Assembly: GCA_031408395.1 (NCBI GenBank)
Contig: JANNWO010000074.1
Coordinates: 234-64,233, forward strand
Direction of reading: 5' to 3'
Length of the DNA stretch: 64,000 bases
From: Sphingomonadales bacterium
GTDB taxonomy: Bacteria > Pseudomonadota > Alphaproteobacteria > Sphingomonadales > Sphingomonadaceae
Shown here: positions 1-64,000 of the stretch, piece by piece
Numbering within the stretch: position 1 is the stretch's first letter
Layout of the letters: each line of letters starts with the position of its first letter
Notes under the pieces: model-generated
Database searches by the model: none
The model's input: only the letters and a program-made list of their open reading frames with translations
Told to the model about the DNA's origin: nothing
Translations under genes and position numbers: made by a program

Positions 1-270
1 CCAGCGGAAGCTGAGCGTCGTATGCCGGTAATCGCGGTCGGTCTCATAGGCGAGCAGCGGGTGATCAAGCGTGTCGGCGCTCTCCCAAATCAGCCCCACC
101 AGCTCGCCAGCCGTGTGCAGCTCAAGATCCACCCGCAGCGAATCCGGGCCGGTGGTGACCACCGATGCCATCGCGGGCCGCGGAAAGTTGACCGTCCAGA
201 AGCGCGGATCGAAGCGCTGCATGAACGTGCTTTCCTGCGCGCGGCGTTCGCGGGCGAGCCAGAATGCCAT
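1..270 (-). CDS. Partial CDS (first 90 codons, continues off the left edge) directly downstream of the GTA tape-measure gene. Probably a distal-tail/baseplate module protein; family not recognised.
   Basis: ATG at 270-268 on the minus strand, open to position 1. Begins MAFWLARERRAQESTFMQRFDPRFWTVNFPRP. Starts 15 nt after the tape-measure stop on the same strand. Absent from the ORF track because it has no stop inside the window. Confidence 0.5.
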   Translation of the reverse strand, partial: MAFWLARERRAQESTFMQRFDPRFWTVNFPRPAMASVVTTGPDSLRVDLELHTAGELVGLIWESADTLDHPLLAYETDRDYRHTTLSFRW

Positions 271-285
271 CGCTATCTTCCTTGC

Positions 286-867
286 TTAGGACTGTTGCAG
301 CGCGCGGCGCACGGCGCTCGCGATCTGGCGCGAGGAGCGCTGCATCGCGGTCGGCGCAGCCTGCCCGCGTGGCACTGCGACCTGGATCGCAACCCGCACA
401 TCGCGCGTCGACGCCCCCTGGCCGGTCTCGATCCGGCCTGACGAAGTTGGCACGAACACCTCGGGGCCGCGCTCGCCGACCAGATAGGCTTGGCCCCCCG
501 TGACCGGCCCGCCGGTGGCGCGCCCTGGCAGGCCGAACAGCGCGCCGACCGATTGCCCGAGAATGTTGCCGAGACCGCCCCCGCCGCCACCTCCGCCGCC
601 GCCGCCGAATAGCGAGGAAATGCCCGATTGCAGCGAATAGCTGGCGATCTCCGACAGCGCATTGAAGGCGACCCGTTTGAGGTCGTCGAACCCCAGGCTT
701 CCGCGCCGCAGCGCGCCGAGCAGGCCGTTCTCAAGCACATTGCCGGCGCGCCCGAAGCCGTCGACCAGCGATGTGTCGAGCGAGCGGCGCATCGTCTCGA
801 CATCGCTGGCAAAGCCGTCGGTGCGGGCGCGCACGTCGATCACGAGGGAATCGAAGTTATCATCCAT
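286..867 (-). CDS. GTA tail tape measure protein (RcGTA g11-like), short form of 193 aa
   Basis: Position after the chaperone-like ORFs. Contains an 11-residue Gly run flanked by LFG/GLPGRATGGPV..AYLVGERGPE motifs typical of short GTA tape-measure proteins. Its start overlaps the upstream ORF. Confidence 0.8.
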   Translation of the reverse strand: MDDNFDSLVIDVRARTDGFASDVETMRRSLDTSLVDGFGRAGNVLENGLLGALRRGSLGFDDLKRVAFNALSEIASYSLQSGISSLFGGGGGGGGGGGLGNILGQSVGALFGLPGRATGGPVTGGQAYLVGERGPEVFVPTSSGRIETGQGASTRDVRVAIQVAVPRGQAAPTAMQRSSRQIASAVRRALQQS

Positions 868-1060
868 GGGTATCGCGCTCCATCATGCGGGCAATCGTGT
901 CGCGGGACGGCGGGGGAGGGGCGGCAAGGTCGTCGGGGGCCGCCAATGCCACCGCCAATTCGGCGGGCGTGGCGGCCCAGAACTCGGCAGGGCGCCAGCC
1001 AAGAAAGCGGGCGGCAATCGCGCAGCAGCGGGTTGCGCCATCACTGAAACAGGCGGTCAT
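860..1060 (-). CDS. GTA g10.1-like small protein (rcc01693-like tail assembly chaperone family)
   Basis: 66-aa reading MTACFSDGATRCCAIAARFLGWRPAEFWAATPAEL. It is the C-terminal part of the artefactual 860..2110 ORF. ATG at 1060 forms an ATGA overlap with the g10 stop, and its end overlaps the tape-measure start. Confidence 0.65.
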   Translation of the reverse strand: MTACFSDGATRCCAIAARFLGWRPAEFWAATPAELAVALAAPDDLAAPPPPSRDTIARMMERDTHG

Positions 1061-1371
1061 GCCTCGCCCTGGAGTACCTGTGCGAGCACGGCGCGGACCG
1101 GTCCTGTGGCGCCGACCAGCCCCATCGTCAGCACCGCCTGACCGACCGCGACCCGCTCGGGCCGGCCTTCGCTGAGCAGGCAATGCCACAGCAGCGCGGT
1201 CATCTCGGTCAGCGTGAGCGTGCAGTGCGCGGCCCGCTCGACCAGCGCGAACAGCGATCCCAGCTCGCTCTCGGCCAGCACCAGGTTCTCGAAGCTGGGA
1301 CGCAGCACGTAGGTCATGCCGCCGACAACCAGGGCCGCCTCGCCGCGCAACGGGTTGGGGGCAGGCATCAC
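1057..1371 (-). CDS. GTA g10-like tail assembly chaperone (gene transfer agent family protein)
   Basis: 104-aa ORF between the major tail protein and g10.1, with ATGA-type coupling at both ends. Size and position match RcGTA g10. Confidence 0.7.
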   Translation of the reverse strand: MMPAPNPLRGEAALVVGGMTYVLRPSFENLVLAESELGSLFALVERAAHCTLTLTEMTALLWHCLLSEGRPERVAVGQAVLTMGLVGATGPVRAVLAQVLQGEA

Positions 1372-1775
1372 GCCGCCACCACCGGTCCGGAGCTTTCGAG
1401 CTGGAGTGTGTAGCTGCGCTCGCCGTTGAAATCCCCGGCATAGTCGAGCCGCTGGACGAGGAACCGCCCGCGAAGCTTCGCCCCGTCCTCGAAGGACAGC
1501 TCGTAATCATCGAGCGTCCCGTCGAGGGCTCGGGTGCGCACCGTGTTTTCGGCCGTGCTGCCGAGGAAGATACCGGCCGCGCTGACCGACACCGAGCGGG
1601 TGCCTGCGCCGGACAGCAGGTCGCGCCAGCCGCCGGACTGCTTGTGGGTGACCACGACCGTGTCGCCGTTGATCGACAACTGCGTGGTCCTGAGGCCCGC
1701 AATCGTTTGATAGACGGGAGGCGTAGTCCCGTTGGTGATCTTGAGCAGGAAGGCGGCGCCGGATTGTGCGGGCAT
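1368..1775 (-). CDS. Phage/GTA major tail protein (TP901-1 family, g9-like)
   Basis: 135 aa. N-terminus AAFLLKI...TIAGLRTTQLSINGDTV and C-terminus YTLQLESSGPV are characteristic of GTA major tail proteins. Confidence 0.85.
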   Translation of the reverse strand: MPAQSGAAFLLKITNGTTPPVYQTIAGLRTTQLSINGDTVVVTHKQSGGWRDLLSGAGTRSVSVSAAGIFLGSTAENTVRTRALDGTLDDYELSFEDGAKLRGRFLVQRLDYAGDFNGERSYTLQLESSGPVVAA

Positions 1776-1787
1776 GGGTCTACTCCG

Positions 1788-2177
1788 TCAGAGGGATTCG
1801 AGAATGCGGAAGCGGTATTCGAGCAAGGCGGCCCGCCGATTGTCCGCGCGGGCCTCGCTGCGCGAGCGCAGGAAGCGGATCGAGGCGAGCTCGAAGCCCG
1901 GCTGGAACGACGGCAAGTCGAGCACGCGCCGTTCAATCGCCGACAGCAGCGAGGAATCGCCGGCAGTCGCATCGGTGTAACTTTCGAGTTCGAGCGCGAT
2001 CCGGATTTCCCGGCCCGCGCGGTCCTTGGTGCCCCAGTCGATCCCCGCACTGGCGGCGATGCCAAGCCACGGCGGGGTGACGGAAAGCGGGGCCTCCTCC
2101 TCGATCGCATTGATCGCGGCGAGCGCCGGATCGGCGCGCAACCAGGCGATCAGAGCGGCACGCAGGTCATTTTCCAT
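1788..2177 (-). CDS. DUF3168 tail terminator-like protein (g8-like)
   Basis: Internal start MENDLRAALIAWLRADPAL at 2177, preceded by GGGGAGAA. The track ORF's N-terminal extension to 2213 has no support. Confidence 0.75.
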   Translation of the reverse strand: MENDLRAALIAWLRADPALAAINAIEEEAPLSVTPPWLGIAASAGIDWGTKDRAGREIRIALELESYTDATAGDSSLLSAIERRVLDLPSFQPGFELASIRFLRSRSEARADNRRAALLEYRFRILESL

Positions 2178-2343
2178 CGCGGTTCTCCCCGAAGATGTCG
2201 GGCCACAGGGCACTTGCCGAGCGCCACTCGTGCCGCGCAGGCGTACGGCCGCGGCGCTCGGCGAGGAGTGCGGCAGCGATCTTTGCGGCGCGTTCGCGCA
2301 GGCGCTGGAGCAGTTCTGGGGTGCTCCCTGAGGCCTTGATCAT
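2167..2343 (-). CDS. 58-aa ORF occupying the g7 (stopper/head-closure) slot; function unknown
   Basis: ATG at 2343 overlaps the g6 stop by 1 nt (TGATG), and the stop overlaps the g8 start by 11 nt. Third codon positions are strongly G/C-biased, as in the neighbouring genes. Confidence 0.3.
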   Translation of the reverse strand: MIKASGSTPELLQRLRERAAKIAAALLAERRGRTPARHEWRSASALWPDIFGENRDGK

Positions 2344-2885
2344 CAGAGCCGAACCTCGCGCCACGGCCGCCACAAGGCGGTGACGGTGGCGGGCGGGATC
2401 GCGGCCGCCTTGTCGTCGCGGCTGCGGAAATGGTGCGCGGCAAGGCGGATCATGCCGTGCCGCAGCGGGGGCGGTAGACTGGCCCAGTCATTCGCGATCC
2501 CGACCACCAGACGCAGTGCCAGCCCACTTCCCTCAAGGGGTCGCAACAGCTGGATGCAGGCGCTCCCGGCGATGCGCCATTCGAGCACGTCGGTAAGCGT
2601 AGCGATGGTCTGGCGGCTACCGTTCGCGGCGATGAGCGCTGCGCTGGTCAGCTCGCTCACCGGGCGGGAGATAAGCTCCTGCCACCCGGCGACGAGAGGG
2701 ACGGTCTCCTCGACCGTTTGGCGCAGCGGGGTCTTGCCGGTGAATGCCTCGCAGATGCTAATGCTGGTCTGGAGCAGTCCGGAAAGCGTCTCGTCTTCGT
2801 TGGGCCGGCTGATCCCCAGCCATAGCTTGAGCTCCGCCAGCGCAGCGTCGCCGGGCACCGGTGGCTGCACGATTATCCGCTCCAT
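2343..2885 (-). CDS. Head-tail connector/adaptor (phage gp6-like, g6-like)
   Basis: 180 aa starting MERIIVQPPVPGDAALAELKLWLGI. First gene after the capsid intergenic spacer. Confidence 0.8.
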   Translation of the reverse strand: MERIIVQPPVPGDAALAELKLWLGISRPNEDETLSGLLQTSISICEAFTGKTPLRQTVEETVPLVAGWQELISRPVSELTSAALIAANGSRQTIATLTDVLEWRIAGSACIQLLRPLEGSGLALRLVVGIANDWASLPPPLRHGMIRLAAHHFRSRDDKAAAIPPATVTALWRPWREVRL

Positions 2886-2919
2886 CGCGGTTTCTCCAAG
2901 AATGAAATCCGAACCAAAG

Positions 2920-3016
2920 GCGCCCGCATCGCACGGTCAGGCAGGGGAAACGGCCTGAGGCGATGCGGGCGCAAGAACCGGCGAGGCGTGCGAAGGGGTC
3001 ACACACGCCTCGCCGG
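2920..3016 (-). terminator. Two consecutive perfect 13-bp stem-loops in the capsid/g6 spacer (possible attenuator or partial terminator)
   Basis: Stem B: 2978-2990 CCGGCGAGGCGTG pairs with 3004-3016 CACGCCTCGCCGG. Stem A: 2920-2932 GCGCCCGCATCGC pairs with 2960-2972 GCGATGCGGGCGC. On the minus-strand transcript, stem B is followed by UUCUU. Confidence 0.5.
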
Positions 3017-3039
3017 GGAACGAAGCCGGGAGGGGCGCC

Positions 3040-4197
3040 TCAGACTTCGATCTTGAGCAGCTTGATCGCGTTAGAATCCAGCACCTTCCCGCCGATCCGC
3101 TTGGTCGCGTAGAAGTGGACGAAGGGCTTGTTGGTGAAGGGATCGCGCAGCACCCGAGTGGCGCTGCGTTCGGCGATCAGGTAGCCGTGGCGGAAGTTGC
3201 CGAAGGCGATCGGGAAGGCCCCGCCCGCCACATCGGGCATGTCCTCGGCCTCGATGACGGGGTAACCGAGCAGGCGATTGGGCTGGCCCTCGGTCAAGCC
3301 CGGCTGCCAGACGAAGGCCCCGTCGCTGGTCTTCAGCTTGCGTACGGCTGCCAGCGTCGTCGCGTTCATCACGAACGTCGCGCCCTGGCGGTGGCCCGCC
3401 TTCATCGCGTGGACGAGGTCAATCAGCTTGGTGTCGAGCGAGGTGCCGAGGCCCGTGGCGCTGCCTGTGCCCATGTATTGCACCGCACCGAAAGCGCGCG
3501 AATTGTCGTCGGCGGTCGCCTTGACCGTGTTGAGGAAGCCTTCGGGCTGGTTGACCCCGGTGCCTCTGACGAATGCGGCACCTTCGGCACGGGCGAACTC
3601 GGTCGAGATCTCATTCGCCAGCCACGCCTCCAGATCGAAGGCGGCATCGTCGAGCATCGCCTGGCTGGCAGCCGGATTGGCATAGAGGTCACCGGTTGGC
3701 GGGGCGATTTCGGCGAACTGCGGCGTCCCGGTTTCGGGACGTGCGGCTGCCTCGCTGACCCAGCCCGAGGCGATCCCGCTGGTCGAGACGAGCTTGCGAT
3801 AGCCGGAAGAGCCGGTCTGGACCACTTGGGCGATCGAGCGGATCGGGCTGATCTTGGCGAGCCGAGAGGCGATTTGCGCGTCGATCTGGCGCGGGACGGC
3901 AAAGCCGCCATCAGCCGGATTGATGCCATTGATCGACTTCAGTTCGGTTTCGCGGCCCATCCGCAGGTAGCCGTCGATGAAACTCTTCACTTCGGGCGCA
4001 TTGCTCGCCGGGGCCGCGCCGCCCATCGCCGGACGGGTGGCTGCACGAGCAACCTTATCGAGGCGCGACTTCACCTCGTCGACGTCGCTGCGCAAACTCG
4101 TGATGTCAGCTTCGGCCTGATCTTGCCGGGAGAGGATGTCGAAGCTGGCATCCATCGCGTCGGTGGCATCGGTGGCGGGGGTGGGGATAGTGTCCAT
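3040..4197 (-). CDS. HK97-family major capsid protein (g5-like)
   Basis: Long ORF with the typical N-terminal coiled-coil scaffold-like segment (DITSLRSDVDEVKSRLDKV) and HK97-fold body. The start is placed at MDTIPTP (4197). The track start at 4248 would add a Pro-rich PSPPPLPP extension overlapping the protease stop. Confidence 0.88.
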   Translation of the reverse strand: MDTIPTPATDATDAMDASFDILSRQDQAEADITSLRSDVDEVKSRLDKVARAATRPAMGGAAPASNAPEVKSFIDGYLRMGRETELKSINGINPADGGFAVPRQIDAQIASRLAKISPIRSIAQVVQTGSSGYRKLVSTSGIASGWVSEAAARPETGTPQFAEIAPPTGDLYANPAASQAMLDDAAFDLEAWLANEISTEFARAEGAAFVRGTGVNQPEGFLNTVKATADDNSRAFGAVQYMGTGSATGLGTSLDTKLIDLVHAMKAGHRQGATFVMNATTLAAVRKLKTSDGAFVWQPGLTEGQPNRLLGYPVIEAEDMPDVAGGAFPIAFGNFRHGYLIAERSATRVLRDPFTNKPFVHFYATKRIGGKVLDSNAIKLLKIEV

Positions 4198-4240
4198 GGG
4201 CAGTGGCCTTTCGGTTGAGGAAGGGGGCAGAGGGGGTGGG

Positions 4241-4663
4241 CTAGGCAAGCAAGTGCACCCGCGCGCCGTGCTGGAGCGGGTGGGTGACGAGACTGACCTC
4301 GAAGAGCTCTATCTCGATCAGTTCGCGCCCCGCCTCGGACTGGCGCGCCTGGCGGGTGCGGAAGCCGAAGCTGAGGCCGTTGACCTTGCCCTGGGCGAGC
4401 AGGTGGGCTGCGCGGCTGTCCGGACGGTCGATCCGCGCGATCACCCGGAGGCCGCGCGCATCCTCGCTGGCCTGCTCGATGAAGCCGATCGGCTGGTCGG
4501 GACGGTGCTGCCAGTAAAGCGGGAGTTGTGCCGTCCGTGCTGCGAGCGTTCGGGCGAAGGCGCCGCGGCGAATCGTGTCGCGCCCGGCATCGGCGATGTC
4601 GAACAGCGCGGCATAGCCGGCGAATCGGGTCGGCCGCACGGCGCGGGCGGTGACGGCGCTCAC
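4241..4663 (-). CDS. HK97-family prohead protease (g4-like)
   Basis: FAGYAALFD..D.GRDTIRRGAF and NGLSFGF motifs. In-frame GTG at 4663 forms a GTGA overlap with the upstream ORF stop. The track ATG at 4753 would overlap that ORF by 94 nt. Confidence 0.85.
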   Translation of the reverse strand: MSAVTARAVRPTRFAGYAALFDIADAGRDTIRRGAFARTLAARTAQLPLYWQHRPDQPIGFIEQASEDARGLRVIARIDRPDSRAAHLLAQGKVNGLSFGFRTRQARQSEAGRELIEIELFEVSLVTHPLQHGARVHLLA

Positions 4664-4965
4664 CAGATTTTCCAATCGCCGTGCCGCACCGCGATCCCGA
4701 CCAGCAGCAGCGCCAGCGCGCCGCGGATCGCCCATTCGAAGAGCGCCTTCCACGCGCTGGTCTTGGCATCGCGCCAGGCCTGCAGCAGCTCGCGCAGATC
4801 ACTAAGGTCGCTCTGCGCGCTGGAATCGCTTAGCCCGAGCCGTTCGAGCGCCCGGTCGGTGGCGAGCGCGCTTGCTTCCTCGACGATGGCGCGCAGGGTA
4901 ACGAGTTCAGCGCCTTCTTCGCGCGCTTGCGCCAACAGGCTGGCGAGTATCTCTGCTCGGCTCAT
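4660..4965 (-). CDS. g3.5-like small protein with a C-terminal hydrophobic helix
   Basis: Internal ATG at 4965 (MSRAEILASLLAQ) forms an ATGA overlap with the portal stop. C-terminus AIRGALALLLVGIAV. The listed 175-aa ORF extension lies inside the portal gene. Confidence 0.55.
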   Translation of the reverse strand: MSRAEILASLLAQAREEGAELVTLRAIVEEASALATDRALERLGLSDSSAQSDLSDLRELLQAWRDAKTSAWKALFEWAIRGALALLLVGIAVRHGDWKIW

Positions 4966-6119
4966 ACGGCGTTCTCCTCGGGCGGCAGGCCCAGCATCTG
5001 GCGCTTTTCGGCGCGGCTCAGGAATTCGGCGTCGGACACCTGCGACCACAGGCGCTCGCGATCCTCGGAAAGCGCCGGGACGCGGTCGAGATCGATCCCG
5101 AGCTGTGCGTCCGGGAACCACGGCGCAAGGCCCTCGCGAAGCGCAGCAAAGATCTTTTCGGCGAGCGGCAGCAGGGTCAGCCGCCAAAGCGCTCGGCTCG
5201 CCTCACGGTAGTTGGCGTAGGTGTTGTCGCCCGGCAGGCCGAGCAGCATCGGCGGCACCCCGAAGGCGAGCGCGATATCGCGTGCGGCCGCGCTCTTGAG
5301 CGTCGCAAAGTCCATGTCGGCGGGCGTGAGCGCCATGCTCTGCCACTTGAGCCCGCCGTCGAGCAGCATCGGACGGCCCGCGTTAGCCGCGCCCGAAAAG
5401 GCTATGTCGAGCTCGCGTTTGAGGCGCTCGAACTGTTCGTGCGCCAGGGTCGCCCCGTCACCCGTCTCGTAAACCAGCGCGCCCGAGGGCCGCGCCGCGT
5501 TCTCGAGCAGTGCGCGGTTCCAATGGGTCGCAGCGTTGTGGATCAGCACCGCTTGCCACGCCGCCTGGAGCGCGCCCGCGCCGCAGTGGTCTTCGAGCGG
5601 ATGCATCGCGCGGATCGCGATCAAGCCGGGCCACCCGTCCTCGTCCTCGACTGGCAGCCGGGTCGTGTCGCCCGCCACGCTGTAGTCGTAGGCGCACGGC
5701 CAGCCGTTGGCGTTAAGAGCGACTTGCACCCGGTCGGGCCGCAATGCGAAAAGCTCGACCGGCACCCCGGCGGCGTCCTTCATGATCTGGACGTAGCCAT
5801 TGCCGTGGAGCAGCAGGTTTGCCGCGAGCGTCTCGACCAACGATTGGCCCGCACTGGTCGCGGTCACCAGCGCGGCGAGGCGCGGGTCGGAGCAGGTGAG
5901 CGGCGCCTGCCCGATCCCCTCGGCAAGCAAGCGCACCGAGCGCTGAGCGATGGGGTTGGCGAGGAAGCCTTCGGTGATGCCCCGTGTGTATTCGTAGCCG
6001 GACGACGCGGGGCCGCATTCATAGGCAGGCAGCCAGCCCTGCATCATGCCGTTGGCGAGGGGCACGCGGGTCTGCGCCCCGCCTTTGAAGGCGGAGCGGA
6101 AAATGTCGAGCAAGGCCAT
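4962..6119 (-). CDS. Phage portal protein (HK97 family, g3-like)
   Basis: 385 aa. Gene order is TerL-portal-protease-capsid. Portal-like sequence (LLLHGNGY, GGLKWQSMALTPADMDF). Confidence 0.9.
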   Translation of the reverse strand: MALLDIFRSAFKGGAQTRVPLANGMMQGWLPAYECGPASSGYEYTRGITEGFLANPIAQRSVRLLAEGIGQAPLTCSDPRLAALVTATSAGQSLVETLAANLLLHGNGYVQIMKDAAGVPVELFALRPDRVQVALNANGWPCAYDYSVAGDTTRLPVEDEDGWPGLIAIRAMHPLEDHCGAGALQAAWQAVLIHNAATHWNRALLENAARPSGALVYETGDGATLAHEQFERLKRELDIAFSGAANAGRPMLLDGGLKWQSMALTPADMDFATLKSAAARDIALAFGVPPMLLGLPGDNTYANYREASRALWRLTLLPLAEKIFAALREGLAPWFPDAQLGIDLDRVPALSEDRERLWSQVSDAEFLSRAEKRQMLGLPPEENAV

Positions 6120-6185
6120 CGGAATTCCTTTGTTTGACTGGATTGAAGGGGCCGCTATCCTGCAGCGATGGACGGCGGCAGGGCG

Positions 6186-7526
6186 CTACAGCGCGGTGAC
6201 GCTCGGCCGCATCGTCTTCCCCAGCAGCAATTCGGTGAGCGCCCACACCAGCGCATCCGCACGGTCCGGACTACGCCCGGGTCCGGCGTAACTGCCGCCC
6301 ACCAGCAGCCCGCATAGCTGGTCCTCCAACCGCGCGAACATCCCGGCATGGCGCACCCTGCCTGCGGCGTAGAGCGCGGCGACAGGCTCGGCGCGGGCGA
6401 CCTTGCCGCGGCTCGCATGCACCAGCTTGACCGGCAGCGTATGATCAGCGGCGCGCAGCACGCTTTCGACCATCGCACCGCCCTGGTTGGCTTCGGCGAC
6501 TACCCGGTCAGCGTTCCACTCGCGCGCGGCCTCCGCGACCCGCTGCGCCCAAAGCGCGGGGGCCGCCCCGCCCATCGAGCAGTCCGCCAGCACCCGGCCG
6601 TTGCCATCGGCGCCAAGCGCTGCGACGATGATGCCGCATTCATCGCCATGCGCGCTCGCCGGCGGGTCGACCGCGACTACCACCCGCACATTCTCGGGCG
6701 CCGGGCCGTGCTCGCGCACATGTTCGAGCAGCGAGCGAGTCCACAGCGCCCCCTCGATATCCTCAAGCAGTTCGCCCTCGATCTCCTGCCGCGCCAGCTG
6801 CGTCCCGCCGAACTCGCTGGCGATCGCTTCAATAAACCGATCGGCGAGGTGTTCGGCATTGTCCTTGGTCGAGCCGCGGCTGATCACCACCTCCTGTCCC
6901 GCCGCCGCCTGCGCGACGATCCGCTGTACCAGTGGCACAGCGCGCGGCGTCGTGGTGACCGCAATGCGCGGGTCGTGGCCGAGCCGCAGGCCAAGCTGCA
7001 GGTTCTCCCAGCAGCGCATTGCCCGGTCATTTGCCAGCGGCCACTTGCCGATCTCGTCGCACCAGGCATGGCTGTGCTGCGGCCCGCGCAAGCCTTCCGG
7101 CTCGGCCGCGGAAAAGAGCTGCGCTTGCGCGCCGTTCCTAAAGCGGATGCGGTGCAGCGAGGGTTCGTAGTGCGGACGGTGCCCCGGTCGGCTGATCGCG
7201 AGCAACCCGCTCTCTCCCTCGACCATCACCGCGCGCGCCTCTGCGAGCGAGGAGGAGACGAGCGCGATGCGGGCATCGGGGTTGGCGTCGGCGATCATCC
7301 ACACCCACTCGGCGCCCGAGCGGGTCTTGCCGAACCCGCGCCCGGCCATGATCATCCAGATGCGCCAGTCGCTGGGTGGCGGGAGTTGCTCGGCACGCGC
7401 ATTGTAGTCCCAGAGGTATTTGAAACCGTTCTTCTCTGTCTGGTCCATCTTCCCGGAAAGCTCGTCCCGCACTTTGGCGCGTTTGGCGGGCTCACGGCCC
7501 ATCATCCAATCGAACTGCTCGCTCAT
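6186..7526 (-). CDS. Terminase large subunit (g2-like)
   Basis: 446 aa. Walker A-like GRGFGKT and a nuclease half with HGDECGIIV. ATGA overlap with g1. Confidence 0.9.
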   Translation of the reverse strand: MSEQFDWMMGREPAKRAKVRDELSGKMDQTEKNGFKYLWDYNARAEQLPPPSDWRIWMIMAGRGFGKTRSGAEWVWMIADANPDARIALVSSSLAEARAVMVEGESGLLAISRPGHRPHYEPSLHRIRFRNGAQAQLFSAAEPEGLRGPQHSHAWCDEIGKWPLANDRAMRCWENLQLGLRLGHDPRIAVTTTPRAVPLVQRIVAQAAAGQEVVISRGSTKDNAEHLADRFIEAIASEFGGTQLARQEIEGELLEDIEGALWTRSLLEHVREHGPAPENVRVVVAVDPPASAHGDECGIIVAALGADGNGRVLADCSMGGAAPALWAQRVAEAAREWNADRVVAEANQGGAMVESVLRAADHTLPVKLVHASRGKVARAEPVAALYAAGRVRHAGMFARLEDQLCGLLVGGSYAGPGRSPDRADALVWALTELLLGKTMRPSVTAL

Positions 7527-7984
7527 TCCGGTTTGGCCTTCGCCGCGTCCTGTCGTTCCATGCGCCGCCGGATGTCCTCGATCTTGCGGTCGATCGAGGC
7601 GCGCACTTCGGCGGTGCTAACGTCTCGGACCTCGCTCGCGCCGCCCGCCGGGCCACCGCGGTGTGCACCGAGCAGACGGATAGCGTTGGCGAAATCGAAC
7701 TTATCGCCGCTTTCGGTCATCAGTTCGCCCTCGCGCAGCCGCCGGATCACCTCCATCTCGAGGTTGAGGTAACCGTCGGCGATGGCGGCCTGCCAGGCCC
7801 TCGCGAAGTCGGGTTCGGCCCGGCGCGCGTCATAGGCGCGGACCAGGCTGACCCTCGCCACTTGCGCCGCGCGGGTGACGTTCGAGGTGGTGGCAAGCGT
7901 CTCGATGAAGCGCTTGCGCCAGTGGCGGCCGGGAGCCTGATCGCAAGGCTTGCCGGCGGACCGGACGGGCACACTGGAATCCAT
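7523..7984 (-). CDS. GTA g1-like small terminase / DNA-binding protein
   Basis: ATG at 7984 is preceded by GGGAGAGG. HTH-like segment FIETLATTSNVTRAAQVARVS. The track's TTG start at 8011 lies in the U-tract of a terminator. Confidence 0.6.
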   Translation of the reverse strand: MDSSVPVRSAGKPCDQAPGRHWRKRFIETLATTSNVTRAAQVARVSLVRAYDARRAEPDFARAWQAAIADGYLNLEMEVIRRLREGELMTESGDKFDFANAIRLLGAHRGGPAGGASEVRDVSTAEVRASIDRKIEDIRRRMERQDAAKAKPE

Positions 7985-8010
7985 TAGCACCTCTCCCGTG
8001 GCGGACAGCA

Positions 8011-8045
8011 AAAAGGCGGCACTCCGCTGGGGAGGCCGCCTTTTT
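8011..8045. terminator. Bidirectional intrinsic terminator (GC-rich hairpin flanked by an A-tract and a T-tract)
   Basis: AAAA GGCGGCaCTCC gctgg GGAGGCCGCC TTTTT. The stem is 10 bp with one bulge and a 5-nt loop. On the minus strand it is followed by UUUUU. Confidence 0.6.
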
Positions 8046-8107
8046 GGCGAATCGCAGTTTTTCGACTATGCCTATCTCTAACCAGAGAGCGTCACGATGT
8101 CAAGAAC

Positions 8108-8128
8108 AAATAACCAAATTGGTTATTT
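8108..8128. promoter_or_regulatory. Perfect AT-rich palindrome AAATAACCAA-A-TTGGTTATTT; candidate protein-binding site
   Basis: 10-nt arms with a 1-nt spacer, 9 nt downstream of the spt stop. It is AT-rich in an otherwise GC-rich genome. A 1-nt loop makes an RNA hairpin role unlikely. Confidence 0.4.
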
Positions 8129-8136
8129 GACAGTCG

Positions 8137-9399
8137 TTAGATAATCCCGATCGCCTTGCCCGCCCGCTCGAACATACCGAGGATGGTCTGCACCTGTTCG
8201 GCCGTGTGCTCTGCGCACAGCGAACAGCGCAGCAGGGTCATGCCCGCCGGGGTCGCCGGGGGACGGGCGAGGTTGACGTACAGGCCCTCCTTGAGAAGCG
8301 CCTCCCACATCATCGCGCCCTTTTCGAGATCGGGCATGATCACCGCGATAATCGCGCTCTGCGCGGTGTCGGTGCCAAGCTTGAAGCCGAGCTCGCGCAT
8401 GCCCTTGTGCAGCGTGCGGCTGTTCTCCCACAGATGCGCGCGCTTGTTGCCGCCATGCATCAGCTTGCGGATCGAGGTGGCCGAGCTCGCCATAACTGCG
8501 GGCGGCAGCGCGGCAGTGAAGACGTAGGGTCGGCACACCAAGCGCATCACCTCGAACTTCGGGTGGTTCGAAACGCAGAAGCCGCCGACCGTGCCTACGC
8601 TCTTGGAGAAGGTGCCGATGATGAAGTCGACATCGTCCAGCACGCCCTGTTCCTCGGCAACGCCGCGGCCGTGTTCGCCAATGAAGCCCATCGAATGCGC
8701 CTCGTCGACCAGCACCATTGCGCCGTTTTCCTTGGCGATGCGGACCATCTCCTTGAGCGGCGCGACATCGCCCATCATCGAATAGACGCCTTCGAGTACC
8801 ACCAGCTTTCCGGCGCCCTCGGGGATGCGCTTGAGGCGCTTCTCCAGCGCCTCGACATCGTTGTGCCTGAACGGCACGACCTCGGCCTTGCCCATCGCGC
8901 AGCCGTCGTAGATCGAGGCATGGCTGTCGATGTCGAGGATGATGTAGTCACCCTTGCCCGCCAGCGTGGAAATGATCCCGAGATTGGCCTGGTAGCCAGT
9001 CGAGAAGACCATCGCGTGGTCCATCCCGTAGAACTCGCGCAGCGCCGTTTCGACATCGCGGTGATCGCGGAAGGTGCCGTTGAGCACGCGGCTGCCGGTG
9101 GTCCCGGCGCCGAATTCCTCCATCGCCCGCTTGCCTGCCTCGATCACGTCCGGATCGAAGGTCATGCCCATGTAGTTGTAGGTACCAAGCAGGATCGTGT
9201 CGCGACCGTTGCAGATCGCGCGGGTCGGCGAGAGGACCTCCTCCATGACGAGGTTGAACGGATCCTCCATGCCGGCAGAGAGCAGCGTCTCGCGGGTCTG
9301 GATGATCGGATCGAACTTCGACAGCAGGTCGACGGGCCCCGAGCCGGAGGCGGTGTCGCTGGTGGCGGCGGTCATGGTTTCGTTCATGGAAGTCGCCAT
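8137..9399 (-). CDS. spt: Serine palmitoyltransferase (alpha-oxoamine synthase family)
   Basis: 420 aa. PLP-lysine context GTFSKS. Length and sequence are close to the characterised sphingomonad SPT as I remember it. An ACP gene is adjacent. Confidence 0.9.
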   Translation of the reverse strand: MATSMNETMTAATSDTASGSGPVDLLSKFDPIIQTRETLLSAGMEDPFNLVMEEVLSPTRAICNGRDTILLGTYNYMGMTFDPDVIEAGKRAMEEFGAGTTGSRVLNGTFRDHRDVETALREFYGMDHAMVFSTGYQANLGIISTLAGKGDYIILDIDSHASIYDGCAMGKAEVVPFRHNDVEALEKRLKRIPEGAGKLVVLEGVYSMMGDVAPLKEMVRIAKENGAMVLVDEAHSMGFIGEHGRGVAEEQGVLDDVDFIIGTFSKSVGTVGGFCVSNHPKFEVMRLVCRPYVFTAALPPAVMASSATSIRKLMHGGNKRAHLWENSRTLHKGMRELGFKLGTDTAQSAIIAVIMPDLEKGAMMWEALLKEGLYVNLARPPATPAGMTLLRCSLCAEHTAEQVQTILGMFERAGKAIGII

Positions 9400-9401
9400 T
9401 A

Positions 9402-9644
9402 TCAGCTATCCTGCAGCTTGTGGACTGCCGCGACGAGCTGGCCCCAGTTTTCGATCTCGGCCTGCTGGTTCATGCTGATGAGGATGTCGAACTCGTCCTC
9501 GATTTCGGCGACGAAATCCATCACCGTCAGGCTGTCGAACTCGAAGTCGCCTGCGAAGGTGGTCGCGTCCTCGACGGCGATGCCCTTCTTGTTAAACGGC
9601 TCGACGAGGGCGCGAATACGACCATCAACGTCTGCGTGGCTCAT
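9402..9644 (-). CDS. Acyl carrier protein associated with sphingolipid synthesis
   Basis: Internal ATG at 9644 (MSHADVDGRI). Phosphopantetheine-attachment motif FEFDSLTVMDF. Lies 2 nt upstream of spt. Confidence 0.85.
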   Translation of the reverse strand: MSHADVDGRIRALVEPFNKKGIAVEDATTFAGDFEFDSLTVMDFVAEIEDEFDILISMNQQAEIENWGQLVAAVHKLQDS

Positions 9645-9767
9645 GGCGCGGGGTGCTTTCTGAGGATCGGTTGTCGGGCGGGCTTTCACCAGTTATTACG
9701 GTTGCAAAGCGGCCAATGATGCAGCTTGTCAAGCTTTCGCCGTGCTGCAAGCATCCTGGGGGATATC

Positions 9768-10355
9768 ATGGCCGACAATGCGACGCAGCCCGCACTCGAG
9801 GTCGATCCGGCCGGGGCCGCGCCTTCGATGCCTTCGCCTTCGGGCTATTCGAACCATGCGATCCACCTGTTGCGTACCAGTCAGCAGATGAACCTGACGC
9901 TGAGCCAGATGGCCGACGCGAAGGCCTCGATCCTGATGGGAGCGACCTTCCTCGTATTCACAATCGCAGTAGGGCAGGCGAGAAACGGCGCGCTGCCGTG
10001 GTCGCTTGCCGTGCTGGCGTTGTTCGCCTTCATCTCAGCGATGTGTGCGGTCTTTGCGGTGCTGCCCTCGGTCAGCAGCCCGAACTCGGCAAAGCCCAAT
10101 GACGGCAAGCCGAACAAACTGTTCTTCGGCTATTTCACCTCCGTGGAAGAGGCAGAGTGGACCGACAGCATCCTCGCCGAGCTGCGCGCGGACGAGACGG
10201 TGTTCCGCACCATGCTCCGCGATATCTACCAGAACGGGCAGGTGCTCCAGCGAAAGAAGTATAAGTACCTCGCCTACGCCTACAAGAGCTTTATGGCAGG
10301 CCTCACCCTGACTGCGATCACCTTCGCGGTCGAATACACCATGAGCCTCGGCTGA
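9768..10355 (+). CDS. DUF5706 / Pycsar-effector-like membrane protein
   Basis: ATG at 9768 follows GGGGGA. MADAKASILMGATFLVF (AD.KA motif followed by a TM helix), a second TM helix, and a C-terminal TM helix. No cyclase gene nearby. Confidence 0.5.
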   Translation: MADNATQPALEVDPAGAAPSMPSPSGYSNHAIHLLRTSQQMNLTLSQMADAKASILMGATFLVFTIAVGQARNGALPWSLAVLALFAFISAMCAVFAVLPSVSSPNSAKPNDGKPNKLFFGYFTSVEEAEWTDSILAELRADETVFRTMLRDIYQNGQVLQRKKYKYLAYAYKSFMAGLTLTAITFAVEYTMSLG

Positions 10356-10368
10356 CGCCCGACGCCTC

Positions 10369-10731
10369 TCAAACGAGCGCGTTCACCGCGCTCATGAATG
10401 GGCCGATCGAAACCGGCTTCGACAGGTAGCCCTCGGCCCCCGCCGCGCGGATGCGTTCCTCGTCGCCCTTGGCGGCGAAGGCCGTCACCGCCAGCACCGG
10501 GATCCCGCAGAGCCCGCGGTCGCGCTTGGCCGCCTCGATCAGGTCGACGCCCGAGATTCCGCCTAGCTGGATATCCATGATGATCAAATCGGGCAAGCAG
10601 AGGCGCGCCGTGTCGAGGACCTTGTCGCCGTCGGCAACCGGCTCCACCTCGAAGCCATTGGCCCGAAGCACGTCGCAGAACAATTTCCGGTTGAGGTCAT
10701 TGTCCTCGACAACCATGATCCGCTTTGTCAC
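10369..10731 (-). CDS. divK: Single-domain response regulator, DivK-like
   Basis: VTKRIMVVEDNDLNRKLF..PDLIIMDIQLGGISG..AVTAFAAKGDEERI..GYLSKP closely parallels Caulobacter DivK. In-frame GTG at 10731 (alternative ATG at 10716). The track's longer N-terminus is unsupported. Confidence 0.85.
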   Translation of the reverse strand: MTKRIMVVEDNDLNRKLFCDVLRANGFEVEPVADGDKVLDTARLCLPDLIIMDIQLGGISGVDLIEAAKRDRGLCGIPVLAVTAFAAKGDEERIRAAGAEGYLSKPVSIGPFMSAVNALV

Positions 10732-10787
10732 TGATCGCCCCGCTTGCCGCCCGACCGTTGCACTAGACCCACAAGAAGGACAGGACA

Positions 10788-11063
10788 ATCCCGCTTCGCC
10801 CCTCATCGCAAAGCCCAAATCCGCAGGCACTCGCACTGGCGGCGCTCGGCTGGCTGCTGGAGAGCGAGGATCGCGCCCAGCGCTACCTTGAACTTACCGG
10901 TCTCGATCCCGATTCTCTGAGGAGCGGCCTTGGTGATCCCATGATCCTCGCCTCGGCGCTCGAATTCCTCGCCAATCACGAACCTGACCTGATCCGCGCC
11001 GCGGAGGCGCTAGCCGTCACCCCGGAGGAACTGGTCGCCGCCAAGGACGTCCTTAATCCATGA
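10788..11063 (+). CDS. DUF3572 family protein; start codon unresolved
   Basis: Frame is open from 10767 to the TGA at 11061-11063. Translation reads ..QALALAALGWLLESEDRAQRYLELTGLDPDSLRSGL..HEPDLIRAAEALAVTPEEL. There is no in-frame ATG, GTG or TTG, which is why it is missing from the ORF track. AAGGACAGGA precedes an ATC at 10788. The stop overlaps the next gene's start. Confidence 0.6.
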   Translation: MPLRPSSQSPNPQALALAALGWLLESEDRAQRYLELTGLDPDSLRSGLGDPMILASALEFLANHEPDLIRAAEALAVTPEELVAAKDVLNP

Positions 11064-11680
11064 ACCGCCCCCTCATTATCAGCGATTGCGACGAAGTGCT
11101 GCTGCACATGGTCGCGCCCTTCAAGGACTGGCTGGCTGCAAGCCAAGGGGTCAGTTTCCATCTTGAGGGCCACAATTTCGCCGAAGCCCTGCGCTGGCAG
11201 GAAAGCGGCGAGCTGCTTGCCCCGCCCGATATCTGGAAAATGCTCGGCCGCTTCTTCGACAACGAGATGGACTCGCAGATGCCGATTGCAGGTGCGGTGG
11301 AAGGCATCAACACGCTGGCCGAAAAGGCCGATGTGGTGATCCTGACCAACCTCGTCGATGCCCACCGCGATGCCCGCGCCGAGCAGCTTGCCAAGGTCGG
11401 TATCCACGCCCGCGTCTTCACCAACCAGGGCCCCAAAGGCCCCGCGCTGAAGGCGATCATCGACGAATATGCGCCGACAAAGGCGCTGTTCATCGACGAT
11501 CTCGCTCAGCATCATGCCTCGGTTGCCGAGATCACCCCGCAGGTCACGCGCCTGCACCTGTGCGGCGAACCGATGATCGCCCACGCTATTGATTGCGCCC
11601 ACAAGGCCGGCCACGCCGAAGCACGGATCGACCGCTGGGACGAAGCCCTGCCGTGGCTGCTCGAAAGGTTGGAGGACTGA
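11060..11680 (+). CDS. HAD-superfamily hydrolase
   Basis: N-terminal LIISDCDEVL (DxDx motif), VILTN and FIDD motifs. Confidence 0.7.
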   Translation: MNRPLIISDCDEVLLHMVAPFKDWLAASQGVSFHLEGHNFAEALRWQESGELLAPPDIWKMLGRFFDNEMDSQMPIAGAVEGINTLAEKADVVILTNLVDAHRDARAEQLAKVGIHARVFTNQGPKGPALKAIIDEYAPTKALFIDDLAQHHASVAEITPQVTRLHLCGEPMIAHAIDCAHKAGHAEARIDRWDEALPWLLERLED

Positions 11681-11681
11681 A

Positions 11682-12137
11682 ATGACGATTACCGCGAAAC
11701 TGGCCGAACTCGGCATCACCCTGCCCAAGGCCGCCGCGCCGGTGGCGAGCTATGTGCCGATTGTCGTGCATGGCGGCTTCGCCCATATCTCGGGCCAGCT
11801 GCCCTTCGTCGATGGCGTGGTCGTCAAGGGCCGGCTGGGCGATGACGTGAGCGTCGAGGCCGGACAGGCCGCCGCGCGCGCGTGCGCGCTGATGATCGTC
11901 GCGCAGCTGGAGGCGGCGGGCCTGCTCGAGCGGGTCGAGCGGATCGTCAAGCTCGGCGCCTTCATCAACTGCACCGCAGACTTCACCGATCAGCCCGAGG
12001 TTGCCAATGGCGCGTCGGATCTGATGGAGCAGGTCTTCGGCGACGCTGGCAAGCACGCCCGCGCGGCGGTTGGCGTGCCCGCACTGCCTCGCGGCGCGGC
12101 GGTCGAGGTTGATGCGGTGGTCGCCCTCAAGGCATGA
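11682..12137 (+). CDS. RidA/YjgF family protein
   Basis: Internal ATG at 11682 (MTITAKLAELGITLP). Motifs ISGQLP and PRGAAVEVDAVV. Confidence 0.8.
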   Translation: MTITAKLAELGITLPKAAAPVASYVPIVVHGGFAHISGQLPFVDGVVVKGRLGDDVSVEAGQAAARACALMIVAQLEAAGLLERVERIVKLGAFINCTADFTDQPEVANGASDLMEQVFGDAGKHARAAVGVPALPRGAAVEVDAVVALKA

Positions 12138-12862
12138 CGCCGCGCGCGGCACCCGACTGGCTGACCGCGTGGGAATTCGCCCACCGCGGGCTGCACAATG
12201 AGGGCGTGCCGGAAAACTCGCTGGCGGGCGCCGAGGGCGCGATCGCGGCGGGGATGGGGATTGAGTGCGACATCCAGCGCAGCAGCGACGATCACCCGAT
12301 TGTGTTCCACGACTGGGAGCTTGAGCGGCTGACGGGCGAGAAGGGCGAGACCGAACTTTGGACCGCCGAGGCGCTTGAGGCGCTAAGCCTGCTCGGAACC
12401 GATCAGCGTCCGGTCAAGCTCGCGGCTTTCCTTGAGAAGGTGGCGGGCCGGGCGCCGCTGCTGATCGAGATCAAGTCTCTGCCGGGCTATGATGTCGAGT
12501 GGACGTGCGCCTCTGTCGCATGGCTGCTTGACGCCTACTTTGGCGCCGTTGCGGTTATGAGCTTTGACCCCCGCGTGCCAATCTGGTTCTCTAAGAATGC
12601 CCTCGCTACCCCGCGCGGGCTGGTTGGTACCGATTCATTCGAGAACGGCTTCGAGGGCGTGTGGCGCGATCCCGTCGCTCTCGCCGCGGCGCAGCCCGAC
12701 TTTCTCGCCATCGACGTGCGCGACCTCGCGCGGCCCGAGGCGGCGGCGTGGCGTTCGCAAAACCGTCCGCTGCTCACATGGACGGTCCGCTCGCCTGAAA
12801 CCCGCACCATCGGGCTTGCCCATGCCGATGCACTGATTGCCGAAGGAGCGGGCCTCGCGTGA
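12134..12862 (+). CDS. Glycerophosphodiester phosphodiesterase family protein
   Basis: FAHRGLH..PENSL..ECDIQ...D..IVFHD motifs. ATGA overlap with the upstream gene. Confidence 0.8.
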   Translation: MTPRAAPDWLTAWEFAHRGLHNEGVPENSLAGAEGAIAAGMGIECDIQRSSDDHPIVFHDWELERLTGEKGETELWTAEALEALSLLGTDQRPVKLAAFLEKVAGRAPLLIEIKSLPGYDVEWTCASVAWLLDAYFGAVAVMSFDPRVPIWFSKNALATPRGLVGTDSFENGFEGVWRDPVALAAAQPDFLAIDVRDLARPEAAAWRSQNRPLLTWTVRSPETRTIGLAHADALIAEGAGLA

Positions 12863-13995
12863 GCGAGCCGGAGTTCACCGTGCGCATCGCCTCGTCGGTT
12901 GCCAGTTTCGAACGTGAGGAGTGGAATGCGCTCGGCGGGGCCGACAACCCCTTCGTGTCTCACGAATTCCTGACAGCGATGGAGGATTCCGGTAGCGTCG
13001 GCCCCGGCACCGGCTGGGAGCCTGCGCCCATCGCCGTCACGGACGAGGCGGGCAGGCTGCTCGCGGCCATGCCCGCCTACGCCAAGGGGCATTCTCAGGG
13101 CGAATATGTCTTCGATCATGCGTGGGCCGACGCATGGCACCGCGCAGGGGGACGCTATTACCCCAAGCTCCAGATCGCGGCGCCCTTCACTCCGGCGACT
13201 GGCCCGCGCCTGCTGCTCAGCGACCCGAGCCTCGCGCCGCACCTGCTGAAGGGCGCCGAGGCGGTGTGCCTTCAGAACAAAATGTCCTCGGCCCACGCGA
13301 CCTTTCTCGACCCGGAGCAATTGCCCTTGTTCGAAGAAGCCGGCTGGATGCCGCGCTCCGATATCCAGTTCCACTGGTTCAACCGCGGCTATCAGACCTT
13401 CGAGGATTTCCTCGGCGCGCTCTCATCGCGAAAGCGCAAGGATCTGCGCAAGGAGCGCGCGGCGGCGGTAGAGGGCCTCACTATCCGGCACTTCACCGGC
13501 GCGGAAATCCGCGAGGAGCATTGGGACGCCTTCTGGGTGTTTTATCAGGATACGGGCGCGCGCAAATGGGGGAGCCCGTACCTCACCCGCGAGGCCTTTA
13601 GCCTACTGGGCGAGCGGATGGGGGAGCGGATCGTGCTGATCCTCGCCTATGACGGCGCGGAGGCGATCGCGGGGGCGCTCAATTTCATTGGCAAGGACGC
13701 GCTCTACGGGCGTTACTGGGGCTGCACGCGCGAGGTGCGCTTCCTGCATTTCGAGCTGTGCTACTACCGGGCCATCGATATCGCGATCGCGAAGGGGCTG
13801 GCGCGGGTCGAGGCGGGAGCGCAGGGCGGGCACAAGCTCGCCCGGGGCTATGAGCCGGTGCAGACATGGTCGGCGCACTGGATCGCCGATCCGGGTTTTC
13901 GCGCGGCGGTCGCCGATTTTCTCGAACGCGAGCGGGAAGGCGTGGCGAGCGACCAGCTCTACCTCGGCTCACGCACACCGTTCCGCAAAGAGTAA
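12859..13995 (+). CDS. GNAT/FemAB-like N-acetyltransferase (COG3146-type)
   Basis: 378 aa. GTG start overlaps the GDPD stop. Conserved YYRAIDIAI..GLARVEAGAQG.HK..RGY C-terminal region. Confidence 0.65.
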   Translation: MSEPEFTVRIASSVASFEREEWNALGGADNPFVSHEFLTAMEDSGSVGPGTGWEPAPIAVTDEAGRLLAAMPAYAKGHSQGEYVFDHAWADAWHRAGGRYYPKLQIAAPFTPATGPRLLLSDPSLAPHLLKGAEAVCLQNKMSSAHATFLDPEQLPLFEEAGWMPRSDIQFHWFNRGYQTFEDFLGALSSRKRKDLRKERAAAVEGLTIRHFTGAEIREEHWDAFWVFYQDTGARKWGSPYLTREAFSLLGERMGERIVLILAYDGAEAIAGALNFIGKDALYGRYWGCTREVRFLHFELCYYRAIDIAIAKGLARVEAGAQGGHKLARGYEPVQTWSAHWIADPGFRAAVADFLEREREGVASDQLYLGSRTPFRKE

Positions 13996-14325
13996 TCAGG
14001 CGGCGCGCAGGCGGCCTTCGGCGAGCCACTGGCGGGCGCGGCGCTGGGCTTCGGCGATTTCGCGGGCGGTCATCTCTTCGGAAATGTCGGCGCGGCAATG
14101 GCCGGCTTCCTCGTGGCCGCGGGCGGCGGCAAGGTTGAACCACTTGTGTGCCTCGATCAGATCGCAGAGCGCGCCGCTGCTACCCGTCGAGTAGGCCACC
14201 CCCAGGTCGAAGCAGGCCCCTGCTTGACCCTGTCCAGCCTCTGCCAGCCACGCTCCAAGCAGGCTGTTGATCAATGTTTCGCGTGAAACATCGCTGTGTT
14301 TTGCGGCAATCGCGATAATGGTCAT
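13996..14325 (-). CDS. Sel1-repeat protein
   Basis: ACFDLGVAYSTG.....DLIEAHKWFNLAAARGH is a Sel1/TPR-like repeat. Its stop directly abuts the convergent GNAT stop. Confidence 0.7.
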   Translation of the reverse strand: MTIIAIAAKHSDVSRETLINSLLGAWLAEAGQGQAGACFDLGVAYSTGSSGALCDLIEAHKWFNLAAARGHEEAGHCRADISEEMTAREIAEAQRRARQWLAEGRLRAA

Positions 14326-14597
14326 GTCGAAGTCCCCTCAGTCACCAGATCGCCCCCCAGGCGACCCTCCGTGACCGAGAAGTGCGGTCTTTATGGTCAA
14401 AAATTAGTTAACGCTGTTTGCAGTTTATTTGGGGAAGGCTTTTGCCCGCCTCCTTGCCAAAGCCGCTTGTGCGCCTCTGGGGCCGGCCCTATAGGCGGCG
14501 CATTGCTTCAGCTTGCTGGGACCAAGTGAGCCAATGGAAAAATTCAGATGTCAGGACGCGATGGCCTTCCCAGCGGCTCATGGGATGAGAGAGCTTG

Positions 14598-15056
14598 ATG
14601 CCAACCACCGCGTCTGACGACATTGATATCCTCGAAAAAGCCAAGCGCCTGATCGCGCCGGACTATGTCCCGAGCGAGGACGAGGCCTATATGAACGATC
14701 GCCAGCAGGCGTATTTCCGCATGCTGCTGATAGAATGGAAGCGCTCGATCCATTCCGCCGCGGGGCAAACCCTGCAATCTCTGCAGGACGGCCCGATACG
14801 CGAAGCCGACCTCACCGACCGCGCGTCGAGCGAGACCGACTGGGGCATCGAGCTGCGCACCCGCGACCGCCAGCGCAAACTGGTTTCCAAGATCGACGCG
14901 GCGCTGCGCCGGATCGACTCTGGCGAATATGGCTATTGCGAGGTGACCGGTGATCCGATCGGCTTGCGCCGCCTGATCGCCCGTCCCGTCGCGACGATGA
15001 CAGTCGAGGCGCAGGAAGCCCACGAACGCCGCGAGAAGGTCTCGCGCGACGATTGA
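14598..15056 (+). CDS. dksA: RNA polymerase-binding transcription factor DksA (single-cysteine type)
   Basis: Coiled-coil tip DLTDRAS. C-terminus YGYCEVTGDPIGLRRLIARPVATMTVEAQ. ATG at 14598 follows GGGATGAGAGAG. Confidence 0.88.
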   Translation: MPTTASDDIDILEKAKRLIAPDYVPSEDEAYMNDRQQAYFRMLLIEWKRSIHSAAGQTLQSLQDGPIREADLTDRASSETDWGIELRTRDRQRKLVSKIDAALRRIDSGEYGYCEVTGDPIGLRRLIARPVATMTVEAQEAHERREKVSRDD

Positions 15057-15240
15057 GCGGTAAGCCGGGCTGGGCAGGCTGTGCCGCGCTGGGACACCTT
15101 CGCAAGAAGCCACCGGCCTCGCACTCTTGCTTTACCACCCGTTTACCCAGAACCGGGCAAAGCTGATCTCTCACGGTAGCCATGCGGCGGCCGTGATCGG
15201 GCAATCCAGTACTATATTTCGAACGAGGAGGCGACGGCGC

Positions 15241-15618
15241 ATGACAGGGGTTGAGACACGCAGCGTCGCGCGCGACAGCCTGTTTCTGCTGGCTGACATC
15301 CGTATCGAGCAAGGTGCCGACGTTCATCGGGTGAGGGTTCGTAATCTCTCCGATGGGGGCATGATGGGCGAAGGTCACCTGCGCGTTCAGCGCGGGCACC
15401 GCGTGTCGGTGGAACTTCGCAACATCGGATCGGTGGGCGGGACAGTTGCCTGGGTTCAGGACAGTCGATTCGGCGTCGCGTTCGACGAGGAAATCGATTC
15501 GCAGAAGGCACGTCGCCCGCTCCAGACGGAAGAAGGTCCGGATGCTGCTGCCGTGCAGCCCTCGTGGGCTCACCGCGCTCCGCCTCCGCCCCAGGCGACC
15601 CGGCTGCGCAAGATCTGA
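15241..15618 (+). CDS. PilZ domain protein
   Basis: ATG at 15241 follows GAGGAGG. R....RVRNLSDGGMM and GTVAWV..RFGVAF motifs. Confidence 0.75.
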   Translation: MTGVETRSVARDSLFLLADIRIEQGADVHRVRVRNLSDGGMMGEGHLRVQRGHRVSVELRNIGSVGGTVAWVQDSRFGVAFDEEIDSQKARRPLQTEEGPDAAAVQPSWAHRAPPPPQATRLRKI

Positions 15619-15690
15619 TCTTTTAATTCCGAGATAGCCCGACTTTACGGTCTGCAACACGCTGACCGCGGGGTTTTGACCTGCTAGGTA

Positions 15691-17163
15691 TTGAAGCCGA
15701 TGCGAATCTGGCTGCCTCTGCTCGCCATGCTGGCACTAACCTCCTGCGGTCCTTCGGATGGTAGCGGGCCGGGCGAGGTGGCGATCATCGGAACGCCCGA
15801 CAGTCTGTTCCAGCGCGGCGTGCGCCTTTCGCCGTCCGCCCAGCACATCTACGCCGCAACCTCCGAAGGACTGGTCGCGCTCGACCAGGCGGGGCAGGTC
15901 GTGCCCGCCATCGCCGAGCGATGGATCGTTACCGACGATGGCCTGAGCTACATTTTCCGCCTCCGCGACAGTACTTGGCCCGGAGGCGACGAAATCACCG
16001 CGGCCGACGTGCGCCAGCGGCTGCGCGACGCGATCGTGCGGGTGCGCGGCACCTCGCTGGGGCTCGATCTTGCCGCCGTGCGCGATATTCGCGCGATGAC
16101 CGGGCGGGTGATCGAAGTGCGCCTCATTGCGCCCATGCCGGATTTCCTGCGCCTGCTTGCCCAGCCCGAACTCGGATTCGCCAAGAGCGGCAGCGGCGCC
16201 GGACCGATGGCGATGTCGCGCAGCGATGAGGGGGCGAGCGCCCGCCTTTCGGCGCTTCCGCCTGAGTCCCGCGGTCTCCCTGCGCGCGAGGATTGGGAGG
16301 AGGTTGCCCGTCCTGTCGCGGTACGGGCGCTCCCGGCGCAGAGTGCGGTCGCGGCCTTTTCACGCGGGGACGTCGACCTCGTTCTGGGCGGGACCATCGT
16401 CGATTTCCCCGAGGCGGAGGCCGGACCGCTTTCGCGCGGAACCATCCAGGTCGATCCGGCGATCGGGCTGCTTGGCCTGTCGGTGCGCCGCGAGACCGGC
16501 CTGCTCGCCGATCCCGCTCGGCGCGAGGCATTGTCGATGGCAATCGATCGGGCTGCGCTGATCCAGAGCTTCGGCATCGGCGGCTGGCGCGAGAGCAGCT
16601 GGGTGGTCCCCCCCGAAACTTATGCCGAGCCTCCCTATCAGGCCGATCGCTGGAACGGCGCCTCGCTTGGCGAACGCCGCGAAGTTGCTGCGGCGCGAAT
16701 CCGGGCGTGGGCGGGGCCGGGCCGCGAGGCGGTGGTGCGGGTGGCCCTCCCTTCCGGGCCAGGGAGCGATCTGATGCTGAGCCGGCTAGCTGACGACTGG
16801 GGAGCGATCGGGGTGGGCGTGAGGCGGGCCGCCACCGGCGAGGCCGCTGATCTTGAGCTGCGCGACACGCTTGCCCGCTATGGCTCGCCGCGCTGGTATC
16901 TCAATCAGTTCAACTGCAACCTCGGGCAGGGCCTGTGTGCCCCGCGTGCTGATGCGCTGGTGCGCCAGTCGCTCACCGCACGTGATGCGGCGGTGCGCGA
17001 GCGGCTGCTCGTCGAGGCCCATGCCGCACTCGTCGAGAGAGAAGTCTACATCCCGCTTGGCGCCCCCGTGCGCTGGTCGCTGGTGCGGGCCTCAATGCGC
17101 AACTACCTCGCCAACCCCTGGGGGTTCCACCCCTTGTTCCCGCTCTCGCAGCCCACCACATGA
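15691..17163 (+). CDS. ABC transporter substrate-binding protein (family 5, peptide/nickel type); lipoprotein
   Basis: Signal peptide with lipobox LALTSC. 490 aa with SBP-5-like sequence. The start is TTG at 15691 or ATG at 15700. Confidence 0.7.
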   Translation: MKPMRIWLPLLAMLALTSCGPSDGSGPGEVAIIGTPDSLFQRGVRLSPSAQHIYAATSEGLVALDQAGQVVPAIAERWIVTDDGLSYIFRLRDSTWPGGDEITAADVRQRLRDAIVRVRGTSLGLDLAAVRDIRAMTGRVIEVRLIAPMPDFLRLLAQPELGFAKSGSGAGPMAMSRSDEGASARLSALPPESRGLPAREDWEEVARPVAVRALPAQSAVAAFSRGDVDLVLGGTIVDFPEAEAGPLSRGTIQVDPAIGLLGLSVRRETGLLADPARREALSMAIDRAALIQSFGIGGWRESSWVVPPETYAEPPYQADRWNGASLGERREVAAARIRAWAGPGREAVVRVALPSGPGSDLMLSRLADDWGAIGVGVRRAATGEAADLELRDTLARYGSPRWYLNQFNCNLGQGLCAPRADALVRQSLTARDAAVRERLLVEAHAALVEREVYIPLGAPVRWSLVRASMRNYLANPWGFHPLFPLSQPTT

Positions 17164-17591
17164 AAGGTATGAACACGACCGACCGCCGCCGTCCTCAGGC
17201 AATGAGCTTTTCCGTTCCGATCGGCACCGACGCTGCCTCGGTACGTGCAAGGGTGGTCGCGATGGAGAAACTGCTGGAGCGAAGCCTCGTCATTCCCGGC
17301 ATCAACATGCCTGTCGGTCTCGACGCGTTAGTCGGTCTCGTCCCAGTGCTCGGCGAGGTCGTGACTGCGGCAATGGGCGCCTATATCGTGTGGGAGGCGC
17401 GCAATCTCGGGCTGCCCAAGTGGAAGCTCGCTAGGATGGGAGCCAATGTGCTGTTCGACACTGCGATCGGTGCAATCCCGCTGATCGGGGATGCTGCCGA
17501 CTTCCTGTTCCGCTCGAACACCAAGAACCTCAAAATCCTCATCAAGCACCTCGATACGCACCACCCCGAGAGCCGCATCATCGAGGGCTAG
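17160..17591 (+). CDS. DUF4112 membrane protein
   Basis: GLDALVGLVPVLGEVV...FDTAIGAIPLIGDAADFLFRSN matches the DUF4112 signature. ATGA overlap with the SBP gene. Confidence 0.75.
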   Translation: MKGMNTTDRRRPQAMSFSVPIGTDAASVRARVVAMEKLLERSLVIPGINMPVGLDALVGLVPVLGEVVTAAMGAYIVWEARNLGLPKWKLARMGANVLFDTAIGAIPLIGDAADFLFRSNTKNLKILIKHLDTHHPESRIIEG

Positions 17592-17626
17592 TTTCCTCAG
17601 GAGCCCATGCGCGCTAGGAGCGGTGC

Positions 17627-18418
17627 ATGAGCGCCGATGTCACCTATGCTAGCTACCTCGATCTGGGGCGCATTCTCGAGGCCCAGCACCCGGCCTCGGA
17701 GGCGCATGACGAGCTGCTGTTCATTATCGTCCACCAAGCGAGTGAGCTGTGGCTCAAGCTGTGCCTGCACGAGCTGACCGCCGCCCGCCAGTGCATCGAG
17801 GCCGATCAGCTCCGACCCGCCTTCAAGATGCTCGCACGGGTAGCGCGGGCGCAGCAGCAGTTGATCCAAAGCTGGGACGTGCTCTCTACCATGACGCCGC
17901 ATGACTATTCGACGATCCGCCCCCATCTGGGCGCGTCGAGCGGGTTCCAGTCAGCGCAGTACCGGATGATGGAGTTCATGCTTGGCGGGCGCGACGGCAA
18001 GCATGTGCGGCTCCACAAGTCGAACGAAGACTGGGCCCAACGTCTCGATGCGGAGCGCGGACGGGCGAGCCTTTATGACGCGGCGATCCGGCTGCTGGCG
18101 CGGCGCGGCTTTGCGATTGATGCAGCGGCGGCCGCGCGCGACCCGGCGACGCCTTACGTCCACAACGCCAGCGTCGAGGCGGCATGGGCGGAGATCTACC
18201 GCGACCCGCAGAGCCACTGGGATCTATATGAGCTCGCCGAGAAGCTGGTCGATCTCGAATACCACTTCCAGCGCTGGCGCTTCGGGCACTTGAAGACCGT
18301 CGAGCGGATCATCGGCTTCAAGCGCGGCACCGGCGGCACGCCGGGCGTGCCCTACCTAGAAGGCGTGCTGAAACAGGCCTTCTTCCCCGAACTGCTGAGC
18401 GTGAGAACCGCAATATGA
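17627..18418 (+). CDS. kynA: Tryptophan 2,3-dioxygenase
   Basis: YASYL.L..IL.AQ....HDELLFII.HQ.SELW and the C-terminal GTGGT.G..YL motifs. Confidence 0.88.
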   Translation: MSADVTYASYLDLGRILEAQHPASEAHDELLFIIVHQASELWLKLCLHELTAARQCIEADQLRPAFKMLARVARAQQQLIQSWDVLSTMTPHDYSTIRPHLGASSGFQSAQYRMMEFMLGGRDGKHVRLHKSNEDWAQRLDAERGRASLYDAAIRLLARRGFAIDAAAAARDPATPYVHNASVEAAWAEIYRDPQSHWDLYELAEKLVDLEYHFQRWRFGHLKTVERIIGFKRGTGGTPGVPYLEGVLKQAFFPELLSVRTAI

Positions 18419-19638
18419 CCCCCGAGAGCCGCGCCGCCGAGTTCGATGCCGCCGATCCGCTGGCGGAGTATCGCGAGCGGTTCACGCTGCCACAGGGCGT
18501 GATCTATCTCGATGGCAATTCGCTGGGAGCACTGCCCAAGGCGACCATTGCGGCCGTGCAAAGGGTGGTTGAGAAGGAGTGGGGCGAGGGCCTGATCCGA
18601 TCCTGGAACGGCGCTGGATGGTTCGAGGCTGCGGGCCGGGTCGGGGCGAAGATCGCACCGCTGATCGGCGCCGCGCCCCACGAAGTCATCGCCTGCGATT
18701 CGACCAGCGTGAACCTCTTCAAGCTTATCGCAGCCGCGCTTCAGATGCGTCCGGGCCGCAAGGTGGTGCTGTCTGAACCATGCAACTTCCCGACCGATCT
18801 CTACATGATCGCGGGCCTGGAGGCACAGGGCCTCGCCGAGCGCCGGCTGACAGAGCGTGGCAGCCTGGCCGAGGCGCTCGACGCAGATGTTGCGCTGCTT
18901 CTGCTCACCCATGTCCACTACAAGACCGGCGCGATGCACGACATGGCCGCTCTGACCCGCGCCGCGCACGAGGCGGGGGCGCTGGTGCTGTGGGACCTGT
19001 CGCACTCGACCGGCGCGCTGCCAGTTGACCTGAACGCGGTGGATGCGGACTTTGCGGTCGGCTGCGGCTACAAGTACTTGTGCGGCGGGCCGGGCGCACC
19101 AGCCTTCGCTTATGTCGCAGAGCGGCATCACGCGAACCTCGCCCAGCCGCTGACCGGCTGGTTCGGCCATGCCGCGCCCTTCGCCTTTACCGACGACTAT
19201 CGGGGCGCACCCGGCATCGAGCGGCTGCTATGCGGCACCTCGCCTGTGCTCGGGCTTGCGGCGCTGGAGGTCGGGGTCGACCTTATCGCGGAGATCGGTG
19301 TGGAGCGCCTCTCCGGCAAGTCGCAGGCGCTCTCGGAGTTTTTCCTCGAATGCCTGATGGCGCTGGGCGTCGATCTGGAGCTGATGAGCCCGCCAAGGAG
19401 CGATGATCGGGGTAGCCAGCTCTCTTTCCGCCACACCAACGCCTACGCGATCTGCCGGGCATTGATAGCGCGCGGGGTTATCGGCGATTTCCGTGATCCG
19501 GACGTTCTGCGGCTCGGCTTTGCCCCTGCCTATCTGAGCTTCGCCGACATCGCTGCCGCCGCCCGCCATCTCGCGGAGGTGCTGGCGAGCGGCGAGTGGC
19601 AGCGCATGGAATTCAGCCAGCGCGCTGCCGTCACCTGA
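18415..19638 (+). CDS. kynU: Kynureninase
   Basis: 407 aa. IYLDGNSLG, GCGYKYLCGGPG, and PLP-fold length. ATGA overlap with kynA. Confidence 0.88.
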   Translation: MTPESRAAEFDAADPLAEYRERFTLPQGVIYLDGNSLGALPKATIAAVQRVVEKEWGEGLIRSWNGAGWFEAAGRVGAKIAPLIGAAPHEVIACDSTSVNLFKLIAAALQMRPGRKVVLSEPCNFPTDLYMIAGLEAQGLAERRLTERGSLAEALDADVALLLLTHVHYKTGAMHDMAALTRAAHEAGALVLWDLSHSTGALPVDLNAVDADFAVGCGYKYLCGGPGAPAFAYVAERHHANLAQPLTGWFGHAAPFAFTDDYRGAPGIERLLCGTSPVLGLAALEVGVDLIAEIGVERLSGKSQALSEFFLECLMALGVDLELMSPPRSDDRGSQLSFRHTNAYAICRALIARGVIGDFRDPDVLRLGFAPAYLSFADIAAAARHLAEVLASGEWQRMEFSQRAAVT

Positions 19639-19642
19639 GCGG

Positions 19643-20557
19643 TCAGCCGACGGTGCGTTCGGCCTTGTCCTTATCGTTGGTACCCTTGATCATGGCGCGC
19701 ATCTGGTCCCATTCCGCATCGCCCAGCGCGTGGAGCATCGGGTAGAAGGTGCCGCCGTTGGCTTGGAAGCCGGCGCCGTCGATGGCAATGGTCTGGCCGT
19801 TCACATATTCCGCGCCCGTTCCCATTAGAAACACCGCGAGATTGGCGAGTTCGTGCATCTCGCCCGCGCGGCCGAGCGGGTTCATAGAATTATTCGAATT
19901 GCCGCCCGACCCGCCCGGGCTGAGCCGCGCGCTCATGCCCTTGGTCGGGAAGAGGCCCGGGGCGATGGCGTTGAAGCGCAGGCCGTAGCGGCCCCACTCC
20001 GTTGCAAGACTCTGCGTCATGGCGTTGATCGCGGTCTTGCTCATGGCCGAGGGGACCACGAAGGCACTGCCCGACCACACCCAGGTGGTGAGGATCGACA
20101 GGAAGCTTGCGTGCTTCTTTTCCGCGATCAAGCGCTTACCGATATCGAGCGTGACGTAGAAGGTGCCGCGCATCACGATGTCGGCGATGGCGTTGAAACC
20201 GTTGACCGAAAGGTCCTCGGTGCGACTGATGAAGTTACCAGCCGCATTGTTCACTACGCCGGTAAGCGCTCCGCCGTCGGCCCAAATCGCATCGACCATC
20301 GCATGGATCGCGTCCGCATCGCGGATGTCGCAGGCCATGCCGACGATCTTTGCCCCAGAGCCATTGGCATGCAGCGCGGTCAGTTCCTCAGCGGTCTCGT
20401 CGAGCTTGTTCTGCCGCCGCCCGCAGATGTAGACCGTGGCGCCGAGCTTGAGGAAGGCCTCGGCCATCTCCCGCCCTAGACCCGTACCGCCGCCGGTGAC
20501 GAGTATGCGCTCGCCCGCCATGAGGCCTTCGCGGAACATCAGCTTCGATACGTCCAT
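19643..20557 (-). CDS. SDR family oxidoreductase (2,4-dienoyl-CoA reductase-like)
   Basis: TGGGTGLG Rossmann motif. 304 aa. Confidence 0.75.
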   Translation of the reverse strand: MDVSKLMFREGLMAGERILVTGGGTGLGREMAEAFLKLGATVYICGRRQNKLDETAEELTALHANGSGAKIVGMACDIRDADAIHAMVDAIWADGGALTGVVNNAAGNFISRTEDLSVNGFNAIADIVMRGTFYVTLDIGKRLIAEKKHASFLSILTTWVWSGSAFVVPSAMSKTAINAMTQSLATEWGRYGLRFNAIAPGLFPTKGMSARLSPGGSGGNSNNSMNPLGRAGEMHELANLAVFLMGTGAEYVNGQTIAIDGAGFQANGGTFYPMLHALGDAEWDQMRAMIKGTNDKDKAERTVG

Positions 20558-20569
20558 GGTTTGGTCCTC

Positions 20570-21778
20570 TCAGAGACCGAGAACGGTCTTGGCAATGATA
20601 TTCTTTTGCACTTCGTCCGAACCGCCGAAGATCGTCTGCGCCCGGTTGTTGAGGTAGCGGCCCATCGCGGTCTGGGCATATTCGCTCCCCACCGGCTCGG
20701 GCGCCTCGTTGCCGTAGAGTGGGCGTTCGAGCGGCAGTTGCAGCGCGTCCGGGCCGAGCAGTTCGAGCCTGAGCACGTCGACCTTCTGGCCGATATTCGA
20801 TCCGAGCAACTTGACCAACGAGGTCTGCGGCCCCGGCGCCTTGCCCTTGGCGAGTTCGGCGAGGATGCGCAGTTCTGTCACTTCCAGCGCCTCGGCCTCC
20901 AATCGCACGCGGGCGAGCCGGTCGCGGAAGCGCGGGTCATGCGAGAGCGCACCATTGATGCCCGATGGCTGGGTCTGGGCGAGCTGTTCGAGCCGGTCGA
21001 TGGACTGGAGCAGTCGCGGGGCATAGCACGATCCGCCGCGCTCGTTCTCGAGCAGGAACTTGGCGACGCTCCAGCCCTGACCTTCATCGCCGATGCGGTT
21101 TTCAGCCGATGTGCGGGCATCGGTGAAGAACACCGCGTTTACCTCGTGATCGCCCGACATCGAGTGGATCGGGGTAACCGCAACGCCCGGCTGGTCCATA
21201 GGCACCAACAGGAAACTGATCCCGGCCTGCTTCTTTACCGTCGCATCCGTGCGCACCAGCGCGAAGATCCAGTTGGCGTGATGGGCGTGGGTGGTCCAGA
21301 TCTTTGAGCCGTTGATGACATACTCGCCGCCGTCCAGAAGTGCGGCGGTCTTTAGGCTGGCAAGGTCGGAGCCGCTGCCCGGCTCGGAATATCCCTGACA
21401 CCAGTAATCCTCGCCCGAAAGAATGCCGGGCAGGAAGCGCGCTTTTTGTTCGGGCGTGCCGAAAGCGCAGATTACCGGGCCGACAAGACGCAACCCGAGG
21501 ATCGCCAGCGACGGTGCGCCAGCCAGCGCGCATTCTTTCTCGAAGATGAATTTCTGTGTCGGGGTCCAGCCCGTGCCGCCGTCTTCCTTGGGCCAGTGCG
21601 GGGCAACCCAGCCCTGGCGGTAGAGGATGCGGTGCCACTCCATCCCGATGTCGGGCTCGACGAACACGCCGGGCGTGCGGCGCGCGCCGTCGCGCAGGCG
21701 TTCGGGCAGGTTGTCCTTGAGGAATGCGCGCACTTCCTCGCGGAACGCCAGATCCTCAGTGGAGAAGTCCATATCCAT
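20570..21778 (-). CDS. Acyl-CoA dehydrogenase
   Basis: 402 aa. N-terminus MDFSTEDLAFREEVRAF, YSEPGSGSD, and a C-terminal IFGG..E.Q.NII motif. Confidence 0.85.
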   Translation of the reverse strand: MDMDFSTEDLAFREEVRAFLKDNLPERLRDGARRTPGVFVEPDIGMEWHRILYRQGWVAPHWPKEDGGTGWTPTQKFIFEKECALAGAPSLAILGLRLVGPVICAFGTPEQKARFLPGILSGEDYWCQGYSEPGSGSDLASLKTAALLDGGEYVINGSKIWTTHAHHANWIFALVRTDATVKKQAGISFLLVPMDQPGVAVTPIHSMSGDHEVNAVFFTDARTSAENRIGDEGQGWSVAKFLLENERGGSCYAPRLLQSIDRLEQLAQTQPSGINGALSHDPRFRDRLARVRLEAEALEVTELRILAELAKGKAPGPQTSLVKLLGSNIGQKVDVLRLELLGPDALQLPLERPLYGNEAPEPVGSEYAQTAMGRYLNNRAQTIFGGSDEVQKNIIAKTVLGL

Positions 21779-21804
21779 TACAGTTGATCCCGTCGTGCTA
21801 TTCT

Positions 21805-22560
21805 TCAGGCCCCGTCTCGCATGGCCCAGCGGATCGTGCGCCGCAGCAAGTCATAATAGACGTCGTAATTCCAGGCGCACATTTCCTTGTGCGGGTAGAA
21901 ATCGGCCATGCCCGGAAGGTCGTAGTGCCCGCGGCAATGGCCTAGAGCATTGTATACGATCCGACCCGCGCCGATATCCCTCGTATAAACGATAGGGACA
22001 GTGGTCTTGCCCCATTGGCTGTGGGTGAAGCCAGTCGCCTCGCCTTCGAATGTGGTCTGCATCAGTGTGTCGATCGGTGCGGTGGTCTTGGAGAGGTAGA
22101 GCTCGTCCACCACCTCGAAATCCTCGATTCCGCGGGTGAGCTCATGGGCCTTGTTGACCACCTCAACCGGGAACTTGCCGATTGGCGGGTGGGCTACGAA
22201 TTGCGTGCCAAGCATTTCCATAATGTCTGGGCGATCATCGGGCGCATCGACCAAGCCCTCCGCAGTGAAGACGAGGATCGAGTTGGTACCGTGGAGCGCC
22301 ATCCACTTGCCGCCCCTCTCCATCCACGCCTTCAGCTGCGAGGTTTGCTCCTCGGTCGGCATCAGGTCGCAGGTATAGGTGATGAGGAAACGGCACTGGT
22401 CGAGCCGCTCCAGCCCCGAATAATCCGCCGCCACAGTGGTGCGGATCTGCGGGTGCTCGGCGAGCAGTTTGAGGATCTCGAGGCGCGGGTAGTCGATGTC
22501 GTGATACTTGCCCGCGGCGATGAAGTGCGCGTCGATACGGGTGGCGGGTTGCTCTGCCAT
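21805..22560 (-). CDS. ThuA domain protein (copy 1)
   Basis: Internal ATG at 22560, one nt after the upstream stop. FEVVDELY motif and LHG.. context. Confidence 0.65.
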   Translation of the reverse strand: MAEQPATRIDAHFIAAGKYHDIDYPRLEILKLLAEHPQIRTTVAADYSGLERLDQCRFLITYTCDLMPTEEQTSQLKAWMERGGKWMALHGTNSILVFTAEGLVDAPDDRPDIMEMLGTQFVAHPPIGKFPVEVVNKAHELTRGIEDFEVVDELYLSKTTAPIDTLMQTTFEGEATGFTHSQWGKTTVPIVYTRDIGAGRIVYNALGHCRGHYDLPGMADFYPHKEMCAWNYDVYYDLLRRTIRWAMRDGA

Positions 22561-22561
22561 G

Positions 22562-23332
22562 TCAGCTCCTGATGCTGCCGCCACCGTCGACGGTGAGGTC
22601 GCAGCCTGTGGTGAAGCTCGCCTCATCGCTGGCGAGGAAGACCACCGCCCGCGCGACTTCCTCGGGCTCGCCGATGCGGTTCATCGGGTGTGTGGCGGCA
22701 AAGTTAGTCTCGATGTTCTCCGGCGTGTCGGCGCCCGAGAACTTGTAGCGGTTGTACATTGGCGTGCGGATCGCACCGGGGTGGACCATGTTGACGCGGA
22801 TCGGCAGGCCCCGTTCGGCAAGATCGAGCGCGACGGACTGGGTGAGCCCGCGCAAGCCTGTCTTCGACGCGCTGTAGGCCGCCACGAAAGATGCCGGGCG
22901 CAACGCGATCATCGAGCCGATGTTGACTATGGCACAGGCCTCGCCGCTCGCCTCCATTGCCGGGATCGCGGCGCGCATTCCGTAGAAGGGGCCGTGCAGG
23001 TTGATGTCGATGGTGCGGTGCCACACGTCGAGCGCACCTTCGGGGACATTGCCCGGCTCGGAGATGCCGGCGATGTTGCAGAGCACGGTGAGCTTGCCGA
23101 AACGCGCCTGCGTGGCGGCGACGGCGGCCTCCCATTGGGCGAAATTGCGTACATCAAGTGCGATGGCCGCTGCCCGCTCGCCCAGTTCACCCGCGAGCGA
23201 CTGCGCTTTTTCAAGCTGGACGTCGCCCAGCATCACACTGCCACCCTCGGCCATGATCAATCGCGCAACGGCCGCCCCGATCCCCTCAGCGCCGCCCGAG
23301 ATCAGCGCGACCTTACCCTGCATCCGGCTCAT
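22562..23332 (-). CDS. SDR family oxidoreductase (hydroxysteroid-dehydrogenase-like)
   Basis: Internal ATG at 23332 (MSRMQGKVALISGGAEGIG) forms an ATGA overlap with the thiolase-like gene. YSASK catalytic motif. Confidence 0.8.
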   Translation of the reverse strand: MSRMQGKVALISGGAEGIGAAVARLIMAEGGSVMLGDVQLEKAQSLAGELGERAAAIALDVRNFAQWEAAVAATQARFGKLTVLCNIAGISEPGNVPEGALDVWHRTIDINLHGPFYGMRAAIPAMEASGEACAIVNIGSMIALRPASFVAAYSASKTGLRGLTQSVALDLAERGLPIRVNMVHPGAIRTPMYNRYKFSGADTPENIETNFAATHPMNRIGEPEEVARAVVFLASDEASFTTGCDLTVDGGGSIRS

Positions 23333-24492
23333 TCGCGCTCCAGGATAGCGACCGCCGAGAGACCCGGCGCGCCGTAGACGTGGGAATATCCGAAGCGGGG
23401 TCCCTTGCCATTTTCCCCCGGCACCTGCCGCTCGCCGCCGCGCTGGCGCAGTTGCTGTACGTTCTCGTAGACCTGCCGCAGGCCCGAGGCACCGACCGGC
23501 TCTCCGCAGGCCAAGCACCCGCCATCGGTGTTTACCGGCAGCTTGCCGCCGATCTCGGTCCAGCCATTGGCGAGCCACTCCTCCTGCGCGCCGTCTTGGC
23601 AGAAGCCGTTTTCGGCCATGTGCATGATTTCCGCACCGCTTTCGGTGTCCTGAAGCTGGGCGACGCTGATGTCCTCCGGGCCGATCCCGGCTCTTTCGAA
23701 CGCGGCCTTGGAGGCGAGGACGGTCGGCTTGCCGCCTTCTTCGATGCTGATGCCGGCCTGGAACACCTCGAACGAGTTGGGCGGGCGGGTCTTCACGGCA
23801 ACTGCGCGGATTTTCACGCCATCTGCACCCAGCTCCTTCATCTTCTTTTCGCTGGCGAGAATCAGCGCTACCGCGCCCTCGGCGGGCGAGCAGAACATGT
23901 ATTTGGTCAGCGGGTCATTGATCATCGGCGCGTTCATGATCGTTTCGAGATCGACCGGGCTGCGCCGCCACGCATGGGGCGTAATGGTACCGTTGCGAAA
24001 CGCCTTTTCCGCAACCCGGCCCAGCGTCGTGCGGCTGATGCCATGAAGCTGCATGTAACGCTGAATCTTGAGAGCGAAGAACTGCGTTGTCAGCATCATG
24101 CCGGTCTGGCCATACCATTCAGGCAGGCCGTAATCGGCGGGCTTGGCGTTGAAGGCACCGCGAGGATGCTTGTCGAACCCCACCGCAAGCGCGAGATCAT
24201 ACATGCCGCTCGCGATCGCTTGCTGCGAGGCCGCGAGCGCACTGCCACCGGTGGCGCAGCCGTTGGCGACGTTGGTGAAGGGGAGGCTGGTCAGCCCTAG
24301 CTCGTTGACCATGATGTCGGCATTGCCCGCCGCCGCGCTGCCGCCATAGGCACATTCGACATCGGGCCAATCCAGCCCGGCATCGGCCAGAGCCTCGCGC
24401 ACAGCATAGACCCCTTGCTCGCGGCCCGAACGGCTGTCGGTGCGGCCAAATGGGTGGATCCCGGCGCCGATGATGTAGACGTTTTCGGTCAT
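23329..24492 (-). CDS. Thiolase-like / SCP-x-type lipid-transfer protein
   Basis: 387 aa with thiolase-fold sequence (NGCATGGSAL, CLACGEPVGASG). Translationally coupled to a DUF35 gene. Confidence 0.8.
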   Translation of the reverse strand: MTENVYIIGAGIHPFGRTDSRSGREQGVYAVREALADAGLDWPDVECAYGGSAAAGNADIMVNELGLTSLPFTNVANGCATGGSALAASQQAIASGMYDLALAVGFDKHPRGAFNAKPADYGLPEWYGQTGMMLTTQFFALKIQRYMQLHGISRTTLGRVAEKAFRNGTITPHAWRRSPVDLETIMNAPMINDPLTKYMFCSPAEGAVALILASEKKMKELGADGVKIRAVAVKTRPPNSFEVFQAGISIEEGGKPTVLASKAAFERAGIGPEDISVAQLQDTESGAEIMHMAENGFCQDGAQEEWLANGWTEIGGKLPVNTDGGCLACGEPVGASGLRQVYENVQQLRQRGGERQVPGENGKGPRFGYSHVYGAPGLSAVAILERE

Positions 24493-24914
24493 GCGGCTTT
24501 GCTTTCACTGGCAGCCAAGGGACGGAAGGCATAGGTATCGTAGCGTGCGTTGAACGGCACGATGCAGAACTCGAGCTCCATGCCGAGGTGCAGGTCCTCT
24601 AGCCGCGCGTCGACGATGCGGCTCTCTACGATCACCTCGCCGGGAAGCTCGACATAGCCGATGAGGTAGCCATGAAAGTCAGGCGGCCCTTCGCCGGGGG
24701 CGGAGCCTGGGCCTTCATAGGGCTCCTTCGGTAGGAAGCCCTGACTGGTCCACGACCACAGCTTGCCGAAGCGTGAGAGCTTGTAAGGTTCGACGCCCTC
24801 TGCCGCATCGCCGGCCGGCATGGGAAAAATGATCTCGCCCGAGGGCCGGCGTCCGCCCATCAGGTGCGGCTCGCCGCCGTCGCTCCACAGGTTCGGGTCG
24901 ATCTTTTCGCCCAT
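24489..24914 (-). CDS. DUF35 OB-fold protein
   Basis: 141 aa. Typical size and position upstream of a thiolase-like gene. Start/stop overlap with that gene. Confidence 0.7.
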   Translation of the reverse strand: MGEKIDPNLWSDGGEPHLMGGRRPSGEIIFPMPAGDAAEGVEPYKLSRFGKLWSWTSQGFLPKEPYEGPGSAPGEGPPDFHGYLIGYVELPGEVIVESRIVDARLEDLHLGMELEFCIVPFNARYDTYAFRPLAASESKAA

Positions 24915-24940
24915 CGTTCAATCCCCCTCAGGCCCGCAGC

Positions 24941-26023
24941 TCAGGCCGCGAGCGCATATTCCGCCAGCACGGTATCGACGTCGCCGAACAGGCGGGCGAG
25001 CACCAGCACACGCTTCATTGCGTGGCCGATCGCGAGTTCGTCGGTGATCCCCATGCCGCCGTGCATCTGCACCGCTTCGCGCGCGATCGCGTCAACATTG
25101 TCGCCGATATAAGCCTTGGCCCCGGCGGCGGCGCGCTGCCACTTGGCAGCGTCGGCGCGGTCAGTGAGCGCGGCACGATAGAGCATCGAGCGCGCCTGCT
25201 CCTCCTTGGCGTAGCAATCGACAAGGCGGTGCTGGAGCGCCTGAAAGCTGCCGATCGCAACGCCGAACTGCTCGCGCTCCTTCACGTAGGTCAGCGTGTC
25301 GTCGAGCAGGCGCTGGCCGAGGCCGACCATCTCGGCGGCGGCATAGAGGCGCAGCTCCGAGGCAATGGCGGCCAGGCCGTCCGCATCGAGTGCCAGCTTG
25401 GCCGAGGCGGCTGTGCGGGTCAGCTTGATCTCGCCCGCAATGCTCCCATCGGCGAGGCGATAGGCGCGGACCTTAAGGCCTGGCGCGCCCTTCGGCACGA
25501 GGAAGCATGCAGTCTCGCCGGCGAGGTCGGCGGTGACGATGAACAGGTCGGCAAGCAGCGCGCCCATCACCATGGTCTTTTCGCCCGAGAGGACGAAGCC
25601 GGCGCCTGCGCTTTCGGCCTTCACCCCCTTGGCCTTGAGGCTGTAGCGCTGGCCGCGCTCGGTCCACGCTAGGGTGGCGATGGTCTCGCCGGAGATCACG
25701 CCGTCAAGCGCCGCGCTCGCGCCGCCGCGCTCCAGAAGCATTGCGGGCAAGATGCCGTGTTCGAGCAGCGGGTCGGGCGCATTGGCCTTGCCGATCGCCT
25801 CGGCGACCAGCGCCAGATCGACCGCCGAGCCGCCCATGCCCCCTGCCTCCTCGCCGGCCGCAAGTGCAATCAGGCCCATCTCCGCCAGCTGCTGCCAGCG
25901 CGCGCGGTCGTAGCCGGTGGGCGAGAGGCGCAAGCGGCGACGCGCTTCGACATCGACCGGCGCGGCGAACCGCTCGACCGAGGTCACGAACATCTGTTGT
26001 TCTTCGGAAAGGTCGAAATTCAT
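24941..26023 (-). CDS. Acyl-CoA dehydrogenase family protein (short, 360 aa)
   Basis: MNFDLSEEQQMF N-terminus and a C-terminal HGGMGITDE motif. Confidence 0.8.
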   Translation of the reverse strand: MNFDLSEEQQMFVTSVERFAAPVDVEARRRLRLSPTGYDRARWQQLAEMGLIALAAGEEAGGMGGSAVDLALVAEAIGKANAPDPLLEHGILPAMLLERGGASAALDGVISGETIATLAWTERGQRYSLKAKGVKAESAGAGFVLSGEKTMVMGALLADLFIVTADLAGETACFLVPKGAPGLKVRAYRLADGSIAGEIKLTRTAASAKLALDADGLAAIASELRLYAAAEMVGLGQRLLDDTLTYVKEREQFGVAIGSFQALQHRLVDCYAKEEQARSMLYRAALTDRADAAKWQRAAAGAKAYIGDNVDAIAREAVQMHGGMGITDELAIGHAMKRVLVLARLFGDVDTVLAEYALAA

Positions 26024-26028
26024 TTTCG

Positions 26029-27270
26029 TCAGGCTTTCCGCGTGAAGGTGATCGGCAGGTGCGTCACTCCGCGCAGCAGGATGTTGGGAAGGATGCGGAT
26101 CGCGTTCTCGTCGGCGACCGCGAAGTTATCGAGCCGCTCGAGCAGCTCGTCGAAGGCGACGACCATCTCCTTGCGGCTGAGCATGTTGCCGACACACATA
26201 TGCGGCCCCTTGCCGAAGCTGAGGTGGGTCCGGGCGTTGGTCCGCTCGATGTCGAAGCGGTCGGGATCGGGGAATTTCTTGGGATCGCGATTGGCCGCGG
26301 CATAGCGCAGCTGCAACACGGCGCCCGCCGGAATGGATACGCCGCCCAATTCGGTGTCCGCTTTGACGATCCGCCACATCCCCGCGGTAGGCGTTTCGTA
26401 GCGCAATGCTTCCTCCACCAGGTTACCGAGCAGCTTGGGATCGCGCCCGCCGGCCGCCGCCTTGGCCTTGGCCATCTGATCAGGGTTGCGGATCAGCTGG
26501 AGCAGTCCTCCCGCCAGCGTCGAGGTGGTTGTCTCGTTCCCAGCCACCATGAATTGCTGCATCAGCGACATGATCTCGGGGTCGATAAGCGGCGTTTCGC
26601 CTTCGACCCGCGCTTCGACGAGGTCGGTCAGGAGATCGTTGCCGCCATTCGCCCGGCGGTCGTCAATCAGGCCCTTGATGTAGTGCTGGAACTCGACGAG
26701 GCTGCTGGCGCATTCGAGTTTGCGCTGGTGATCGACCATCTGGCTGAAGCGGTCGACCGCCGCGTCAGACCAGCGCTTCACCCGCGCGGGATCGTCATCA
26801 AGCCCGATCTGCCCGGCGATCATCGCGACCGGTAGCGGTACGCCGAACTCCTCGACAAATTCGCATGCCCCCCGATCGGCAAAGGCTTCGATCAGCTCGA
26901 TCGACTTGGTGCGCATGTCTGCCTCGATTGCGTTCACGCGCGGGGCCGAGAAGGCGAGGTTAACGAGCTTGCGGTTACGGGTGTGGACCGGGTGGTCGGC
27001 GGTCAGCAGGGTGGGGAGGTCTGGCCAGCCCTCGGCGAGGATCGCCTGGATGTCCTCGTCCGCCTCGCGCCCCATCAGCGCGGTGAAATCGTTCGAGAAG
27101 ACCTCGGGTTTGGCCGCCGCCTCGCTGCATAGGTCGTAGGAATAGACGACCCAGGTGTTCATCCCCTCGAGGTGCTCGATGGCAATGCCGGCCTCGTGTA
27201 CCGCGCGGTAGTAATCGAACGGATCAATCAACGTTTCAGGCGCGAACACGTTGCCTTCGGGCTTGTTCAT
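26029..27270 (-). CDS. Cytochrome P450 (copy 1)
   Basis: Heme-thiolate loop FGKGPHMCVGNML, I-helix AGNETT, and ETP/EALR motif. Confidence 0.9.
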   Translation of the reverse strand: MNKPEGNVFAPETLIDPFDYYRAVHEAGIAIEHLEGMNTWVVYSYDLCSEAAAKPEVFSNDFTALMGREADEDIQAILAEGWPDLPTLLTADHPVHTRNRKLVNLAFSAPRVNAIEADMRTKSIELIEAFADRGACEFVEEFGVPLPVAMIAGQIGLDDDPARVKRWSDAAVDRFSQMVDHQRKLECASSLVEFQHYIKGLIDDRRANGGNDLLTDLVEARVEGETPLIDPEIMSLMQQFMVAGNETTTSTLAGGLLQLIRNPDQMAKAKAAAGGRDPKLLGNLVEEALRYETPTAGMWRIVKADTELGGVSIPAGAVLQLRYAAANRDPKKFPDPDRFDIERTNARTHLSFGKGPHMCVGNMLSRKEMVVAFDELLERLDNFAVADENAIRILPNILLRGVTHLPITFTRKA

Positions 27271-27371
27271 GTCAGGCGGCTCCAGACCCTTGGAAATTAT
27301 GGAGCAAGCCTAGCCACGACCCCGCCTCCTACGCGATGCACGTTTCTGTTAGGGTTGCAGACAAAGCATAG

Positions 27372-27746
27372 TCAGCCGGCAAATTCGCGCTGAAATTCAA
27401 TCATGTCGAAATAGTCGCGCCATGCGGTGATGAGGCCGTCGTCACCGATTTCAAAGGTGCCCATCACCCGGATCGCGGCATGCCGGCCGTCCTTGAAAGT
27501 GAACCCGTCGGTCCGTTCGGTGAGGACGGTGCTGCCGTTCGCTGCGATGGCGTGAACCTGCCAGTCGCACGCGGCGATGTTTGCGAGGAAACCTTCGACC
27601 ATGCCGCGCATAGCCGACGTGCCCTCAATCGGCTCCATCGGGATGTTGTGGTAGACGATCCCGTCCGCACACAGGCCGAGCATCGCCTCGATGTCGCATT
27701 CATTCCAGTGGCCGATAAAGGCTGTGACGGTGTCAATCGGGCTCAT
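27372..27746 (-). CDS. Limonene-1,2-epoxide-hydrolase-like NTF2-fold protein
   Basis: 124 aa. SnoaL/LEH-like pattern (F...WN..D.......D.I.YHNIPM). Its start overlaps the stop of the preceding ThuA-like gene. Confidence 0.6.
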   Translation of the reverse strand: MSPIDTVTAFIGHWNECDIEAMLGLCADGIVYHNIPMEPIEGTSAMRGMVEGFLANIAACDWQVHAIAANGSTVLTERTDGFTFKDGRHAAIRVMGTFEIGDDGLITAWRDYFDMIEFQREFAG

Positions 27747-28519
27747 GGCGTCTCTCCTGCTACATATTCGAGGGCGTTGGCGAGCAGCTGGCGCACATGC
27801 GGGTTGGCGTAGGTGACGGGGCTGTCGCCGAACTGAAGATAGACCAGCGGCGCCGCGCCGACCCTCTTGTGCCAGCCGACAAGGTTGCTCCCGGGCGGGT
27901 GGTCCCAGCCCTCGTTTGAGAAGAGCGTGCCCGAGATGCCGAGCGCGGCGGAGTAGAAGTGCTTGGCGTCGAAGCTGTAGTCGGAACGCACGAGCGGCTC
28001 GACCTCGTGCTCAAAGACCTGCGCAAGGTAAAGCTCGTCGGTGACGGTGAAGTGGCTCGGCAGGCCCGCAGTGACGGGGTGATTGGCAACGATGGACGCG
28101 GTGTATCGGGCCTCGTGGCGGTAGCCCGAATCCAGCGTCGGTGTCCCTCGCACTTCGCCCGGAGTGTAGAGGAACCGCCCGCCGAGCATGTCGTGCCATT
28201 CGGGCCAATCCGCCCAGCCGGCGAGTGCGTGGTGCATCGCGACCGCGCCGCGCCCGGTGGCGAAGCGCTCGACAATCGCGCGGCGGAACGCCTCTGACGG
28301 CGGGCGTGAGGTCACCCAATTATCGGCGAAAGTGTAGCCGCCCATGTCGTAGAACAGCACCGCGTCGGCCTCGAGCGCGCGGCCGCTTCCCACCGCCTCC
28401 TCGGCTTCGGGATGCATCAGGTGGGTGATCTCCCAGTCGCCGAGGCTCGCCAGCAGCTCGGCAAAGGCGCGGCGGTCGTAGGCATGGCCGCCCGACAGGA
28501 CGAGGAGATCGCGGGCCAC
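27743..28519 (-). CDS. ThuA domain protein (copy 2)
   Basis: FTVTDELY motif. 258 aa. Confidence 0.65.
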   Translation of the reverse strand: MARDLLVLSGGHAYDRRAFAELLASLGDWEITHLMHPEAEEAVGSGRALEADAVLFYDMGGYTFADNWVTSRPPSEAFRRAIVERFATGRGAVAMHHALAGWADWPEWHDMLGGRFLYTPGEVRGTPTLDSGYRHEARYTASIVANHPVTAGLPSHFTVTDELYLAQVFEHEVEPLVRSDYSFDAKHFYSAALGISGTLFSNEGWDHPPGSNLVGWHKRVGAAPLVYLQFGDSPVTYANPHVRQLLANALEYVAGETP

Positions 28520-28523
28520 GACG

Positions 28524-29534
28524 TCAGACGATCTTGAGGATCATCTTGCCGTCGTTCGTGCCCGCGAACAGCCGCATGAAGCTGTCGAAGGCGTGCTCCA
28601 GCCCCTCGTCGACATGCTCGTCGATGGTCAGTTTCCCCTGCGCTGCCCAGACGCCCATCTGTTGCGCGCCCTCGGCGAAGCGCGGGACGTAATCGGCCAC
28701 CAGCAGCCCGCGGATGTGCGCCCGCTTGACGATCAGCTGCCACAGGTTGCGGATGCCGCGCGGCTCAGTGTTGTATTCGCTGATCAGCCCGCACAGCCCG
28801 ACGCGTGAATGCAGGTTGAGGTTCATCAGCCCGGCATCGAGGATGATCCCGCCGACGTTCTCGAAAATCACGTCGACGCCGTCCGGGCAGGCCTCGGCGA
28901 TAGCAGCAGTGAGTGCCGCCTCGTCCTTGCCCCGGTAGTCGATGGCGGCATCGAAGCCGTATTTCTCGATGAGCCGTGCACATTTGGCAGGCCCGCCCGC
29001 GATCCCGACTGCGCGGCAGCCGTGGATCTTGGCGAGCTGGCCGACTAGGCTCCCCACAGCCCCCGCCGCGCCGGTGACCAGCACGGTTTCGCCAGCCTTT
29101 GGCTCGCACACTTCGAGGAAGCCGAAATAGGCCGTCATCCCGACCGCCCCGAAGATCGACAGGTAGTTCGTGACGCTCGGCACAAGGCTTGGATCGATCG
29201 GCTGGGTAAAGCCGCCCGCGACACCGAGCGAATAGTCCTCAAGCGCGTTGAGGCCCATCACCCACTGGCCGGGTTCGAAGCCCTCCGCGCGGCTTTCCTC
29301 GACCACGCCGATGGTGCTGGCCCGTACCGGATCGCCGAGCGGGATCGGGGGCATGTAATTGCCTGTCGCATCCATCCAGCCCCGCATCGCCGGATCGAGC
29401 GAGGCATAGTGGTTGCGGATCAGGAACTGCCCATCGGTAAGCTCCGGCGTCGGCTCGGTAACGAGTTCGAAGTCTTCCTTGACGGGAGTGCCGTCAGGGC
29501 GGCGCTGGAGGAGAAAGCGGCGGTTGATGGGCAT
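28524..29534 (-). CDS. NADP-dependent MDR oxidoreductase (alkenal/enone reductase-like), copy 1
   Basis: GETVLVTGAAGAVGSLVGQLAK Rossmann motif. 336 aa. Confidence 0.8.
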   Translation of the reverse strand: MPINRRFLLQRRPDGTPVKEDFELVTEPTPELTDGQFLIRNHYASLDPAMRGWMDATGNYMPPIPLGDPVRASTIGVVEESRAEGFEPGQWVMGLNALEDYSLGVAGGFTQPIDPSLVPSVTNYLSIFGAVGMTAYFGFLEVCEPKAGETVLVTGAAGAVGSLVGQLAKIHGCRAVGIAGGPAKCARLIEKYGFDAAIDYRGKDEAALTAAIAEACPDGVDVIFENVGGIILDAGLMNLNLHSRVGLCGLISEYNTEPRGIRNLWQLIVKRAHIRGLLVADYVPRFAEGAQQMGVWAAQGKLTIDEHVDEGLEHAFDSFMRLFAGTNDGKMILKIV

Positions 29535-29556
29535 AATTGTCCTTAGATTGAAATGC

Positions 29557-31695
29557 TCAGGCCGGTTCCAGCTTTACCGGAATCGCACTTTGCAGGCTCT
29601 GCCCGGTGATCGGATCGTAGTCGACAACTTCGCTGACCAGCCGATTGGTGGATGAACCGCGTTCGCGAACATCCTCCTTAGTCGCGTCGGCATCGCCATA
29701 GGCGTGCGCCATCGAGACGATCCCGCGCCGCACCTTGTCGCTCGCCTTGACTACGCCGTGGATGGTGGCGTGGGGGCTTGTGATTGCGACTAGCCCACCT
29801 TCTTCCAACCCCAGCGCCGCGATGTCATCGGGGTGGATATAGGCCGGGTTGGTGGTGGTCTTGGCCTGGAGCTTCTTGAGCGGATGGCCGATCGAGTTGA
29901 AGCGCGTCTTCGAGCGCCGCGAGATCAGGCGGAAATCGAATCCTTCGCGGGCCGTGCGGTTGTCGGCGTACTTGCCGATTTCCGAGGGCATTGCGCCCAC
30001 CGCCAGATCGAAGCGGTGGAACTGGGTTTCGTCGACCGGCTCCACGACCGGGTGCTGTTCCGGATAGAACACCGCTGCCCCGTCATTGGCGCGGCAATCC
30101 TCGCGCACCTGGCTGGGCGGTACGAGGCAGCCGGTCACCGCGAGGTCGAGGAACTCCTGCTTGGTCGGCTTGCGATCCATTGGCAGCGGACCGCCGCCCA
30201 GCACTATCTGGATCCCGAGATGATGCGCGAGTGTCCAGAACATCTCGTATTCGTCGATGACATCGCCCGGCGCCTCGACCACCGCTTCGGTGTAACGGGC
30301 GTAGGGCTCCTCGTGCCACCATTCCGACAGGCTGGTGATATCCTCCCGCTCGAGGCATTGCGAGGGCGCGAGCACCACGTCGGCACGCTTGGCGCTGGCG
30401 CTCATCCACGGGTCGATCTGCACGAACAGCTCGAGATCATCCAATGCGCGCACCATCTTGGCCTGGTCGGGGAAGCCCACGACGGGGTTGCCGCCGACCG
30501 AGATCAGCGCGCGTACCTGGCCTTCGCCGGGGGTGAGGATCTCGTCGGCAAGCACATTGCAGGGCATTTCCCAGCCAAGGTGACCGAGCCCGCGGAAGCG
30601 CGACTTCGGCATGCCTTCCGCGCCGAACATCGGCACGGGTGGGCCGACCTGCGCGCGGCGCGCGGTCTGGTAGGGGCTGAACACGCCGGGGATCGCCGCC
30701 TTCTCGCCCTCCTGCTTGAAGCGGGCACAGATCGTGTTGAGGCACACCACCAAGTACTCGGTAAGCGTCCCATTGCCCGCCATTTCCGGGCCGGTGCCGG
30801 TGACCGCGCAGCCCTTGGAGCCGCTTGCGAACATTCGCGCGGCGGCGATCAGCTGGTCCTTGTCGAGCCCGGCCCGCTCGGCCGCGACCTCGGGCGGGAA
30901 GGCCTTCACCGCCTCGGCGAGTTCGTCGAACCCGTCCACGTGGGCGGCGACGAAGTTGCGGTCATACAGGCCTTCGGCGATGATCACATTGAGCATCCCT
31001 GCGAGCATCGCCGGATCCTCGCCCGGCTTCACGGGGAGGTGGATATCGGCGAGCCGCGCCACGTCGCTCTCACGCGGGTCGGCGACGATCAGCTTGAGGC
31101 CCTTGGCCTGCTGATCGCGGATGCGGCGCGAGGGGCTGAAGGGCGGCACGCCCCCCACGGGCGAATAATGCGATACAATCGGGTTGTTGCCGATGAACAT
31201 GGCAACGTCGCTTTCCGAGAAGGTGTTCGGCCCCGCCATCCACTTCCCGTACCGCTGCGTGGTGAAGACCTTGGCCGGCTGGTCGAGCGTCACCGAGGTG
31301 TAAAAATTGCGGCTCCCCACGGCTTGCGCAAAGCTCACCGAGGCCGACATCGCGGCGCTGTTCTGAAATCCGCCCGATCCCATGAAGACGGCGACCGAGT
31401 GCGGGCCGTGGGTGTCGATGATCCGGCGCAACTCGCTTGCAACGTGGGCCAAGGCCTCCGGCATCGGCGTTTCGACGAATTCGCCCACGGCGTTCCTCAC
31501 CAGCGAGTGATGCAGGCGGTTTTCCGAATTGTGCGAATCCGGCAGCTCGCGGCCCTTCATGCAGGTGTAGCCGCCGTATGCGGGATCATCGGGATCGCCG
31601 CGCACTTCGACGACCTTACCGCCTTCGACATCCACTTCCATCGCGCAATTGGCATGGCAGAAACGGCAGAAGGTCTTGTGAGTCTGAACGCCCAT
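29557..31695 (-). CDS. Molybdopterin (bis-MGD) oxidoreductase, cytoplasmic single-subunit type
   Basis: N-terminal 4Fe-4S motif CRFCHANCAMEV...C. 712 aa with a MopB-like body and a C-terminal beta-barrel region. No twin-arginine signal. Confidence 0.85.
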   Translation of the reverse strand: MGVQTHKTFCRFCHANCAMEVDVEGGKVVEVRGDPDDPAYGGYTCMKGRELPDSHNSENRLHHSLVRNAVGEFVETPMPEALAHVASELRRIIDTHGPHSVAVFMGSGGFQNSAAMSASVSFAQAVGSRNFYTSVTLDQPAKVFTTQRYGKWMAGPNTFSESDVAMFIGNNPIVSHYSPVGGVPPFSPSRRIRDQQAKGLKLIVADPRESDVARLADIHLPVKPGEDPAMLAGMLNVIIAEGLYDRNFVAAHVDGFDELAEAVKAFPPEVAAERAGLDKDQLIAAARMFASGSKGCAVTGTGPEMAGNGTLTEYLVVCLNTICARFKQEGEKAAIPGVFSPYQTARRAQVGPPVPMFGAEGMPKSRFRGLGHLGWEMPCNVLADEILTPGEGQVRALISVGGNPVVGFPDQAKMVRALDDLELFVQIDPWMSASAKRADVVLAPSQCLEREDITSLSEWWHEEPYARYTEAVVEAPGDVIDEYEMFWTLAHHLGIQIVLGGGPLPMDRKPTKQEFLDLAVTGCLVPPSQVREDCRANDGAAVFYPEQHPVVEPVDETQFHRFDLAVGAMPSEIGKYADNRTAREGFDFRLISRRSKTRFNSIGHPLKKLQAKTTTNPAYIHPDDIAALGLEEGGLVAITSPHATIHGVVKASDKVRRGIVSMAHAYGDADATKEDVRERGSSTNRLVSEVVDYDPITGQSLQSAIPVKLEPA

Positions 31696-31831
31696 CGTCT
31701 CTCTCCCAAATATTGGGCGAGACTACCACAGGGGGCGAGGCACTCGACTGACACTTTTGTCCGTGGAGAGGTGCGGCTCGCGCTCGCAATAGGGCAGGGA
31801 AAGTATAGTCCAAATTCCGGAGAGAAACCCG

Positions 31832-32836
31832 ATGCCCACCACCACCCGCCAATGGCTCCTGAACGGACATCCGCGCGGCCGCGGGATCGAGATCGAGAAC
31901 GATTTCAAGCTCGTCACCACCGATCTGCCCGATCCGGGCCCCGGCGAGATGCTGCTGAAGATGCACTATCTGGGCTTCGATCCGGCGCAGAAGGGCTGGA
32001 TGGAGAACATCGCCGACTACGTCGCACCTATGGCGATCGGCGACGTGATGCGCGGTAGCGGCATCGCCGAAGTCGTGGCTTCGAACGGCGGGCGCTATGC
32101 TGTCGGCGACACGCTGTTCGGCACAACCGGCTGGACCGAATACCTCGTGACCGACGGCAAGGAACTGACCAAGGTCGAAACCGATCTGTCGCCCACCGCC
32201 GTCCTGTCAGTGCTGGGGACCACCGGGCTCACCGCCTATTGCGGACTGTTCAAGGTCGGCAAACCGGTCGCGGGCGATACCGTACTGGTGAGCGGCGCGG
32301 CGGGCGCGACGGGGAGCATCGTCGGCCAGTTGGCCAAGCTCGCAGGGTGCCGCGTGGTCGGGATCGCGGGCGGCCAGGACAAGTGCGACTGGCTGGTGCG
32401 CGAGGCGGGCTATGACGCGGCGATCGACTACAAGGCGGGCGGCGTGAAGGAGCAGATCCGCGAACATTGCCCGCGCGGTGTTGACGTGATTTACGACAAT
32501 GTCGGCGGCAAGATTCTCAACGACATGCTCGCCTGTATCGCCACCAATGCCCGCGTGGTGATCTGTGGCGGGATTAGCCGCTACGAAACTGGCAGCTTGC
32601 CAGCGGGGCCGGAGAACTACTTCAACCTCGTCTTCCGCCGGGGCACCATGGCGGGCTTCATCGTCCTCGACTGGGCGAGCGAATTCCCGGCGATCCGCAA
32701 GCGGCTGGAGGGCTTCGTCAAGGACGGTAGCCTCAAGTATCAGGAGGACATCCAGCACGGCTTCGAGAACGCACCGCAGACGTTGCAGCGCCTGTTCAGC
32801 GGCCTGAACCGCGGGAAGCAGATGCTGAAGCTCTGA
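31832..32836 (+). CDS. NADP-dependent MDR oxidoreductase (alkenal/enone reductase-like), copy 2
   Basis: GDTVLVSGAAGATGSIVGQLAK. 334 aa. Paralogous in layout to 28524..29534. Confidence 0.8.
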   Translation: MPTTTRQWLLNGHPRGRGIEIENDFKLVTTDLPDPGPGEMLLKMHYLGFDPAQKGWMENIADYVAPMAIGDVMRGSGIAEVVASNGGRYAVGDTLFGTTGWTEYLVTDGKELTKVETDLSPTAVLSVLGTTGLTAYCGLFKVGKPVAGDTVLVSGAAGATGSIVGQLAKLAGCRVVGIAGGQDKCDWLVREAGYDAAIDYKAGGVKEQIREHCPRGVDVIYDNVGGKILNDMLACIATNARVVICGGISRYETGSLPAGPENYFNLVFRRGTMAGFIVLDWASEFPAIRKRLEGFVKDGSLKYQEDIQHGFENAPQTLQRLFSGLNRGKQMLKL

Positions 32837-32851
32837 CGCCTAAGGCCGGGG

Positions 32852-33367
32852 TCAGGCCGGGGGCAAGTCCTCCGGCCGGTTGACGTTCATCAGCGGGCGA
32901 GGGAGGTCGATCCGCCGTGCGCCGGTATAGTCGGCGAAGCGATACAGCGACCGGCCGCCCTCTGCGAGAAACGCTTCCAACGCGCCGCCAGCCTCGGCCG
33001 GCCAGAGCCCGACGACCGGCTGGCTTTCGACGATAGCCGCGCCCTCTCCCGCCAGTGTCGCGGCGAGATCGGCTGGCAAATCAGGTACATCCACCCCGGC
33101 AGAGAGCACGTGGGTAAAGCCGCACTCCCGCGCATGGCGCAGCGCGGCGGCAAGGCCGCCCAATGGGCCTAGCCCCGCCTCGGGCCAGTCAGGGATGCAG
33201 GCGAATCCCCGCTCCTCGCGCCCGCAGACGACCAGCGCCTCGCACTGGGCCAGCAGCGCCGCCGCAACCCCGTCAATCAGCCGCTCGCCCGCATACAGCG
33301 CCTGCGCCTTGTCGCTGCCGAACCGCCGCGCCTGTCCGCCGGCGAGGATTGCGCCAAGGAGTTTCAG
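32852..33367 (-). CDS. mobA: Molybdenum cofactor guanylyltransferase MobA; non-canonical or unresolved start
   Basis: Frame is open from 33367. Translation LKLLGAILAGGQARRFGSDKAQA... matches the MobA N-terminal GAILAGG..R.G.DK motif. The only candidate start at the 5' end of the open frame is CTG 33367, directly after an in-frame TGA. The track lists only the TTG-initiated C-terminal 103 aa. Confidence 0.7.
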   Translation of the reverse strand: MKLLGAILAGGQARRFGSDKAQALYAGERLIDGVAAALLAQCEALVVCGREERGFACIPDWPEAGLGPLGGLAAALRHARECGFTHVLSAGVDVPDLPADLAATLAGEGAAIVESQPVVGLWPAEAGGALEAFLAEGGRSLYRFADYTGARRIDLPRPLMNVNRPEDLPPA

Positions 33368-33705
33368 TCAAATGCCTCGCTGGCGACGCCTTGGTCGTTG
33401 TAGACCGGGCTTTCCGCGTCCACCCGGTACTTGGCGCTGACCGCCCCGGTGATGCCGAACTGTCCGATGTGATCGCGCATCCCGGTGTAGGCAGGGTCGA
33501 GGAAATGCGCAGCGAGCGCCTCCGCGCTTTCCCACTCTTCGAACACATTGACGCGCGCCGGGTTCATCGAGCAGGCGCTCCAGTCGTAGTGGATGCAGCC
33601 CTTCTCGGCGAGCGCCGCTGCGATATGCGGGCGGGCGGTGCGCAGGGCTTCCTCGCGCTGGGCGGGATCGAGGTCGATCTGCGCGGAAATCAGGATTTTA
33701 GCCAT
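33364..33705 (-). CDS. Antibiotic-biosynthesis-monooxygenase (ABM) domain protein
   Basis: Internal ATG at 33705 (MAKILISAQIDLDP). The F.E.W.S.EAL..H motif is present as VFEEWESAEALAAH. Confidence 0.7.
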   Translation of the reverse strand: MAKILISAQIDLDPAQREEALRTARPHIAAALAEKGCIHYDWSACSMNPARVNVFEEWESAEALAAHFLDPAYTGMRDHIGQFGITGAVSAKYRVDAESPVYNDQGVASEAFD

Positions 33706-33710
33706 CGTAA

Positions 33711-34121
33711 TCAGCCCTCCGCGCCAAATTCGGCGATGATTTTGAACTTGCGGCTGGTGAACAGCCATTGCCCGCCGATCTTGGCGAGCTCGTCTTCATA
33801 AAGCCCGCCGACATGGCGCGCCTTGCCCTCCTTGGGCTTCAGGATTTCCTGTGTCTGCACGCGGGATTTTGCCGTGTTTCCCGTGACTTCGATCATGCAA
33901 GGCACGCAGTGAAAGCTCACCGCCTCAAGGCCCCCCATTGCCCCGTTCCAGAAGGCAACGATCGCGTCCTTGCCCTTGGTCTGGTGGCCCATCAGGTCCC
34001 AGTCGGCGTCGTCCGCCCACACGCTGCCCCATGTGTCCGCATCGATCCGCACTACGCCATCGGCATAGACGCCGTTCAACTCCTGGATCGCTACGCGATC
34101 TTCGAGGGGCCCTGTAAACAT
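33711..34121 (-). CDS. NTF2-fold (SnoaL-like) protein
   Basis: 136 aa. IQELNGVYADGVVRIDADTW..W.DDADW pattern. Confidence 0.6.
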   Translation of the reverse strand: MFTGPLEDRVAIQELNGVYADGVVRIDADTWGSVWADDADWDLMGHQTKGKDAIVAFWNGAMGGLEAVSFHCVPCMIEVTGNTAKSRVQTQEILKPKEGKARHVGGLYEDELAKIGGQWLFTSRKFKIIAEFGAEG

Positions 34122-34245
34122 CGCTTGCTCTCCCTTTGTTGGGAGCGGCTATCGGCCCCGAGGGGTGCCAGCGACAATGCCCACTTTTGGCAAGGGTGAG
34201 CACAGGCCCGCCCGTGTTATTCGCACGGGGGAGAGGAGACACGAG

Positions 34246-35055
34246 ATGGGACAATTGCAAGGCAAGACCGCGGTTATTCTGGGGGCGGCGTCGGAGGGCA
34301 ACATGGGCCAGACCATCGCCCGGCTGTTCGCAGCCGAGGGCGCAAAGGTCATGGTGGCGGGCCGCAAGGAAGGCCCGCTCGCTGCGCTAGCCGCTGAAAT
34401 TGCTGGCGAATATGCACTATGCGATATCACCAGCCGCACCGAGGTCAATGCCATGGCCGACAAGGCGGCGGCGACTTTCGGGCGGGTCGACATCGCGATC
34501 AACACCACCGGCTGGGGCCTTCTCGCCAGCATGGAGGAGATCACCGAGGAGCAGCTCGACCAGATAATTGCCCTGCAATTCAAGGGCGTGCACCACTTCC
34601 TGCAGGCCTTCGTGCGGGTGATGAGCGCGCAGGCCCCGACCGGCGGATCGCTCATTTCGCTGTCCTCGGCGACCACCAAGGCGATCATTACCAACCACGC
34701 GGCATACATCGGTACCAAGCGCGGCAGCGAGGCGCTGATCGAGTGTGTTGCCAATGATTACGGGCACTTGGGCATCAAGGCCAACACCGTCTCGCCCGCC
34801 TTTACCGACAGCCCGATGACTCACCAGAGCTTCCAGGTGCCGGGTCTGACTGACGCATTTCTCCCGCGTTATCCGATGGGTAGGCTCAACACGGTCGAGG
34901 ATGTCGCCCATGCCTGCCTGTGGCTGAGCACCGATCAGGCCTTTGTCACCGGAGCCAATATCCAGCCCAATGGCGGCCTGATCATGCGCGGTAATCCGCA
35001 AGCTGGCGACGTTGCCGCAGCGGTCGGGGCGGCGATGGCAAAATTGCAGTCGTAG
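34246..35055 (+). CDS. SDR family oxidoreductase
   Basis: ATG at 34246 follows GGGGGAGAGGAG. KTAVILGAASEGNMG and YIGTK motifs. Confidence 0.8.
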   Translation: MGQLQGKTAVILGAASEGNMGQTIARLFAAEGAKVMVAGRKEGPLAALAAEIAGEYALCDITSRTEVNAMADKAAATFGRVDIAINTTGWGLLASMEEITEEQLDQIIALQFKGVHHFLQAFVRVMSAQAPTGGSLISLSSATTKAIITNHAAYIGTKRGSEALIECVANDYGHLGIKANTVSPAFTDSPMTHQSFQVPGLTDAFLPRYPMGRLNTVEDVAHACLWLSTDQAFVTGANIQPNGGLIMRGNPQAGDVAAAVGAAMAKLQS

Positions 35056-35065
35056 ACCGCGATTG

Positions 35066-35091
35066 GGGGATGTTTCACGTGAAACATCCCC
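35066..35091. repeat. 26-nt perfect palindrome GGGGATGTTTCACGTGAAACATCCCC (hairpin between convergent genes)
   Basis: Read directly. The 13-nt arms are fully self-complementary. It lies 11 nt after the SDR stop. Confidence 0.8.
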
Positions 35092-35110
35092 GCTGAAGCC
35101 CCTCTGGAGG

Positions 35111-35151
35111 GGGGTCTAAACGCGTCTAACAGGGGTCTAAAAGGGGTCTAG
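35111..35151. repeat. Four tandem ~10.5-bp units (GGGGTCTAAA / CGCGTCTAAC / AGGGGTCTAAA / AGGGGTCTAG)
   Basis: Read directly. Preceded by the short inverted repeat CCCCTC-TG-GAGGGG at 35099-35112. Confidence 0.7.
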
Positions 35152-35178
35152 CGCGCGCTGGAACCCCTCTAGAATCGC

Positions 35179-35967
35179 TCAATATTGCGCCGTCCCGCCG
35201 TCGACGCTGATCTGCGCGCCGGTAATCCCGGCCCCGGCCTTGCTCGCCAGCAGCACCGCGACCGCCGCGATTTCTTCGACCGTGTTCGGCCGCTTGATCG
35301 CCGCTTCCGACGCGAACAGCGCGATCATCTCGTCCAGCTCCATGCCCATTGCCTTGGCGGTTGCGGGGCCGTTGTTCTTGATGATGTCGGTGATCACGAT
35401 GCCGGGACAGATCGCGTTCACCGTCACGCCCTGCGCGCCCACTTCACGCGCGAGGCTTTTGGTCAGGCCGTTCACCGCGTGCTTGGCGGCGCTGTAAGCT
35501 GTCAGCACGGCTTTCCCGTGCTTGCCCTCCATCGACGAGATGTTGATCACGCGCCCGTTGCCCTTTTCCAGCATCACCGGCAGCGCGCGCCTTGTGGCCC
35601 AGAAGGTCGAATAGACGTTCCACTTCATCGCCTCGTCAAAGGCGTGGTCGGACAGGTTGACGAGCGGCTGCAAATCGCCCGCGCCGCCCGCGTTGTTCAC
35701 CAGGATGTCGAGCGTGCCGAAATGCGCGATGACCTGATCGATGAAGCCTTCGAGATCGGCCTGCACCATCACATCGCCGGCGATGAAGATGGCGTTGTCG
35801 CCTGCCCCCAATTCCTTGAGCACCTTGGCGCCCTTCTCGGCATTGCGCGCGAACAGCGCGACCTTGCCGCCCTCCTCTAGGAAAGCCTCGGCAATGCCGC
35901 GCCCCATGCCCGCCGTGCCCCCGGTGATCGCAGCGATTTTGCCTTCAAGCTTATCGGCTCGTTTCAT
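35179..35967 (-). CDS. SDR family oxidoreductase (3-hydroxyacyl/hydroxybutyrate dehydrogenase-like)
   Basis: Internal ATG at 35967 follows AAAGGAGAG. KIAAITGGTAGMG and YSAAK motifs. Confidence 0.8.
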   Translation of the reverse strand: MKRADKLEGKIAAITGGTAGMGRGIAEAFLEEGGKVALFARNAEKGAKVLKELGAGDNAIFIAGDVMVQADLEGFIDQVIAHFGTLDILVNNAGGAGDLQPLVNLSDHAFDEAMKWNVYSTFWATRRALPVMLEKGNGRVINISSMEGKHGKAVLTAYSAAKHAVNGLTKSLAREVGAQGVTVNAICPGIVITDIIKNNGPATAKAMGMELDEMIALFASEAAIKRPNTVEEIAAVAVLLASKAGAGITGAQISVDGGTAQY

Positions 35968-36070
35968 GTGTTCTCTCCTTTGGCAGCGTGGGTAGCGGGC
36001 CGCGCCGCCCCGCGCACCTTGCCAAAATGACGGGTTGCCGGAGACGGCGCGCGCAGCGTCTAACCGCCGC

Positions 36071-37690
36071 ATGGAACCAGTCGACGTCATCATCCTCGGC
36101 TCCGGCGCGGCCGGCATGACTGCCGCGCTCGCCGCCCACGAAGCGGGCGCGAGCGTCGCGCTGATCGAACGCGGCACGCGCGTTGGCGGCACCTCGGCGA
36201 TTTCGGGCGGGGTGATCTGGGTGGCGGACAACCCCCGGATGCGCGCCGCCGGGATGGCAGACAGCCGCGAGGACGCGCTCGCCTATTTCCGCAGCCTCGA
36301 TCACGGCGATCTTGTCGACGAAACATTGGAGGCCTTCGTCGACCGCGGGCCCGAGGCGCTGGCCTTTCTCGAAGGAATCGAGGCGCTGAAGGTTGCGGTG
36401 TTGCCCGGCTATCCGGACTATTACCTCGACCGGCCGGGCGCTAAGCCGGAAGGTTCGCGCGCGCTCGACCATGATCTGTTTGCCTTGGGCGAGCTCGGCG
36501 ACTGGGCCGCGAAAATCTACGCGATCGAAGAACCCAAGCCGCTGATGCTGCGCGAGACGCCGCTCGGCGGGGCGACCGCGATGCCGCCGATGGCAGTGCT
36601 GGGCGAGCGCATGGCCGCGCGGCAATGCGGTTTCGGGCAGGCGATGGTGGCGCGATTGCTCAAGGCGTGTCTGGCGCGCAGGATCGAGCCGATGCTGGGC
36701 GTCGATACCAAGCGGCTGGTGCGCGAGGGCGAGCGGATCACCGGGATCGAAGGCACGCGCGACGGTGAGGCTTTCGCGATGACCGCAAGGCGCGGGGTGG
36801 TCATCACCACCGGCGGCTTCGAGTGGGATACCGAGCTGCGCCAGACCTTCCTGCGCGGCCCCGTCACCGCCCCCGCCAGCCCGCCGACCGGCAAGGGCGA
36901 CGGCTTGCGCCTCGCGATGCAGGCGGGCGCGAAGCTGGGCAATATGACCAGCGCGTGGTGGGCGCCAACTCTCGTGACTCCCGACGCGCCGTGGGCGAGC
37001 GGCGAGCAGCGCGCGCAGATCATCCTGATCGAACGCACCGTACCGCACGGGATCATGGTCAACCGCGCAGCGCGGCGGTTCTGCAACGAGGCGGCGAATT
37101 ACTCGGCGCTGGGCGGCGTGTTCCACCAGTTCGATCCGGCGAGCTACGATTACCCGAACCTGCCCGCTTGGCTGGTGTTCGATGCGCAATATGCCGCGCG
37201 CTATCCCTTGGGCACGCGCCAGCCAGGGCAGCCGATCCCCGACTGGGTGATGCGCGCCGAGACGCTCGAGGCGCTGGCGGAGCAGATCGGCATCGACGGC
37301 GCGCCGCTCACTGAAACCGTCGCGCGGTTCAACGTCCATGCCGATGCGGGCCATGATCCGGACTTCGGGCGCGGGACGAGCGCTTATGATCACTTCTACG
37401 GTGATCGCTCGCGGGAGGGGACGGCCGTCACCCTCGGCGCAATCCGTGAGGCGCCGTTCTATGCAGTGGAGATCGCCTCCGGCCTGCTCGGCACCAATGG
37501 CGGGCCGAGGACTGACGGTCAGGCGCGCATCCTCGGCCATGACGGGGCACCGATCTCAGGGCTGCTCGGCGCGGGCAATGCAATCGCCTGCCCGACCGGA
37601 GGGATTTACGCGGGGGCGGGCGGGACTTTGGGGCCAGCGCTGACCTTCGGCTATATCGCCGGGCGGACGGCGGCTTTGGCAAATACATAA
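36071..37690 (+). CDS. FAD-binding dehydrogenase, 3-ketosteroid-delta-1-dehydrogenase / fumarate-reductase flavoprotein-like
   Basis: ATG at 36071. DVIILGSGAAGMTAAL..GGTSA.SGG motif and C-terminal GLLGAGN...G.YAG.G..LG motif. Confidence 0.8.
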   Translation: MEPVDVIILGSGAAGMTAALAAHEAGASVALIERGTRVGGTSAISGGVIWVADNPRMRAAGMADSREDALAYFRSLDHGDLVDETLEAFVDRGPEALAFLEGIEALKVAVLPGYPDYYLDRPGAKPEGSRALDHDLFALGELGDWAAKIYAIEEPKPLMLRETPLGGATAMPPMAVLGERMAARQCGFGQAMVARLLKACLARRIEPMLGVDTKRLVREGERITGIEGTRDGEAFAMTARRGVVITTGGFEWDTELRQTFLRGPVTAPASPPTGKGDGLRLAMQAGAKLGNMTSAWWAPTLVTPDAPWASGEQRAQIILIERTVPHGIMVNRAARRFCNEAANYSALGGVFHQFDPASYDYPNLPAWLVFDAQYAARYPLGTRQPGQPIPDWVMRAETLEALAEQIGIDGAPLTETVARFNVHADAGHDPDFGRGTSAYDHFYGDRSREGTAVTLGAIREAPFYAVEIASGLLGTNGGPRTDGQARILGHDGAPISGLLGAGNAIACPTGGIYAGAGGTLGPALTFGYIAGRTAALANT

Positions 37691-37816
37691 CTCGTCATTG
37701 CGAGCGCAGCGAAGCAATCCATCGACCGACAGGCGCGAAAGGCCACAACCGCCGTATTCGTGGCTAACCGTCGGTCGTGGATTGTTTCGTCGCCTTCGGC
37801 TCCTCGCAATGACGAG
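37691..37816. repeat. REP/MITE-like nested palindromic element (~126 bp)
   Basis: The left arm CTCGTCATTGCGAG..CGAAGCAATCCATCGACCGAC pairs with the right arm GTCGGTCGTGGATTGTTTCG..CTCGCAATGACGAG. An inner GCCAC..GTGGC hairpin is present. The element almost fills the spacer between convergent genes. Confidence 0.7.
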
Positions 37817-37821
37817 CAAAC

Positions 37822-39099
37822 TTACTTCTTCACCGCAAACTCGATGTGCAGCTGCTTCAGCGACCGCAGCAGGAAGTGCGGGTGGTAACTGAAGTCGTTC
37901 TTGCCGTCCGCAAACCACATGTCTTCGAAGCGGTCGACCACCGCCTGAAAGCCCCAGGTAAGCTCGCGGCGGGCCAGCGGCGCGCCCAGACAATGGTGCG
38001 TGCCCGACCCGAACGCCATGTGCGCGCCCGCTCGGGGCCGCTCCAGATCGAGCTTCTCGGGACATTCGAAGGCGCGCTCGTCGCGGTTGGCCGCGCCGTA
38101 GCGCACGTTGATCACCGCACCTGCGGAGATTGTCACCCCGTCCAGTTCCACATCCTTGTGAGTGAAGCGCATCAGGCTCTGCACCGGGCTTTCGAGCCTG
38201 AGCACCTCCTCGACGAAGGTGCGCATGTAGGTGCCGGGATCGGCCTTCAGCTTGGCCCACACGTCCTTGTTCTCGATCAGCAGCTTCATCCCCGCCGCCA
38301 GCGCGTTGGTGGTGGTCTCGCTGCCGCCCACGAAGGTATCGGCCATCATCTCGGCGTGGAGCTCGTTGTCGTTGAGCGGGCGCCCCCAGCCTTCGATCAC
38401 GGTGTTGACCAGCACGCTAATGAGGCTGCCATCGGGATGCTCCCGCAGGCGTTCGAAGATCGGCTGGAAATAGTGCTGCGCCTCGATCTCGCGGTCGACC
38501 ATTTCTAGGTGCTGGTCCTCGGGCAGCATCAGCGAGATGCGGTGGAAGAAGGCGTCGGTCCAGCCCTTGATCCGCCACATGTCATCGCGCGCCGCGCCCA
38601 TCTGCTCGCCGATGATGAACAGCGGCAGCGGGACGCAGAACTGGCGCACCCAGTCGCAGTGGCCATCGGCGGCGAATGCGTCGATCAGCTCGTAGGCGAG
38701 GGTTTCGACGCGCGGGTCGATTTGCTTGATGCGCGACGGCTTGAACGCCTCGTTGAACATCGCGCGCATCTGCTTGTGGTTCGGATCGTCGCGCCCGGCG
38801 AGGGTGGCGGACGGTATCCAGCCTTTCTCGCGGAACCGCTCGGCGACCTTGCGGCCGCGCTCCATGTCGGTGGGGCTGGCGCGCATCAGCTCGCTTTGCG
38901 CGGTGGAGGGGAAGCGCAGCGGATCCATCAGCACCTCGCGCACATGGTCATAGCGGCTGATGACCCAGATCTGCGTACCCGGAATGTTGTAGACTGGCGC
39001 CTCGTCGCGCAGCTGCTTGTAGGCGTCGTAGGGGCACTGCTGGAGCTGCGGGTCGAAGAGGTTGATTGAGGGCCCAGAATCTTTTGTTTGGGAAGCCAT
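37822..39099 (-). CDS. Cytochrome P450 (copy 2)
   Basis: FGSGTHHCLGAPLAR heme loop and GGSETT I-helix. ATG at 39099 overlaps the upstream CMD stop by 1 nt. Confidence 0.9.
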   Translation of the reverse strand: MASQTKDSGPSINLFDPQLQQCPYDAYKQLRDEAPVYNIPGTQIWVISRYDHVREVLMDPLRFPSTAQSELMRASPTDMERGRKVAERFREKGWIPSATLAGRDDPNHKQMRAMFNEAFKPSRIKQIDPRVETLAYELIDAFAADGHCDWVRQFCVPLPLFIIGEQMGAARDDMWRIKGWTDAFFHRISLMLPEDQHLEMVDREIEAQHYFQPIFERLREHPDGSLISVLVNTVIEGWGRPLNDNELHAEMMADTFVGGSETTTNALAAGMKLLIENKDVWAKLKADPGTYMRTFVEEVLRLESPVQSLMRFTHKDVELDGVTISAGAVINVRYGAANRDERAFECPEKLDLERPRAGAHMAFGSGTHHCLGAPLARRELTWGFQAVVDRFEDMWFADGKNDFSYHPHFLLRSLKQLHIEFAVKK

Positions 39100-39713
39100 C
39101 AGCGGACCTCGATCTTTTCCGCGCCCCACGGGGCGATTGTATCGGCGGTCTGGAACGCCTCGGGCAGCTCCTCGACCATGTGCCAGGTCGCAGCCAGCCT
39201 GCCGAAACCGACGAAAAACGCCACCGTCATGCCCAGCTCGACGATCTGCGCCTCGCTGAAGTGCTCGCGCAGATCGGCGTACATCGCATCGTCAATCGCC
39301 AAGTGATCGGTCGCCATCAGCTCGCCGTAACGGATCGCGACCTTCTCCGCCGCCGACAGGTTTTCGGCCTCCTGCGGGCGCTCCAGCGAGCACACGAGGC
39401 CTTCGGTCACCCCGTCCGCCACAGCATCGGAATAGCGGATCGCCATGCAGCTACGGCACTGGTTGAAGAACGCGACCCGCAGCCGCACCAGCTCCACCAG
39501 CCGGTCGGGCAGCGTGCGGCCCCGCTTCAGCGCCCCGCCAAAGCCCATCAGGCCGAGCGCTTGTTCCGGACAATGCGCGAAGTAGCGGGTGAGGCCCTGT
39601 TCGAGATCGGTCAGGTTGTCCGGCTGGATCGCACTGACGAGGCGTTCGTCCCATTGTTCCGGCGCCAGTTTGGCAATGCGGCTCACAGCTCTCTCCCCTG
39701 TCGGCACTGGCAA
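39099..39713 (-). CDS. Carboxymuconolactone decarboxylase (AhpD-like) family protein with CxxC
   Basis: 204 aa. FFNQCRSCMAIR CxxC motif typical of the AhpD/CMD fold. Confidence 0.7.
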   Translation of the reverse strand: MPVPTGERAVSRIAKLAPEQWDERLVSAIQPDNLTDLEQGLTRYFAHCPEQALGLMGFGGALKRGRTLPDRLVELVRLRVAFFNQCRSCMAIRYSDAVADGVTEGLVCSLERPQEAENLSAAEKVAIRYGELMATDHLAIDDAMYADLREHFSEAQIVELGMTVAFFVGFGRLAATWHMVEELPEAFQTADTIAPWGAEKIEVR

Positions 39714-39809
39714 ATTAGCCCGTTTCCGTGAGGGGAAGGCTGGGGGACAACCTGTGCCACAGCAATTGGCGGATTCGCTAAGCGGACCGCCCCGCAGGGG
39801 AGAGCGGAC

Positions 39810-41111
39810 TTGCAGCGGGACGCGCCCCGATCACTGGCAGAGGTCGATCTGTTCGCCCCGGGCGCGCAGGAGCATTGGTACGCGGCTTACGCGATCCTCC
39901 ATGCCGAGGCCCCGGTGCAGTGCCTCCCCGGCGAGGGGCTGACCCCCGGCAGCGACGCCTTCGTGCTCACCAAGTACGAAGACATCGCCCGCGTGGTGAA
40001 GGACTGGGACCGCTTCCCGCCGACGCTTTCGTTGCTGGTGGCGCACATCCAGCAGTCGGGCGAGATGCCGACGCACATCCCCGATATCGACGCGATGGTC
40101 GCATCGATCGTCTCGCTGCGGCCCGATCCCGAGATGTGGCGCGCGCACCGCAAGGAGCTGACCGATCCGTGGGTCGGGCCGGGCTGCACGCGGCACGCCG
40201 GGATGATTGCGGGCCATGTCGAGGCGCTGATCGCAGCGATGCTCGCCAAGGCCCAGCGCGGCGAGCCGGTGGACTTCGTCGCCGACTTCGCGAGGCCCCT
40301 GCCGCAGCGCGTGATGGCGAGCGTGCTCGGCTTCCCGATGGAGGACATTCCCCGGCTGGAGCAATGGGGCAATGCGCAGGTCATGTCCTATGTGATCGGG
40401 ACGACCCACAAGAACATCCTCACCCCCGAACAATCGGCCGAGAAGTTCCGTCTGCTGGCGGGGATGAAGGAATATGTGGCGGAGAAAACGCGGGAGAAAC
40501 GCGCCGCCCCGCAGGACGACATGATCAGCTTCCTGACGCAGGTCGAGTACCAGCCGCTCGGCCGCAAGCTCACCGATGACGAGATCAATGGCGTGGTCTA
40601 CGCGATGGTGATCGGCGGGCTGGAAACCACCCAATATGCCATCGCGGAGCAGGCAGGGTTGCTGTGTGAGCGGCCGGGGATGTTCGCCGCGCTGCGGAGT
40701 GACCGCACTGCGATCCGCACCTTTATCGAGGAAGGGATGCGGCTGCGCTCGCCCACGCAGGGGCTTTCGACGCGGATTTGCGCGCGCGACGAGGTGTTTC
40801 AGGGCGTGAGCGTCCCTGCCGGATCGATGCTCCACCTGCGCTGGGCGGCGGCGAATATCGACGCCGAGGAGTTTGACGACCCGCTCGAATTGAACCTGAC
40901 CCGCAAGGCCGCGACCCGCCACCTCGCCTTCAGTCAGGGGCCGCGTTCGTGTCCGGGATCGAACATCTCGCGGCTGGAACAGATGATCGCGTGGGAGCGG
41001 CTGTGCGATGCCTTCGCCGACGTGGCCACCGCGCCGGGCAACGACTTTAGCCACCAGGGCGGCATCATGCTCGGGACGCGCCGGCTGCTGCTCACCCTCA
41101 CACCCGCCTGA
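39810..41111 (+). CDS. Cytochrome P450 (copy 3)
   Basis: FSQGPRSCPGSNISR heme loop and GGLETT I-helix. TTG start follows GGGGAGAGCGG. Confidence 0.88.
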   Translation: MQRDAPRSLAEVDLFAPGAQEHWYAAYAILHAEAPVQCLPGEGLTPGSDAFVLTKYEDIARVVKDWDRFPPTLSLLVAHIQQSGEMPTHIPDIDAMVASIVSLRPDPEMWRAHRKELTDPWVGPGCTRHAGMIAGHVEALIAAMLAKAQRGEPVDFVADFARPLPQRVMASVLGFPMEDIPRLEQWGNAQVMSYVIGTTHKNILTPEQSAEKFRLLAGMKEYVAEKTREKRAAPQDDMISFLTQVEYQPLGRKLTDDEINGVVYAMVIGGLETTQYAIAEQAGLLCERPGMFAALRSDRTAIRTFIEEGMRLRSPTQGLSTRICARDEVFQGVSVPAGSMLHLRWAAANIDAEEFDDPLELNLTRKAATRHLAFSQGPRSCPGSNISRLEQMIAWERLCDAFADVATAPGNDFSHQGGIMLGTRRLLLTLTPA

Positions 41112-41125
41112 ACGAAAGGCCCGCG

Positions 41126-41527
41126 ATGACCACACTGCTTGCCCATATCCAGATCAAGCCCGGCAAGGAGGCCAAGTGGGAGGGGATCATGCACGACATG
41201 GTCACCGAAACCTTCGGGACCGAAGACGGCGTGCTGCGTTACGAATACTGGAAGGGGCAGGAGCCGCTGAGCTACTACTGCCTGCTCAGTTTCAAGGACA
41301 AGTGGGCGTTCTATCACCACCAGATGTCCGACCACCACGAAGGCCATGATTTCGCCGACGTGCTGGCCGGAATAAGACTTGAATACATCGACCCCGTTGA
41401 GGGCGCGGGCGGGGGGCTGCCGCCGACAACGGACCCGGCGCTGGAGGATGACGCGAGCGAGGCGATGCGCACCGCGCAGGAACGCTTCCCGCTGGCGATC
41501 CCCGCATGGTGGGGTGGGCGCGCATGA
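41126..41527 (+). CDS. ABM (antibiotic biosynthesis monooxygenase)-like protein
   Basis: 133 aa. LAHIQIKPGKE..W....H.......E.G.L.YEYW pattern. Confidence 0.6.
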   Translation: MTTLLAHIQIKPGKEAKWEGIMHDMVTETFGTEDGVLRYEYWKGQEPLSYYCLLSFKDKWAFYHHQMSDHHEGHDFADVLAGIRLEYIDPVEGAGGGLPPTTDPALEDDASEAMRTAQERFPLAIPAWWGGRA

Positions 41528-42042
41528 GTCTGGACGCACAGGTGCGCGAATTGCTCGACCGGCAGGCGATTGCCGATGTGCTGCAACGCTATTCGCGCAC
41601 GCTCGATTGGCTGGATGATGCGGGGCAGGCGGGCTGCTTCTGGCCCGATGCGCATATCGATTACGGTTTTTTCACCGGCAGCGCGGCGGACTTCGTGCCT
41701 GTGGTGATGGCCATCGAGCGCAGCAGCCAGCGCCGCTGGCATTTCCTTTCCGCCCCGTCGATCCGGTTCGAATCCGCCGATCACGCCCAAGTCGAATGCT
41801 ACGGCATGGCGACCGGCATCCGCCAGCAGGAGGACGGCTCATGGTCGGGCGGATTGTACGGCGGGCGCTATCTCGATGGATTCGAGCGGAAGGAAGGAGA
41901 GTGGCGGATCGCGCGGCGGCAATACATCATGGACTGGAAAACGCCGCTGGATGATCAGCCGGACAACGAACCCAACCCCGATTTCCCGCTGCCGGTGTTG
42001 CAGATCATCGCCAGCGGGCATCCGTCGTACCGGGTGATGTAG
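41524..42042 (+). CDS. NTF2-fold (SnoaL_4-like) protein
   Basis: ATG at 41524 forms an ATGA overlap. ELLDRQAIADVLQRYSRTLDWLD is a typical SnoaL_4 N-terminus. Confidence 0.65.
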   Translation: MSLDAQVRELLDRQAIADVLQRYSRTLDWLDDAGQAGCFWPDAHIDYGFFTGSAADFVPVVMAIERSSQRRWHFLSAPSIRFESADHAQVECYGMATGIRQQEDGSWSGGLYGGRYLDGFERKEGEWRIARRQYIMDWKTPLDDQPDNEPNPDFPLPVLQIIASGHPSYRVM

Positions 42043-42043
42043 G

Positions 42044-42409
42044 CTACTCCGCAGGCGGATCCATGTAGTCGCGGTAATAGGTCATCTTGCCGCCGCTCAC
42101 CTTGTAGATGCCGACCCCGCCGCGCGAGGGCGCGCCTTCCGCGTGCATCGTCCAACGCGCCCATACCGCGTGATCATCGCCGCAGATCTCGTCGACGGTG
42201 AAGCGGATTTTCCGCTCCCCCATCTCCGCGACCATCGTGGTCATGAAGCCCATGATCGCCTCGCGCCCCTCGTAGCGGCCCCAGATCGGGTCCTCGAGCA
42301 GCGCGTCCTCGGCAAACAGGGGTGCGAGCTTGGTGTAGTCGCCATCGTCCTGGATGCGCCAGAATTCTGCGAGCACGCGCTGTGCTTCGCCCCCTGGTTC
42401 TTTGGGCAT
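42044..42409 (-). CDS. NTF2-fold (SnoaL-like) protein
   Basis: 121 aa. F..DA.LEDP.....G.EAI..F pattern. Confidence 0.6.
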   Translation of the reverse strand: MPKEPGGEAQRVLAEFWRIQDDGDYTKLAPLFAEDALLEDPIWGRYEGREAIMGFMTTMVAEMGERKIRFTVDEICGDDHAVWARWTMHAEGAPSRGGVGIYKVSGGKMTYYRDYMDPPAE

Positions 42410-42535
42410 GGTCTCGTCTCCCCATCATGTGTCGCGCCGGTTTTGCCATGCGCGACGGTGCGCCCGCCCCTGCGAAAATGGCGAGGGTAACGTAGCTCCG
42501 CCCCCTGTTATCCTGCCGCGCAAAGGAGAGGCCTC

Positions 42536-43069
42536 ATGTCGACCACCCCCCGCGTATCCTCGGCGATCCCCGGAGAGCCGGCGCATTTCGGCAGCGTGCT
42601 CGCCCACCAGCCTGAGATCGCAGAAAGCTTCTTCGCGCTCTATGGCCGTTTCTGGGGCAGCGACGTGCTGGCCGCGCGCATTAAGGAGGTCGCCCGGATG
42701 CGCAATGCGCGCGTCACCGAATGCGGGTTCTGCCGCAATGTGCGCTTCGACAAGGCGGTGGCGCAGGGGCTGGGCGAGGAGGTGGTGGACGACATCACCG
42801 ATGGTTACGCAACCAGCGCCAAGCTGACCGAGACCGAGAAGGTGGTGCTGAAGTTCACCGACGCGCTGATCTATGATCCTGAGCTGCTCAATGGCGATGC
42901 CCGCGCTGCGCTCCAGCGGCACCTTACCCCGGCGCAGATCGCCGAACTGGGTCTGGGCGTGACGCTGTTCCTCGCGCTCGCCAAGGCGCTGATCACGATG
43001 GGGCTGGAGCCTGCGGTGATGGACCGCACCGTCCTGCCGACGCCTGCCGTGCTGGAGGCCGCGGAATGA
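42536..43069 (+). CDS. CMD/AhpD-like family protein with CxxC
   Basis: ECGFCRNVRF CxxC motif. 177 aa. Confidence 0.7.
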   Translation: MSTTPRVSSAIPGEPAHFGSVLAHQPEIAESFFALYGRFWGSDVLAARIKEVARMRNARVTECGFCRNVRFDKAVAQGLGEEVVDDITDGYATSAKLTETEKVVLKFTDALIYDPELLNGDARAALQRHLTPAQIAELGLGVTLFLALAKALITMGLEPAVMDRTVLPTPAVLEAAE

Positions 43070-43452
43070 GCGGTTCGGCAGGTGGTGGTCCGGTTTTCGA
43101 AGCGCTCGCCGGCGATCCGGTGCTGGCGGAGCATTACGCCAATTTCCGCGCCAAGGCCGAAGGCGCGCTCGATGCGCGGCTGGTGGCGCTGGTCAGGCAG
43201 GCGATCGCGCAGGTGCACGGCATCGACGCCGTGGCCGTAGGTGACAGCACGCTCGACGAGCGCACGCGCCTTGCCGTCGCCTATGCCCGGCGCATCCCCT
43301 TCGAGCACACTGCGATTACCGATCCCGAGGCCGCGGCGCTCGTCGCGCACCTTGGCGAGCCGCGCTTCGTCGCCTTCTCGGTGGTCGCCGCGCTGGCGGA
43401 CGCCGAATGCCGCGCCGCGCTGGTCGATCTGCCGGGGCTGGCAGCGGCCTGA
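43066..43452 (+). CDS. CMD/AhpD-like family protein (no CxxC)
   Basis: 128 aa. ATGA overlap with the preceding paralog. Helical AhpD-like sequence. Confidence 0.55.
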   Translation: MSGSAGGGPVFEALAGDPVLAEHYANFRAKAEGALDARLVALVRQAIAQVHGIDAVAVGDSTLDERTRLAVAYARRIPFEHTAITDPEAAALVAHLGEPRFVAFSVVAALADAECRAALVDLPGLAAA

Positions 43453-43518
43453 TCGCTTGTAGCGGAAGCGCCTTTGCGTCAGACGGGCAGGAGACACGTC
43501 CCCCGAACGGAGGCCCCC

Positions 43519-44283
43519 ATGCGCATCCTTGCAACCGCGCTTCTTGCCGCGAGCACCCTCGCGCTCACCGCCTGCGCCGGAGGGGGCGGGCCGCCGCGCC
43601 TCCCCGCCAAGGTGATCGACCGTGCGCTCGCCCGAGCGCCCGGAGCCGCGCAGCCGAGCACCATCGTCGCCGCCGAACTCGCCTTTTCGCGTGCCGCGCG
43701 TGAGCGTGGGCAGTGGACGGCGTTTCGCGAATTCGCCGCGCCCGGCGCGCTGCTCCACGGAGCGAACGGACCTTTCGCGATTGCGCCGTGGCTCGCGACC
43801 CAGACCGATCCGCCCGCCGCCGTCCAATGGTCGCCGCGCGTCGTGGTGATAAGCTGCGACGGCGCGCTCGCGGTGAGCAAGGGCCGGTTCCGCGATCCGG
43901 ATGGCAAAGTCGGCAACTTCGTCACCGTCTGGGAGCGGCAGGGGAACGGCGATTATCGCTACGTCTTCGATGCCGGCGGCGACGATGTGCCGCAGCCGCC
44001 GCCCAAACAGCGGCAAGAGGAGGGCGACATCATCGTCACTGCGCTCGATCTGGTGCAGGGCCTGATCGCCAGCTGCCCGCGCGGCGGCGCGCCGATCCCG
44101 CCGCCTCCCGCGCTGGCAGTGGGCGCCGAGGGCAAGGAGGGCGCAACCCTCTCGCGCGATGGCACCTTGCGCTGGCGCTGGACGCACAAACCGGACGGCA
44201 CACGCATGATCGCGGCGGATTATTTCTACGAAGGCCGCTGGGTCACCGCCGTCGAACAAAACCTTGCCCCGGCCATCAATTGA
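43519..44283 (+). CDS. Lipoprotein with a DUF4440/NTF2-like N-terminal region
   Basis: ATG at 43519. Signal peptide plus lipobox LALTAC. AAELAFSRAARERG.W.AF pattern. Confidence 0.6.
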   Translation: MRILATALLAASTLALTACAGGGGPPRLPAKVIDRALARAPGAAQPSTIVAAELAFSRAARERGQWTAFREFAAPGALLHGANGPFAIAPWLATQTDPPAAVQWSPRVVVISCDGALAVSKGRFRDPDGKVGNFVTVWERQGNGDYRYVFDAGGDDVPQPPPKQRQEEGDIIVTALDLVQGLIASCPRGGAPIPPPPALAVGAEGKEGATLSRDGTLRWRWTHKPDGTRMIAADYFYEGRWVTAVEQNLAPAIN

Positions 44284-44301
44284 TGTGAGGGGCCGACCAA
44301 G

Positions 44302-44931
44302 ATGGTCCTGACCGAACTCTTCCTTTCCGCCTTCGTCACGCTGTTCGTAGTGATCGACCCGCCGGGGTGCGCGCCGATCTATGCCGGGCTGACGAAGGGC
44401 GCCACGCGCCAGCAGGCGCGCAGCATGGCCCTGCGCGCAACGATGATCGCAGGCGCGATCCTGCTGGTCTTTGCGCTGTTCGGGCAGGAACTCCTCGGCG
44501 CCCTGCATATCGAACTCAACTCGTTCCGCATTGCAGGCGGGCTGATGCTGTTCTTCATTGCCTTCGACATGGTCTTCGAGAAGCGCACCCAGCGCCGCGA
44601 GGAGCGCGCCGAGAAGGTCGCCGCCACACCTGAGATAGAAGACGTCTCGGTCTTCCCGATGGCTATGCCGATGCTGGCCGGGCCCGGCGCGATCGCGGCG
44701 GTGATGCTGCTGATGAACGAGGCCAATGGCTGGGCCGAGATGAGCCAGGTGCTCGCCGCGCTCATCGCAGTGCTGGCGATCACCGCTGCTTCGCTGGTCG
44801 CGGCAGGCCCGCTGATCCGGCTGCTGGGCGACAAGGTCGAAGCGGTCATCACCCGGCTGCTGGGTGTGCTACTGGCCGCGCTTGCGGCGCAATATGTGAT
44901 CGACGGGCTGAAGGGCAGCTTTGGTATCTAG
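44302..44931 (+). CDS. MarC family (UPF0056) integral membrane protein
   Basis: N-terminus FVTLFVVIDPPG. Six hydrophobic segments. 209 aa. Confidence 0.75.
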   Translation: MVLTELFLSAFVTLFVVIDPPGCAPIYAGLTKGATRQQARSMALRATMIAGAILLVFALFGQELLGALHIELNSFRIAGGLMLFFIAFDMVFEKRTQRREERAEKVAATPEIEDVSVFPMAMPMLAGPGAIAAVMLLMNEANGWAEMSQVLAALIAVLAITAASLVAAGPLIRLLGDKVEAVITRLLGVLLAALAAQYVIDGLKGSFGI

Positions 44932-44995
44932 CCAGGCTCTAGATTGCCGCGCCGCGTCGCACTAAGACCGCCCGGACACACAGACAGGAATATCG

Positions 44996-46048
44996 ATGTT
45001 CAAGCATTTCGGCGGATCGCTGCTTTTCACTCTGGCCGGGCTCCTTGTCGGCGGCTGGTACGGCTGGGAGCTGACCGGCACCCTCAACGGCGTGCTCGGG
45101 ATCGTGTGGATCTGCGCCGTGCTCGCGGTGCTCGAGGTTTCGCTGTCGTTCGACAATGCTGCGGTCAACGCATCCATCCTGAAGGACATGGACCCGGTCT
45201 GGCAGCACCGCTTCCTCACCTGGGGCATCGCCATCGCGGTGTTCGGGATGCGGATCGTCTTCCCGCTGCTGATCGTGATGGTCGCCGCATCCCTCGGCCC
45301 GGTCGAGGCGATGAAGCTGGCGCTCAACGAACCGGCCGAATACCAGCGCATCGTCAGCGAGGCGCATATCGGCCTGATGGGCTTTGGCGGGGCCTTCCTC
45401 GGGATGGTCGGGCTGAAGTACTTCTTCGATTGCGACAAGGAAGTGAACTGGATTGACGCGATCGAGCGTCCGCTGGCCAAGGTCGCCGATATCGAGGCGA
45501 TCGCGATCGGCGTCGTTCTGGCGGGCACATGGGCGACCTCGACGATGCTTGCGCCTGCCGATGCCCACACCTTCCTGATCGCCGCGATCGCGGGCCTGCT
45601 TACCTATCTCGCGGTCGAGATCGTCAACCACCTGCTCGAACCGCCCACGCCCAGCGTCGGCGATGTTGCCAAGGCGGGCTTTGGCGCGTTCCTGTATCTG
45701 GAAGTGCTCGATGCGAGCTTCTCGTTCGACGGGGTGATCGGGGCTTTTGCGCTGACCAACAACCTCATCGTCATCGCCATCGGCCTCGGCATCGGGGCGA
45801 TGTTCGTGCGGTCTATGACGATCTTCCTCGTCAACAAGGGCACGATGTCGGAATACCGCTATCTGGAACACGGCGCCTTCTACGCGATCATCGCGCTGGC
45901 GGTGATCATGTACCTCAATACCTTCGCGCACATTTCCGAGGTGATCACCGGGCTGATCGGCGCGGTGCTGATCGGGCTGTCCTTCTGGTCATCGGTGCGC
46001 TGGAACAAGGCGCACGCGGCCGAGAACCCCGAGGACGCGCTCGCCTGA
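44996..46048 (+). CDS. DUF475 / TerC-related integral membrane protein
   Basis: SLSFDNAAVNA and DASFSFDGVIGAFA twin motifs. 350 aa, polytopic. Confidence 0.75.
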   Translation: MFKHFGGSLLFTLAGLLVGGWYGWELTGTLNGVLGIVWICAVLAVLEVSLSFDNAAVNASILKDMDPVWQHRFLTWGIAIAVFGMRIVFPLLIVMVAASLGPVEAMKLALNEPAEYQRIVSEAHIGLMGFGGAFLGMVGLKYFFDCDKEVNWIDAIERPLAKVADIEAIAIGVVLAGTWATSTMLAPADAHTFLIAAIAGLLTYLAVEIVNHLLEPPTPSVGDVAKAGFGAFLYLEVLDASFSFDGVIGAFALTNNLIVIAIGLGIGAMFVRSMTIFLVNKGTMSEYRYLEHGAFYAIIALAVIMYLNTFAHISEVITGLIGAVLIGLSFWSSVRWNKAHAAENPEDALA

Positions 46049-46070
46049 GACTGGTTTGTAAGGCTGGTGC

Positions 46071-46358
46071 CTAGGCCCAGTCGCCCAGCAGCGGGGTGAA
46101 CTCGTCGACCCGGATCAGCTGCCACACCCCGCCGGTGAGGTAGGGATCGCCTGCAAGGATCGCGCGCGCGGCGGCCTCGTCGGCGGCCTTCACGATCAGC
46201 AATGATCCGATGATCAGGCCGTCCGCCCGCTTCAACGGGCCGACGATCACGAAATGCTCGGCATTGGCATCGATGAAGGCGAGATGCGCGGGGCGGTGAA
46301 TCGCACGCAGGCGCCCGCCGTCCTCTCCGTCGCGGCAGTGGAAGCAGAACATCCGCAT
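46071..46358 (-). CDS. YciI family protein
   Basis: 95 aa. R..HR.AHL.F.........GPL...DG...GSL and GDPY motifs. Confidence 0.75.
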   Translation of the reverse strand: MRMFCFHCRDGEDGGRLRAIHRPAHLAFIDANAEHFVIVGPLKRADGLIIGSLLIVKAADEAAARAILAGDPYLTGGVWQLIRVDEFTPLLGDWA

Positions 46359-46521
46359 GATCGTGAGGCCCCTGTTGATCCCGCGGCAAGGCTAACCGCG
46401 TGGGCCGGACCGATCAAGCCCAGGTGACCAAGGCCAACCGTTGCAAAACCCGCGCTTGAAGCGCAGCCTTGCCGCGTTCAGAGGGCCGCTTTGCCCTTCG
46501 AATCGTTTCAGGTGAAACCAG

Positions 46522-49500
46522 ATGGCCGACTTCTCTCCCACTGCTGCCCCGGTCTCTGGGATCGACCGCACCGACCTGCGCCGCGCCTATCGGCAGGAAG
46601 AGGAAGCCTGCATCGCCGAGCGCTTGGTGGAGGCCGCCCCCGCCGTGCGGGTCCACGAGGGCGCGGCGCGGCTCGCGATCGACCTTATCGAAGGCGCGCG
46701 CGGCAAAAAGGCCAGCGGGATTGACGCTTTCTTGCAGCAATATGGCCTCGACACCGAGGAAGGCATCGCGCTGATGTGCCTTGCCGAGGCGCTGCTGCGC
46801 GTGCCGGACGCCGCCACCGCCGACGCGCTGATCAAGGACAAGATCGGACAGATCGACTGGGGCGAGCACTTGGGCGAGAGCAGTTCGACCTTCGTCAACG
46901 CGGCGACTTTCTCGCTGATGATGACCGGCGAAGTGCTCGATCCGCCCGATGCGCGGCAGAAGGGTCTGGGCTCGGCGTTCAAGCGGGCGATGAACCGGCT
47001 GGGAGAACCGGTGATCCGCACGGCCACAGGTCAGGCGATGAAAATCCTGGGCGGGCAATTCGTGTTCGGCCGCACCATCGACGAAGCGCTGAAGCGCGCC
47101 GCGCCTGAACGCGCGCGGGGGATCACGCATAGCTTCGACATGCTCGGCGAGGCGGCAATGACCTTCGCCGATGCCGAGAAGTACCGGCTCAGCTACGAAG
47201 CCGCGCTGGCAAGGCTGGCGCGCGAGGCCGGGGCGGGGTTTGCAGGATCGCCGGGGATTTCGGTGAAGCTGTCCGCGCTGCATCCCAAATACACGTTCTT
47301 TAACGCCGCCGAAGCGCGCGCGGCGATGGTGCCGATGGTCAAGGCGCTGGCGGTCAAAGCGCGCGACGCCGATATTCACTTCACCATCGATGCCGAAGAG
47401 GCCGAGCGGCTGGAACTCAGCCTCGACATCATCGAGGAGTTGGTGGCCGACGACGACCTGTTCCGCCGCCCCGACGGCAGCCGCTGGGAGGGCTTCGGCC
47501 TCGCCATTCAGGCCTACCAGAAGCGCGGGGTCGCGACGTGCGACTGGGCAGGCAAGGTGGCGCGGCGGCACGGGCGCAAGCTGTTCGTGCGGCTGGTGAA
47601 GGGCGCCTATTGGGACAGCGAAGTGAAGCTTGCGCAGGTGGGCGGTTACTCCGACTATCCGGTGTTCACCCGCAAGGTGGCGACGGACGTGAGCTACCTC
47701 GCCTGCGCCGCGCGATTGTTCGAGCACGCCGACGTGATCCGGCCTGCGTTTGCCACGCACAACGCTTACACCATCGGCGCGATCAAGCGCTTGGCCGCTG
47801 GCCGTCCCTTCGAATTCCAGCGCCTCCACGGCATGGGCGAGGAGGTCTACGACGCGCTTCACGCGCTTGAGGGCAACCAGCGCACTCCAGTGCGAATCTA
47901 CGCGCCGGTCGGGGGGCACAAGGAGCTGCTCGCCTATCTGGTGCGCCGCCTGCTGGAAAACGGGGCCAACACCAGCTTCGTCAACCGCATGGGCGATGCC
48001 GACATTCCGGCCGAGGAGCTGGTCGGCGATCCGGTGGCGGAGCTGGCCGCGCTTGCCCCGCGCCGTAATCCGGCGATCCCGCTGCCCAAGAACATTTTCG
48101 GAAAGCGCACAAACAGCGCGGGGATCGACCTGTCCGATCCGCTGGTGCGCGGGCCGCTGATGGAGAGCCTGAAGGCGCTCGAAGGCGTCCAGTGGCGCGC
48201 CGAACCGACCTTCCCTGCGGCGACACCGGGCACGATCGTGAACGTCACCGCGCCGCATGACCCTTCGCAAGTCGTCGGCACCCGCCGCGATGCCACGCCT
48301 GCGGAGGTCGACGCTGCCTTTGCCCGTGCCGCCGCGATCCAGCCCGGCTGGGACGCGCTGGGCGGCGAGGCGCGCGCGCTGCTGCTCGAAGAAGCCGCCG
48401 ACCTGTTCGAGGCGAACGCGGCCGAGTTCCTCAGCCTGTGCCAGCGCGAGGCAGGCAAGACGCTGCTCGATTCTGTGCTCGAACTGCGCGAGGCGACCGA
48501 CTTCCTGCGCTACTACGCGGCCGAAGCGCGCCGGCAGTTTGCCGCGCCCACGATCCTGCCGGGACCAACGGGCGAGGAGAACAGCCTGATGCTCCACGGA
48601 CGCGGGGTCTTCGCGACGATCTCACCGTGGAACTTCCCGCTGGCGATCTTCATCGGCATGGCCTCGGCTGCGCTCGCCGCTGGCAATTCGGTGATCGCCA
48701 AGCCTGCCGAACAGACCCCGCTGATCGCCGCGCTGGCGGTCAAGCTGTGCCATCAGGCGGGCATTCCGCCCGAGGCGCTGCAATTGCTCCCCGGCGCGGG
48801 CGAGGTTGGCCAGCTAATCACCGCCGACCCGCGCCTTGCGGGCGTCGCCTTCACCGGATCGACCGAGACTGCGCGCGCGATCAACCGCGCGCTGGCGAAC
48901 CGCGACGGGCCGATCGCCACGCTGATCGCCGAGACCGGCGGGCAGAACGCGATGATTGTGGATTCCTCAGCGCTCCCCGAACAGGTGGTGCGCGACGTGC
49001 TCGGCAGCGCCTTCCAGAGCGCGGGCCAGCGCTGCTCCGCGCTGCGCGTGCTCTATGTGCAGGAGGACATTGCCGAAGGCGTGCTGGCGATGATCCGCGG
49101 CGGGTTCGCGGCGCTGACCGTCGGCGATCCGACCGATCTTGCGACTGATGTTGGCCCGGTGATCGACGAAGACGCCAAGGCCGCTCTGGAAGCCCACGTG
49201 GCCGAATGCACCGCGCGCGGGTTGCACGTGGAGCGTCTGCCCGAAACCCCCACCAAGGGGCATTTCGTGGCGCCGACGATCATCGAAATCGGCTCCATCG
49301 CCGATCTGGCGAAGGAGAACTTCGGCCCCGTCCTCCACGTCGTCCGCTTCAAGTCGGGTGAGCTGGCGCGGGTGGTCGCGGACATCAACGGTGTCGGCTA
49401 CGGCCTGACCCTGGGCCTCCACAGCCGCATCGCCGAAACGCGGCGCTTCGTGCAGGCGCACGCCAAGGTCGGCAACTTCTACGTCAACCGCAACCAGATC

Positions 49501-49662
49501 GGCGCGGTGGTGGAGAGCCAGCCGTTCGGCGGCGAGGGCCTGTCGGGCACCGGGCCGAAAGCGGGCGGCCCGCACTACCTCGCGCGCTTCGCTACCGAGC
49601 GCGTGACCACCATCGACACCACCGCAGCAGGCGGCAACGCGACCCTGCTGGCGGCTGGCTAG
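46522..49662 (+). CDS. putA: Bifunctional proline dehydrogenase / L-glutamate-gamma-semialdehyde dehydrogenase PutA (no N-terminal RHH domain)
   Basis: 1046 aa. PRODH barrel motifs (VRLVKGAYWD, FQRLHGMG) followed by ALDH motifs (ISPWNFPLAI, ETGGQNAMIVD, RCSALRVL). Confidence 0.92.
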   Translation: MADFSPTAAPVSGIDRTDLRRAYRQEEEACIAERLVEAAPAVRVHEGAARLAIDLIEGARGKKASGIDAFLQQYGLDTEEGIALMCLAEALLRVPDAATADALIKDKIGQIDWGEHLGESSSTFVNAATFSLMMTGEVLDPPDARQKGLGSAFKRAMNRLGEPVIRTATGQAMKILGGQFVFGRTIDEALKRAAPERARGITHSFDMLGEAAMTFADAEKYRLSYEAALARLAREAGAGFAGSPGISVKLSALHPKYTFFNAAEARAAMVPMVKALAVKARDADIHFTIDAEEAERLELSLDIIEELVADDDLFRRPDGSRWEGFGLAIQAYQKRGVATCDWAGKVARRHGRKLFVRLVKGAYWDSEVKLAQVGGYSDYPVFTRKVATDVSYLACAARLFEHADVIRPAFATHNAYTIGAIKRLAAGRPFEFQRLHGMGEEVYDALHALEGNQRTPVRIYAPVGGHKELLAYLVRRLLENGANTSFVNRMGDADIPAEELVGDPVAELAALAPRRNPAIPLPKNIFGKRTNSAGIDLSDPLVRGPLMESLKALEGVQWRAEPTFPAATPGTIVNVTAPHDPSQVVGTRRDATPAEVDAAFARAAAIQPGWDALGGEARALLLEEAADLFEANAAEFLSLCQREAGKTLLDSVLELREATDFLRYYAAEARRQFAAPTILPGPTGEENSLMLHGRGVFATISPWNFPLAIFIGMASAALAAGNSVIAKPAEQTPLIAALAVKLCHQAGIPPEALQLLPGAGEVGQLITADPRLAGVAFTGSTETARAINRALANRDGPIATLIAETGGQNAMIVDSSALPEQVVRDVLGSAFQSAGQRCSALRVLYVQEDIAEGVLAMIRGGFAALTVGDPTDLATDVGPVIDEDAKAALEAHVAECTARGLHVERLPETPTKGHFVAPTIIEIGSIADLAKENFGPVLHVVRFKSGELARVVADINGVGYGLTLGLHSRIAETRRFVQAHAKVGNFYVNRNQIGAVVESQPFGGEGLSGTGPKAGGPHYLARFATERVTTIDTTAAGGNATLLAAG

Positions 49663-49670
49663 GCCAAAGG

Positions 49671-50375
49671 ATGCAGCGTAGTTTCAAGGTTGCGAGCTAC
49701 AACATCCACAAGGGTGTGGGCACCGACCGCAAGCGCGATCCGGCGCGCATCCTCAAGGTGCTCGGCGAGGTGGATGCTGATGTCGTCTGCTTGCAGGAGG
49801 CGGACTTGCGCTTCGGCACCCGCGCCAGCGTGCTCCCGCGCTTCCTGATCGAGGGGCACAGCGATTACCTCCCCGTCCCGCTCGACGTGCAGCACGATTC
49901 GATGGGCTGGCACGGCAATGCGATCCTCGCACGGCGCGGCATCGCGGTGGAGAGCCACGACATCATCCACATCCCCTGCCTCGAGCCGCGCGGCGTGGTG
50001 GCGGCGACCTTGCTTGTGGCGGGCGCGAGCGTGAGCGTGTTCGGGATGCACCTCGACCTCTCCGGCCTGTGGCGCGTCCGGCAGGCCCGCGCCATCGCCG
50101 CGCTGGCCGATGCGGCGCGTGGGCAGCGGGCGACGGTGCTGATGGGCGATCTCAACGAATGGCGCGCGAATTCCGGCTGTTTTCGTGAATTCGGGAAACA
50201 CTTCAGCTTGCTCGACCCCGGCCCCAGCTTTCCGAGCCGCCGCCCGCTGGGACGGCTCGACCGGATCATGCATTGCGGCAGGCTGACGCTGACGGACTGC
50301 GGCGTGCACAGGAGCGCGCTGGCGGCGTCGGCGTCCGATCACCTGCCGGTGTGGGCTCAGTTCACGGTGGGCTAA
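49671..50375 (+). CDS. Endonuclease/exonuclease/phosphatase (EEP) family protein
   Basis: SYNIHKG, VVCLQEAD, GDLNEW and SDHLPVWA motifs. Confidence 0.8.
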   Translation: MQRSFKVASYNIHKGVGTDRKRDPARILKVLGEVDADVVCLQEADLRFGTRASVLPRFLIEGHSDYLPVPLDVQHDSMGWHGNAILARRGIAVESHDIIHIPCLEPRGVVAATLLVAGASVSVFGMHLDLSGLWRVRQARAIAALADAARGQRATVLMGDLNEWRANSGCFREFGKHFSLLDPGPSFPSRRPLGRLDRIMHCGRLTLTDCGVHRSALAASASDHLPVWAQFTVG

Positions 50376-50429
50376 TCTGCTCCGTCCGATGATTATGCAG
50401 GCTATGATTCGAGCAACACGAGGAGAGCG

Positions 50430-50825
50430 ATGATGCGTAAGTCGGCTGGTGCCATGCTGCTTGCAGGGTTCATGATCACGGCCAGCGCGCATGCCGAGCC
50501 GCCGCTCCTGCGGGTCGGGCCTGCAGCGACGCCGACACCTGCGCCCGCGCCGCCGCCGGTTCCCACCTACGGCTTCCCTGGCGCGCCGAGCGAGCGCGCC
50601 CTGCGCGCCCGTGCCAACCTCGAAGCTCTGCTGCAGGAGCGTATCTACACCAGCGACCTTTCGCCGCAGGACTTGCAGGATGTGATCGACTTCGACCGCA
50701 TGGCGCGCGGCGTCGCTCCCGATAATCGCTCGTTCCAGCAACAATGCATCGACGACGAGGTCGCCCGCAACGGTGGCCGCCCGACGCGACTTGCGTGGGA
50801 GGTGATCAAACTGAAGTGCCAATGA
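50430..50825 (+). CDS. Secreted hypothetical protein with a Pro/Ala-rich linker
   Basis: Signal peptide MMRKSAGAMLLAGFMITASAHA, then PAATPTPAPAPPPVP. Two Cys in the C-terminal half. Confidence 0.5.
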   Translation: MMRKSAGAMLLAGFMITASAHAEPPLLRVGPAATPTPAPAPPPVPTYGFPGAPSERALRARANLEALLQERIYTSDLSPQDLQDVIDFDRMARGVAPDNRSFQQQCIDDEVARNGGRPTRLAWEVIKLKCQ

Positions 50826-50882
50826 GGGGATAGAATCCGCCGCGCCCTTGCCCCAGCGGCGCGCATCGGGAATCCCTCGCAC

Positions 50883-51437
50883 ATGGCGATTCTCTCCGAC
50901 AAATGGATCCGTACCCAGGCGCTCGAACACGGCATGATCGAGCCTTTCGTCGAGGCGCAGCGCCGCGACGGGGTGATCTCCTATGGCCTCTCGTCCTACG
51001 GCTACGACGCGCGGGTCGCACCTGAGTTCAAGATCTTCACCAACGTCAATTCCTCGGTGGTCGATCCCAAGCAGTTCGATCCGAACAGTTTCGTCGACCG
51101 CGAGACCGATTGCTGCGTGATCCCGCCCAACAGCTTCGCGCTGGCCCGCACGGTCGAATATTTCCGCGTGCCGGAAGACGTGCTGGTGATCTGCTTGGGC
51201 AAGAGCACCTATGCGCGCTGCGGGATCATCGTGAACGTCACGCCGCTGGAGCCGGGCTGGGAAGGACACGTGACGCTGGAGTTCTCGAACACCACGCCGC
51301 TCCCCGCCAAGATCTACGCCAACGAGGGCGCGTGCCAGTTCCTGTTCCTGCAAGGCAACGAGCGCTGCGAAGTCAGCTACAAGGACCGCGCGGGCAAATA
51401 CATGGGCCAGCGCGGGGTGACGCTACCGAGGCTTTAG
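50883..51437 (+). CDS. dcd: dCTP deaminase
   Basis: [10 protein letters not shown]-terminus, YGYD.R, and GWEG.VTLE.SN motifs. 184 aa. Confidence 0.92.
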
Positions 51438-51533
51438 GGCCGCGGCTCTAGCCGGTTAGCACGGCGAAACATCGCAAGCCTTTTTCAACGCACCTTTGCT
51501 ATTGTCTGGTCTTGGCCGGACGGAGGGCGCGCG

Positions 51534-52172
51534 GTGCGAAAGATTGTGTCTATCGATCCGATCGCGGTTCTGACGCACGATCTGGGCAGCGCTTCTCCGC
51601 TGCAATCCTGGCCGCCCGTCCCTGCGGACAATCTTCATCAGGGCGAGCAATTGGCGGTCCATGCCTATGGCGAGTTCGTCAGCGGGATCAGGTCGCCCCG
51701 GCATCTCTATGCGACAATGTGGCGCGATCCCGACCCGAACGCAGGGCGCGAGCGAGACAAGGCGCCAACCGGCATCCTTCTCTCAGCCAATTTCGGTATC
51801 GCACCCTATGAGCTGACAAATTCGCTCCTCGAAACAGCCGAAATGTTCAACACACTGGACCGAGCAAGCCTTGGCCTCTCATTCGTGCAGAACGGCTATG
51901 GCGATTACCAACTGGATTCGTTTACGATCGAATTATCGGACCCGGCAAAGCAGCTGCATCATTTCCGCTCTTGCTGGAAAGGGGGCGAGTTGGCGGCCGT
52001 CGACCTTGTCGTGCAGATAGATGCACCAGCGACGCGAAACGGTCCGCTGCGTTTCCACCTTCAGGGCCGATTGCCGCGACGCACCAATCATGGTGCGCCC
52101 ATCGAGGACCAATACGTTGCCTTCACCGCATCGGGCGGCGCGATGCCGATACCGGACTGGGTCAATTACTGA
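51534..52172 (+). CDS. Hypothetical protein; family not recognised; composition atypical for this window
   Basis: 212-aa ORF with a GTG start following GGACGGAGGG. Noticeably more A/T-ending codons than the flanking genes (for example gat tcg ttt acg atc gaa tta tcg). Confidence 0.5.
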   Translation: MRKIVSIDPIAVLTHDLGSASPLQSWPPVPADNLHQGEQLAVHAYGEFVSGIRSPRHLYATMWRDPDPNAGRERDKAPTGILLSANFGIAPYELTNSLLETAEMFNTLDRASLGLSFVQNGYGDYQLDSFTIELSDPAKQLHHFRSCWKGGELAAVDLVVQIDAPATRNGPLRFHLQGRLPRRTNHGAPIEDQYVAFTASGGAMPIPDWVNY

Positions 52173-52284
52173 AGTGGTCAACCGGCCCTTCATCGCCGTC
52201 ACAGTGGCGACGGGCTGAGAACCTCGTTTGCAGCACATGCAGCCTGCGCCTATAGCCCTCTGCAGCAACTGAGAGGACCTTTAC

Positions 52285-53466
52285 GTGGGTAACGCATCTG
52301 CCGAATTCGACATCATCATCTACGGCGCCACCGGCTACACCGGACGGCTGGTGGCTGAGTATCTCGCCCATCACTACGCCGGCCGCGCGGACGGTCCGAA
52401 GTGGGCGATGGCGGGCCGCAGCCTCGCCAAGCTTGAGGAGGTGCGCGACCTGATCGCCGCGCCCGCCTCCACGCCGCTGGTGGTCGCCGATGCCGATGAT
52501 GCCGCCGATCTCGAAGCGATGTGCGCGCGCACCCGCGTGGTGCTGACTACGGTCGGCCCGTACCAGCTCTACGGCGATGGCCTCGTCGCGGCCTGCGTGA
52601 AGACTGGCACCGACTATGCCGATCTGTGCGGCGAGCCTGCGTGGATGGCCGAAAAGATCGCCGAGCATCAGGCCGCCGCCGAGGCTAGCGGCGCGCGTAT
52701 CTGCTTCTCGTCGGGCTTCGATTCGATCCCCTTCGATCTGGGCGTGATGATGACCCAGAAGGCTTGCGTGGAGAAGTTCGGCAAGCCCGCTCCGCGCATC
52801 CGTGGCCGCGTGCGCGCGATGCAGGGCACTTTCTCGGGCGGCACCGCGGCGAGCCTTGGGGCGACGATGAAGGCGGCGGCGAAGAGCGTGTCGATCATCA
52901 ACGTGCTGCGCAATCCTTTCGCGCTTACCCCCGGCTTTGACGGGCCGGACCAGCCTTCGGGCATGATCCCGGGTTACGAAGAAGATCTCGGCAAGTGGTC
53001 CGCGCCGTTCGTGATGGCGCCGATCAACACCAAGAACGTTCACCGCACCAACTTCCTGCTCGGCCACCCTTACGGCGCCGACTTCCAGTATGACGAGATG
53101 ATGCTGACCAGCCCCGGCGAGGCCGGCAAGGCGGCGGCCAATGCGGCGCTCGAGTTCATGAAGAACCCGTTCGGCGCCAAGCCCCCCAAGCCCGGCGAAG
53201 GCCCGACCAAGGAAGAGCGCGAGAACGGCTTTTACGACGTCGTATTCGTTGCCGACATGGCCGACGGCCAGCGCCTGCAGTTCGGCGTCAAGGGGCGCTT
53301 CGATCCGGGCTACGGATCGACTTGCCGGATGCTCTCCGAAACGGGGATCGCGCTGCTCGCCTGCACCAAGCCGGGCGGGATCGGCACGCCGGGGAGCTTC
53401 CTCGGCGAGGATCTGGTGAAGCGGCTGGAAGAGCACGCCGAGCTTACCTTCGCCGTTGAGGCCTGA
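52285..53466 (+). CDS. Saccharopine dehydrogenase-like / trans-acting enoyl reductase family protein
   Basis: FDIIIYGATGYTGRLVAEYL Rossmann N-terminus. 393 aa. Confidence 0.75.
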   Translation: MGNASAEFDIIIYGATGYTGRLVAEYLAHHYAGRADGPKWAMAGRSLAKLEEVRDLIAAPASTPLVVADADDAADLEAMCARTRVVLTTVGPYQLYGDGLVAACVKTGTDYADLCGEPAWMAEKIAEHQAAAEASGARICFSSGFDSIPFDLGVMMTQKACVEKFGKPAPRIRGRVRAMQGTFSGGTAASLGATMKAAAKSVSIINVLRNPFALTPGFDGPDQPSGMIPGYEEDLGKWSAPFVMAPINTKNVHRTNFLLGHPYGADFQYDEMMLTSPGEAGKAAANAALEFMKNPFGAKPPKPGEGPTKEERENGFYDVVFVADMADGQRLQFGVKGRFDPGYGSTCRMLSETGIALLACTKPGGIGTPGSFLGEDLVKRLEEHAELTFAVEA

Positions 53467-53552
53467 CACGCAAAGGGGCGGCCGGAACACCTGAGATATC
53501 AGGCGGCGGCTGCCCCGATTGCGACCCTCGCTGCACGCGGGCCTGAGCGGGA

Positions 53553-55703
53553 TTAGAAGCTCAGGCGCACGCTAGCCCGGAAATTGCGTCCGATCAGCGG
53601 CACGAAGTCCTTTGTGAAGCTCGCATGCCGGCGGCCGTTGACGTCGAAGATGTTGTCGGCCGCGATCTGCACCGTGACATTGCGATTGTCCGCGAGCGGG
53701 CGCCACGCGACCAGCGCGTTGACCAGCGTGAAGCTGTCGGTTGCGGTCTCGAAGCTGGCGATGCGGTCCTGCTTGGCGAACCACTGCACTTCGCCGCGCA
53801 CATCGAAGGCCTCGGTCTGCGCTTCGAGCGCGCCGAGCAGGCTCAGCGGCGGAATGCGCGGCACGGCGGTGCCGTCGGCGAGCTCGGCCTCGACGTATGA
53901 TGCGTTGAGATCGGTCAGCAGCGTAAAGGCCTCGCCCTTCACCAGCGGATAGCTGATGTCCGCTTCGATGCCCCAGAAGTCGGCGTTCTGCTGGAAGTAC
54001 TGGAACACCGGCAGGTCATCTTCCTCAAGCCCCGTGTCCTCGACGAAGATGTAGTTGTCGAACCACTGGCGATAGGCCGCGAAGTTGAAGGTGCCCGCGC
54101 CGATATCGCCGCGTGCATAGGCTTCAAGACCCCAGGCGCGCTCGGTGGTGAGGTCCGGGTCGCCAATTTCGAAGGCCTGCGTCGCGATGTGCGGCCCGTC
54201 AGAGAACAGCTCCTCGGCGCTCGGCGCACGCTCGGCGCGCGAGCCGTTGATGCCCATGCGGATGCCGGGGATGCCCTCGTAGACGAAGCCGAGCGCACCC
54301 GAGAAGGTGTCGTAATCGCGCTCGATCCCGATGGTGTTCGCCTTGACCTTGGTGAACTCCCCGCGCGCGGCGGCCTCGATCTGGAACGGGCCGGTGCCGA
54401 ATTCCTGCAGCGTGAAGACCGCCACTTGGTCCGTGAGGTTGGGCGGAATGTACGCCTCGGCGCCCACGGCGAGGAAATCGCGGTGCTGGTACTGCACCCC
54501 GCTCGAACCGCGTAAGGCTCCGTCGGTGTTCTGCACCAGTTCGGCGCGCGCTTCGAGGCTGGTCGAATCGAACACAGTGCCGACCTCGTCGCCCTCGAAC
54601 TCGGTGTGGGTATAGTCCGAATAGCCGGCACGCAGCTTGAGCCGCTCGAAGGCGCCTTCTCCCAGATAGACGTCGCCCTTGAAGTCGGCGCGGAACTGCT
54701 GGAGTCCGATGCGGACGGTCTCTTCGTCGAGGCCCGGGCGCGATATCACGCCGTAGTTGGTGTCGTACCAGCCGAGCGAGGCGCCGAAGGTGCTCTCGCC
54801 GAGGATCACACCGAGCCCGCCGTTGATCGTCCAGCTTTCGGTGTCGCTGTTGGGGATGGCGCCGCGCCGGTCGGCAGCCACGCGCAACGCGGCAGCGTCG
54901 TCGGGATCGCCCGCCGCCTGCGCCGCGGCCGCTTCGCCGAGCAGTTCGGTGCGCAGCGACGGCGCAAGCTGGTAGCCGCCGATCTCGGCATCGCCCGACT
55001 TGCGGTACGAGCCGTCGACATGGGCCACGAGATTGCTGGTCAGTCCGACATCGAACGAAGCCGCGCCGCTGCGCAGGTTGGTCGCGGTGTCGACGCTGCC
55101 GAAAGCGTCAAGGTGGAAGGCCTCGTCCGGCACGCGGGTCGGGATGCGCTTGTCGATCACATTGACCGCGCCGCCGATCGCTTGGCTGCCGTAGAGCAGC
55201 ACCGCGGGGCCGCGCAGCACTTCGATCCGCTCGACCGTGATCGGCTCGATGGTGGTGGCGTGGTCGACCGAGGTGTTGGAAACGTCCGAGGTGCCGATCC
55301 CGTCGACCAGCACGCGCACGCGTTCGCCCTGCTGGCCGCGCAGCACGGGGCGCGAGGAGCCGGGAGCGAAGCTGGTCGCCGAGACGCCCGGAAGCTTGGT
55401 GAGCAGGTCGCCGATCTGGCCGGTGACCGCGTTGCGCTGGATATCCTTGATGTCCACCACGCTGGTGCCGGCGAGCAGGTCGAGCTCCTTGAGGCCGTTG
55501 GCGCTGACGATAATGTTGTCGAGCGGGCGTTCGTCGTTGTTGTGAAGATCGTCCTCGACCCGCGGCTGGGCGGTGCTGCTGCCGGCGGCAGGCTGCTGCT
55601 GCTGCTGTTCCTCGGCGTGGGCAGGCACAGCGATGCAGGCGGCGCCAAGCACGGCGGCGAGGGCAAGGCGCGAGGATACGAGGCGGATCGCGGTGTCGAT
55701 CAT
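53553..55703 (-). CDS. TonB-dependent outer-membrane receptor
   Basis: Signal peptide ending in AHA. Plug-domain motifs (IIVSANG, GSSRPVLRGQ). C-terminal beta-barrel ending in SVRLSF. Confidence 0.9.
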   Translation of the reverse strand: MIDTAIRLVSSRLALAAVLGAACIAVPAHAEEQQQQQPAAGSSTAQPRVEDDLHNNDERPLDNIIVSANGLKELDLLAGTSVVDIKDIQRNAVTGQIGDLLTKLPGVSATSFAPGSSRPVLRGQQGERVRVLVDGIGTSDVSNTSVDHATTIEPITVERIEVLRGPAVLLYGSQAIGGAVNVIDKRIPTRVPDEAFHLDAFGSVDTATNLRSGAASFDVGLTSNLVAHVDGSYRKSGDAEIGGYQLAPSLRTELLGEAAAAQAAGDPDDAAALRVAADRRGAIPNSDTESWTINGGLGVILGESTFGASLGWYDTNYGVISRPGLDEETVRIGLQQFRADFKGDVYLGEGAFERLKLRAGYSDYTHTEFEGDEVGTVFDSTSLEARAELVQNTDGALRGSSGVQYQHRDFLAVGAEAYIPPNLTDQVAVFTLQEFGTGPFQIEAAARGEFTKVKANTIGIERDYDTFSGALGFVYEGIPGIRMGINGSRAERAPSAEELFSDGPHIATQAFEIGDPDLTTERAWGLEAYARGDIGAGTFNFAAYRQWFDNYIFVEDTGLEEDDLPVFQYFQQNADFWGIEADISYPLVKGEAFTLLTDLNASYVEAELADGTAVPRIPPLSLLGALEAQTEAFDVRGEVQWFAKQDRIASFETATDSFTLVNALVAWRPLADNRNVTVQIAADNIFDVNGRRHASFTKDFVPLIGRNFRASVRLSF

Positions 55704-55888
55704 AGGGAAGTTCCATTGCCTTTATGTAATAACGTATCACGCGCCTAGCGTCACAAATTCCGAATGCAAGCCGAAATCGGGCAGATGACCGATGCAATGC
55801 GACGAATTGCGACAGGACCAAGACGCGCGCGCAGCTGCACATGTTGCTTCCGCAACAAACAGGACTCACCATCTATGGTGGTGGACAA

Positions 55889-55963
55889 TGGAGCGGGCGA
55901 AGGGATTCGAACCCTCGACCCCAACCTTGGCAAGGTTGTGCTCTACCCCTGAGCTACGCCCGC
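55889..55963 (-). tRNA. tRNA-Gly (anticodon GCC), CCA encoded
   Basis: Minus strand reads GCGGGCG TA GCTC AGGGGTA GAGC A CAACC TTGCCAA GGTTG GGGTC GAGGG TTCGAAT CCCTT CGCCCGC T CCA. It folds as a cloverleaf. Confidence 0.92.
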
Positions 55964-56187
55964 TCATTGACGCGTGCAGAGACCGGCAAAAGCGCGGTAT
56001 CTGTCGGAGAGGCGGGGCGACTAGCAGCGCCTCTCCAAGCCTGCAAGCGCAAAATTACGCCGATTGGGGCTTGATCGCAAGGGGCCGAGCCGCCAGCACA
56101 AACCAGCGCTTCACATTGCCGCAGGTCGCCCCACATTGGGGTCAGACCAGCGCGAGGCGCGCGTGAGGCACAGTAGGAGCAGATATC

Positions 56188-57144
56188 TTGGCCAGCATGG
56201 GACTGAGCATCGACGAACAACAAGCCGTGGACCGGTTTCGCACCGCGGTGGTGGAGCCTTCGCAGGGCAAGCTCGTCATCCTCGACTTCTGGGCTGAGTG
56301 GTGCGGGCCGTGCAAGGCGCTCACCCCGCTGCTGGAAAAGGTCGCGGCGGAATATGCCGACAAGGGCGTGGTGCTGGCCAAGCTCAATGTCGACGAGGAA
56401 CAGTTCATCGCCGCGCAGTTCCAGGTGCGCTCGATCCCCACGGTCTACGCCATGTTCCAGGGCCAGCCGGTCGCAGATCTGACCAGTGCGCGCACCGAAT
56501 CGCAGCTGAAGGCGGCGCTCGACCAGCTGCTCGCCCAGCTTCCCATCGAGGGCGGGGCTGGGGACGGGGTGACGGGCGCCGAGCCGGGTGCGCCGCAGGG
56601 CCCCACGCCCGAGGAAATCGCGCAATTCGCGAAGTTGGGTGAGGAGGCGCTTGCCGCCGCCGATCCGCAGCGCGCCGCCAGCATTTTCGCCCAGATCACC
56701 GAATTCGCGCCCGAGAACGCGTTGGCCCACGCGGGCCTTGTGCGTGCGCTGGTGCAGATGGGCGAGGTCGAGCAGGCGAGCGAAGTGATGGCGGTGATCG
56801 ACGCCGACCCCCGCCTTGCGACCGCCGCTGCTATCGCACCTGCCCGAAGCGCGCTTGAACTCGCCGCCACCCGCGTCGATGACAGCGAGCTCGCCGCGCT
56901 ACACGCCGCCGCCGAGGCCGCGCCAGACAATATGGACGCGCAGTTCGCCTACGCCGAGGCCGCCTTCGCGGCCGGCCAGCGCGACGCCGCAGCCGACACG
57001 CTCCTCACCATGATCGCCGCCGACCGTGAATGGAACGAGGGCGCCGCAAGGGCGAAGCTGCTCAAGATCTTCGAGGCTACGGGTCTTGAGGACGAATGGG
57101 TGGTCGGCGTCCGCCGTCGCCTATCGCGCGTATTGTTTGGATGA
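56188..57144 (+). CDS. Thioredoxin-domain plus TPR co-chaperone (YbbN/CnoX-like)
   Basis: LDFWAEWCGPCK thioredoxin motif followed by an Ala-rich TPR-like region. TTG at 56188 lies 9 nt after AGGAG (alternative ATG at 56197). Confidence 0.8.
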   Translation: MASMGLSIDEQQAVDRFRTAVVEPSQGKLVILDFWAEWCGPCKALTPLLEKVAAEYADKGVVLAKLNVDEEQFIAAQFQVRSIPTVYAMFQGQPVADLTSARTESQLKAALDQLLAQLPIEGGAGDGVTGAEPGAPQGPTPEEIAQFAKLGEEALAAADPQRAASIFAQITEFAPENALAHAGLVRALVQMGEVEQASEVMAVIDADPRLATAAAIAPARSALELAATRVDDSELAALHAAAEAAPDNMDAQFAYAEAAFAAGQRDAAADTLLTMIAADREWNEGAARAKLLKIFEATGLEDEWVVGVRRRLSRVLFG

Positions 57145-57767
57145 CCGCAAACACCATGACCCGCCGCCTTTCGATCTTCCCGCTGAACGGAGCAGTGCTC
57201 TTCCCCGGCATGCAGCTGCCGCTCCACATCTTCGAGCCGCGTTACCGCGCGCTGGTGGGCGATGCGCTGATCCGCGACCGCCAGATCGCGATGATCCAGC
57301 CGCAGCGATCCACTGACGGCGCGCAGCTTTTCACCGTCGGCTGCATCGGGAAGATCGGCGAGGTGCAGGCGATGGAGGACGGGCGCTACAACCTCGTTCT
57401 CGAAGGCACTACGCGCTTTAGGCTGGTGCGCGAACTCGATGTCAACACCGCCTTCCGCCAGATCGAGGCGGAGATATACGCCGAGGACGCGGACGAGACC
57501 CTCTCCCACGCTCAGCGCGGCGGGTTTGAACGCGAGGCGCGCGTCTTTGCCGATACGCTCGGCTACAGTGTCGACTGGGACTCGGTGTCGCGGCTCGACG
57601 ACCGTTCGCTGATCAACGGCGTCTCGCAGATCGCGCCTTTCGATCCGGCGTCCAAACAGGCGCTGCTCGAGGCCGATACGCTGACCGACCGCTGCGAATT
57701 GCTGGTCCAGCTGATGCAGTTCTACGGTCGCCACGACGGCGGCGAGGAAATCGTCACGCTCCAATAG
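57141..57767 (+). CDS. LON N-terminal substrate-binding domain protein
   Basis: ATG at 57141 forms an ATGA overlap. LSIFPLNGAVLFPGMQLPLHIFEPRY is the canonical Lon N-domain start. Confidence 0.8.
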   Translation: MTANTMTRRLSIFPLNGAVLFPGMQLPLHIFEPRYRALVGDALIRDRQIAMIQPQRSTDGAQLFTVGCIGKIGEVQAMEDGRYNLVLEGTTRFRLVRELDVNTAFRQIEAEIYAEDADETLSHAQRGGFEREARVFADTLGYSVDWDSVSRLDDRSLINGVSQIAPFDPASKQALLEADTLTDRCELLVQLMQFYGRHDGGEEIVTLQ

Positions 57768-57770
57768 GCG

Positions 57771-60026
57771 TCACGCCTCGCAGGGGACCGAGCGATCGCC
57801 GATGGCCTTGCGCAGCGCTTCGGCCAGTTCGCGCGGATCAACCGGCTTGGTGATCACCGGCGCGAGCAGGTCTTGCTCGATCTGCAGCGCTGGCTCGGCA
57901 TAGCCGGTGCAATAAACGAACGGCACCCCGCGCGAGCGCAGCGCCTTTGCCACCGGAGCGGTGCTCGATCCGGCGAGGTTCACGTCGAGGATGGCGAGGT
58001 CGGGCGTCACCTCCTCCAACCGGTCGAGCGCTGCGGGGGCTGAACTGGCGGCCCCGACGATCGTGCAGCCGAGTTCCCGCAGCGTATCCATCAGCGTCAG
58101 CGCGATCAGCGCCTCGTCCTCAAGCACCAGGACCCGCTTGCCGGCAAGGTCGTTGGCGGGCGCGGCAGCGGGAGCGAGCGGTGTGTCTCCCGGCTGGGGA
58201 GCGGCTGAGACCATGCTCCGGGCGAGCGGGAAGGCGATCCGGCAGGTCACACCGGTGGGCGCCCAGACAAGATCGAACTCGCCGCCGAGCTGGTGCTCTA
58301 TCGCTCCGCGGATCGCGGTCGAGCCGAACCCGGGCTCGGTGGGCGGGGCGACTTCGGGACCGCCAGTTTCGGTCCAATAGAGTTCGAGAATATTGTCGGC
58401 CCCGCGCTCGGTAAGTTCCCAAGCGACGGTGAGCCGTCCTTCCTCGACCGACAGAGCCCCATACGTGCCTGCGTTGATGGCAAGCTCGTGCACCGCCATC
58501 GCGAGCGCCTGCGCCGCGTTCGGCTGAAGCATCAGCGACGGTCCTGCAATGCAGACCCGCTCCGTCCCGGCGCGGCCGAAGGGTTCGAGCTCCGCATGGA
58601 CAAGGGCGGCGATGTTCACGCCCTGCCAGCGGTTGGCGGCAAGCAGCGTGTGCGCGCGGGCCAGCGCCTCGATCCGGCCGCTCACGGCGGCCTTGAACGC
58701 CGCGATGTCGCCCACCTTGGTGAGCCGCACCAGCGACAGCACCACGCCCAGCAGGTTCTTCGCGCGGTGATCGACCTCGTCGGCGAGGAAGCGCAGGCGC
58801 TCTTCCGCCTTGCGCCTGTCGGTGACGTCGAGCGAAATGCCCATAATCCCCCGGGGCTGCCCGGCCGCGTCCCGGAACGGCGCCTTGACCCCGAGCCAGT
58901 ACGACATCTCTCCGTTCGGAAGCACGAGGGCTTCTTCCAGCTGACGCGCCGTGCCGCCTTCGATAACGGCCTTGTCATTGGCCATGATGGTGCGCGCCTG
59001 CTCCTTGTCGATGAGCAATTCCAGGTCGTGCCTACCGAGGAACGAGTTCGGGGTATGGCCGATCGCCTCTGCGAAGATAGGATTGCCCATCAGGTAGCGT
59101 CCGTCGAGATCCTTGGCGAAGGCGGCGCCCGGAAGGCTTTCGAAGAAAGTCTGCAACAGCGCGTTGGCATGATCGCGCTCGCTCTCGGCCGTGCGGATCG
59201 GCGTTGCGTCGAAATTGATGCCCAGCAGCCGCGCGGGCTTGCCCCTTGCATCGCGGAACAGCTCGGCCCGGCCCGCCAGCCAGACGGTCTCGCCATCGTC
59301 GCGGTTGAAGCGGAACTCGATGTCGAGCCGTTCGAGGCCTTGCTGCGCGCGCTCGAAGGCGAGCGTCGCCCGGCCGCGGTCCAGGTCGTCGATGCGCCCG
59401 ATGAAGGCCGCGGCCGAAGGTGAATGGTCGGGACCGATGCCTGCCACTTCGTAAAACGAGGGCGACCACCACATCGTCCCGGTCTTGAGATCGAGGTCCC
59501 AGATGCCGATCCTGCCGACCTCCTGCGACAGGCTCAGCCGCGCCTCGCTTTCGCGCAAGCTACCGAGCGCCGTGCGCAGCCGGTCCGCGACGAAGATGTT
59601 CACAAGGTTGCTAGTGATGAACAGGGTGATGCTGATCACCTCCGGCCCTGACATCGTCATCATGCCCTGCGGTTCGAGCCAGAGATAGATCGCCGCGACG
59701 CTGGCGATGGACAGAGACAGGAAGCCGGGCCCGAGACCACCGAACAAGGTGCAGACGAGCACCACGGGGAAGAACAGGGCAAAAGGAGAGATGCCTTCGC
59801 CAAAAATCTCTAGCGAATTACGCATTCCGGCCACCCCTGCGGTCAGGGCGATGGCCGCCGAATAGGTGATCCATGCGGAACGATTGCGCAGAAACCCGAT
59901 CGGTTCGGTGATGCCGCGGTAGGCCGACCGGTTTTGCGTGGCCGAACCCTCGGCGGACGGATCGCTCACGTCAGGTTTCGGAGGCGTAGCATTGAAAGCG
60001 GGGGACGTTGAATCATCTCTCAACAC
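57771..60026 (-). CDS. Hybrid sensor histidine kinase: membrane N-terminus, two PAS-like regions, HWE/HisKA_2 kinase and a C-terminal receiver
   Basis: H-box EVDHRAKNLLGVV. Kinase core ending in WTETGGP. Receiver KRVLVLEDEALIA...LDVNL. Several N-terminal TM helices. Confidence 0.85.
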   Translation of the reverse strand: MLRDDSTSPAFNATPPKPDVSDPSAEGSATQNRSAYRGITEPIGFLRNRSAWITYSAAIALTAGVAGMRNSLEIFGEGISPFALFFPVVLVCTLFGGLGPGFLSLSIASVAAIYLWLEPQGMMTMSGPEVISITLFITSNLVNIFVADRLRTALGSLRESEARLSLSQEVGRIGIWDLDLKTGTMWWSPSFYEVAGIGPDHSPSAAAFIGRIDDLDRGRATLAFERAQQGLERLDIEFRFNRDDGETVWLAGRAELFRDARGKPARLLGINFDATPIRTAESERDHANALLQTFFESLPGAAFAKDLDGRYLMGNPIFAEAIGHTPNSFLGRHDLELLIDKEQARTIMANDKAVIEGGTARQLEEALVLPNGEMSYWLGVKAPFRDAAGQPRGIMGISLDVTDRRKAEERLRFLADEVDHRAKNLLGVVLSLVRLTKVGDIAAFKAAVSGRIEALARAHTLLAANRWQGVNIAALVHAELEPFGRAGTERVCIAGPSLMLQPNAAQALAMAVHELAINAGTYGALSVEEGRLTVAWELTERGADNILELYWTETGGPEVAPPTEPGFGSTAIRGAIEHQLGGEFDLVWAPTGVTCRIAFPLARSMVSAAPQPGDTPLAPAAAPANDLAGKRVLVLEDEALIALTLMDTLRELGCTIVGAASSAPAALDRLEEVTPDLAILDVNLAGSSTAPVAKALRSRGVPFVYCTGYAEPALQIEQDLLAPVITKPVDPRELAEALRKAIGDRSVPCEA

Positions 60027-60426
60027 TATTCCTCACCCGGCGCAAATCACCACAAATCCGGGGCCGTTTCGAGCATGTTCCTGGGCCATGTCTTGCCCCT
60101 ACTCTCATTTGTTAAATCGCCGCGAGACTCTCTAATCTATGTTGCGATCGGCCCTCACGATGCAATTGAAGTGTCATTTATGAAAATATAGGGCCTTAGG
60201 CTGGTTTCGTTTTGCGGTTTACGGCACCTTGCGAATTGTGAATGGGGTGAGGCAAGGGTGAAGGGGAATTGAGCCAGACGACCGTGAAAATCCGCCGGAC
60301 CAGCCCGCTTTCACGACTGAGACGTGGCTCATTCGGAACGACGACAAGAAACACGTGTGATGCGCGCAAGTTTGGGGACGTGCAGCCCGGAACATCACCA
60401 CGATCGGCAATGGCCGGAACCAAGGA

Positions 60427-61578
60427 GTGACAACCATGGAAGAACACGTGGTGGCTTACGGGGAATACATGCCGCACGGCATGTGCCTGCTGTGGAAGCC
60501 CTGGCTGGTGCTGCTGTGGGCCGGGTCCGACTTGCTGATCTTCCTGTCCTATACCGCGATCCCTGTCGCGATTCTGATGATCCTGCGCAAGCGCACCGAG
60601 GTGCCCCAAGCCCCGCTGGTCGGCTTGTTCGGCGCATTCATCCTGCTGTGCGGCATCACGCACCTGTTCATGATCGTGACCCTGTGGGTGCCGATCTACC
60701 CCTTGGTGGCATGGGTGAAGCTCGCCACCGGGCTGGTGTCGACGGCAACCGCGGTCATGCTGTTCCGGCTGATCCCCGACATCATCCGCCTGCCCTCTCC
60801 GGCCGCGCTCGAGCTTGCGAATCGCGAGCTGCAGGGTGAGATCACCGCCCACCAGACAACGCTCGCCTCGCTCGATCGGCAGGTGCGCGAGCGAACCGCC
60901 GAGCTCGAGGTCGCGACGACGGCGCTCGCAGTGCAGGCACGCGAGGCGGTGCACCGCAGCAGCAATCTCCTGACCGTGGTGCACACTCTCGCCGTGCAAT
61001 CGGCCAAGGGGACCGAGAACACCGCCGCGTTTCTCCCGCCCTTCCTCGGGCGTTTGCGAGCGCTGGCCGACGCGACGCGGGTGATCGCCACTGGCGATCA
61101 GGTCGCAGCCCCGCTCGAGAAGCTGGTCGAGGCGGGCATGGCTGTGCTTCAGGCGACCTATGGACCGCGCATCAGCGCGTCGGGCCCATCGCTGCTCGTC
61201 AATCCGGTCGCTGCCCAGTATATCAGTCTTGCGCTGCACGAGCTCGCCACCAACACGCTCAAATACGGGTTGGGCGCATCCGACGAGGTGCGGCTGAACG
61301 TGACGTGGGTGGTGAGCGACGAGACTTTCGCCTTCGTCTGGCACGAAACGCACGTGCCCATGGGCGAGGCTGCGGCCGCGGCCCCCGAAGGCTTCGGCAC
61401 GATGCTGCTCACCACCATCGTGCCGGCCACGTTGAGAGGAACGGCCGAACGCAGCTTCGAGGGCGGAGAGCTGCTCTACCGCCTCACGGTGCCGCTCTCA
61501 GCGATCACCCACCGCGACGCAGCTGGCGGCGACCCGTTGCTTGCCGAGCGGATCATCGAGACCAATTTCAGCGGCTGA
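60427..61578 (+). CDS. Membrane-bound HWE/HisKA_2 sensor histidine kinase
   Basis: N-terminus MPHGMCLLWKPWL plus about four TM helices, a coiled coil, H-box EAVHRSSNLLTVV, and HELATNTLKYG. Confidence 0.8.
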   Translation: MTTMEEHVVAYGEYMPHGMCLLWKPWLVLLWAGSDLLIFLSYTAIPVAILMILRKRTEVPQAPLVGLFGAFILLCGITHLFMIVTLWVPIYPLVAWVKLATGLVSTATAVMLFRLIPDIIRLPSPAALELANRELQGEITAHQTTLASLDRQVRERTAELEVATTALAVQAREAVHRSSNLLTVVHTLAVQSAKGTENTAAFLPPFLGRLRALADATRVIATGDQVAAPLEKLVEAGMAVLQATYGPRISASGPSLLVNPVAAQYISLALHELATNTLKYGLGASDEVRLNVTWVVSDETFAFVWHETHVPMGEAAAAAPEGFGTMLLTTIVPATLRGTAERSFEGGELLYRLTVPLSAITHRDAAGGDPLLAERIIETNFSG

Positions 61579-61602
61579 AGGACTGTGGTACGGGGGGGAG
61601 CG

Positions 61603-61676
<74 letters not shown>

Positions 61677-61741
61677 TCAGGCTCAGTCGGCGCCAATGCC
61701 ACCGATTGCTTGGAGAGGTCAACGCCGTTTTGGCGGGGTTA

Positions 61742-62605
61742 CTATCGCGCGGGCCCCACCGCCATGTTGTCGATCAGCCGCGTGCCGCCGATGCGGGCGG
61801 CTACGAGCAGCCGGGCAGGATCGGGCCCGAGCGCGGCCAGTGGCGCGAGCGAGCGACTGTCGGCGAGCGCGGCGTAATCGACGCCCGTAAAGCCTGCGCC
61901 GACGATCTCGGCCTCCAAGGCGGCGAGCGTCATCGCCACCTCGTCCCCGCCCTCGATCTTGGCGATTGCGGCTTGCATCGCGCGCGGCAAGGCGGCGGCC
62001 GCCGCGCGCTGGTCGGGCGAGAGGTAGCGATTGCGGCTGCTCAGCGCGAGCCCGTCCGCCTCGCGCACTGTCGGCACGCCGATGATCGCATCGACATGCG
62101 GCCGGGTGAGGTCGAGATCGCGCGCCATCGCCCGGATCACGGCGAGCTGCTGGAAGTCCTTCTCGCCGAAGAACGCCATGTCGGGAGCGACTTGGTTGAA
62201 GAGCTTGCACACCACCGTTGCCACGCCGTCGAAATGACCGGGACGCTCCGCGCCGCACAGCCCGTCGCTGACGCCGGCGACGCCGATATTGGTTGCGAAG
62301 CCCGCAGAATACATCGCTTCAAGCGTGGGCGCCCATAGCAGGGCCACGCCTTCGGCTTCGAGCATCGCGGCATCGGCGGTAAGCTGGCGCGGGTAGGCGT
62401 CCAGATCCTCGCCTGCGCCGAATTGCTTGGGATTGACGAAGATCGAGGCGACCACGTGATCGGCCTCCGCAGCCGCGCGGCGCACCAGTGTCAGGTGTCC
62501 CTCGTGCAGCGCGCCCATTGTCGGCACCAGAGCGATCCGCGCGCCGCCCGACCGCAGCTGTGCCAAAGCGGTTCTCAACATATAGAGAGTGTTAACCGTT
62601 TGCAC
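61742..62605 (-). CDS. panC: Pantoate-beta-alanine ligase
   Basis: In-frame GTG at 62605 gives VQTVNTLYMLRTALAQLRSGGARIALVPTMGALHEGH. The remaining upstream part of the 585-aa track ORF is antisense to mipZ. Confidence 0.88.
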   Translation of the reverse strand: MQTVNTLYMLRTALAQLRSGGARIALVPTMGALHEGHLTLVRRAAAEADHVVASIFVNPKQFGAGEDLDAYPRQLTADAAMLEAEGVALLWAPTLEAMYSAGFATNIGVAGVSDGLCGAERPGHFDGVATVVCKLFNQVAPDMAFFGEKDFQQLAVIRAMARDLDLTRPHVDAIIGVPTVREADGLALSSRNRYLSPDQRAAAAALPRAMQAAIAKIEGGDEVAMTLAALEAEIVGAGFTGVDYAALADSRSLAPLAALGPDPARLLVAARIGGTRLIDNMAVGPAR

Positions 62606-62722
62606 CGTCAGGCCTCCGCAGATAAACGCAAGAGCACGCCCTAGCGGCGCTCGCTGTTCCATGACAAGCCGCCGGGGTGCCGGCCAGCTTCGCACCCACC
62701 GAGTCCAACCGAGAGACCCGCC

Positions 62723-63586
62723 ATGTCGCCCGCCTCGCGCGTCCAACTTTCCGAACCCCTGATGGCCGGCCGGCGTCTGCGCAAGGGTCAGGCGCACCGG
62801 ATCGTCTTCGCCAACGAGAAGGGCGGCACCGGCAAGTCGACCACCGCGGTCCACGTCGCCGTGGCGCTGTCCTACCTCGGCGCGCGCGTTGCTTCGATCG
62901 ACCTCGATCCCCGCCAGCGCACCATGCACCGCTATATCGAGAATCGGTTGGGGACGCTCGAAAAGCGCGGACTCACTCTGCCGACGCCCGATTGCGAAGT
63001 GTTCCGCGGCGAGAGAACCGGCGACCTTCTCGGCATGATCCGCCGGCTTGAGGCGAACTGCGATTTCCTGATCATCGACAACCCGGGGCGCGACGATCCT
63101 TTCGCGCGTATTGCGGTCGAACATGCCGATACCCTGGTGACGCCGATGAACGACAGCTTCGTCGACTTCGACCTCATCGGCCAGGTCGATGCCGAGACCT
63201 TCAAGGTCCGCAAGCTGTCGTTTTTCGCCGAGCTGATCTGGGAGGCGCGGATCAAGCGAAGCCGCGTCACGCTCGAGCAGCAGCGCCCGGAGATGGACTG
63301 GATCGTCGTGCGCAACCGCACCGGCCACGTCGAGGCGCGCAACCAGGCACGGCTTCACAAGGCCTTGGCCGAGATGGCCAAGCGGGTCGGGTTCCGGGTC
63401 ACGCAGGGCCTGTCGGAGCGCGTCATCTACCGCGAACTGTTCCCCTCGGGCCTGACGCTGCTCGACAAAGGCCAACTGGGCGAGCTTGGCACCAGCCACC
63501 TTGTCGCCCGGCAGGAATTGCGTGCACTGATCAAGGCGCTGAGCCTGCCGGAGTTCAGCCGCGAGGGTGAGCTGGAGCTGACATGA
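62723..63586 (+). CDS. mipZ: ParA-like division-site positioning ATPase MipZ
   Basis: Deviant Walker A NEKGGTGKSTTAVHVAVAL and IDLDPRQRT closely parallel Caulobacter MipZ. ATG at 62723 follows GAGAGA (alternative at 62762). Confidence 0.82.
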   Translation: MSPASRVQLSEPLMAGRRLRKGQAHRIVFANEKGGTGKSTTAVHVAVALSYLGARVASIDLDPRQRTMHRYIENRLGTLEKRGLTLPTPDCEVFRGERTGDLLGMIRRLEANCDFLIIDNPGRDDPFARIAVEHADTLVTPMNDSFVDFDLIGQVDAETFKVRKLSFFAELIWEARIKRSRVTLEQQRPEMDWIVVRNRTGHVEARNQARLHKALAEMAKRVGFRVTQGLSERVIYRELFPSGLTLLDKGQLGELGTSHLVARQELRALIKALSLPEFSREGELELT

Positions 63587-63882
63587 AATTTATCCTGCTC
63601 ATCGCGGTGGCGTGTCTGTTCTGCCGCTGGGCCTTCGGTAAGTGGCCGTGGGAGTTCCTGAACGCGACGCCGACCCGCCAGCAGGCCAAGTTCCGGGCGC
63701 GCACGCTGCTCGGGGTCGAGGCAGGGGCCGGGCGTGACGAGATCATCGCCGCGCACCGCCGCCTGACCACGCTCGTTCACCCCGACCGCGGTGGCTCGAC
63801 CAGCGCGATGCAGGAGGCCAATGCGGCGCGCGACCTGCTGCTCGATGAGCTACCTTCCGGACGGGACGGGATCGGCAACTAG
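63583..63882 (+). CDS. Small membrane-anchored J-domain protein
   Basis: N-terminal TM helix FILLIAVACLF, then a J-domain with HPDRGG. ATGA overlap with mipZ. Confidence 0.75.
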   Translation: MKFILLIAVACLFCRWAFGKWPWEFLNATPTRQQAKFRARTLLGVEAGAGRDEIIAAHRRLTTLVHPDRGGSTSAMQEANAARDLLLDELPSGRDGIGN

Positions 63883-64000
63883 GCTCTGCGCGGCTTAACA
63901 GCGGCATTGACAGGCGCGCGCGTCACAGGTTTCTCGCACAACGTGGCAAGACGGCGCAAACGCCCGGGAGATGTCCCGCTTGGCGGGGAAGATCCGGGGC

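Follow-up and report, generated by a model that had tools for sequence, protein, structure and literature searches.

A vertically kept Erythrobacteraceae gene cluster that may degrade bulky isoprenoid-type carboxylates through CoA steps

Under a steroid-specific reading, the described counterparts of the locus studied here would be the actinobacterial cyp125/igr/ChsE genes and the so-called cluster 2 of Sphingobium sp. Chol11. The latter comprises a heteromeric ACAD, a ligase, a Rieske monooxygenase and HSDs, and its cleavage mechanism is unknown (10.1101/2021.05.19.444901). Our locus is a block of 27 intact genes at positions 19643-43452 of a 64-kb window, that is, the whole stretch of DNA that was analysed, which stems from a Porphyrobacter/Erythrobacter genome. 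Unlike Chol11 cluster 2, which has amidases, the block encodes none, and no description of it was found in the literature searched. The initial annotation regarded it as a single uncharacterised, redox-rich cluster resembling steroid or terpenoid catabolic clusters, and our analysis supports this view. The word "island", taken as acquired DNA, finds no such support, since the GC content (0.63-0.68) is the same as that of the flanks, no integrase or tRNA lies at the borders, and the cluster is present family-wide; it is a chromosomal, vertically kept gene cluster and not a mobile island.

Gene content and conservation

The 27 genes, called by third-position GC and with folds as predicted, are separated by gaps of at most 140 bp, and the starts of several open reading frames that were over-extended at the 5' end in the earlier list have been refined. 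Twelve genes form an operon on the minus strand, with g12 first and g01 last, as the spacings of 0-30 nt and the 4-nt overlaps indicate. Pfam searches bore out most of the earlier inventory, namely three P450s (g08, g20, g22), two ACADs (g02, g07), a thiolase-like protein with its DUF35 partner (g05, g06), two ThuA proteins (g03, g10), two MDR ene-reductases with ADH_N_2 (g11, g13), a Mo-bisMGD enzyme with an Fe4S4 domain together with mobA (g12, g14), a KstD-like flavoprotein (g19), four NTF2-like proteins (g09, g16, g24, g25) and two ABM proteins (g15, g23); the count of four SDRs is correct when the DECR-type g01 is included with g04, g17 and g18. For the three proposed CMD/AhpD-like proteins the outcome is mixed. 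The assignment is firm for g21 (39099..39686, minus strand; CMD 3e-8, 33.8 bits against a cut-off of 23) and weak for g26 (42536..43069, plus; CMD 7e-4, 20 bits, below the cut-off), while g27 (43066..43452, plus), the right end of the cluster here, hits no Pfam or NCBIfam family and is placed by fold as an AhpD-like bundle (AF2 pLDDT 88; best Foldseek matches all AhpD-type with TM 0.6-0.7; 44% probability against g21 in hhalign). None of the cluster proteins tested reached a curated NCBIfam equivalog cut-off, so all functions given below are family-level assignments.

Conservation as a unit, the lack of which the initial annotation had itself named as refuting evidence, is strong: g01-g18 (about 16 kb) are collinear in all 54 loci with full flanks, which come from different Erythrobacteraceae species, and 42 of these loci hold 18 of the 18 genes and 11 hold 17. 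The flanks of the cluster vary from genome to genome. The cluster is composed of an invariant 18-gene core, g01-g18, and a modular variable arm, g19-g27. In the arm, g19 is missing in several relatives, and relatives keep g26-g27 as a pair adjoining a ligase module; in the core, g14 is missing in 6 of the 54 loci and g10 occurs as two divergent allele types. A paralogous theme, accompanied by LuxR, TonB receptors and a ligase, is found on sphingomonad megaplasmids.

CoA-linked enzymes, tailoring proteins and the molybdoenzyme

The DECR-type SDR g01 (19643..20557, minus; Pfam adh_short_C2) has its best PDB matches, over the full length, in DECR1 (7ucw, 8e-66; 1w6u, 3e-65), and scores 220 bits against the NCBIfam 2,4-dienoyl-CoA reductase model PRK07677, below the cut-off of 318. 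The product of g02 (20570..21778, minus; three ACAD domains) is nearest in the PDB to ChsE4/FadE26 (4x28_A, 2e-56) and Tcur3483 (2e-45), and that of g07 (24941..26023, minus) to Tcur3481 (4e-29) and ChsE5/FadE27 (4x28_D, 5e-23); against the NCBIfam PimC large and PimD small subunits they reach 393 and 217 bits, below cut-offs of 624 and 653. These matches suggest an ACAD pair of ChsE4-ChsE5/PimCD type, with g02 as the large (alpha) and g07 as the small (beta) subunit. Inspection of g07 shows Glu at neither of the positions known for the catalytic base, and this subunit is probably non-catalytic.

The SCP2/BbsB-type thiolase-like g05 (23329..24492, minus; Thiolase_C_1) matches SCP2-thiolase (1e-43), BbsB (3e-43), Ltp2 (6e-25) and PhlC (8e-17) in the PDB. 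Its active site is atypical, with Cys79, Gln281, Cys329 and Glu331 at the relevant positions, and in contrast to thiolases it lacks both catalytic histidines; the replacements are invariant across 65 orthologs and two plasmid paralogs. Its DUF35/OB-fold partner g06 (24489..24914, minus; OB_ChsH2_C 3e-8) overlaps it by 4 nt and has no Zn-ribbon cysteines, there being no N-terminal Cys pairs in the sequence. On the other side, g04 (22562..23332, minus; adh_short_C2 1.5e-58), a classical SDR of FabG/hydroxyacyl dehydrogenase-like kind, starts at ATG 23332 behind a GGAG RBS and overlaps the g05 stop. The ene-reductases g11 (28524..29534, minus; ADH_N_2 3e-34) and g13 (31832..32836, plus, divergent from g12; ADH_N_2 2.5e-32) are of CurA/PTGR1 type, with 323 and 330 bits against NCBIfam CurA, below its cut-off of 440, and 166 bits for g11 against LTB4 12-HD. 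The ThuA-domain proteins are g03 (21805..22560, minus; 3e-21, start refined to ATG 22560) and g10 (27743..28519, minus; 3e-20).

Among the P450s, g08 (26029..27270, minus; Pfam p450) is nearest to CYP142 (7e-58), CYP125MRCA (4e-54) and CYP124 (2e-46). Two more lie in the variable arm, g20 (37822..39099, minus; p450 2e-29), which matches 8w6z (3e-52) and then PikC and CYP125MRCA, and g22 (39810..41111, plus; p450 8e-20), which matches CYP125MRCA (1e-37). The same arm holds g19 (36071..37690, plus; FAD_binding_2 4e-64), a KstD-family flavoprotein of the cyclic-ketone 1,2-desaturase type that matches AcmB (7p18, 2e-94) and scores 439 bits against NCBIfam ChcC1 and 415 bits against KstD, both under cut-off. 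The NTF2-like proteins are g09 (27372..27746, minus; limonene-epoxide-hydrolase (LEH) type 4e-19, SnoaL_2 1e-17), g16 (33711..34121, minus; SnoaL_4 4e-19), g24 (41506..42042, plus; SnoaL_4 2e-19) and g25 (42044..42409, minus; SnoaL_2 2e-15), and the ABM-fold proteins are g15 (33364..33705, minus; 5e-12, start refined) and g23 (41126..41527, plus; 8e-9). The remaining SDRs are g17 (34246..35055, plus; adh_short_C2 2e-46, start ATG 34246) and g18 (35179..35967, minus; adh_short 2e-58), the last gene of the core, with ATG 35967 and a GGAGAG RBS.

The cytoplasmic Mo/W-bisMGD enzyme g12 (29557..31695, minus; Molybdop_Fe4S4, Molybdopterin, Molydop_binding) has an FS0 [4Fe-4S] site whose cysteines are conserved in its family, and its Fe4S4 domain begins at residue 4, so that there is no TAT leader. 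It is equally far from FdhF, acetylene hydratase and Nap. Whereas the usual Mo-bisMGD enzymes have a Cys or SeCys ligand, g12 has Asp138, which aligns with the Cys140 ligand of NapA and is invariant in 113 of 113 family members. Judged by sequence, g12 is a distinct Mo-bisMGD family of uncharacterised type and the most novel part of the cluster. Around its homologs in other phyla (36-49% identity), CoA-related genes adjoin in 8 of 9 sampled contexts, the neighbours being CoA ligase/transferase, ECH, 4HBT, ACAD or ETF-QO, plus SDR, SnoaL, ABM or ThuA; in one locus (L085) an ABM and SnoaL_4 pair, as formed by g15 and its neighbour, also adjoins the Mo homolog. This gene neighbourhood possibly ties g12 to CoA esters. 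The mobA gene g14 (32852..33355, minus; molybdenum cofactor guanylyltransferase, NTP_transf_3 1-155/160, 1e-22) must begin at a CTG codon to be full length, and this start overlaps the g15 stop.

Parts absent from the window and present in relatives

In the block and its immediate flanks we found no TetR/LuxR regulator, AMP-ligase, crotonase/MaoC hydratase, ferredoxin, ferredoxin reductase, ring-cleavage dioxygenase or transporter, and tblastn with the ligase, hydratase and Rieske genes of relatives gave no match in the whole 64 kb. A TonB-dependent receptor lies at 53553-55703, 10 kb to the right of the block. The initial annotation had listed most of these absences. That of the P450 redox partners holds in all cluster versions seen, with no ferredoxin, and those of a ring-cleavage dioxygenase and a transporter hold for the block and immediate flanks. 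The lack of CoA ligase, hydratase and regulator is true of this block and is not an intrinsic feature of the system, since relatives carry them. Immediately behind g27, at least 17 relatives, among them Porphyrobacter HT-58-2 with its complete genome, encode an AMP-ligase/4HBT/SnoaL_4/MDR/NmrA module, in which 4HBT is a thioesterase and the ligase scores 600 bits against the NCBIfam model for long-chain-fatty-acid-CoA ligases, above the cut-off of 476. An ECH_1 hydratase is located between g25 and g24 in five relatives, Rieske oxygenases occur in at least 24, and two have a LuxR regulator gene. A sub-lineage that lacks ligase, hydratase, Rieske and regulator genes is represented by the window and by the closely related locus L092. 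Since the block encodes neither a ligase nor a hydratase, and no ferredoxin, regulator or transporter either, its 27 genes alone cannot run a pathway.

Predicted pathway and candidate substrates

The earlier view that no pathway logic could be deduced proved too pessimistic, for CoA-thioester chain shortening combined with ene-reduction is well supported by the predicted enzymes. In the proposed order, the CYP142/125-like g08 would oxidise a terminal carbon to the acid, and g20, g22 or, in relatives, Rieske oxygenases would hydroxylate the skeleton. The acid would be activated in relatives by the long-chain acyl-CoA ligase encoded after g27; as this module is missing in the window's lineage, activation there must come from elsewhere. 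Homology suggests that the g02/g07 ACAD desaturates the acyl-CoA and that g01, g11 and g13 act on dienoyl-CoA or enone/enal intermediates by removing their conjugated C=C bonds. A hydratase (in-cluster in the five relatives, otherwise housekeeping), the SDR g04 and g05-g06 might then finish C-C cleavage. Because g05 lacks both catalytic histidines, this fourth step may be wrong, and with its Cys/Gln/Glu site the protein may cleave by a chemistry other than canonical thiolysis. Ring or ketone functions could be tailored by g17, g18, g19 and the NTF2-like (as isomerase, epoxide hydrolase or dehydratase) and ABM/AhpD-like proteins, and the Asp-type g12, with its cofactor made via mobA, may perform oxygen-atom transfer, as a water-dependent hydroxylation or a reduction, with one of the intermediates of the pathway, perhaps a CoA thioester, as its substrate. 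The P450 redox partners and the regulator would be encoded elsewhere. Comparison of the six promoter regions of the cluster gave no common operator, so that joint control of its separate transcription units is at most presumed, a point we count against the explanation preferred here.

The predicted functions give conflicting clues to the substrate: ACAD, P450 and KstD point to a steroid, while DECR, the ene-reductases, LEH and one RPE65-family oxygenase point to a polyene or enone. That the cluster serves specifically to degrade the side chain of sterols or bile salts and to modify their A ring, with ring opening elsewhere or absent, is a tentative and rather unlikely reading. It would make the cluster the Erythrobacteraceae counterpart of the actinobacterial and Chol11 genes, whose cluster 2 gene set runs parallel (10.1101/2021.05.19.444901) except for the amidases. 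It draws on the proximity of g08 to the steroid C26-monooxygenase CYP142, of g02/g07 to ChsE4-ChsE5 and of g19 to the 3-ketosteroid dehydrogenase AcmB, on a DUF35 and Ltp-like pair as in steroid side-chain clusters, on the KshA-like Rieske oxygenase that adjoins g19 in 24 relatives, and on the match of the relatives' ligase to the steroid-24-oyl-CoA synthetase CasG (308 bits). However, the main text of PMC4810484 and PMC5790920 does not name Erythrobacter or Porphyrobacter among predicted steroid degraders, every steroid-named NCBIfam model stays far under its cut-off, and KshB, HsaA-D/TesB and HIP-degradation genes are absent from cluster and window. Moreover, g19 and the Rieske gene sit in the variable arm rather than the core, and DECR with two or three ene-reductases is atypical of steroid clusters.

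Erythrobacteraceae are heavily carotenoid-pigmented, and the family-wide conservation of the cluster would suit recycling or detoxification of carotenoid breakdown products, from own pigments or algae, a reading we consider rather unlikely. Ionones, apocarotenals or methyl-branched polyene (di)acids would be hydroxylated on the ring, pass through epoxide hydrolysis and ene-reduction, and after activation with CoA enter beta-oxidation, which would release propionyl-CoA. The DECR-type reductase and the C=C reductases of CurA/PTGR1 type, two or three in number, fit conjugated polyenes and enones, and the LEH-type epoxide-hydrolase fold, the PimCD-like (dicarboxylyl-CoA) ACAD signature and the KstD/ChcC1-like cyclic-ketone desaturase agree with it, as does the gene for a cleavage oxygenase of the RPE65 family (8e-123) that interrupts the g13-g12 pair in the locus L069. 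Yet this gene occurs in 1 of 80 loci and scores slightly better as lignostilbene dioxygenase than as apocarotenoid oxygenase (380 against 311 bits, both under cut-offs), the cluster has neither an aldehyde dehydrogenase nor an Atu/Liu-type carboxylase for 3-methyl branches, and no bacterial precedent was found in the literature searched.

Inactivation of algal polyunsaturated aldehydes, oxylipins or epoxy/keto fatty acids is improbable. The analogy is eicosanoid inactivation, by SDR oxidation, 15-oxo-13-reductase, P450 omega-oxidation and beta-oxidation with DECR and an SCPx-type thiolase, and DECR, PTGR1/LTB4-12-HD-type MDRs (TIGR02825, 166-210 bits), the SCP2-type thiolase-like protein, LEH-type hydrolase, P450s, AhpD-like (peroxide-related) proteins and the long-chain class of the relatives' ligase agree with it; but straight chains need no steroid/pimeloyl-type alpha-beta ACAD, KstD-like protein, four NTF2-like proteins or DUF35 partner, and the P450s are closer to the CYP125/142 group than to fatty-acid omega-hydroxylases. 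Biosynthetic tailoring of an endogenous lipid, pigment or signalling molecule, with g05/DUF35 catalysing condensation or acyl transfer after the manner of PhlABC or the archaeal thiolase-HMGCS-DUF35 complex, is very improbable: P450, ABM, SnoaL, SDR and CMD sets are frequent in natural-product tailoring, g05 has a non-thiolase site and a PhlC match, and family-wide conservation resembles a housekeeping trait, but none of the 80 loci has a scaffold-forming enzyme, be it a PKS, NRPS, terpene synthase or prenyltransferase, within the cluster or close to it, DECR, the ACAD pair, CoA ligase, thioesterase and hydratase are typical catabolic equipment, and the TonB-dependent receptors of paralogous clusters imply uptake.

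The reading we prefer, with a probability of roughly 0.6, is that this vertically inherited Erythrobacteraceae cluster degrades or detoxifies, via CoA steps, a bulky hydrophobic, methyl-branched, unsaturated isoprenoid-type carboxylate, examples being the side chain of a steroid or bile acid, or an acid of apocarotenoid or terpenoid kind.

Gene content and conservation of the block

Third-position GC gene calling placed 27 genes (g01-g27, from left to right) within 19643-43452, never more than 140 bp apart, and the block that they form is a real, strongly conserved and uncharacterised catabolic cluster, akin to the P450/ACAD/thiolase-type clusters of lipid or steroid degradation. The fold list of the initial annotation was reproduced nearly exactly by Pfam scans. 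Its oxidoreductases are three P450s, the SDRs, two ACADs, two MDRs of ADH_N_2 type, a KstD-like flavoprotein and a Mo-bisMGD enzyme that includes an Fe4S4 domain; besides mobA, the rest are a thiolase-like protein paired with DUF35, two proteins each of ThuA and ABM type, and four NTF2-like ones. As for the three CMD/AhpD-like proteins in that list, g21 is firm, g26 is sub-threshold, and g27 is assigned by its predicted fold only (no sequence hit; AlphaFold model with pLDDT 88, best Foldseek matches all of AhpD type). Several of the listed ORFs were over-extended at the 5' end, and their starts were refined. The mobA gene (g14; 32852-33355, minus strand) has an apparent CTG start overlapping the stop of the upstream ABM gene; its reading as a truncated pseudogene (a 103-aa ORF) was discarded, since the CTG-start protein spans the whole NTP_transf_3 profile. 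Tight spacing defines a 12-gene operon running from g12 to g01, besides which there are several short divergent units.

The conservation of the block was studied from a scan with the molybdoenzyme g12, one genome per species, which gave 235 relatives; the best 80 of them (73-96% identity), all belonging to Erythrobacter, Porphyrobacter, Qipengyuania, Altererythrobacter and their allies, were taken for comparison. All 27 proteins were compared by tblastn with these 80 loci, 54 of which have full 10-kb flanks. The initial annotation had treated the block as one system, and co-localisation in related genomes bears this out for the core: g01-g18 are strictly collinear, spanning 15.6-17.3 kb, in 54/54 full-flank loci, with all 18 core genes present in 42 loci and 17 in another 11. 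The genes occasionally lost are g10, g14 (mobA), g01 or g09; mobA is missing in 6 of the 54 full-flank relatives and in Porphyrobacter sp. HT-58-2, where the Mo-enzyme gene is retained (sites: the window and L093, a locus of another genome). The gene to the left of g01 is kynureninase in the window and in locus L022, and an AMP-ligase, LuxR or Rieske gene elsewhere, so the core is kept as a unit amid changing surroundings. The remaining genes g19-g27 act as small exchangeable modules, namely {g19}, {g20}, {g21-g22-g23}, {g24}, {g25} and {g26-g27}.

The word "island" used for the block does not hold in the sense of acquired DNA. GC content is 0.63-0.68 inside the block and 0.62-0.69 outside, no integrase, mobility gene or flanking tRNA was found at the block (the tRNAs of the window lie at 55.9 and 61.6 kb only), and its collinear presence is family-wide; the block is thus not a horizontally acquired genomic island. 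On a smaller scale, the ThuA gene g10 (27743-28519) is 88% identical to its counterpart in locus L001, only about 60% to those of most close Porphyrobacter relatives, and 72-78% to those of more distant marine Erythrobacter, and the identity of g09 (27372-27746) to relatives ranges from 45 to 90%; this divergence suggests a probable allelic replacement by recombination within an otherwise uniform operon.

The flanks carry a TonB-dependent receptor, PutA, DksA and a gene-transfer-agent cluster, which point to a Gram-negative alphaproteobacterium. High GC and the wealth of P450s had raised the idea of an actinobacterial origin; it was dropped on account of the TonB receptor, PutA and DksA, and because the relatives all belong to Erythrobacteraceae. 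The gene-transfer-agent genes form an RcGTA-like head-tail cluster (286-8011, minus strand) with large terminase, portal, S78 prohead protease, major capsid, tail completion, tail tube and GTA-gp10 genes. It is followed by a small acyl-carrier protein and, immediately downstream of it, a class I/II aminotransferase of 420 aa (8137-9689, minus strand), a pair which, we presume, resembles the serine palmitoyltransferase and ACP of sphingolipid-making bacteria, and by a protein with a PycTM (Pycsar effector transmembrane) domain (9726-10836; 5e-24), which has no cyclase gene alongside and neighbours a stand-alone response-regulator receiver protein. The genes of tryptophan 2,3-dioxygenase and kynureninase (17627-19638, plus strand) border directly on the cluster at its left, running convergently to g01 at a distance of only 4 bp. 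Two HWE-type histidine kinases are encoded at 60427-61578 (plus strand) and 57771-60026 (minus strand), one with an ETR1_N (ethylene-receptor-like) N-terminal domain and the other with PAS and receiver domains.

Components absent from the window and regulation

Among all other ORFs of the 64 kb, Pfam annotation found neither a TetR/LuxR regulator nor an acyl-CoA ligase, a hydratase, a ferredoxin or a reductase, and the accessory genes of relatives, used as tblastn queries, had no match in the window. Since both searches were empty, the list of absent components drawn up earlier is right for the window; the gaps between block genes are also too short to hide a ferredoxin gene. The lack of P450 redox partners goes further, being true of every version of the cluster seen. 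For the ligase and the hydratase the claim stands for the window and fails for the system: relatives carry both, so their lack is a feature of the sub-lineage.

In every locus whose view extends past g26/g27 (n at least 17), a module follows which consists of an AMP-binding acyl-CoA ligase and a 4HBT thioesterase together with a SnoaL_4 protein and an ADH_N_2 MDR, the third of its kind, and an NmrA-like reductase and a Rieske oxygenase often come next. The complete genome of Porphyrobacter sp. HT-58-2, in a view covering g13, g15-g27 and the ligase module rather than the left half, has g13 and g15-g27 as in the window and leads directly into this module, whose ligase passes the NCBIfam cut-off of the long-chain-fatty-acid-CoA ligase subfamily. 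An ECH_1 enoyl-CoA hydratase lies between g25 and g24 in 5 genomes, a LuxR gene is found at the locus in 2 genomes, and a Rieske oxygenase stands between g20 and g19 in 24 genomes. An RPE65-family cleavage oxygenase occurs between g13 and g12 in one genome only; as a proof of a carotenoid substrate it was downgraded, for it is limited to this one locus, and its subfamily could be that of the lignostilbene or of the apocarotenoid oxygenases. In the window and in its close relative L092, the place of the ligase module is taken by a lipoprotein, MarC and TerC. The lipoprotein gene (43519-44283, plus strand; signal MRILATALLAASTLALTAC), located between the cluster and MarC and conserved in L092, has no Pfam or NCBIfam match.

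At the spot between g20 and g19 the window has only a palindromic repeat. Such repeats are found in the convergent intergenic regions 35060-35170 and 37690-37815, and also in loci L001, L002 and L004 of other genomes. One element is the perfect hairpin GGGGATGTTTCACGTGAAACATCCCC with GGGGTCTAAA repeats after it, and the other the long inverted repeat TCGTCATTGCGAG...CTCGCAATGACGA; related loci have further copies, the second element lying exactly at the site of the Rieske oxygenase of the 24 relatives. An exhaustive 12-16-mer comparison of six promoter regions gave no shared operator above shuffled controls; the conserved promoter blocks are region-specific rather than shared, for example GACAAAAGTGTC upstream of g12/g13. 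Searches of the block for a Moco riboswitch or any other known RNA had no hit, and scans for promoter and terminator consensus gave nothing informative.

Enzymes of the cluster and the molybdoenzyme family

The SDR g01 matches mitochondrial 2,4-dienoyl-CoA reductase (DECR) over its full length (8e-66). The two ACADs both lie in the g12-g01 operon with four genes between them; g02 has its matches among alpha subunits (ChsE4, 4x28_A, 2e-56; Tcur3483, 2e-45) and g07 among beta subunits (Tcur3481, 4e-29; ChsE5, 4x28_D, 5e-23), and they thus have the co-transcription and the closest relatives of both kinds that mark a heteromeric ACAD gene pair. Their best NCBIfam models are PimC for g02 (393 bits) and PimD for g07 (217 bits), both scores being below the equivalog cut-offs; the pimeloyl-CoA dehydrogenase PimCD likewise consists of a large and a small ACAD subunit. 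Enzymes of the ChsE4-ChsE5/PimCD type are alpha2beta2 heterotetramers with 2 FAD, in which the catalytic base is retained by one subunit only. On inspection, LENER occupies the IVD/ChsE4-type position of the catalytic base in g02, and g07 has Glu at neither of the known positions.

Among the oxidative enzymes, the P450 g08 comes closest to CYP142, CYP125 and CYP124, enzymes that oxidise sterol or branched-lipid chains at the end, with CYP142 its best solved relative (7e-58 over residues 81-411); membership of a P450 family, such as the steroid C26-monooxygenases CYP125 and CYP142, requires at least 40% identity under the nomenclature rule. For the ene-reductases g11 and g13, the closest relatives are curcumin reductase CurA and LTB4-12-hydroxydehydrogenase/15-oxo-prostaglandin 13-reductase. 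The flavoprotein g19 matches AcmB of the KstD (3-ketosteroid delta1-dehydrogenase) family in PDB (2e-94), yet its scores with the NCBIfam KstD models (408-415 bits) stay far from the cut-offs of 788-789, and ChcC1 (4-oxocyclohexanecarboxylate dehydrogenase) scores higher at 439 bits, with a cut-off of 1000; it is, as judged from these scores, a member of the wider KstD/FAD_binding_2 family only.

The thiolase-like protein g05 is of SCP2/BbsB type (BbsB, 3e-43) and is translationally coupled to the DUF35 protein g06 (OB_ChsH2_C), which overlaps it by 4 nt, and the two have the two-protein architecture of BbsAB, Ltp2-ChsH2DUF35, archaeal thiolase/HMGCS/DUF35 and PhlABC. Cys79 is kept in g05, with HDCF replaced by QDTE and GHP by GEP, invariantly in 65 orthologs and 2 plasmid paralogs; the set of Cys with the HDCF and GHP histidines that characterises degradative thiolases of SCP2 type is therefore incomplete. 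The cysteines of the Zn ribbon that DUF35 proteins of such systems usually have are absent from g06, so the pair matches the architecture rather than any characterised member of it. Because of these two changes, the C-C cleavage chemistry of g05-g06 may be non-canonical. ThuA genes repeatedly adjoin an ADH_N_2 MDR or an oxygenase (g11-g10-g09-g08 in the block; 5885-6673 in locus L091, 14368-16706 in L085 and 24238-26075 in L090), as in a Rieske-ThuA overlap on plasmid pNL2, ThuA-ferredoxin-Rieske in L085 and MDR-ThuA in Croceicoccus, which hints at a possible functional partnership of ThuA with these enzymes.

The molybdoenzyme g12 has about 710 aa and the FS0 cysteines. It is equally distant from FdhF, acetylene hydratase and FDH-H/Nap (E 1e-35 to 1e-39), falls far below the cut-offs of all NCBIfam Fdh/Nas/Nap models and reaches no NCBIfam cut-off at all. 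The loop RLCMASAV, which holds the Mo ligand Cys140 of NapA, aligns with TLDQPAK of g12, so that Cys140 corresponds to Asp138, the putative Mo ligand by this alignment; Asp138 is invariant in 113/113 family members (30-96% identity) within the motif T-[IL]-D-Q-[PS]-[AG]-K. The enzyme thus stands outside the Cys/SeCys-ligated class of formate dehydrogenase, assimilatory or periplasmic nitrate reductase and acetylene hydratase, and a role as a formate dehydrogenase disposing of the formate from P450 deformylation was ruled out because the Cys/SeCys ligand is missing. With the type II enzymes (NarG, ethylbenzene dehydrogenase, steroid C25 dehydrogenase) it shares the Asp at the Mo-coordinating position and the FS0 [4Fe-4S] cluster. 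However, it is by sequence nearer to the monomeric architecture of FdhF, Nap and acetylene hydratase, the similarity to ethylbenzene dehydrogenase being only 2e-6. Type II enzymes are TAT-exported or membrane-associated alpha-beta-gamma complexes, whereas g12 has no TAT leader, the Fe4S4 domain beginning at residue 4, and no gene for a beta/gamma partner was found in the 80 loci, which sets it apart from type II also. Asp-ligated Mo chemistry would accommodate oxygen-atom transfer, or a hydroxylation of hydrophobic substrates that depends on water, and Asp138 points to a probable chemistry of oxygen-atom transfer or hydroxylation over that of formate or nitrate.

A search of 1.8 billion cluster representatives gave 1166 clusters at E<1e-30 for this family, with more than 100 clusters of the same length at 30-55% identity, from Myxococcota, Binatia, Deltaproteobacteria and Betaproteobacteria. 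In 8 of 9 sampled neighbourhoods the Mo gene adjoins CoA-thioester genes (AMP-ligase with overlapping start/stop, CoA-transferases, ECH, 4HBT, ACAD, ETF-QO), and typical companions in those 8 are SDR, SnoaL/LEH, ABM, ThuA, luciferase-like or ene-reductase genes. From these neighbourhoods we infer that the family would be an uncharacterised functional class within acyl-CoA/lipid oxidation pathways. The nearest homolog outside the clade (locus L084, 534-3501; 55% identity) lies beside a TauE-family anion exporter and not in a lipid cluster, and its housekeeping neighbours, a Trx-TPR protein and a LON substrate-binding protein, are also found in the window at 56-58 kb.

Known systems, the proposed pathway and its meaning

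Among the nearest described systems are the actinobacterial genes for the cholesterol side chain (cyp125/cyp142, ChsE4-ChsE5 = FadE26-FadE27, and the igr operon with ChsH2-DUF35 and Ltp2). As in these, the block has a CYP125/142-type P450 in one operon with ChsE4-/ChsE5-like ACAD genes, pairs a thiolase-fold protein with a DUF35 OB-fold protein, and has a KstD-family flavoprotein close by. The similarity is at the family level only (E 1e-23 to 1e-58), and the block differs in having no MaoC hydratase, KstR-type regulator or ring-degradation genes, in a free-standing DUF35 protein without Zn-binding cysteines, and in g05, which keeps the nucleophile Cys missing in Ltp2 aldolases and has neither His. 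What it has in addition is DECR, a pair of ene-reductases, two ThuA and four NTF2-like proteins, and the Mo-bisMGD enzyme. The genes that mark a 9,10-seco steroid cluster, namely KshA/KshB, HsaA-D (TesA-D) and those of HIP degradation, are found neither in the block nor in the 64-kb window.

Within the order Sphingomonadales, Sphingobium sp. Chol11 and related Sphingomonadaceae have a "gene cluster 2" (nov2c218-232) for the bile-salt side chain, which combines a CoA ligase and a Rieske monooxygenase with a heteromeric ACAD, SDRs of hydroxysteroid type and proteins of the thiolase superfamily, and which is only partly characterised, its C-C cleavage mechanism being explicitly unknown (10.1101/2021.05.19.444901). 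Compared by published gene content, the block is like it in the heteromeric ACAD, SDRs and thiolase-superfamily proteins; the Erythrobacteraceae pan-cluster further shares the ligase and the Rieske oxygenase, both lacking in the window. In contrast, amidases and a TonB receptor belong to Chol11 cluster 2, and a P450 or molybdoenzyme is unmentioned in that paper (10.1101/2021.05.19.444901); the gene contents differ, and identity of the two clusters was not established. Paralogous, uncharacterised OB-fold-thiolase-ACAD clusters on the sphingomonad megaplasmids pNL2 and pCME4A9I have ACAD homologs 60-63% identical to those of the block, and in common with it the Cys/Gln/Glu thiolase-like subclass with an OB-fold partner and ThuA beside an MDR or Rieske oxygenase. 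Unlike the block, they carry a 2-oxoacid dehydrogenase complex (E1a, E1b, E2), LuxR and TonB receptors, and no Mo enzyme or P450 in the regions viewed. The Mo enzyme with mobA, DECR, the paired ene-reductases and ThuA set the block apart from all three nearest systems. In the literature searched we found no description of the cluster, the Asp-type cytoplasmic Mo clade, bacterial apocarotenoid catabolism or ThuA-oxygenase pairs.

We favour a general CoA-linked pathway, at a probability of about 0.6. Its substrate would be oxidised to an acid in steps initiated by the oxygenases, and the acid would be activated with CoA, by the ligase in most relatives, and desaturated by the alpha-beta ACAD (g02/g07). 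DECR and the ene-reductases would then remove conjugated double bonds, after which SDR and the thiolase-like/DUF35 pair would carry out hydration, oxidation and the cleavage of a C-C bond. Rings or ketones would be tailored by SDRs, the KstD-like enzyme, NTF2, ABM and AhpD-like proteins, and one step would belong to the Mo enzyme g12. Possible clues to the substrate, all read from gene sequences, are of two types: CYP142, ChsE4-5, KstD and the Rieske gene beside KstD would fit a steroid, and DECR, two to three ene-reductases, LEH, the PimCD signature and the one RPE65 gene would fit a polyene or enone. In the main text of two surveys of predicted steroid degraders, Erythrobacteraceae are not named (PMC4810484, PMC5790920).

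A bolder proposal, to which we give low odds, is that the Asp138-type cytoplasmic single-subunit Mo/W-bisMGD enzyme would be a new functional class of the DMSO-reductase superfamily, doing oxygen-independent hydroxylation, hydration or reduction on an acyl-CoA/enone intermediate in aerobic lipid/isoprenoid catabolism, and that with the Cys/Gln/Glu thiolase-like-DUF35 pair and ThuA it would form an undescribed pathway by which pigmented Erythrobacteraceae recycle acids derived from carotenoids, or similar branched polyene acids.

At least one enzyme family of the cluster (the Asp-type Mo-bisMGD enzymes) and one subclass (the Cys/Gln/Glu thiolase-like proteins) have no known chemistry. The cluster combines three such enzyme types, that is, the Asp-type Mo family, the histidine-less thiolase-like subclass, and ThuA paired with oxygenases or ene-reductases. 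The cytoplasmic Mo family alone counts more than 100 clusters at 50% identity in several phyla, repeatedly linked to CoA-thioester genes, and solving any one of the three types would annotate thousands of genes; it could also illuminate how sphingomonad degraders of bile salts cleave the side chain. Erythrobacteraceae abound in the surface layers of marine and fresh waters, as they do in consortia of algae and of cyanobacteria. The conservation of a 16-kb operon set across the family, currently missed by carbon-cycle models and genome annotation, points to an ecologically important substrate, which may be pigment breakdown products, sterols or algal lipid toxins.
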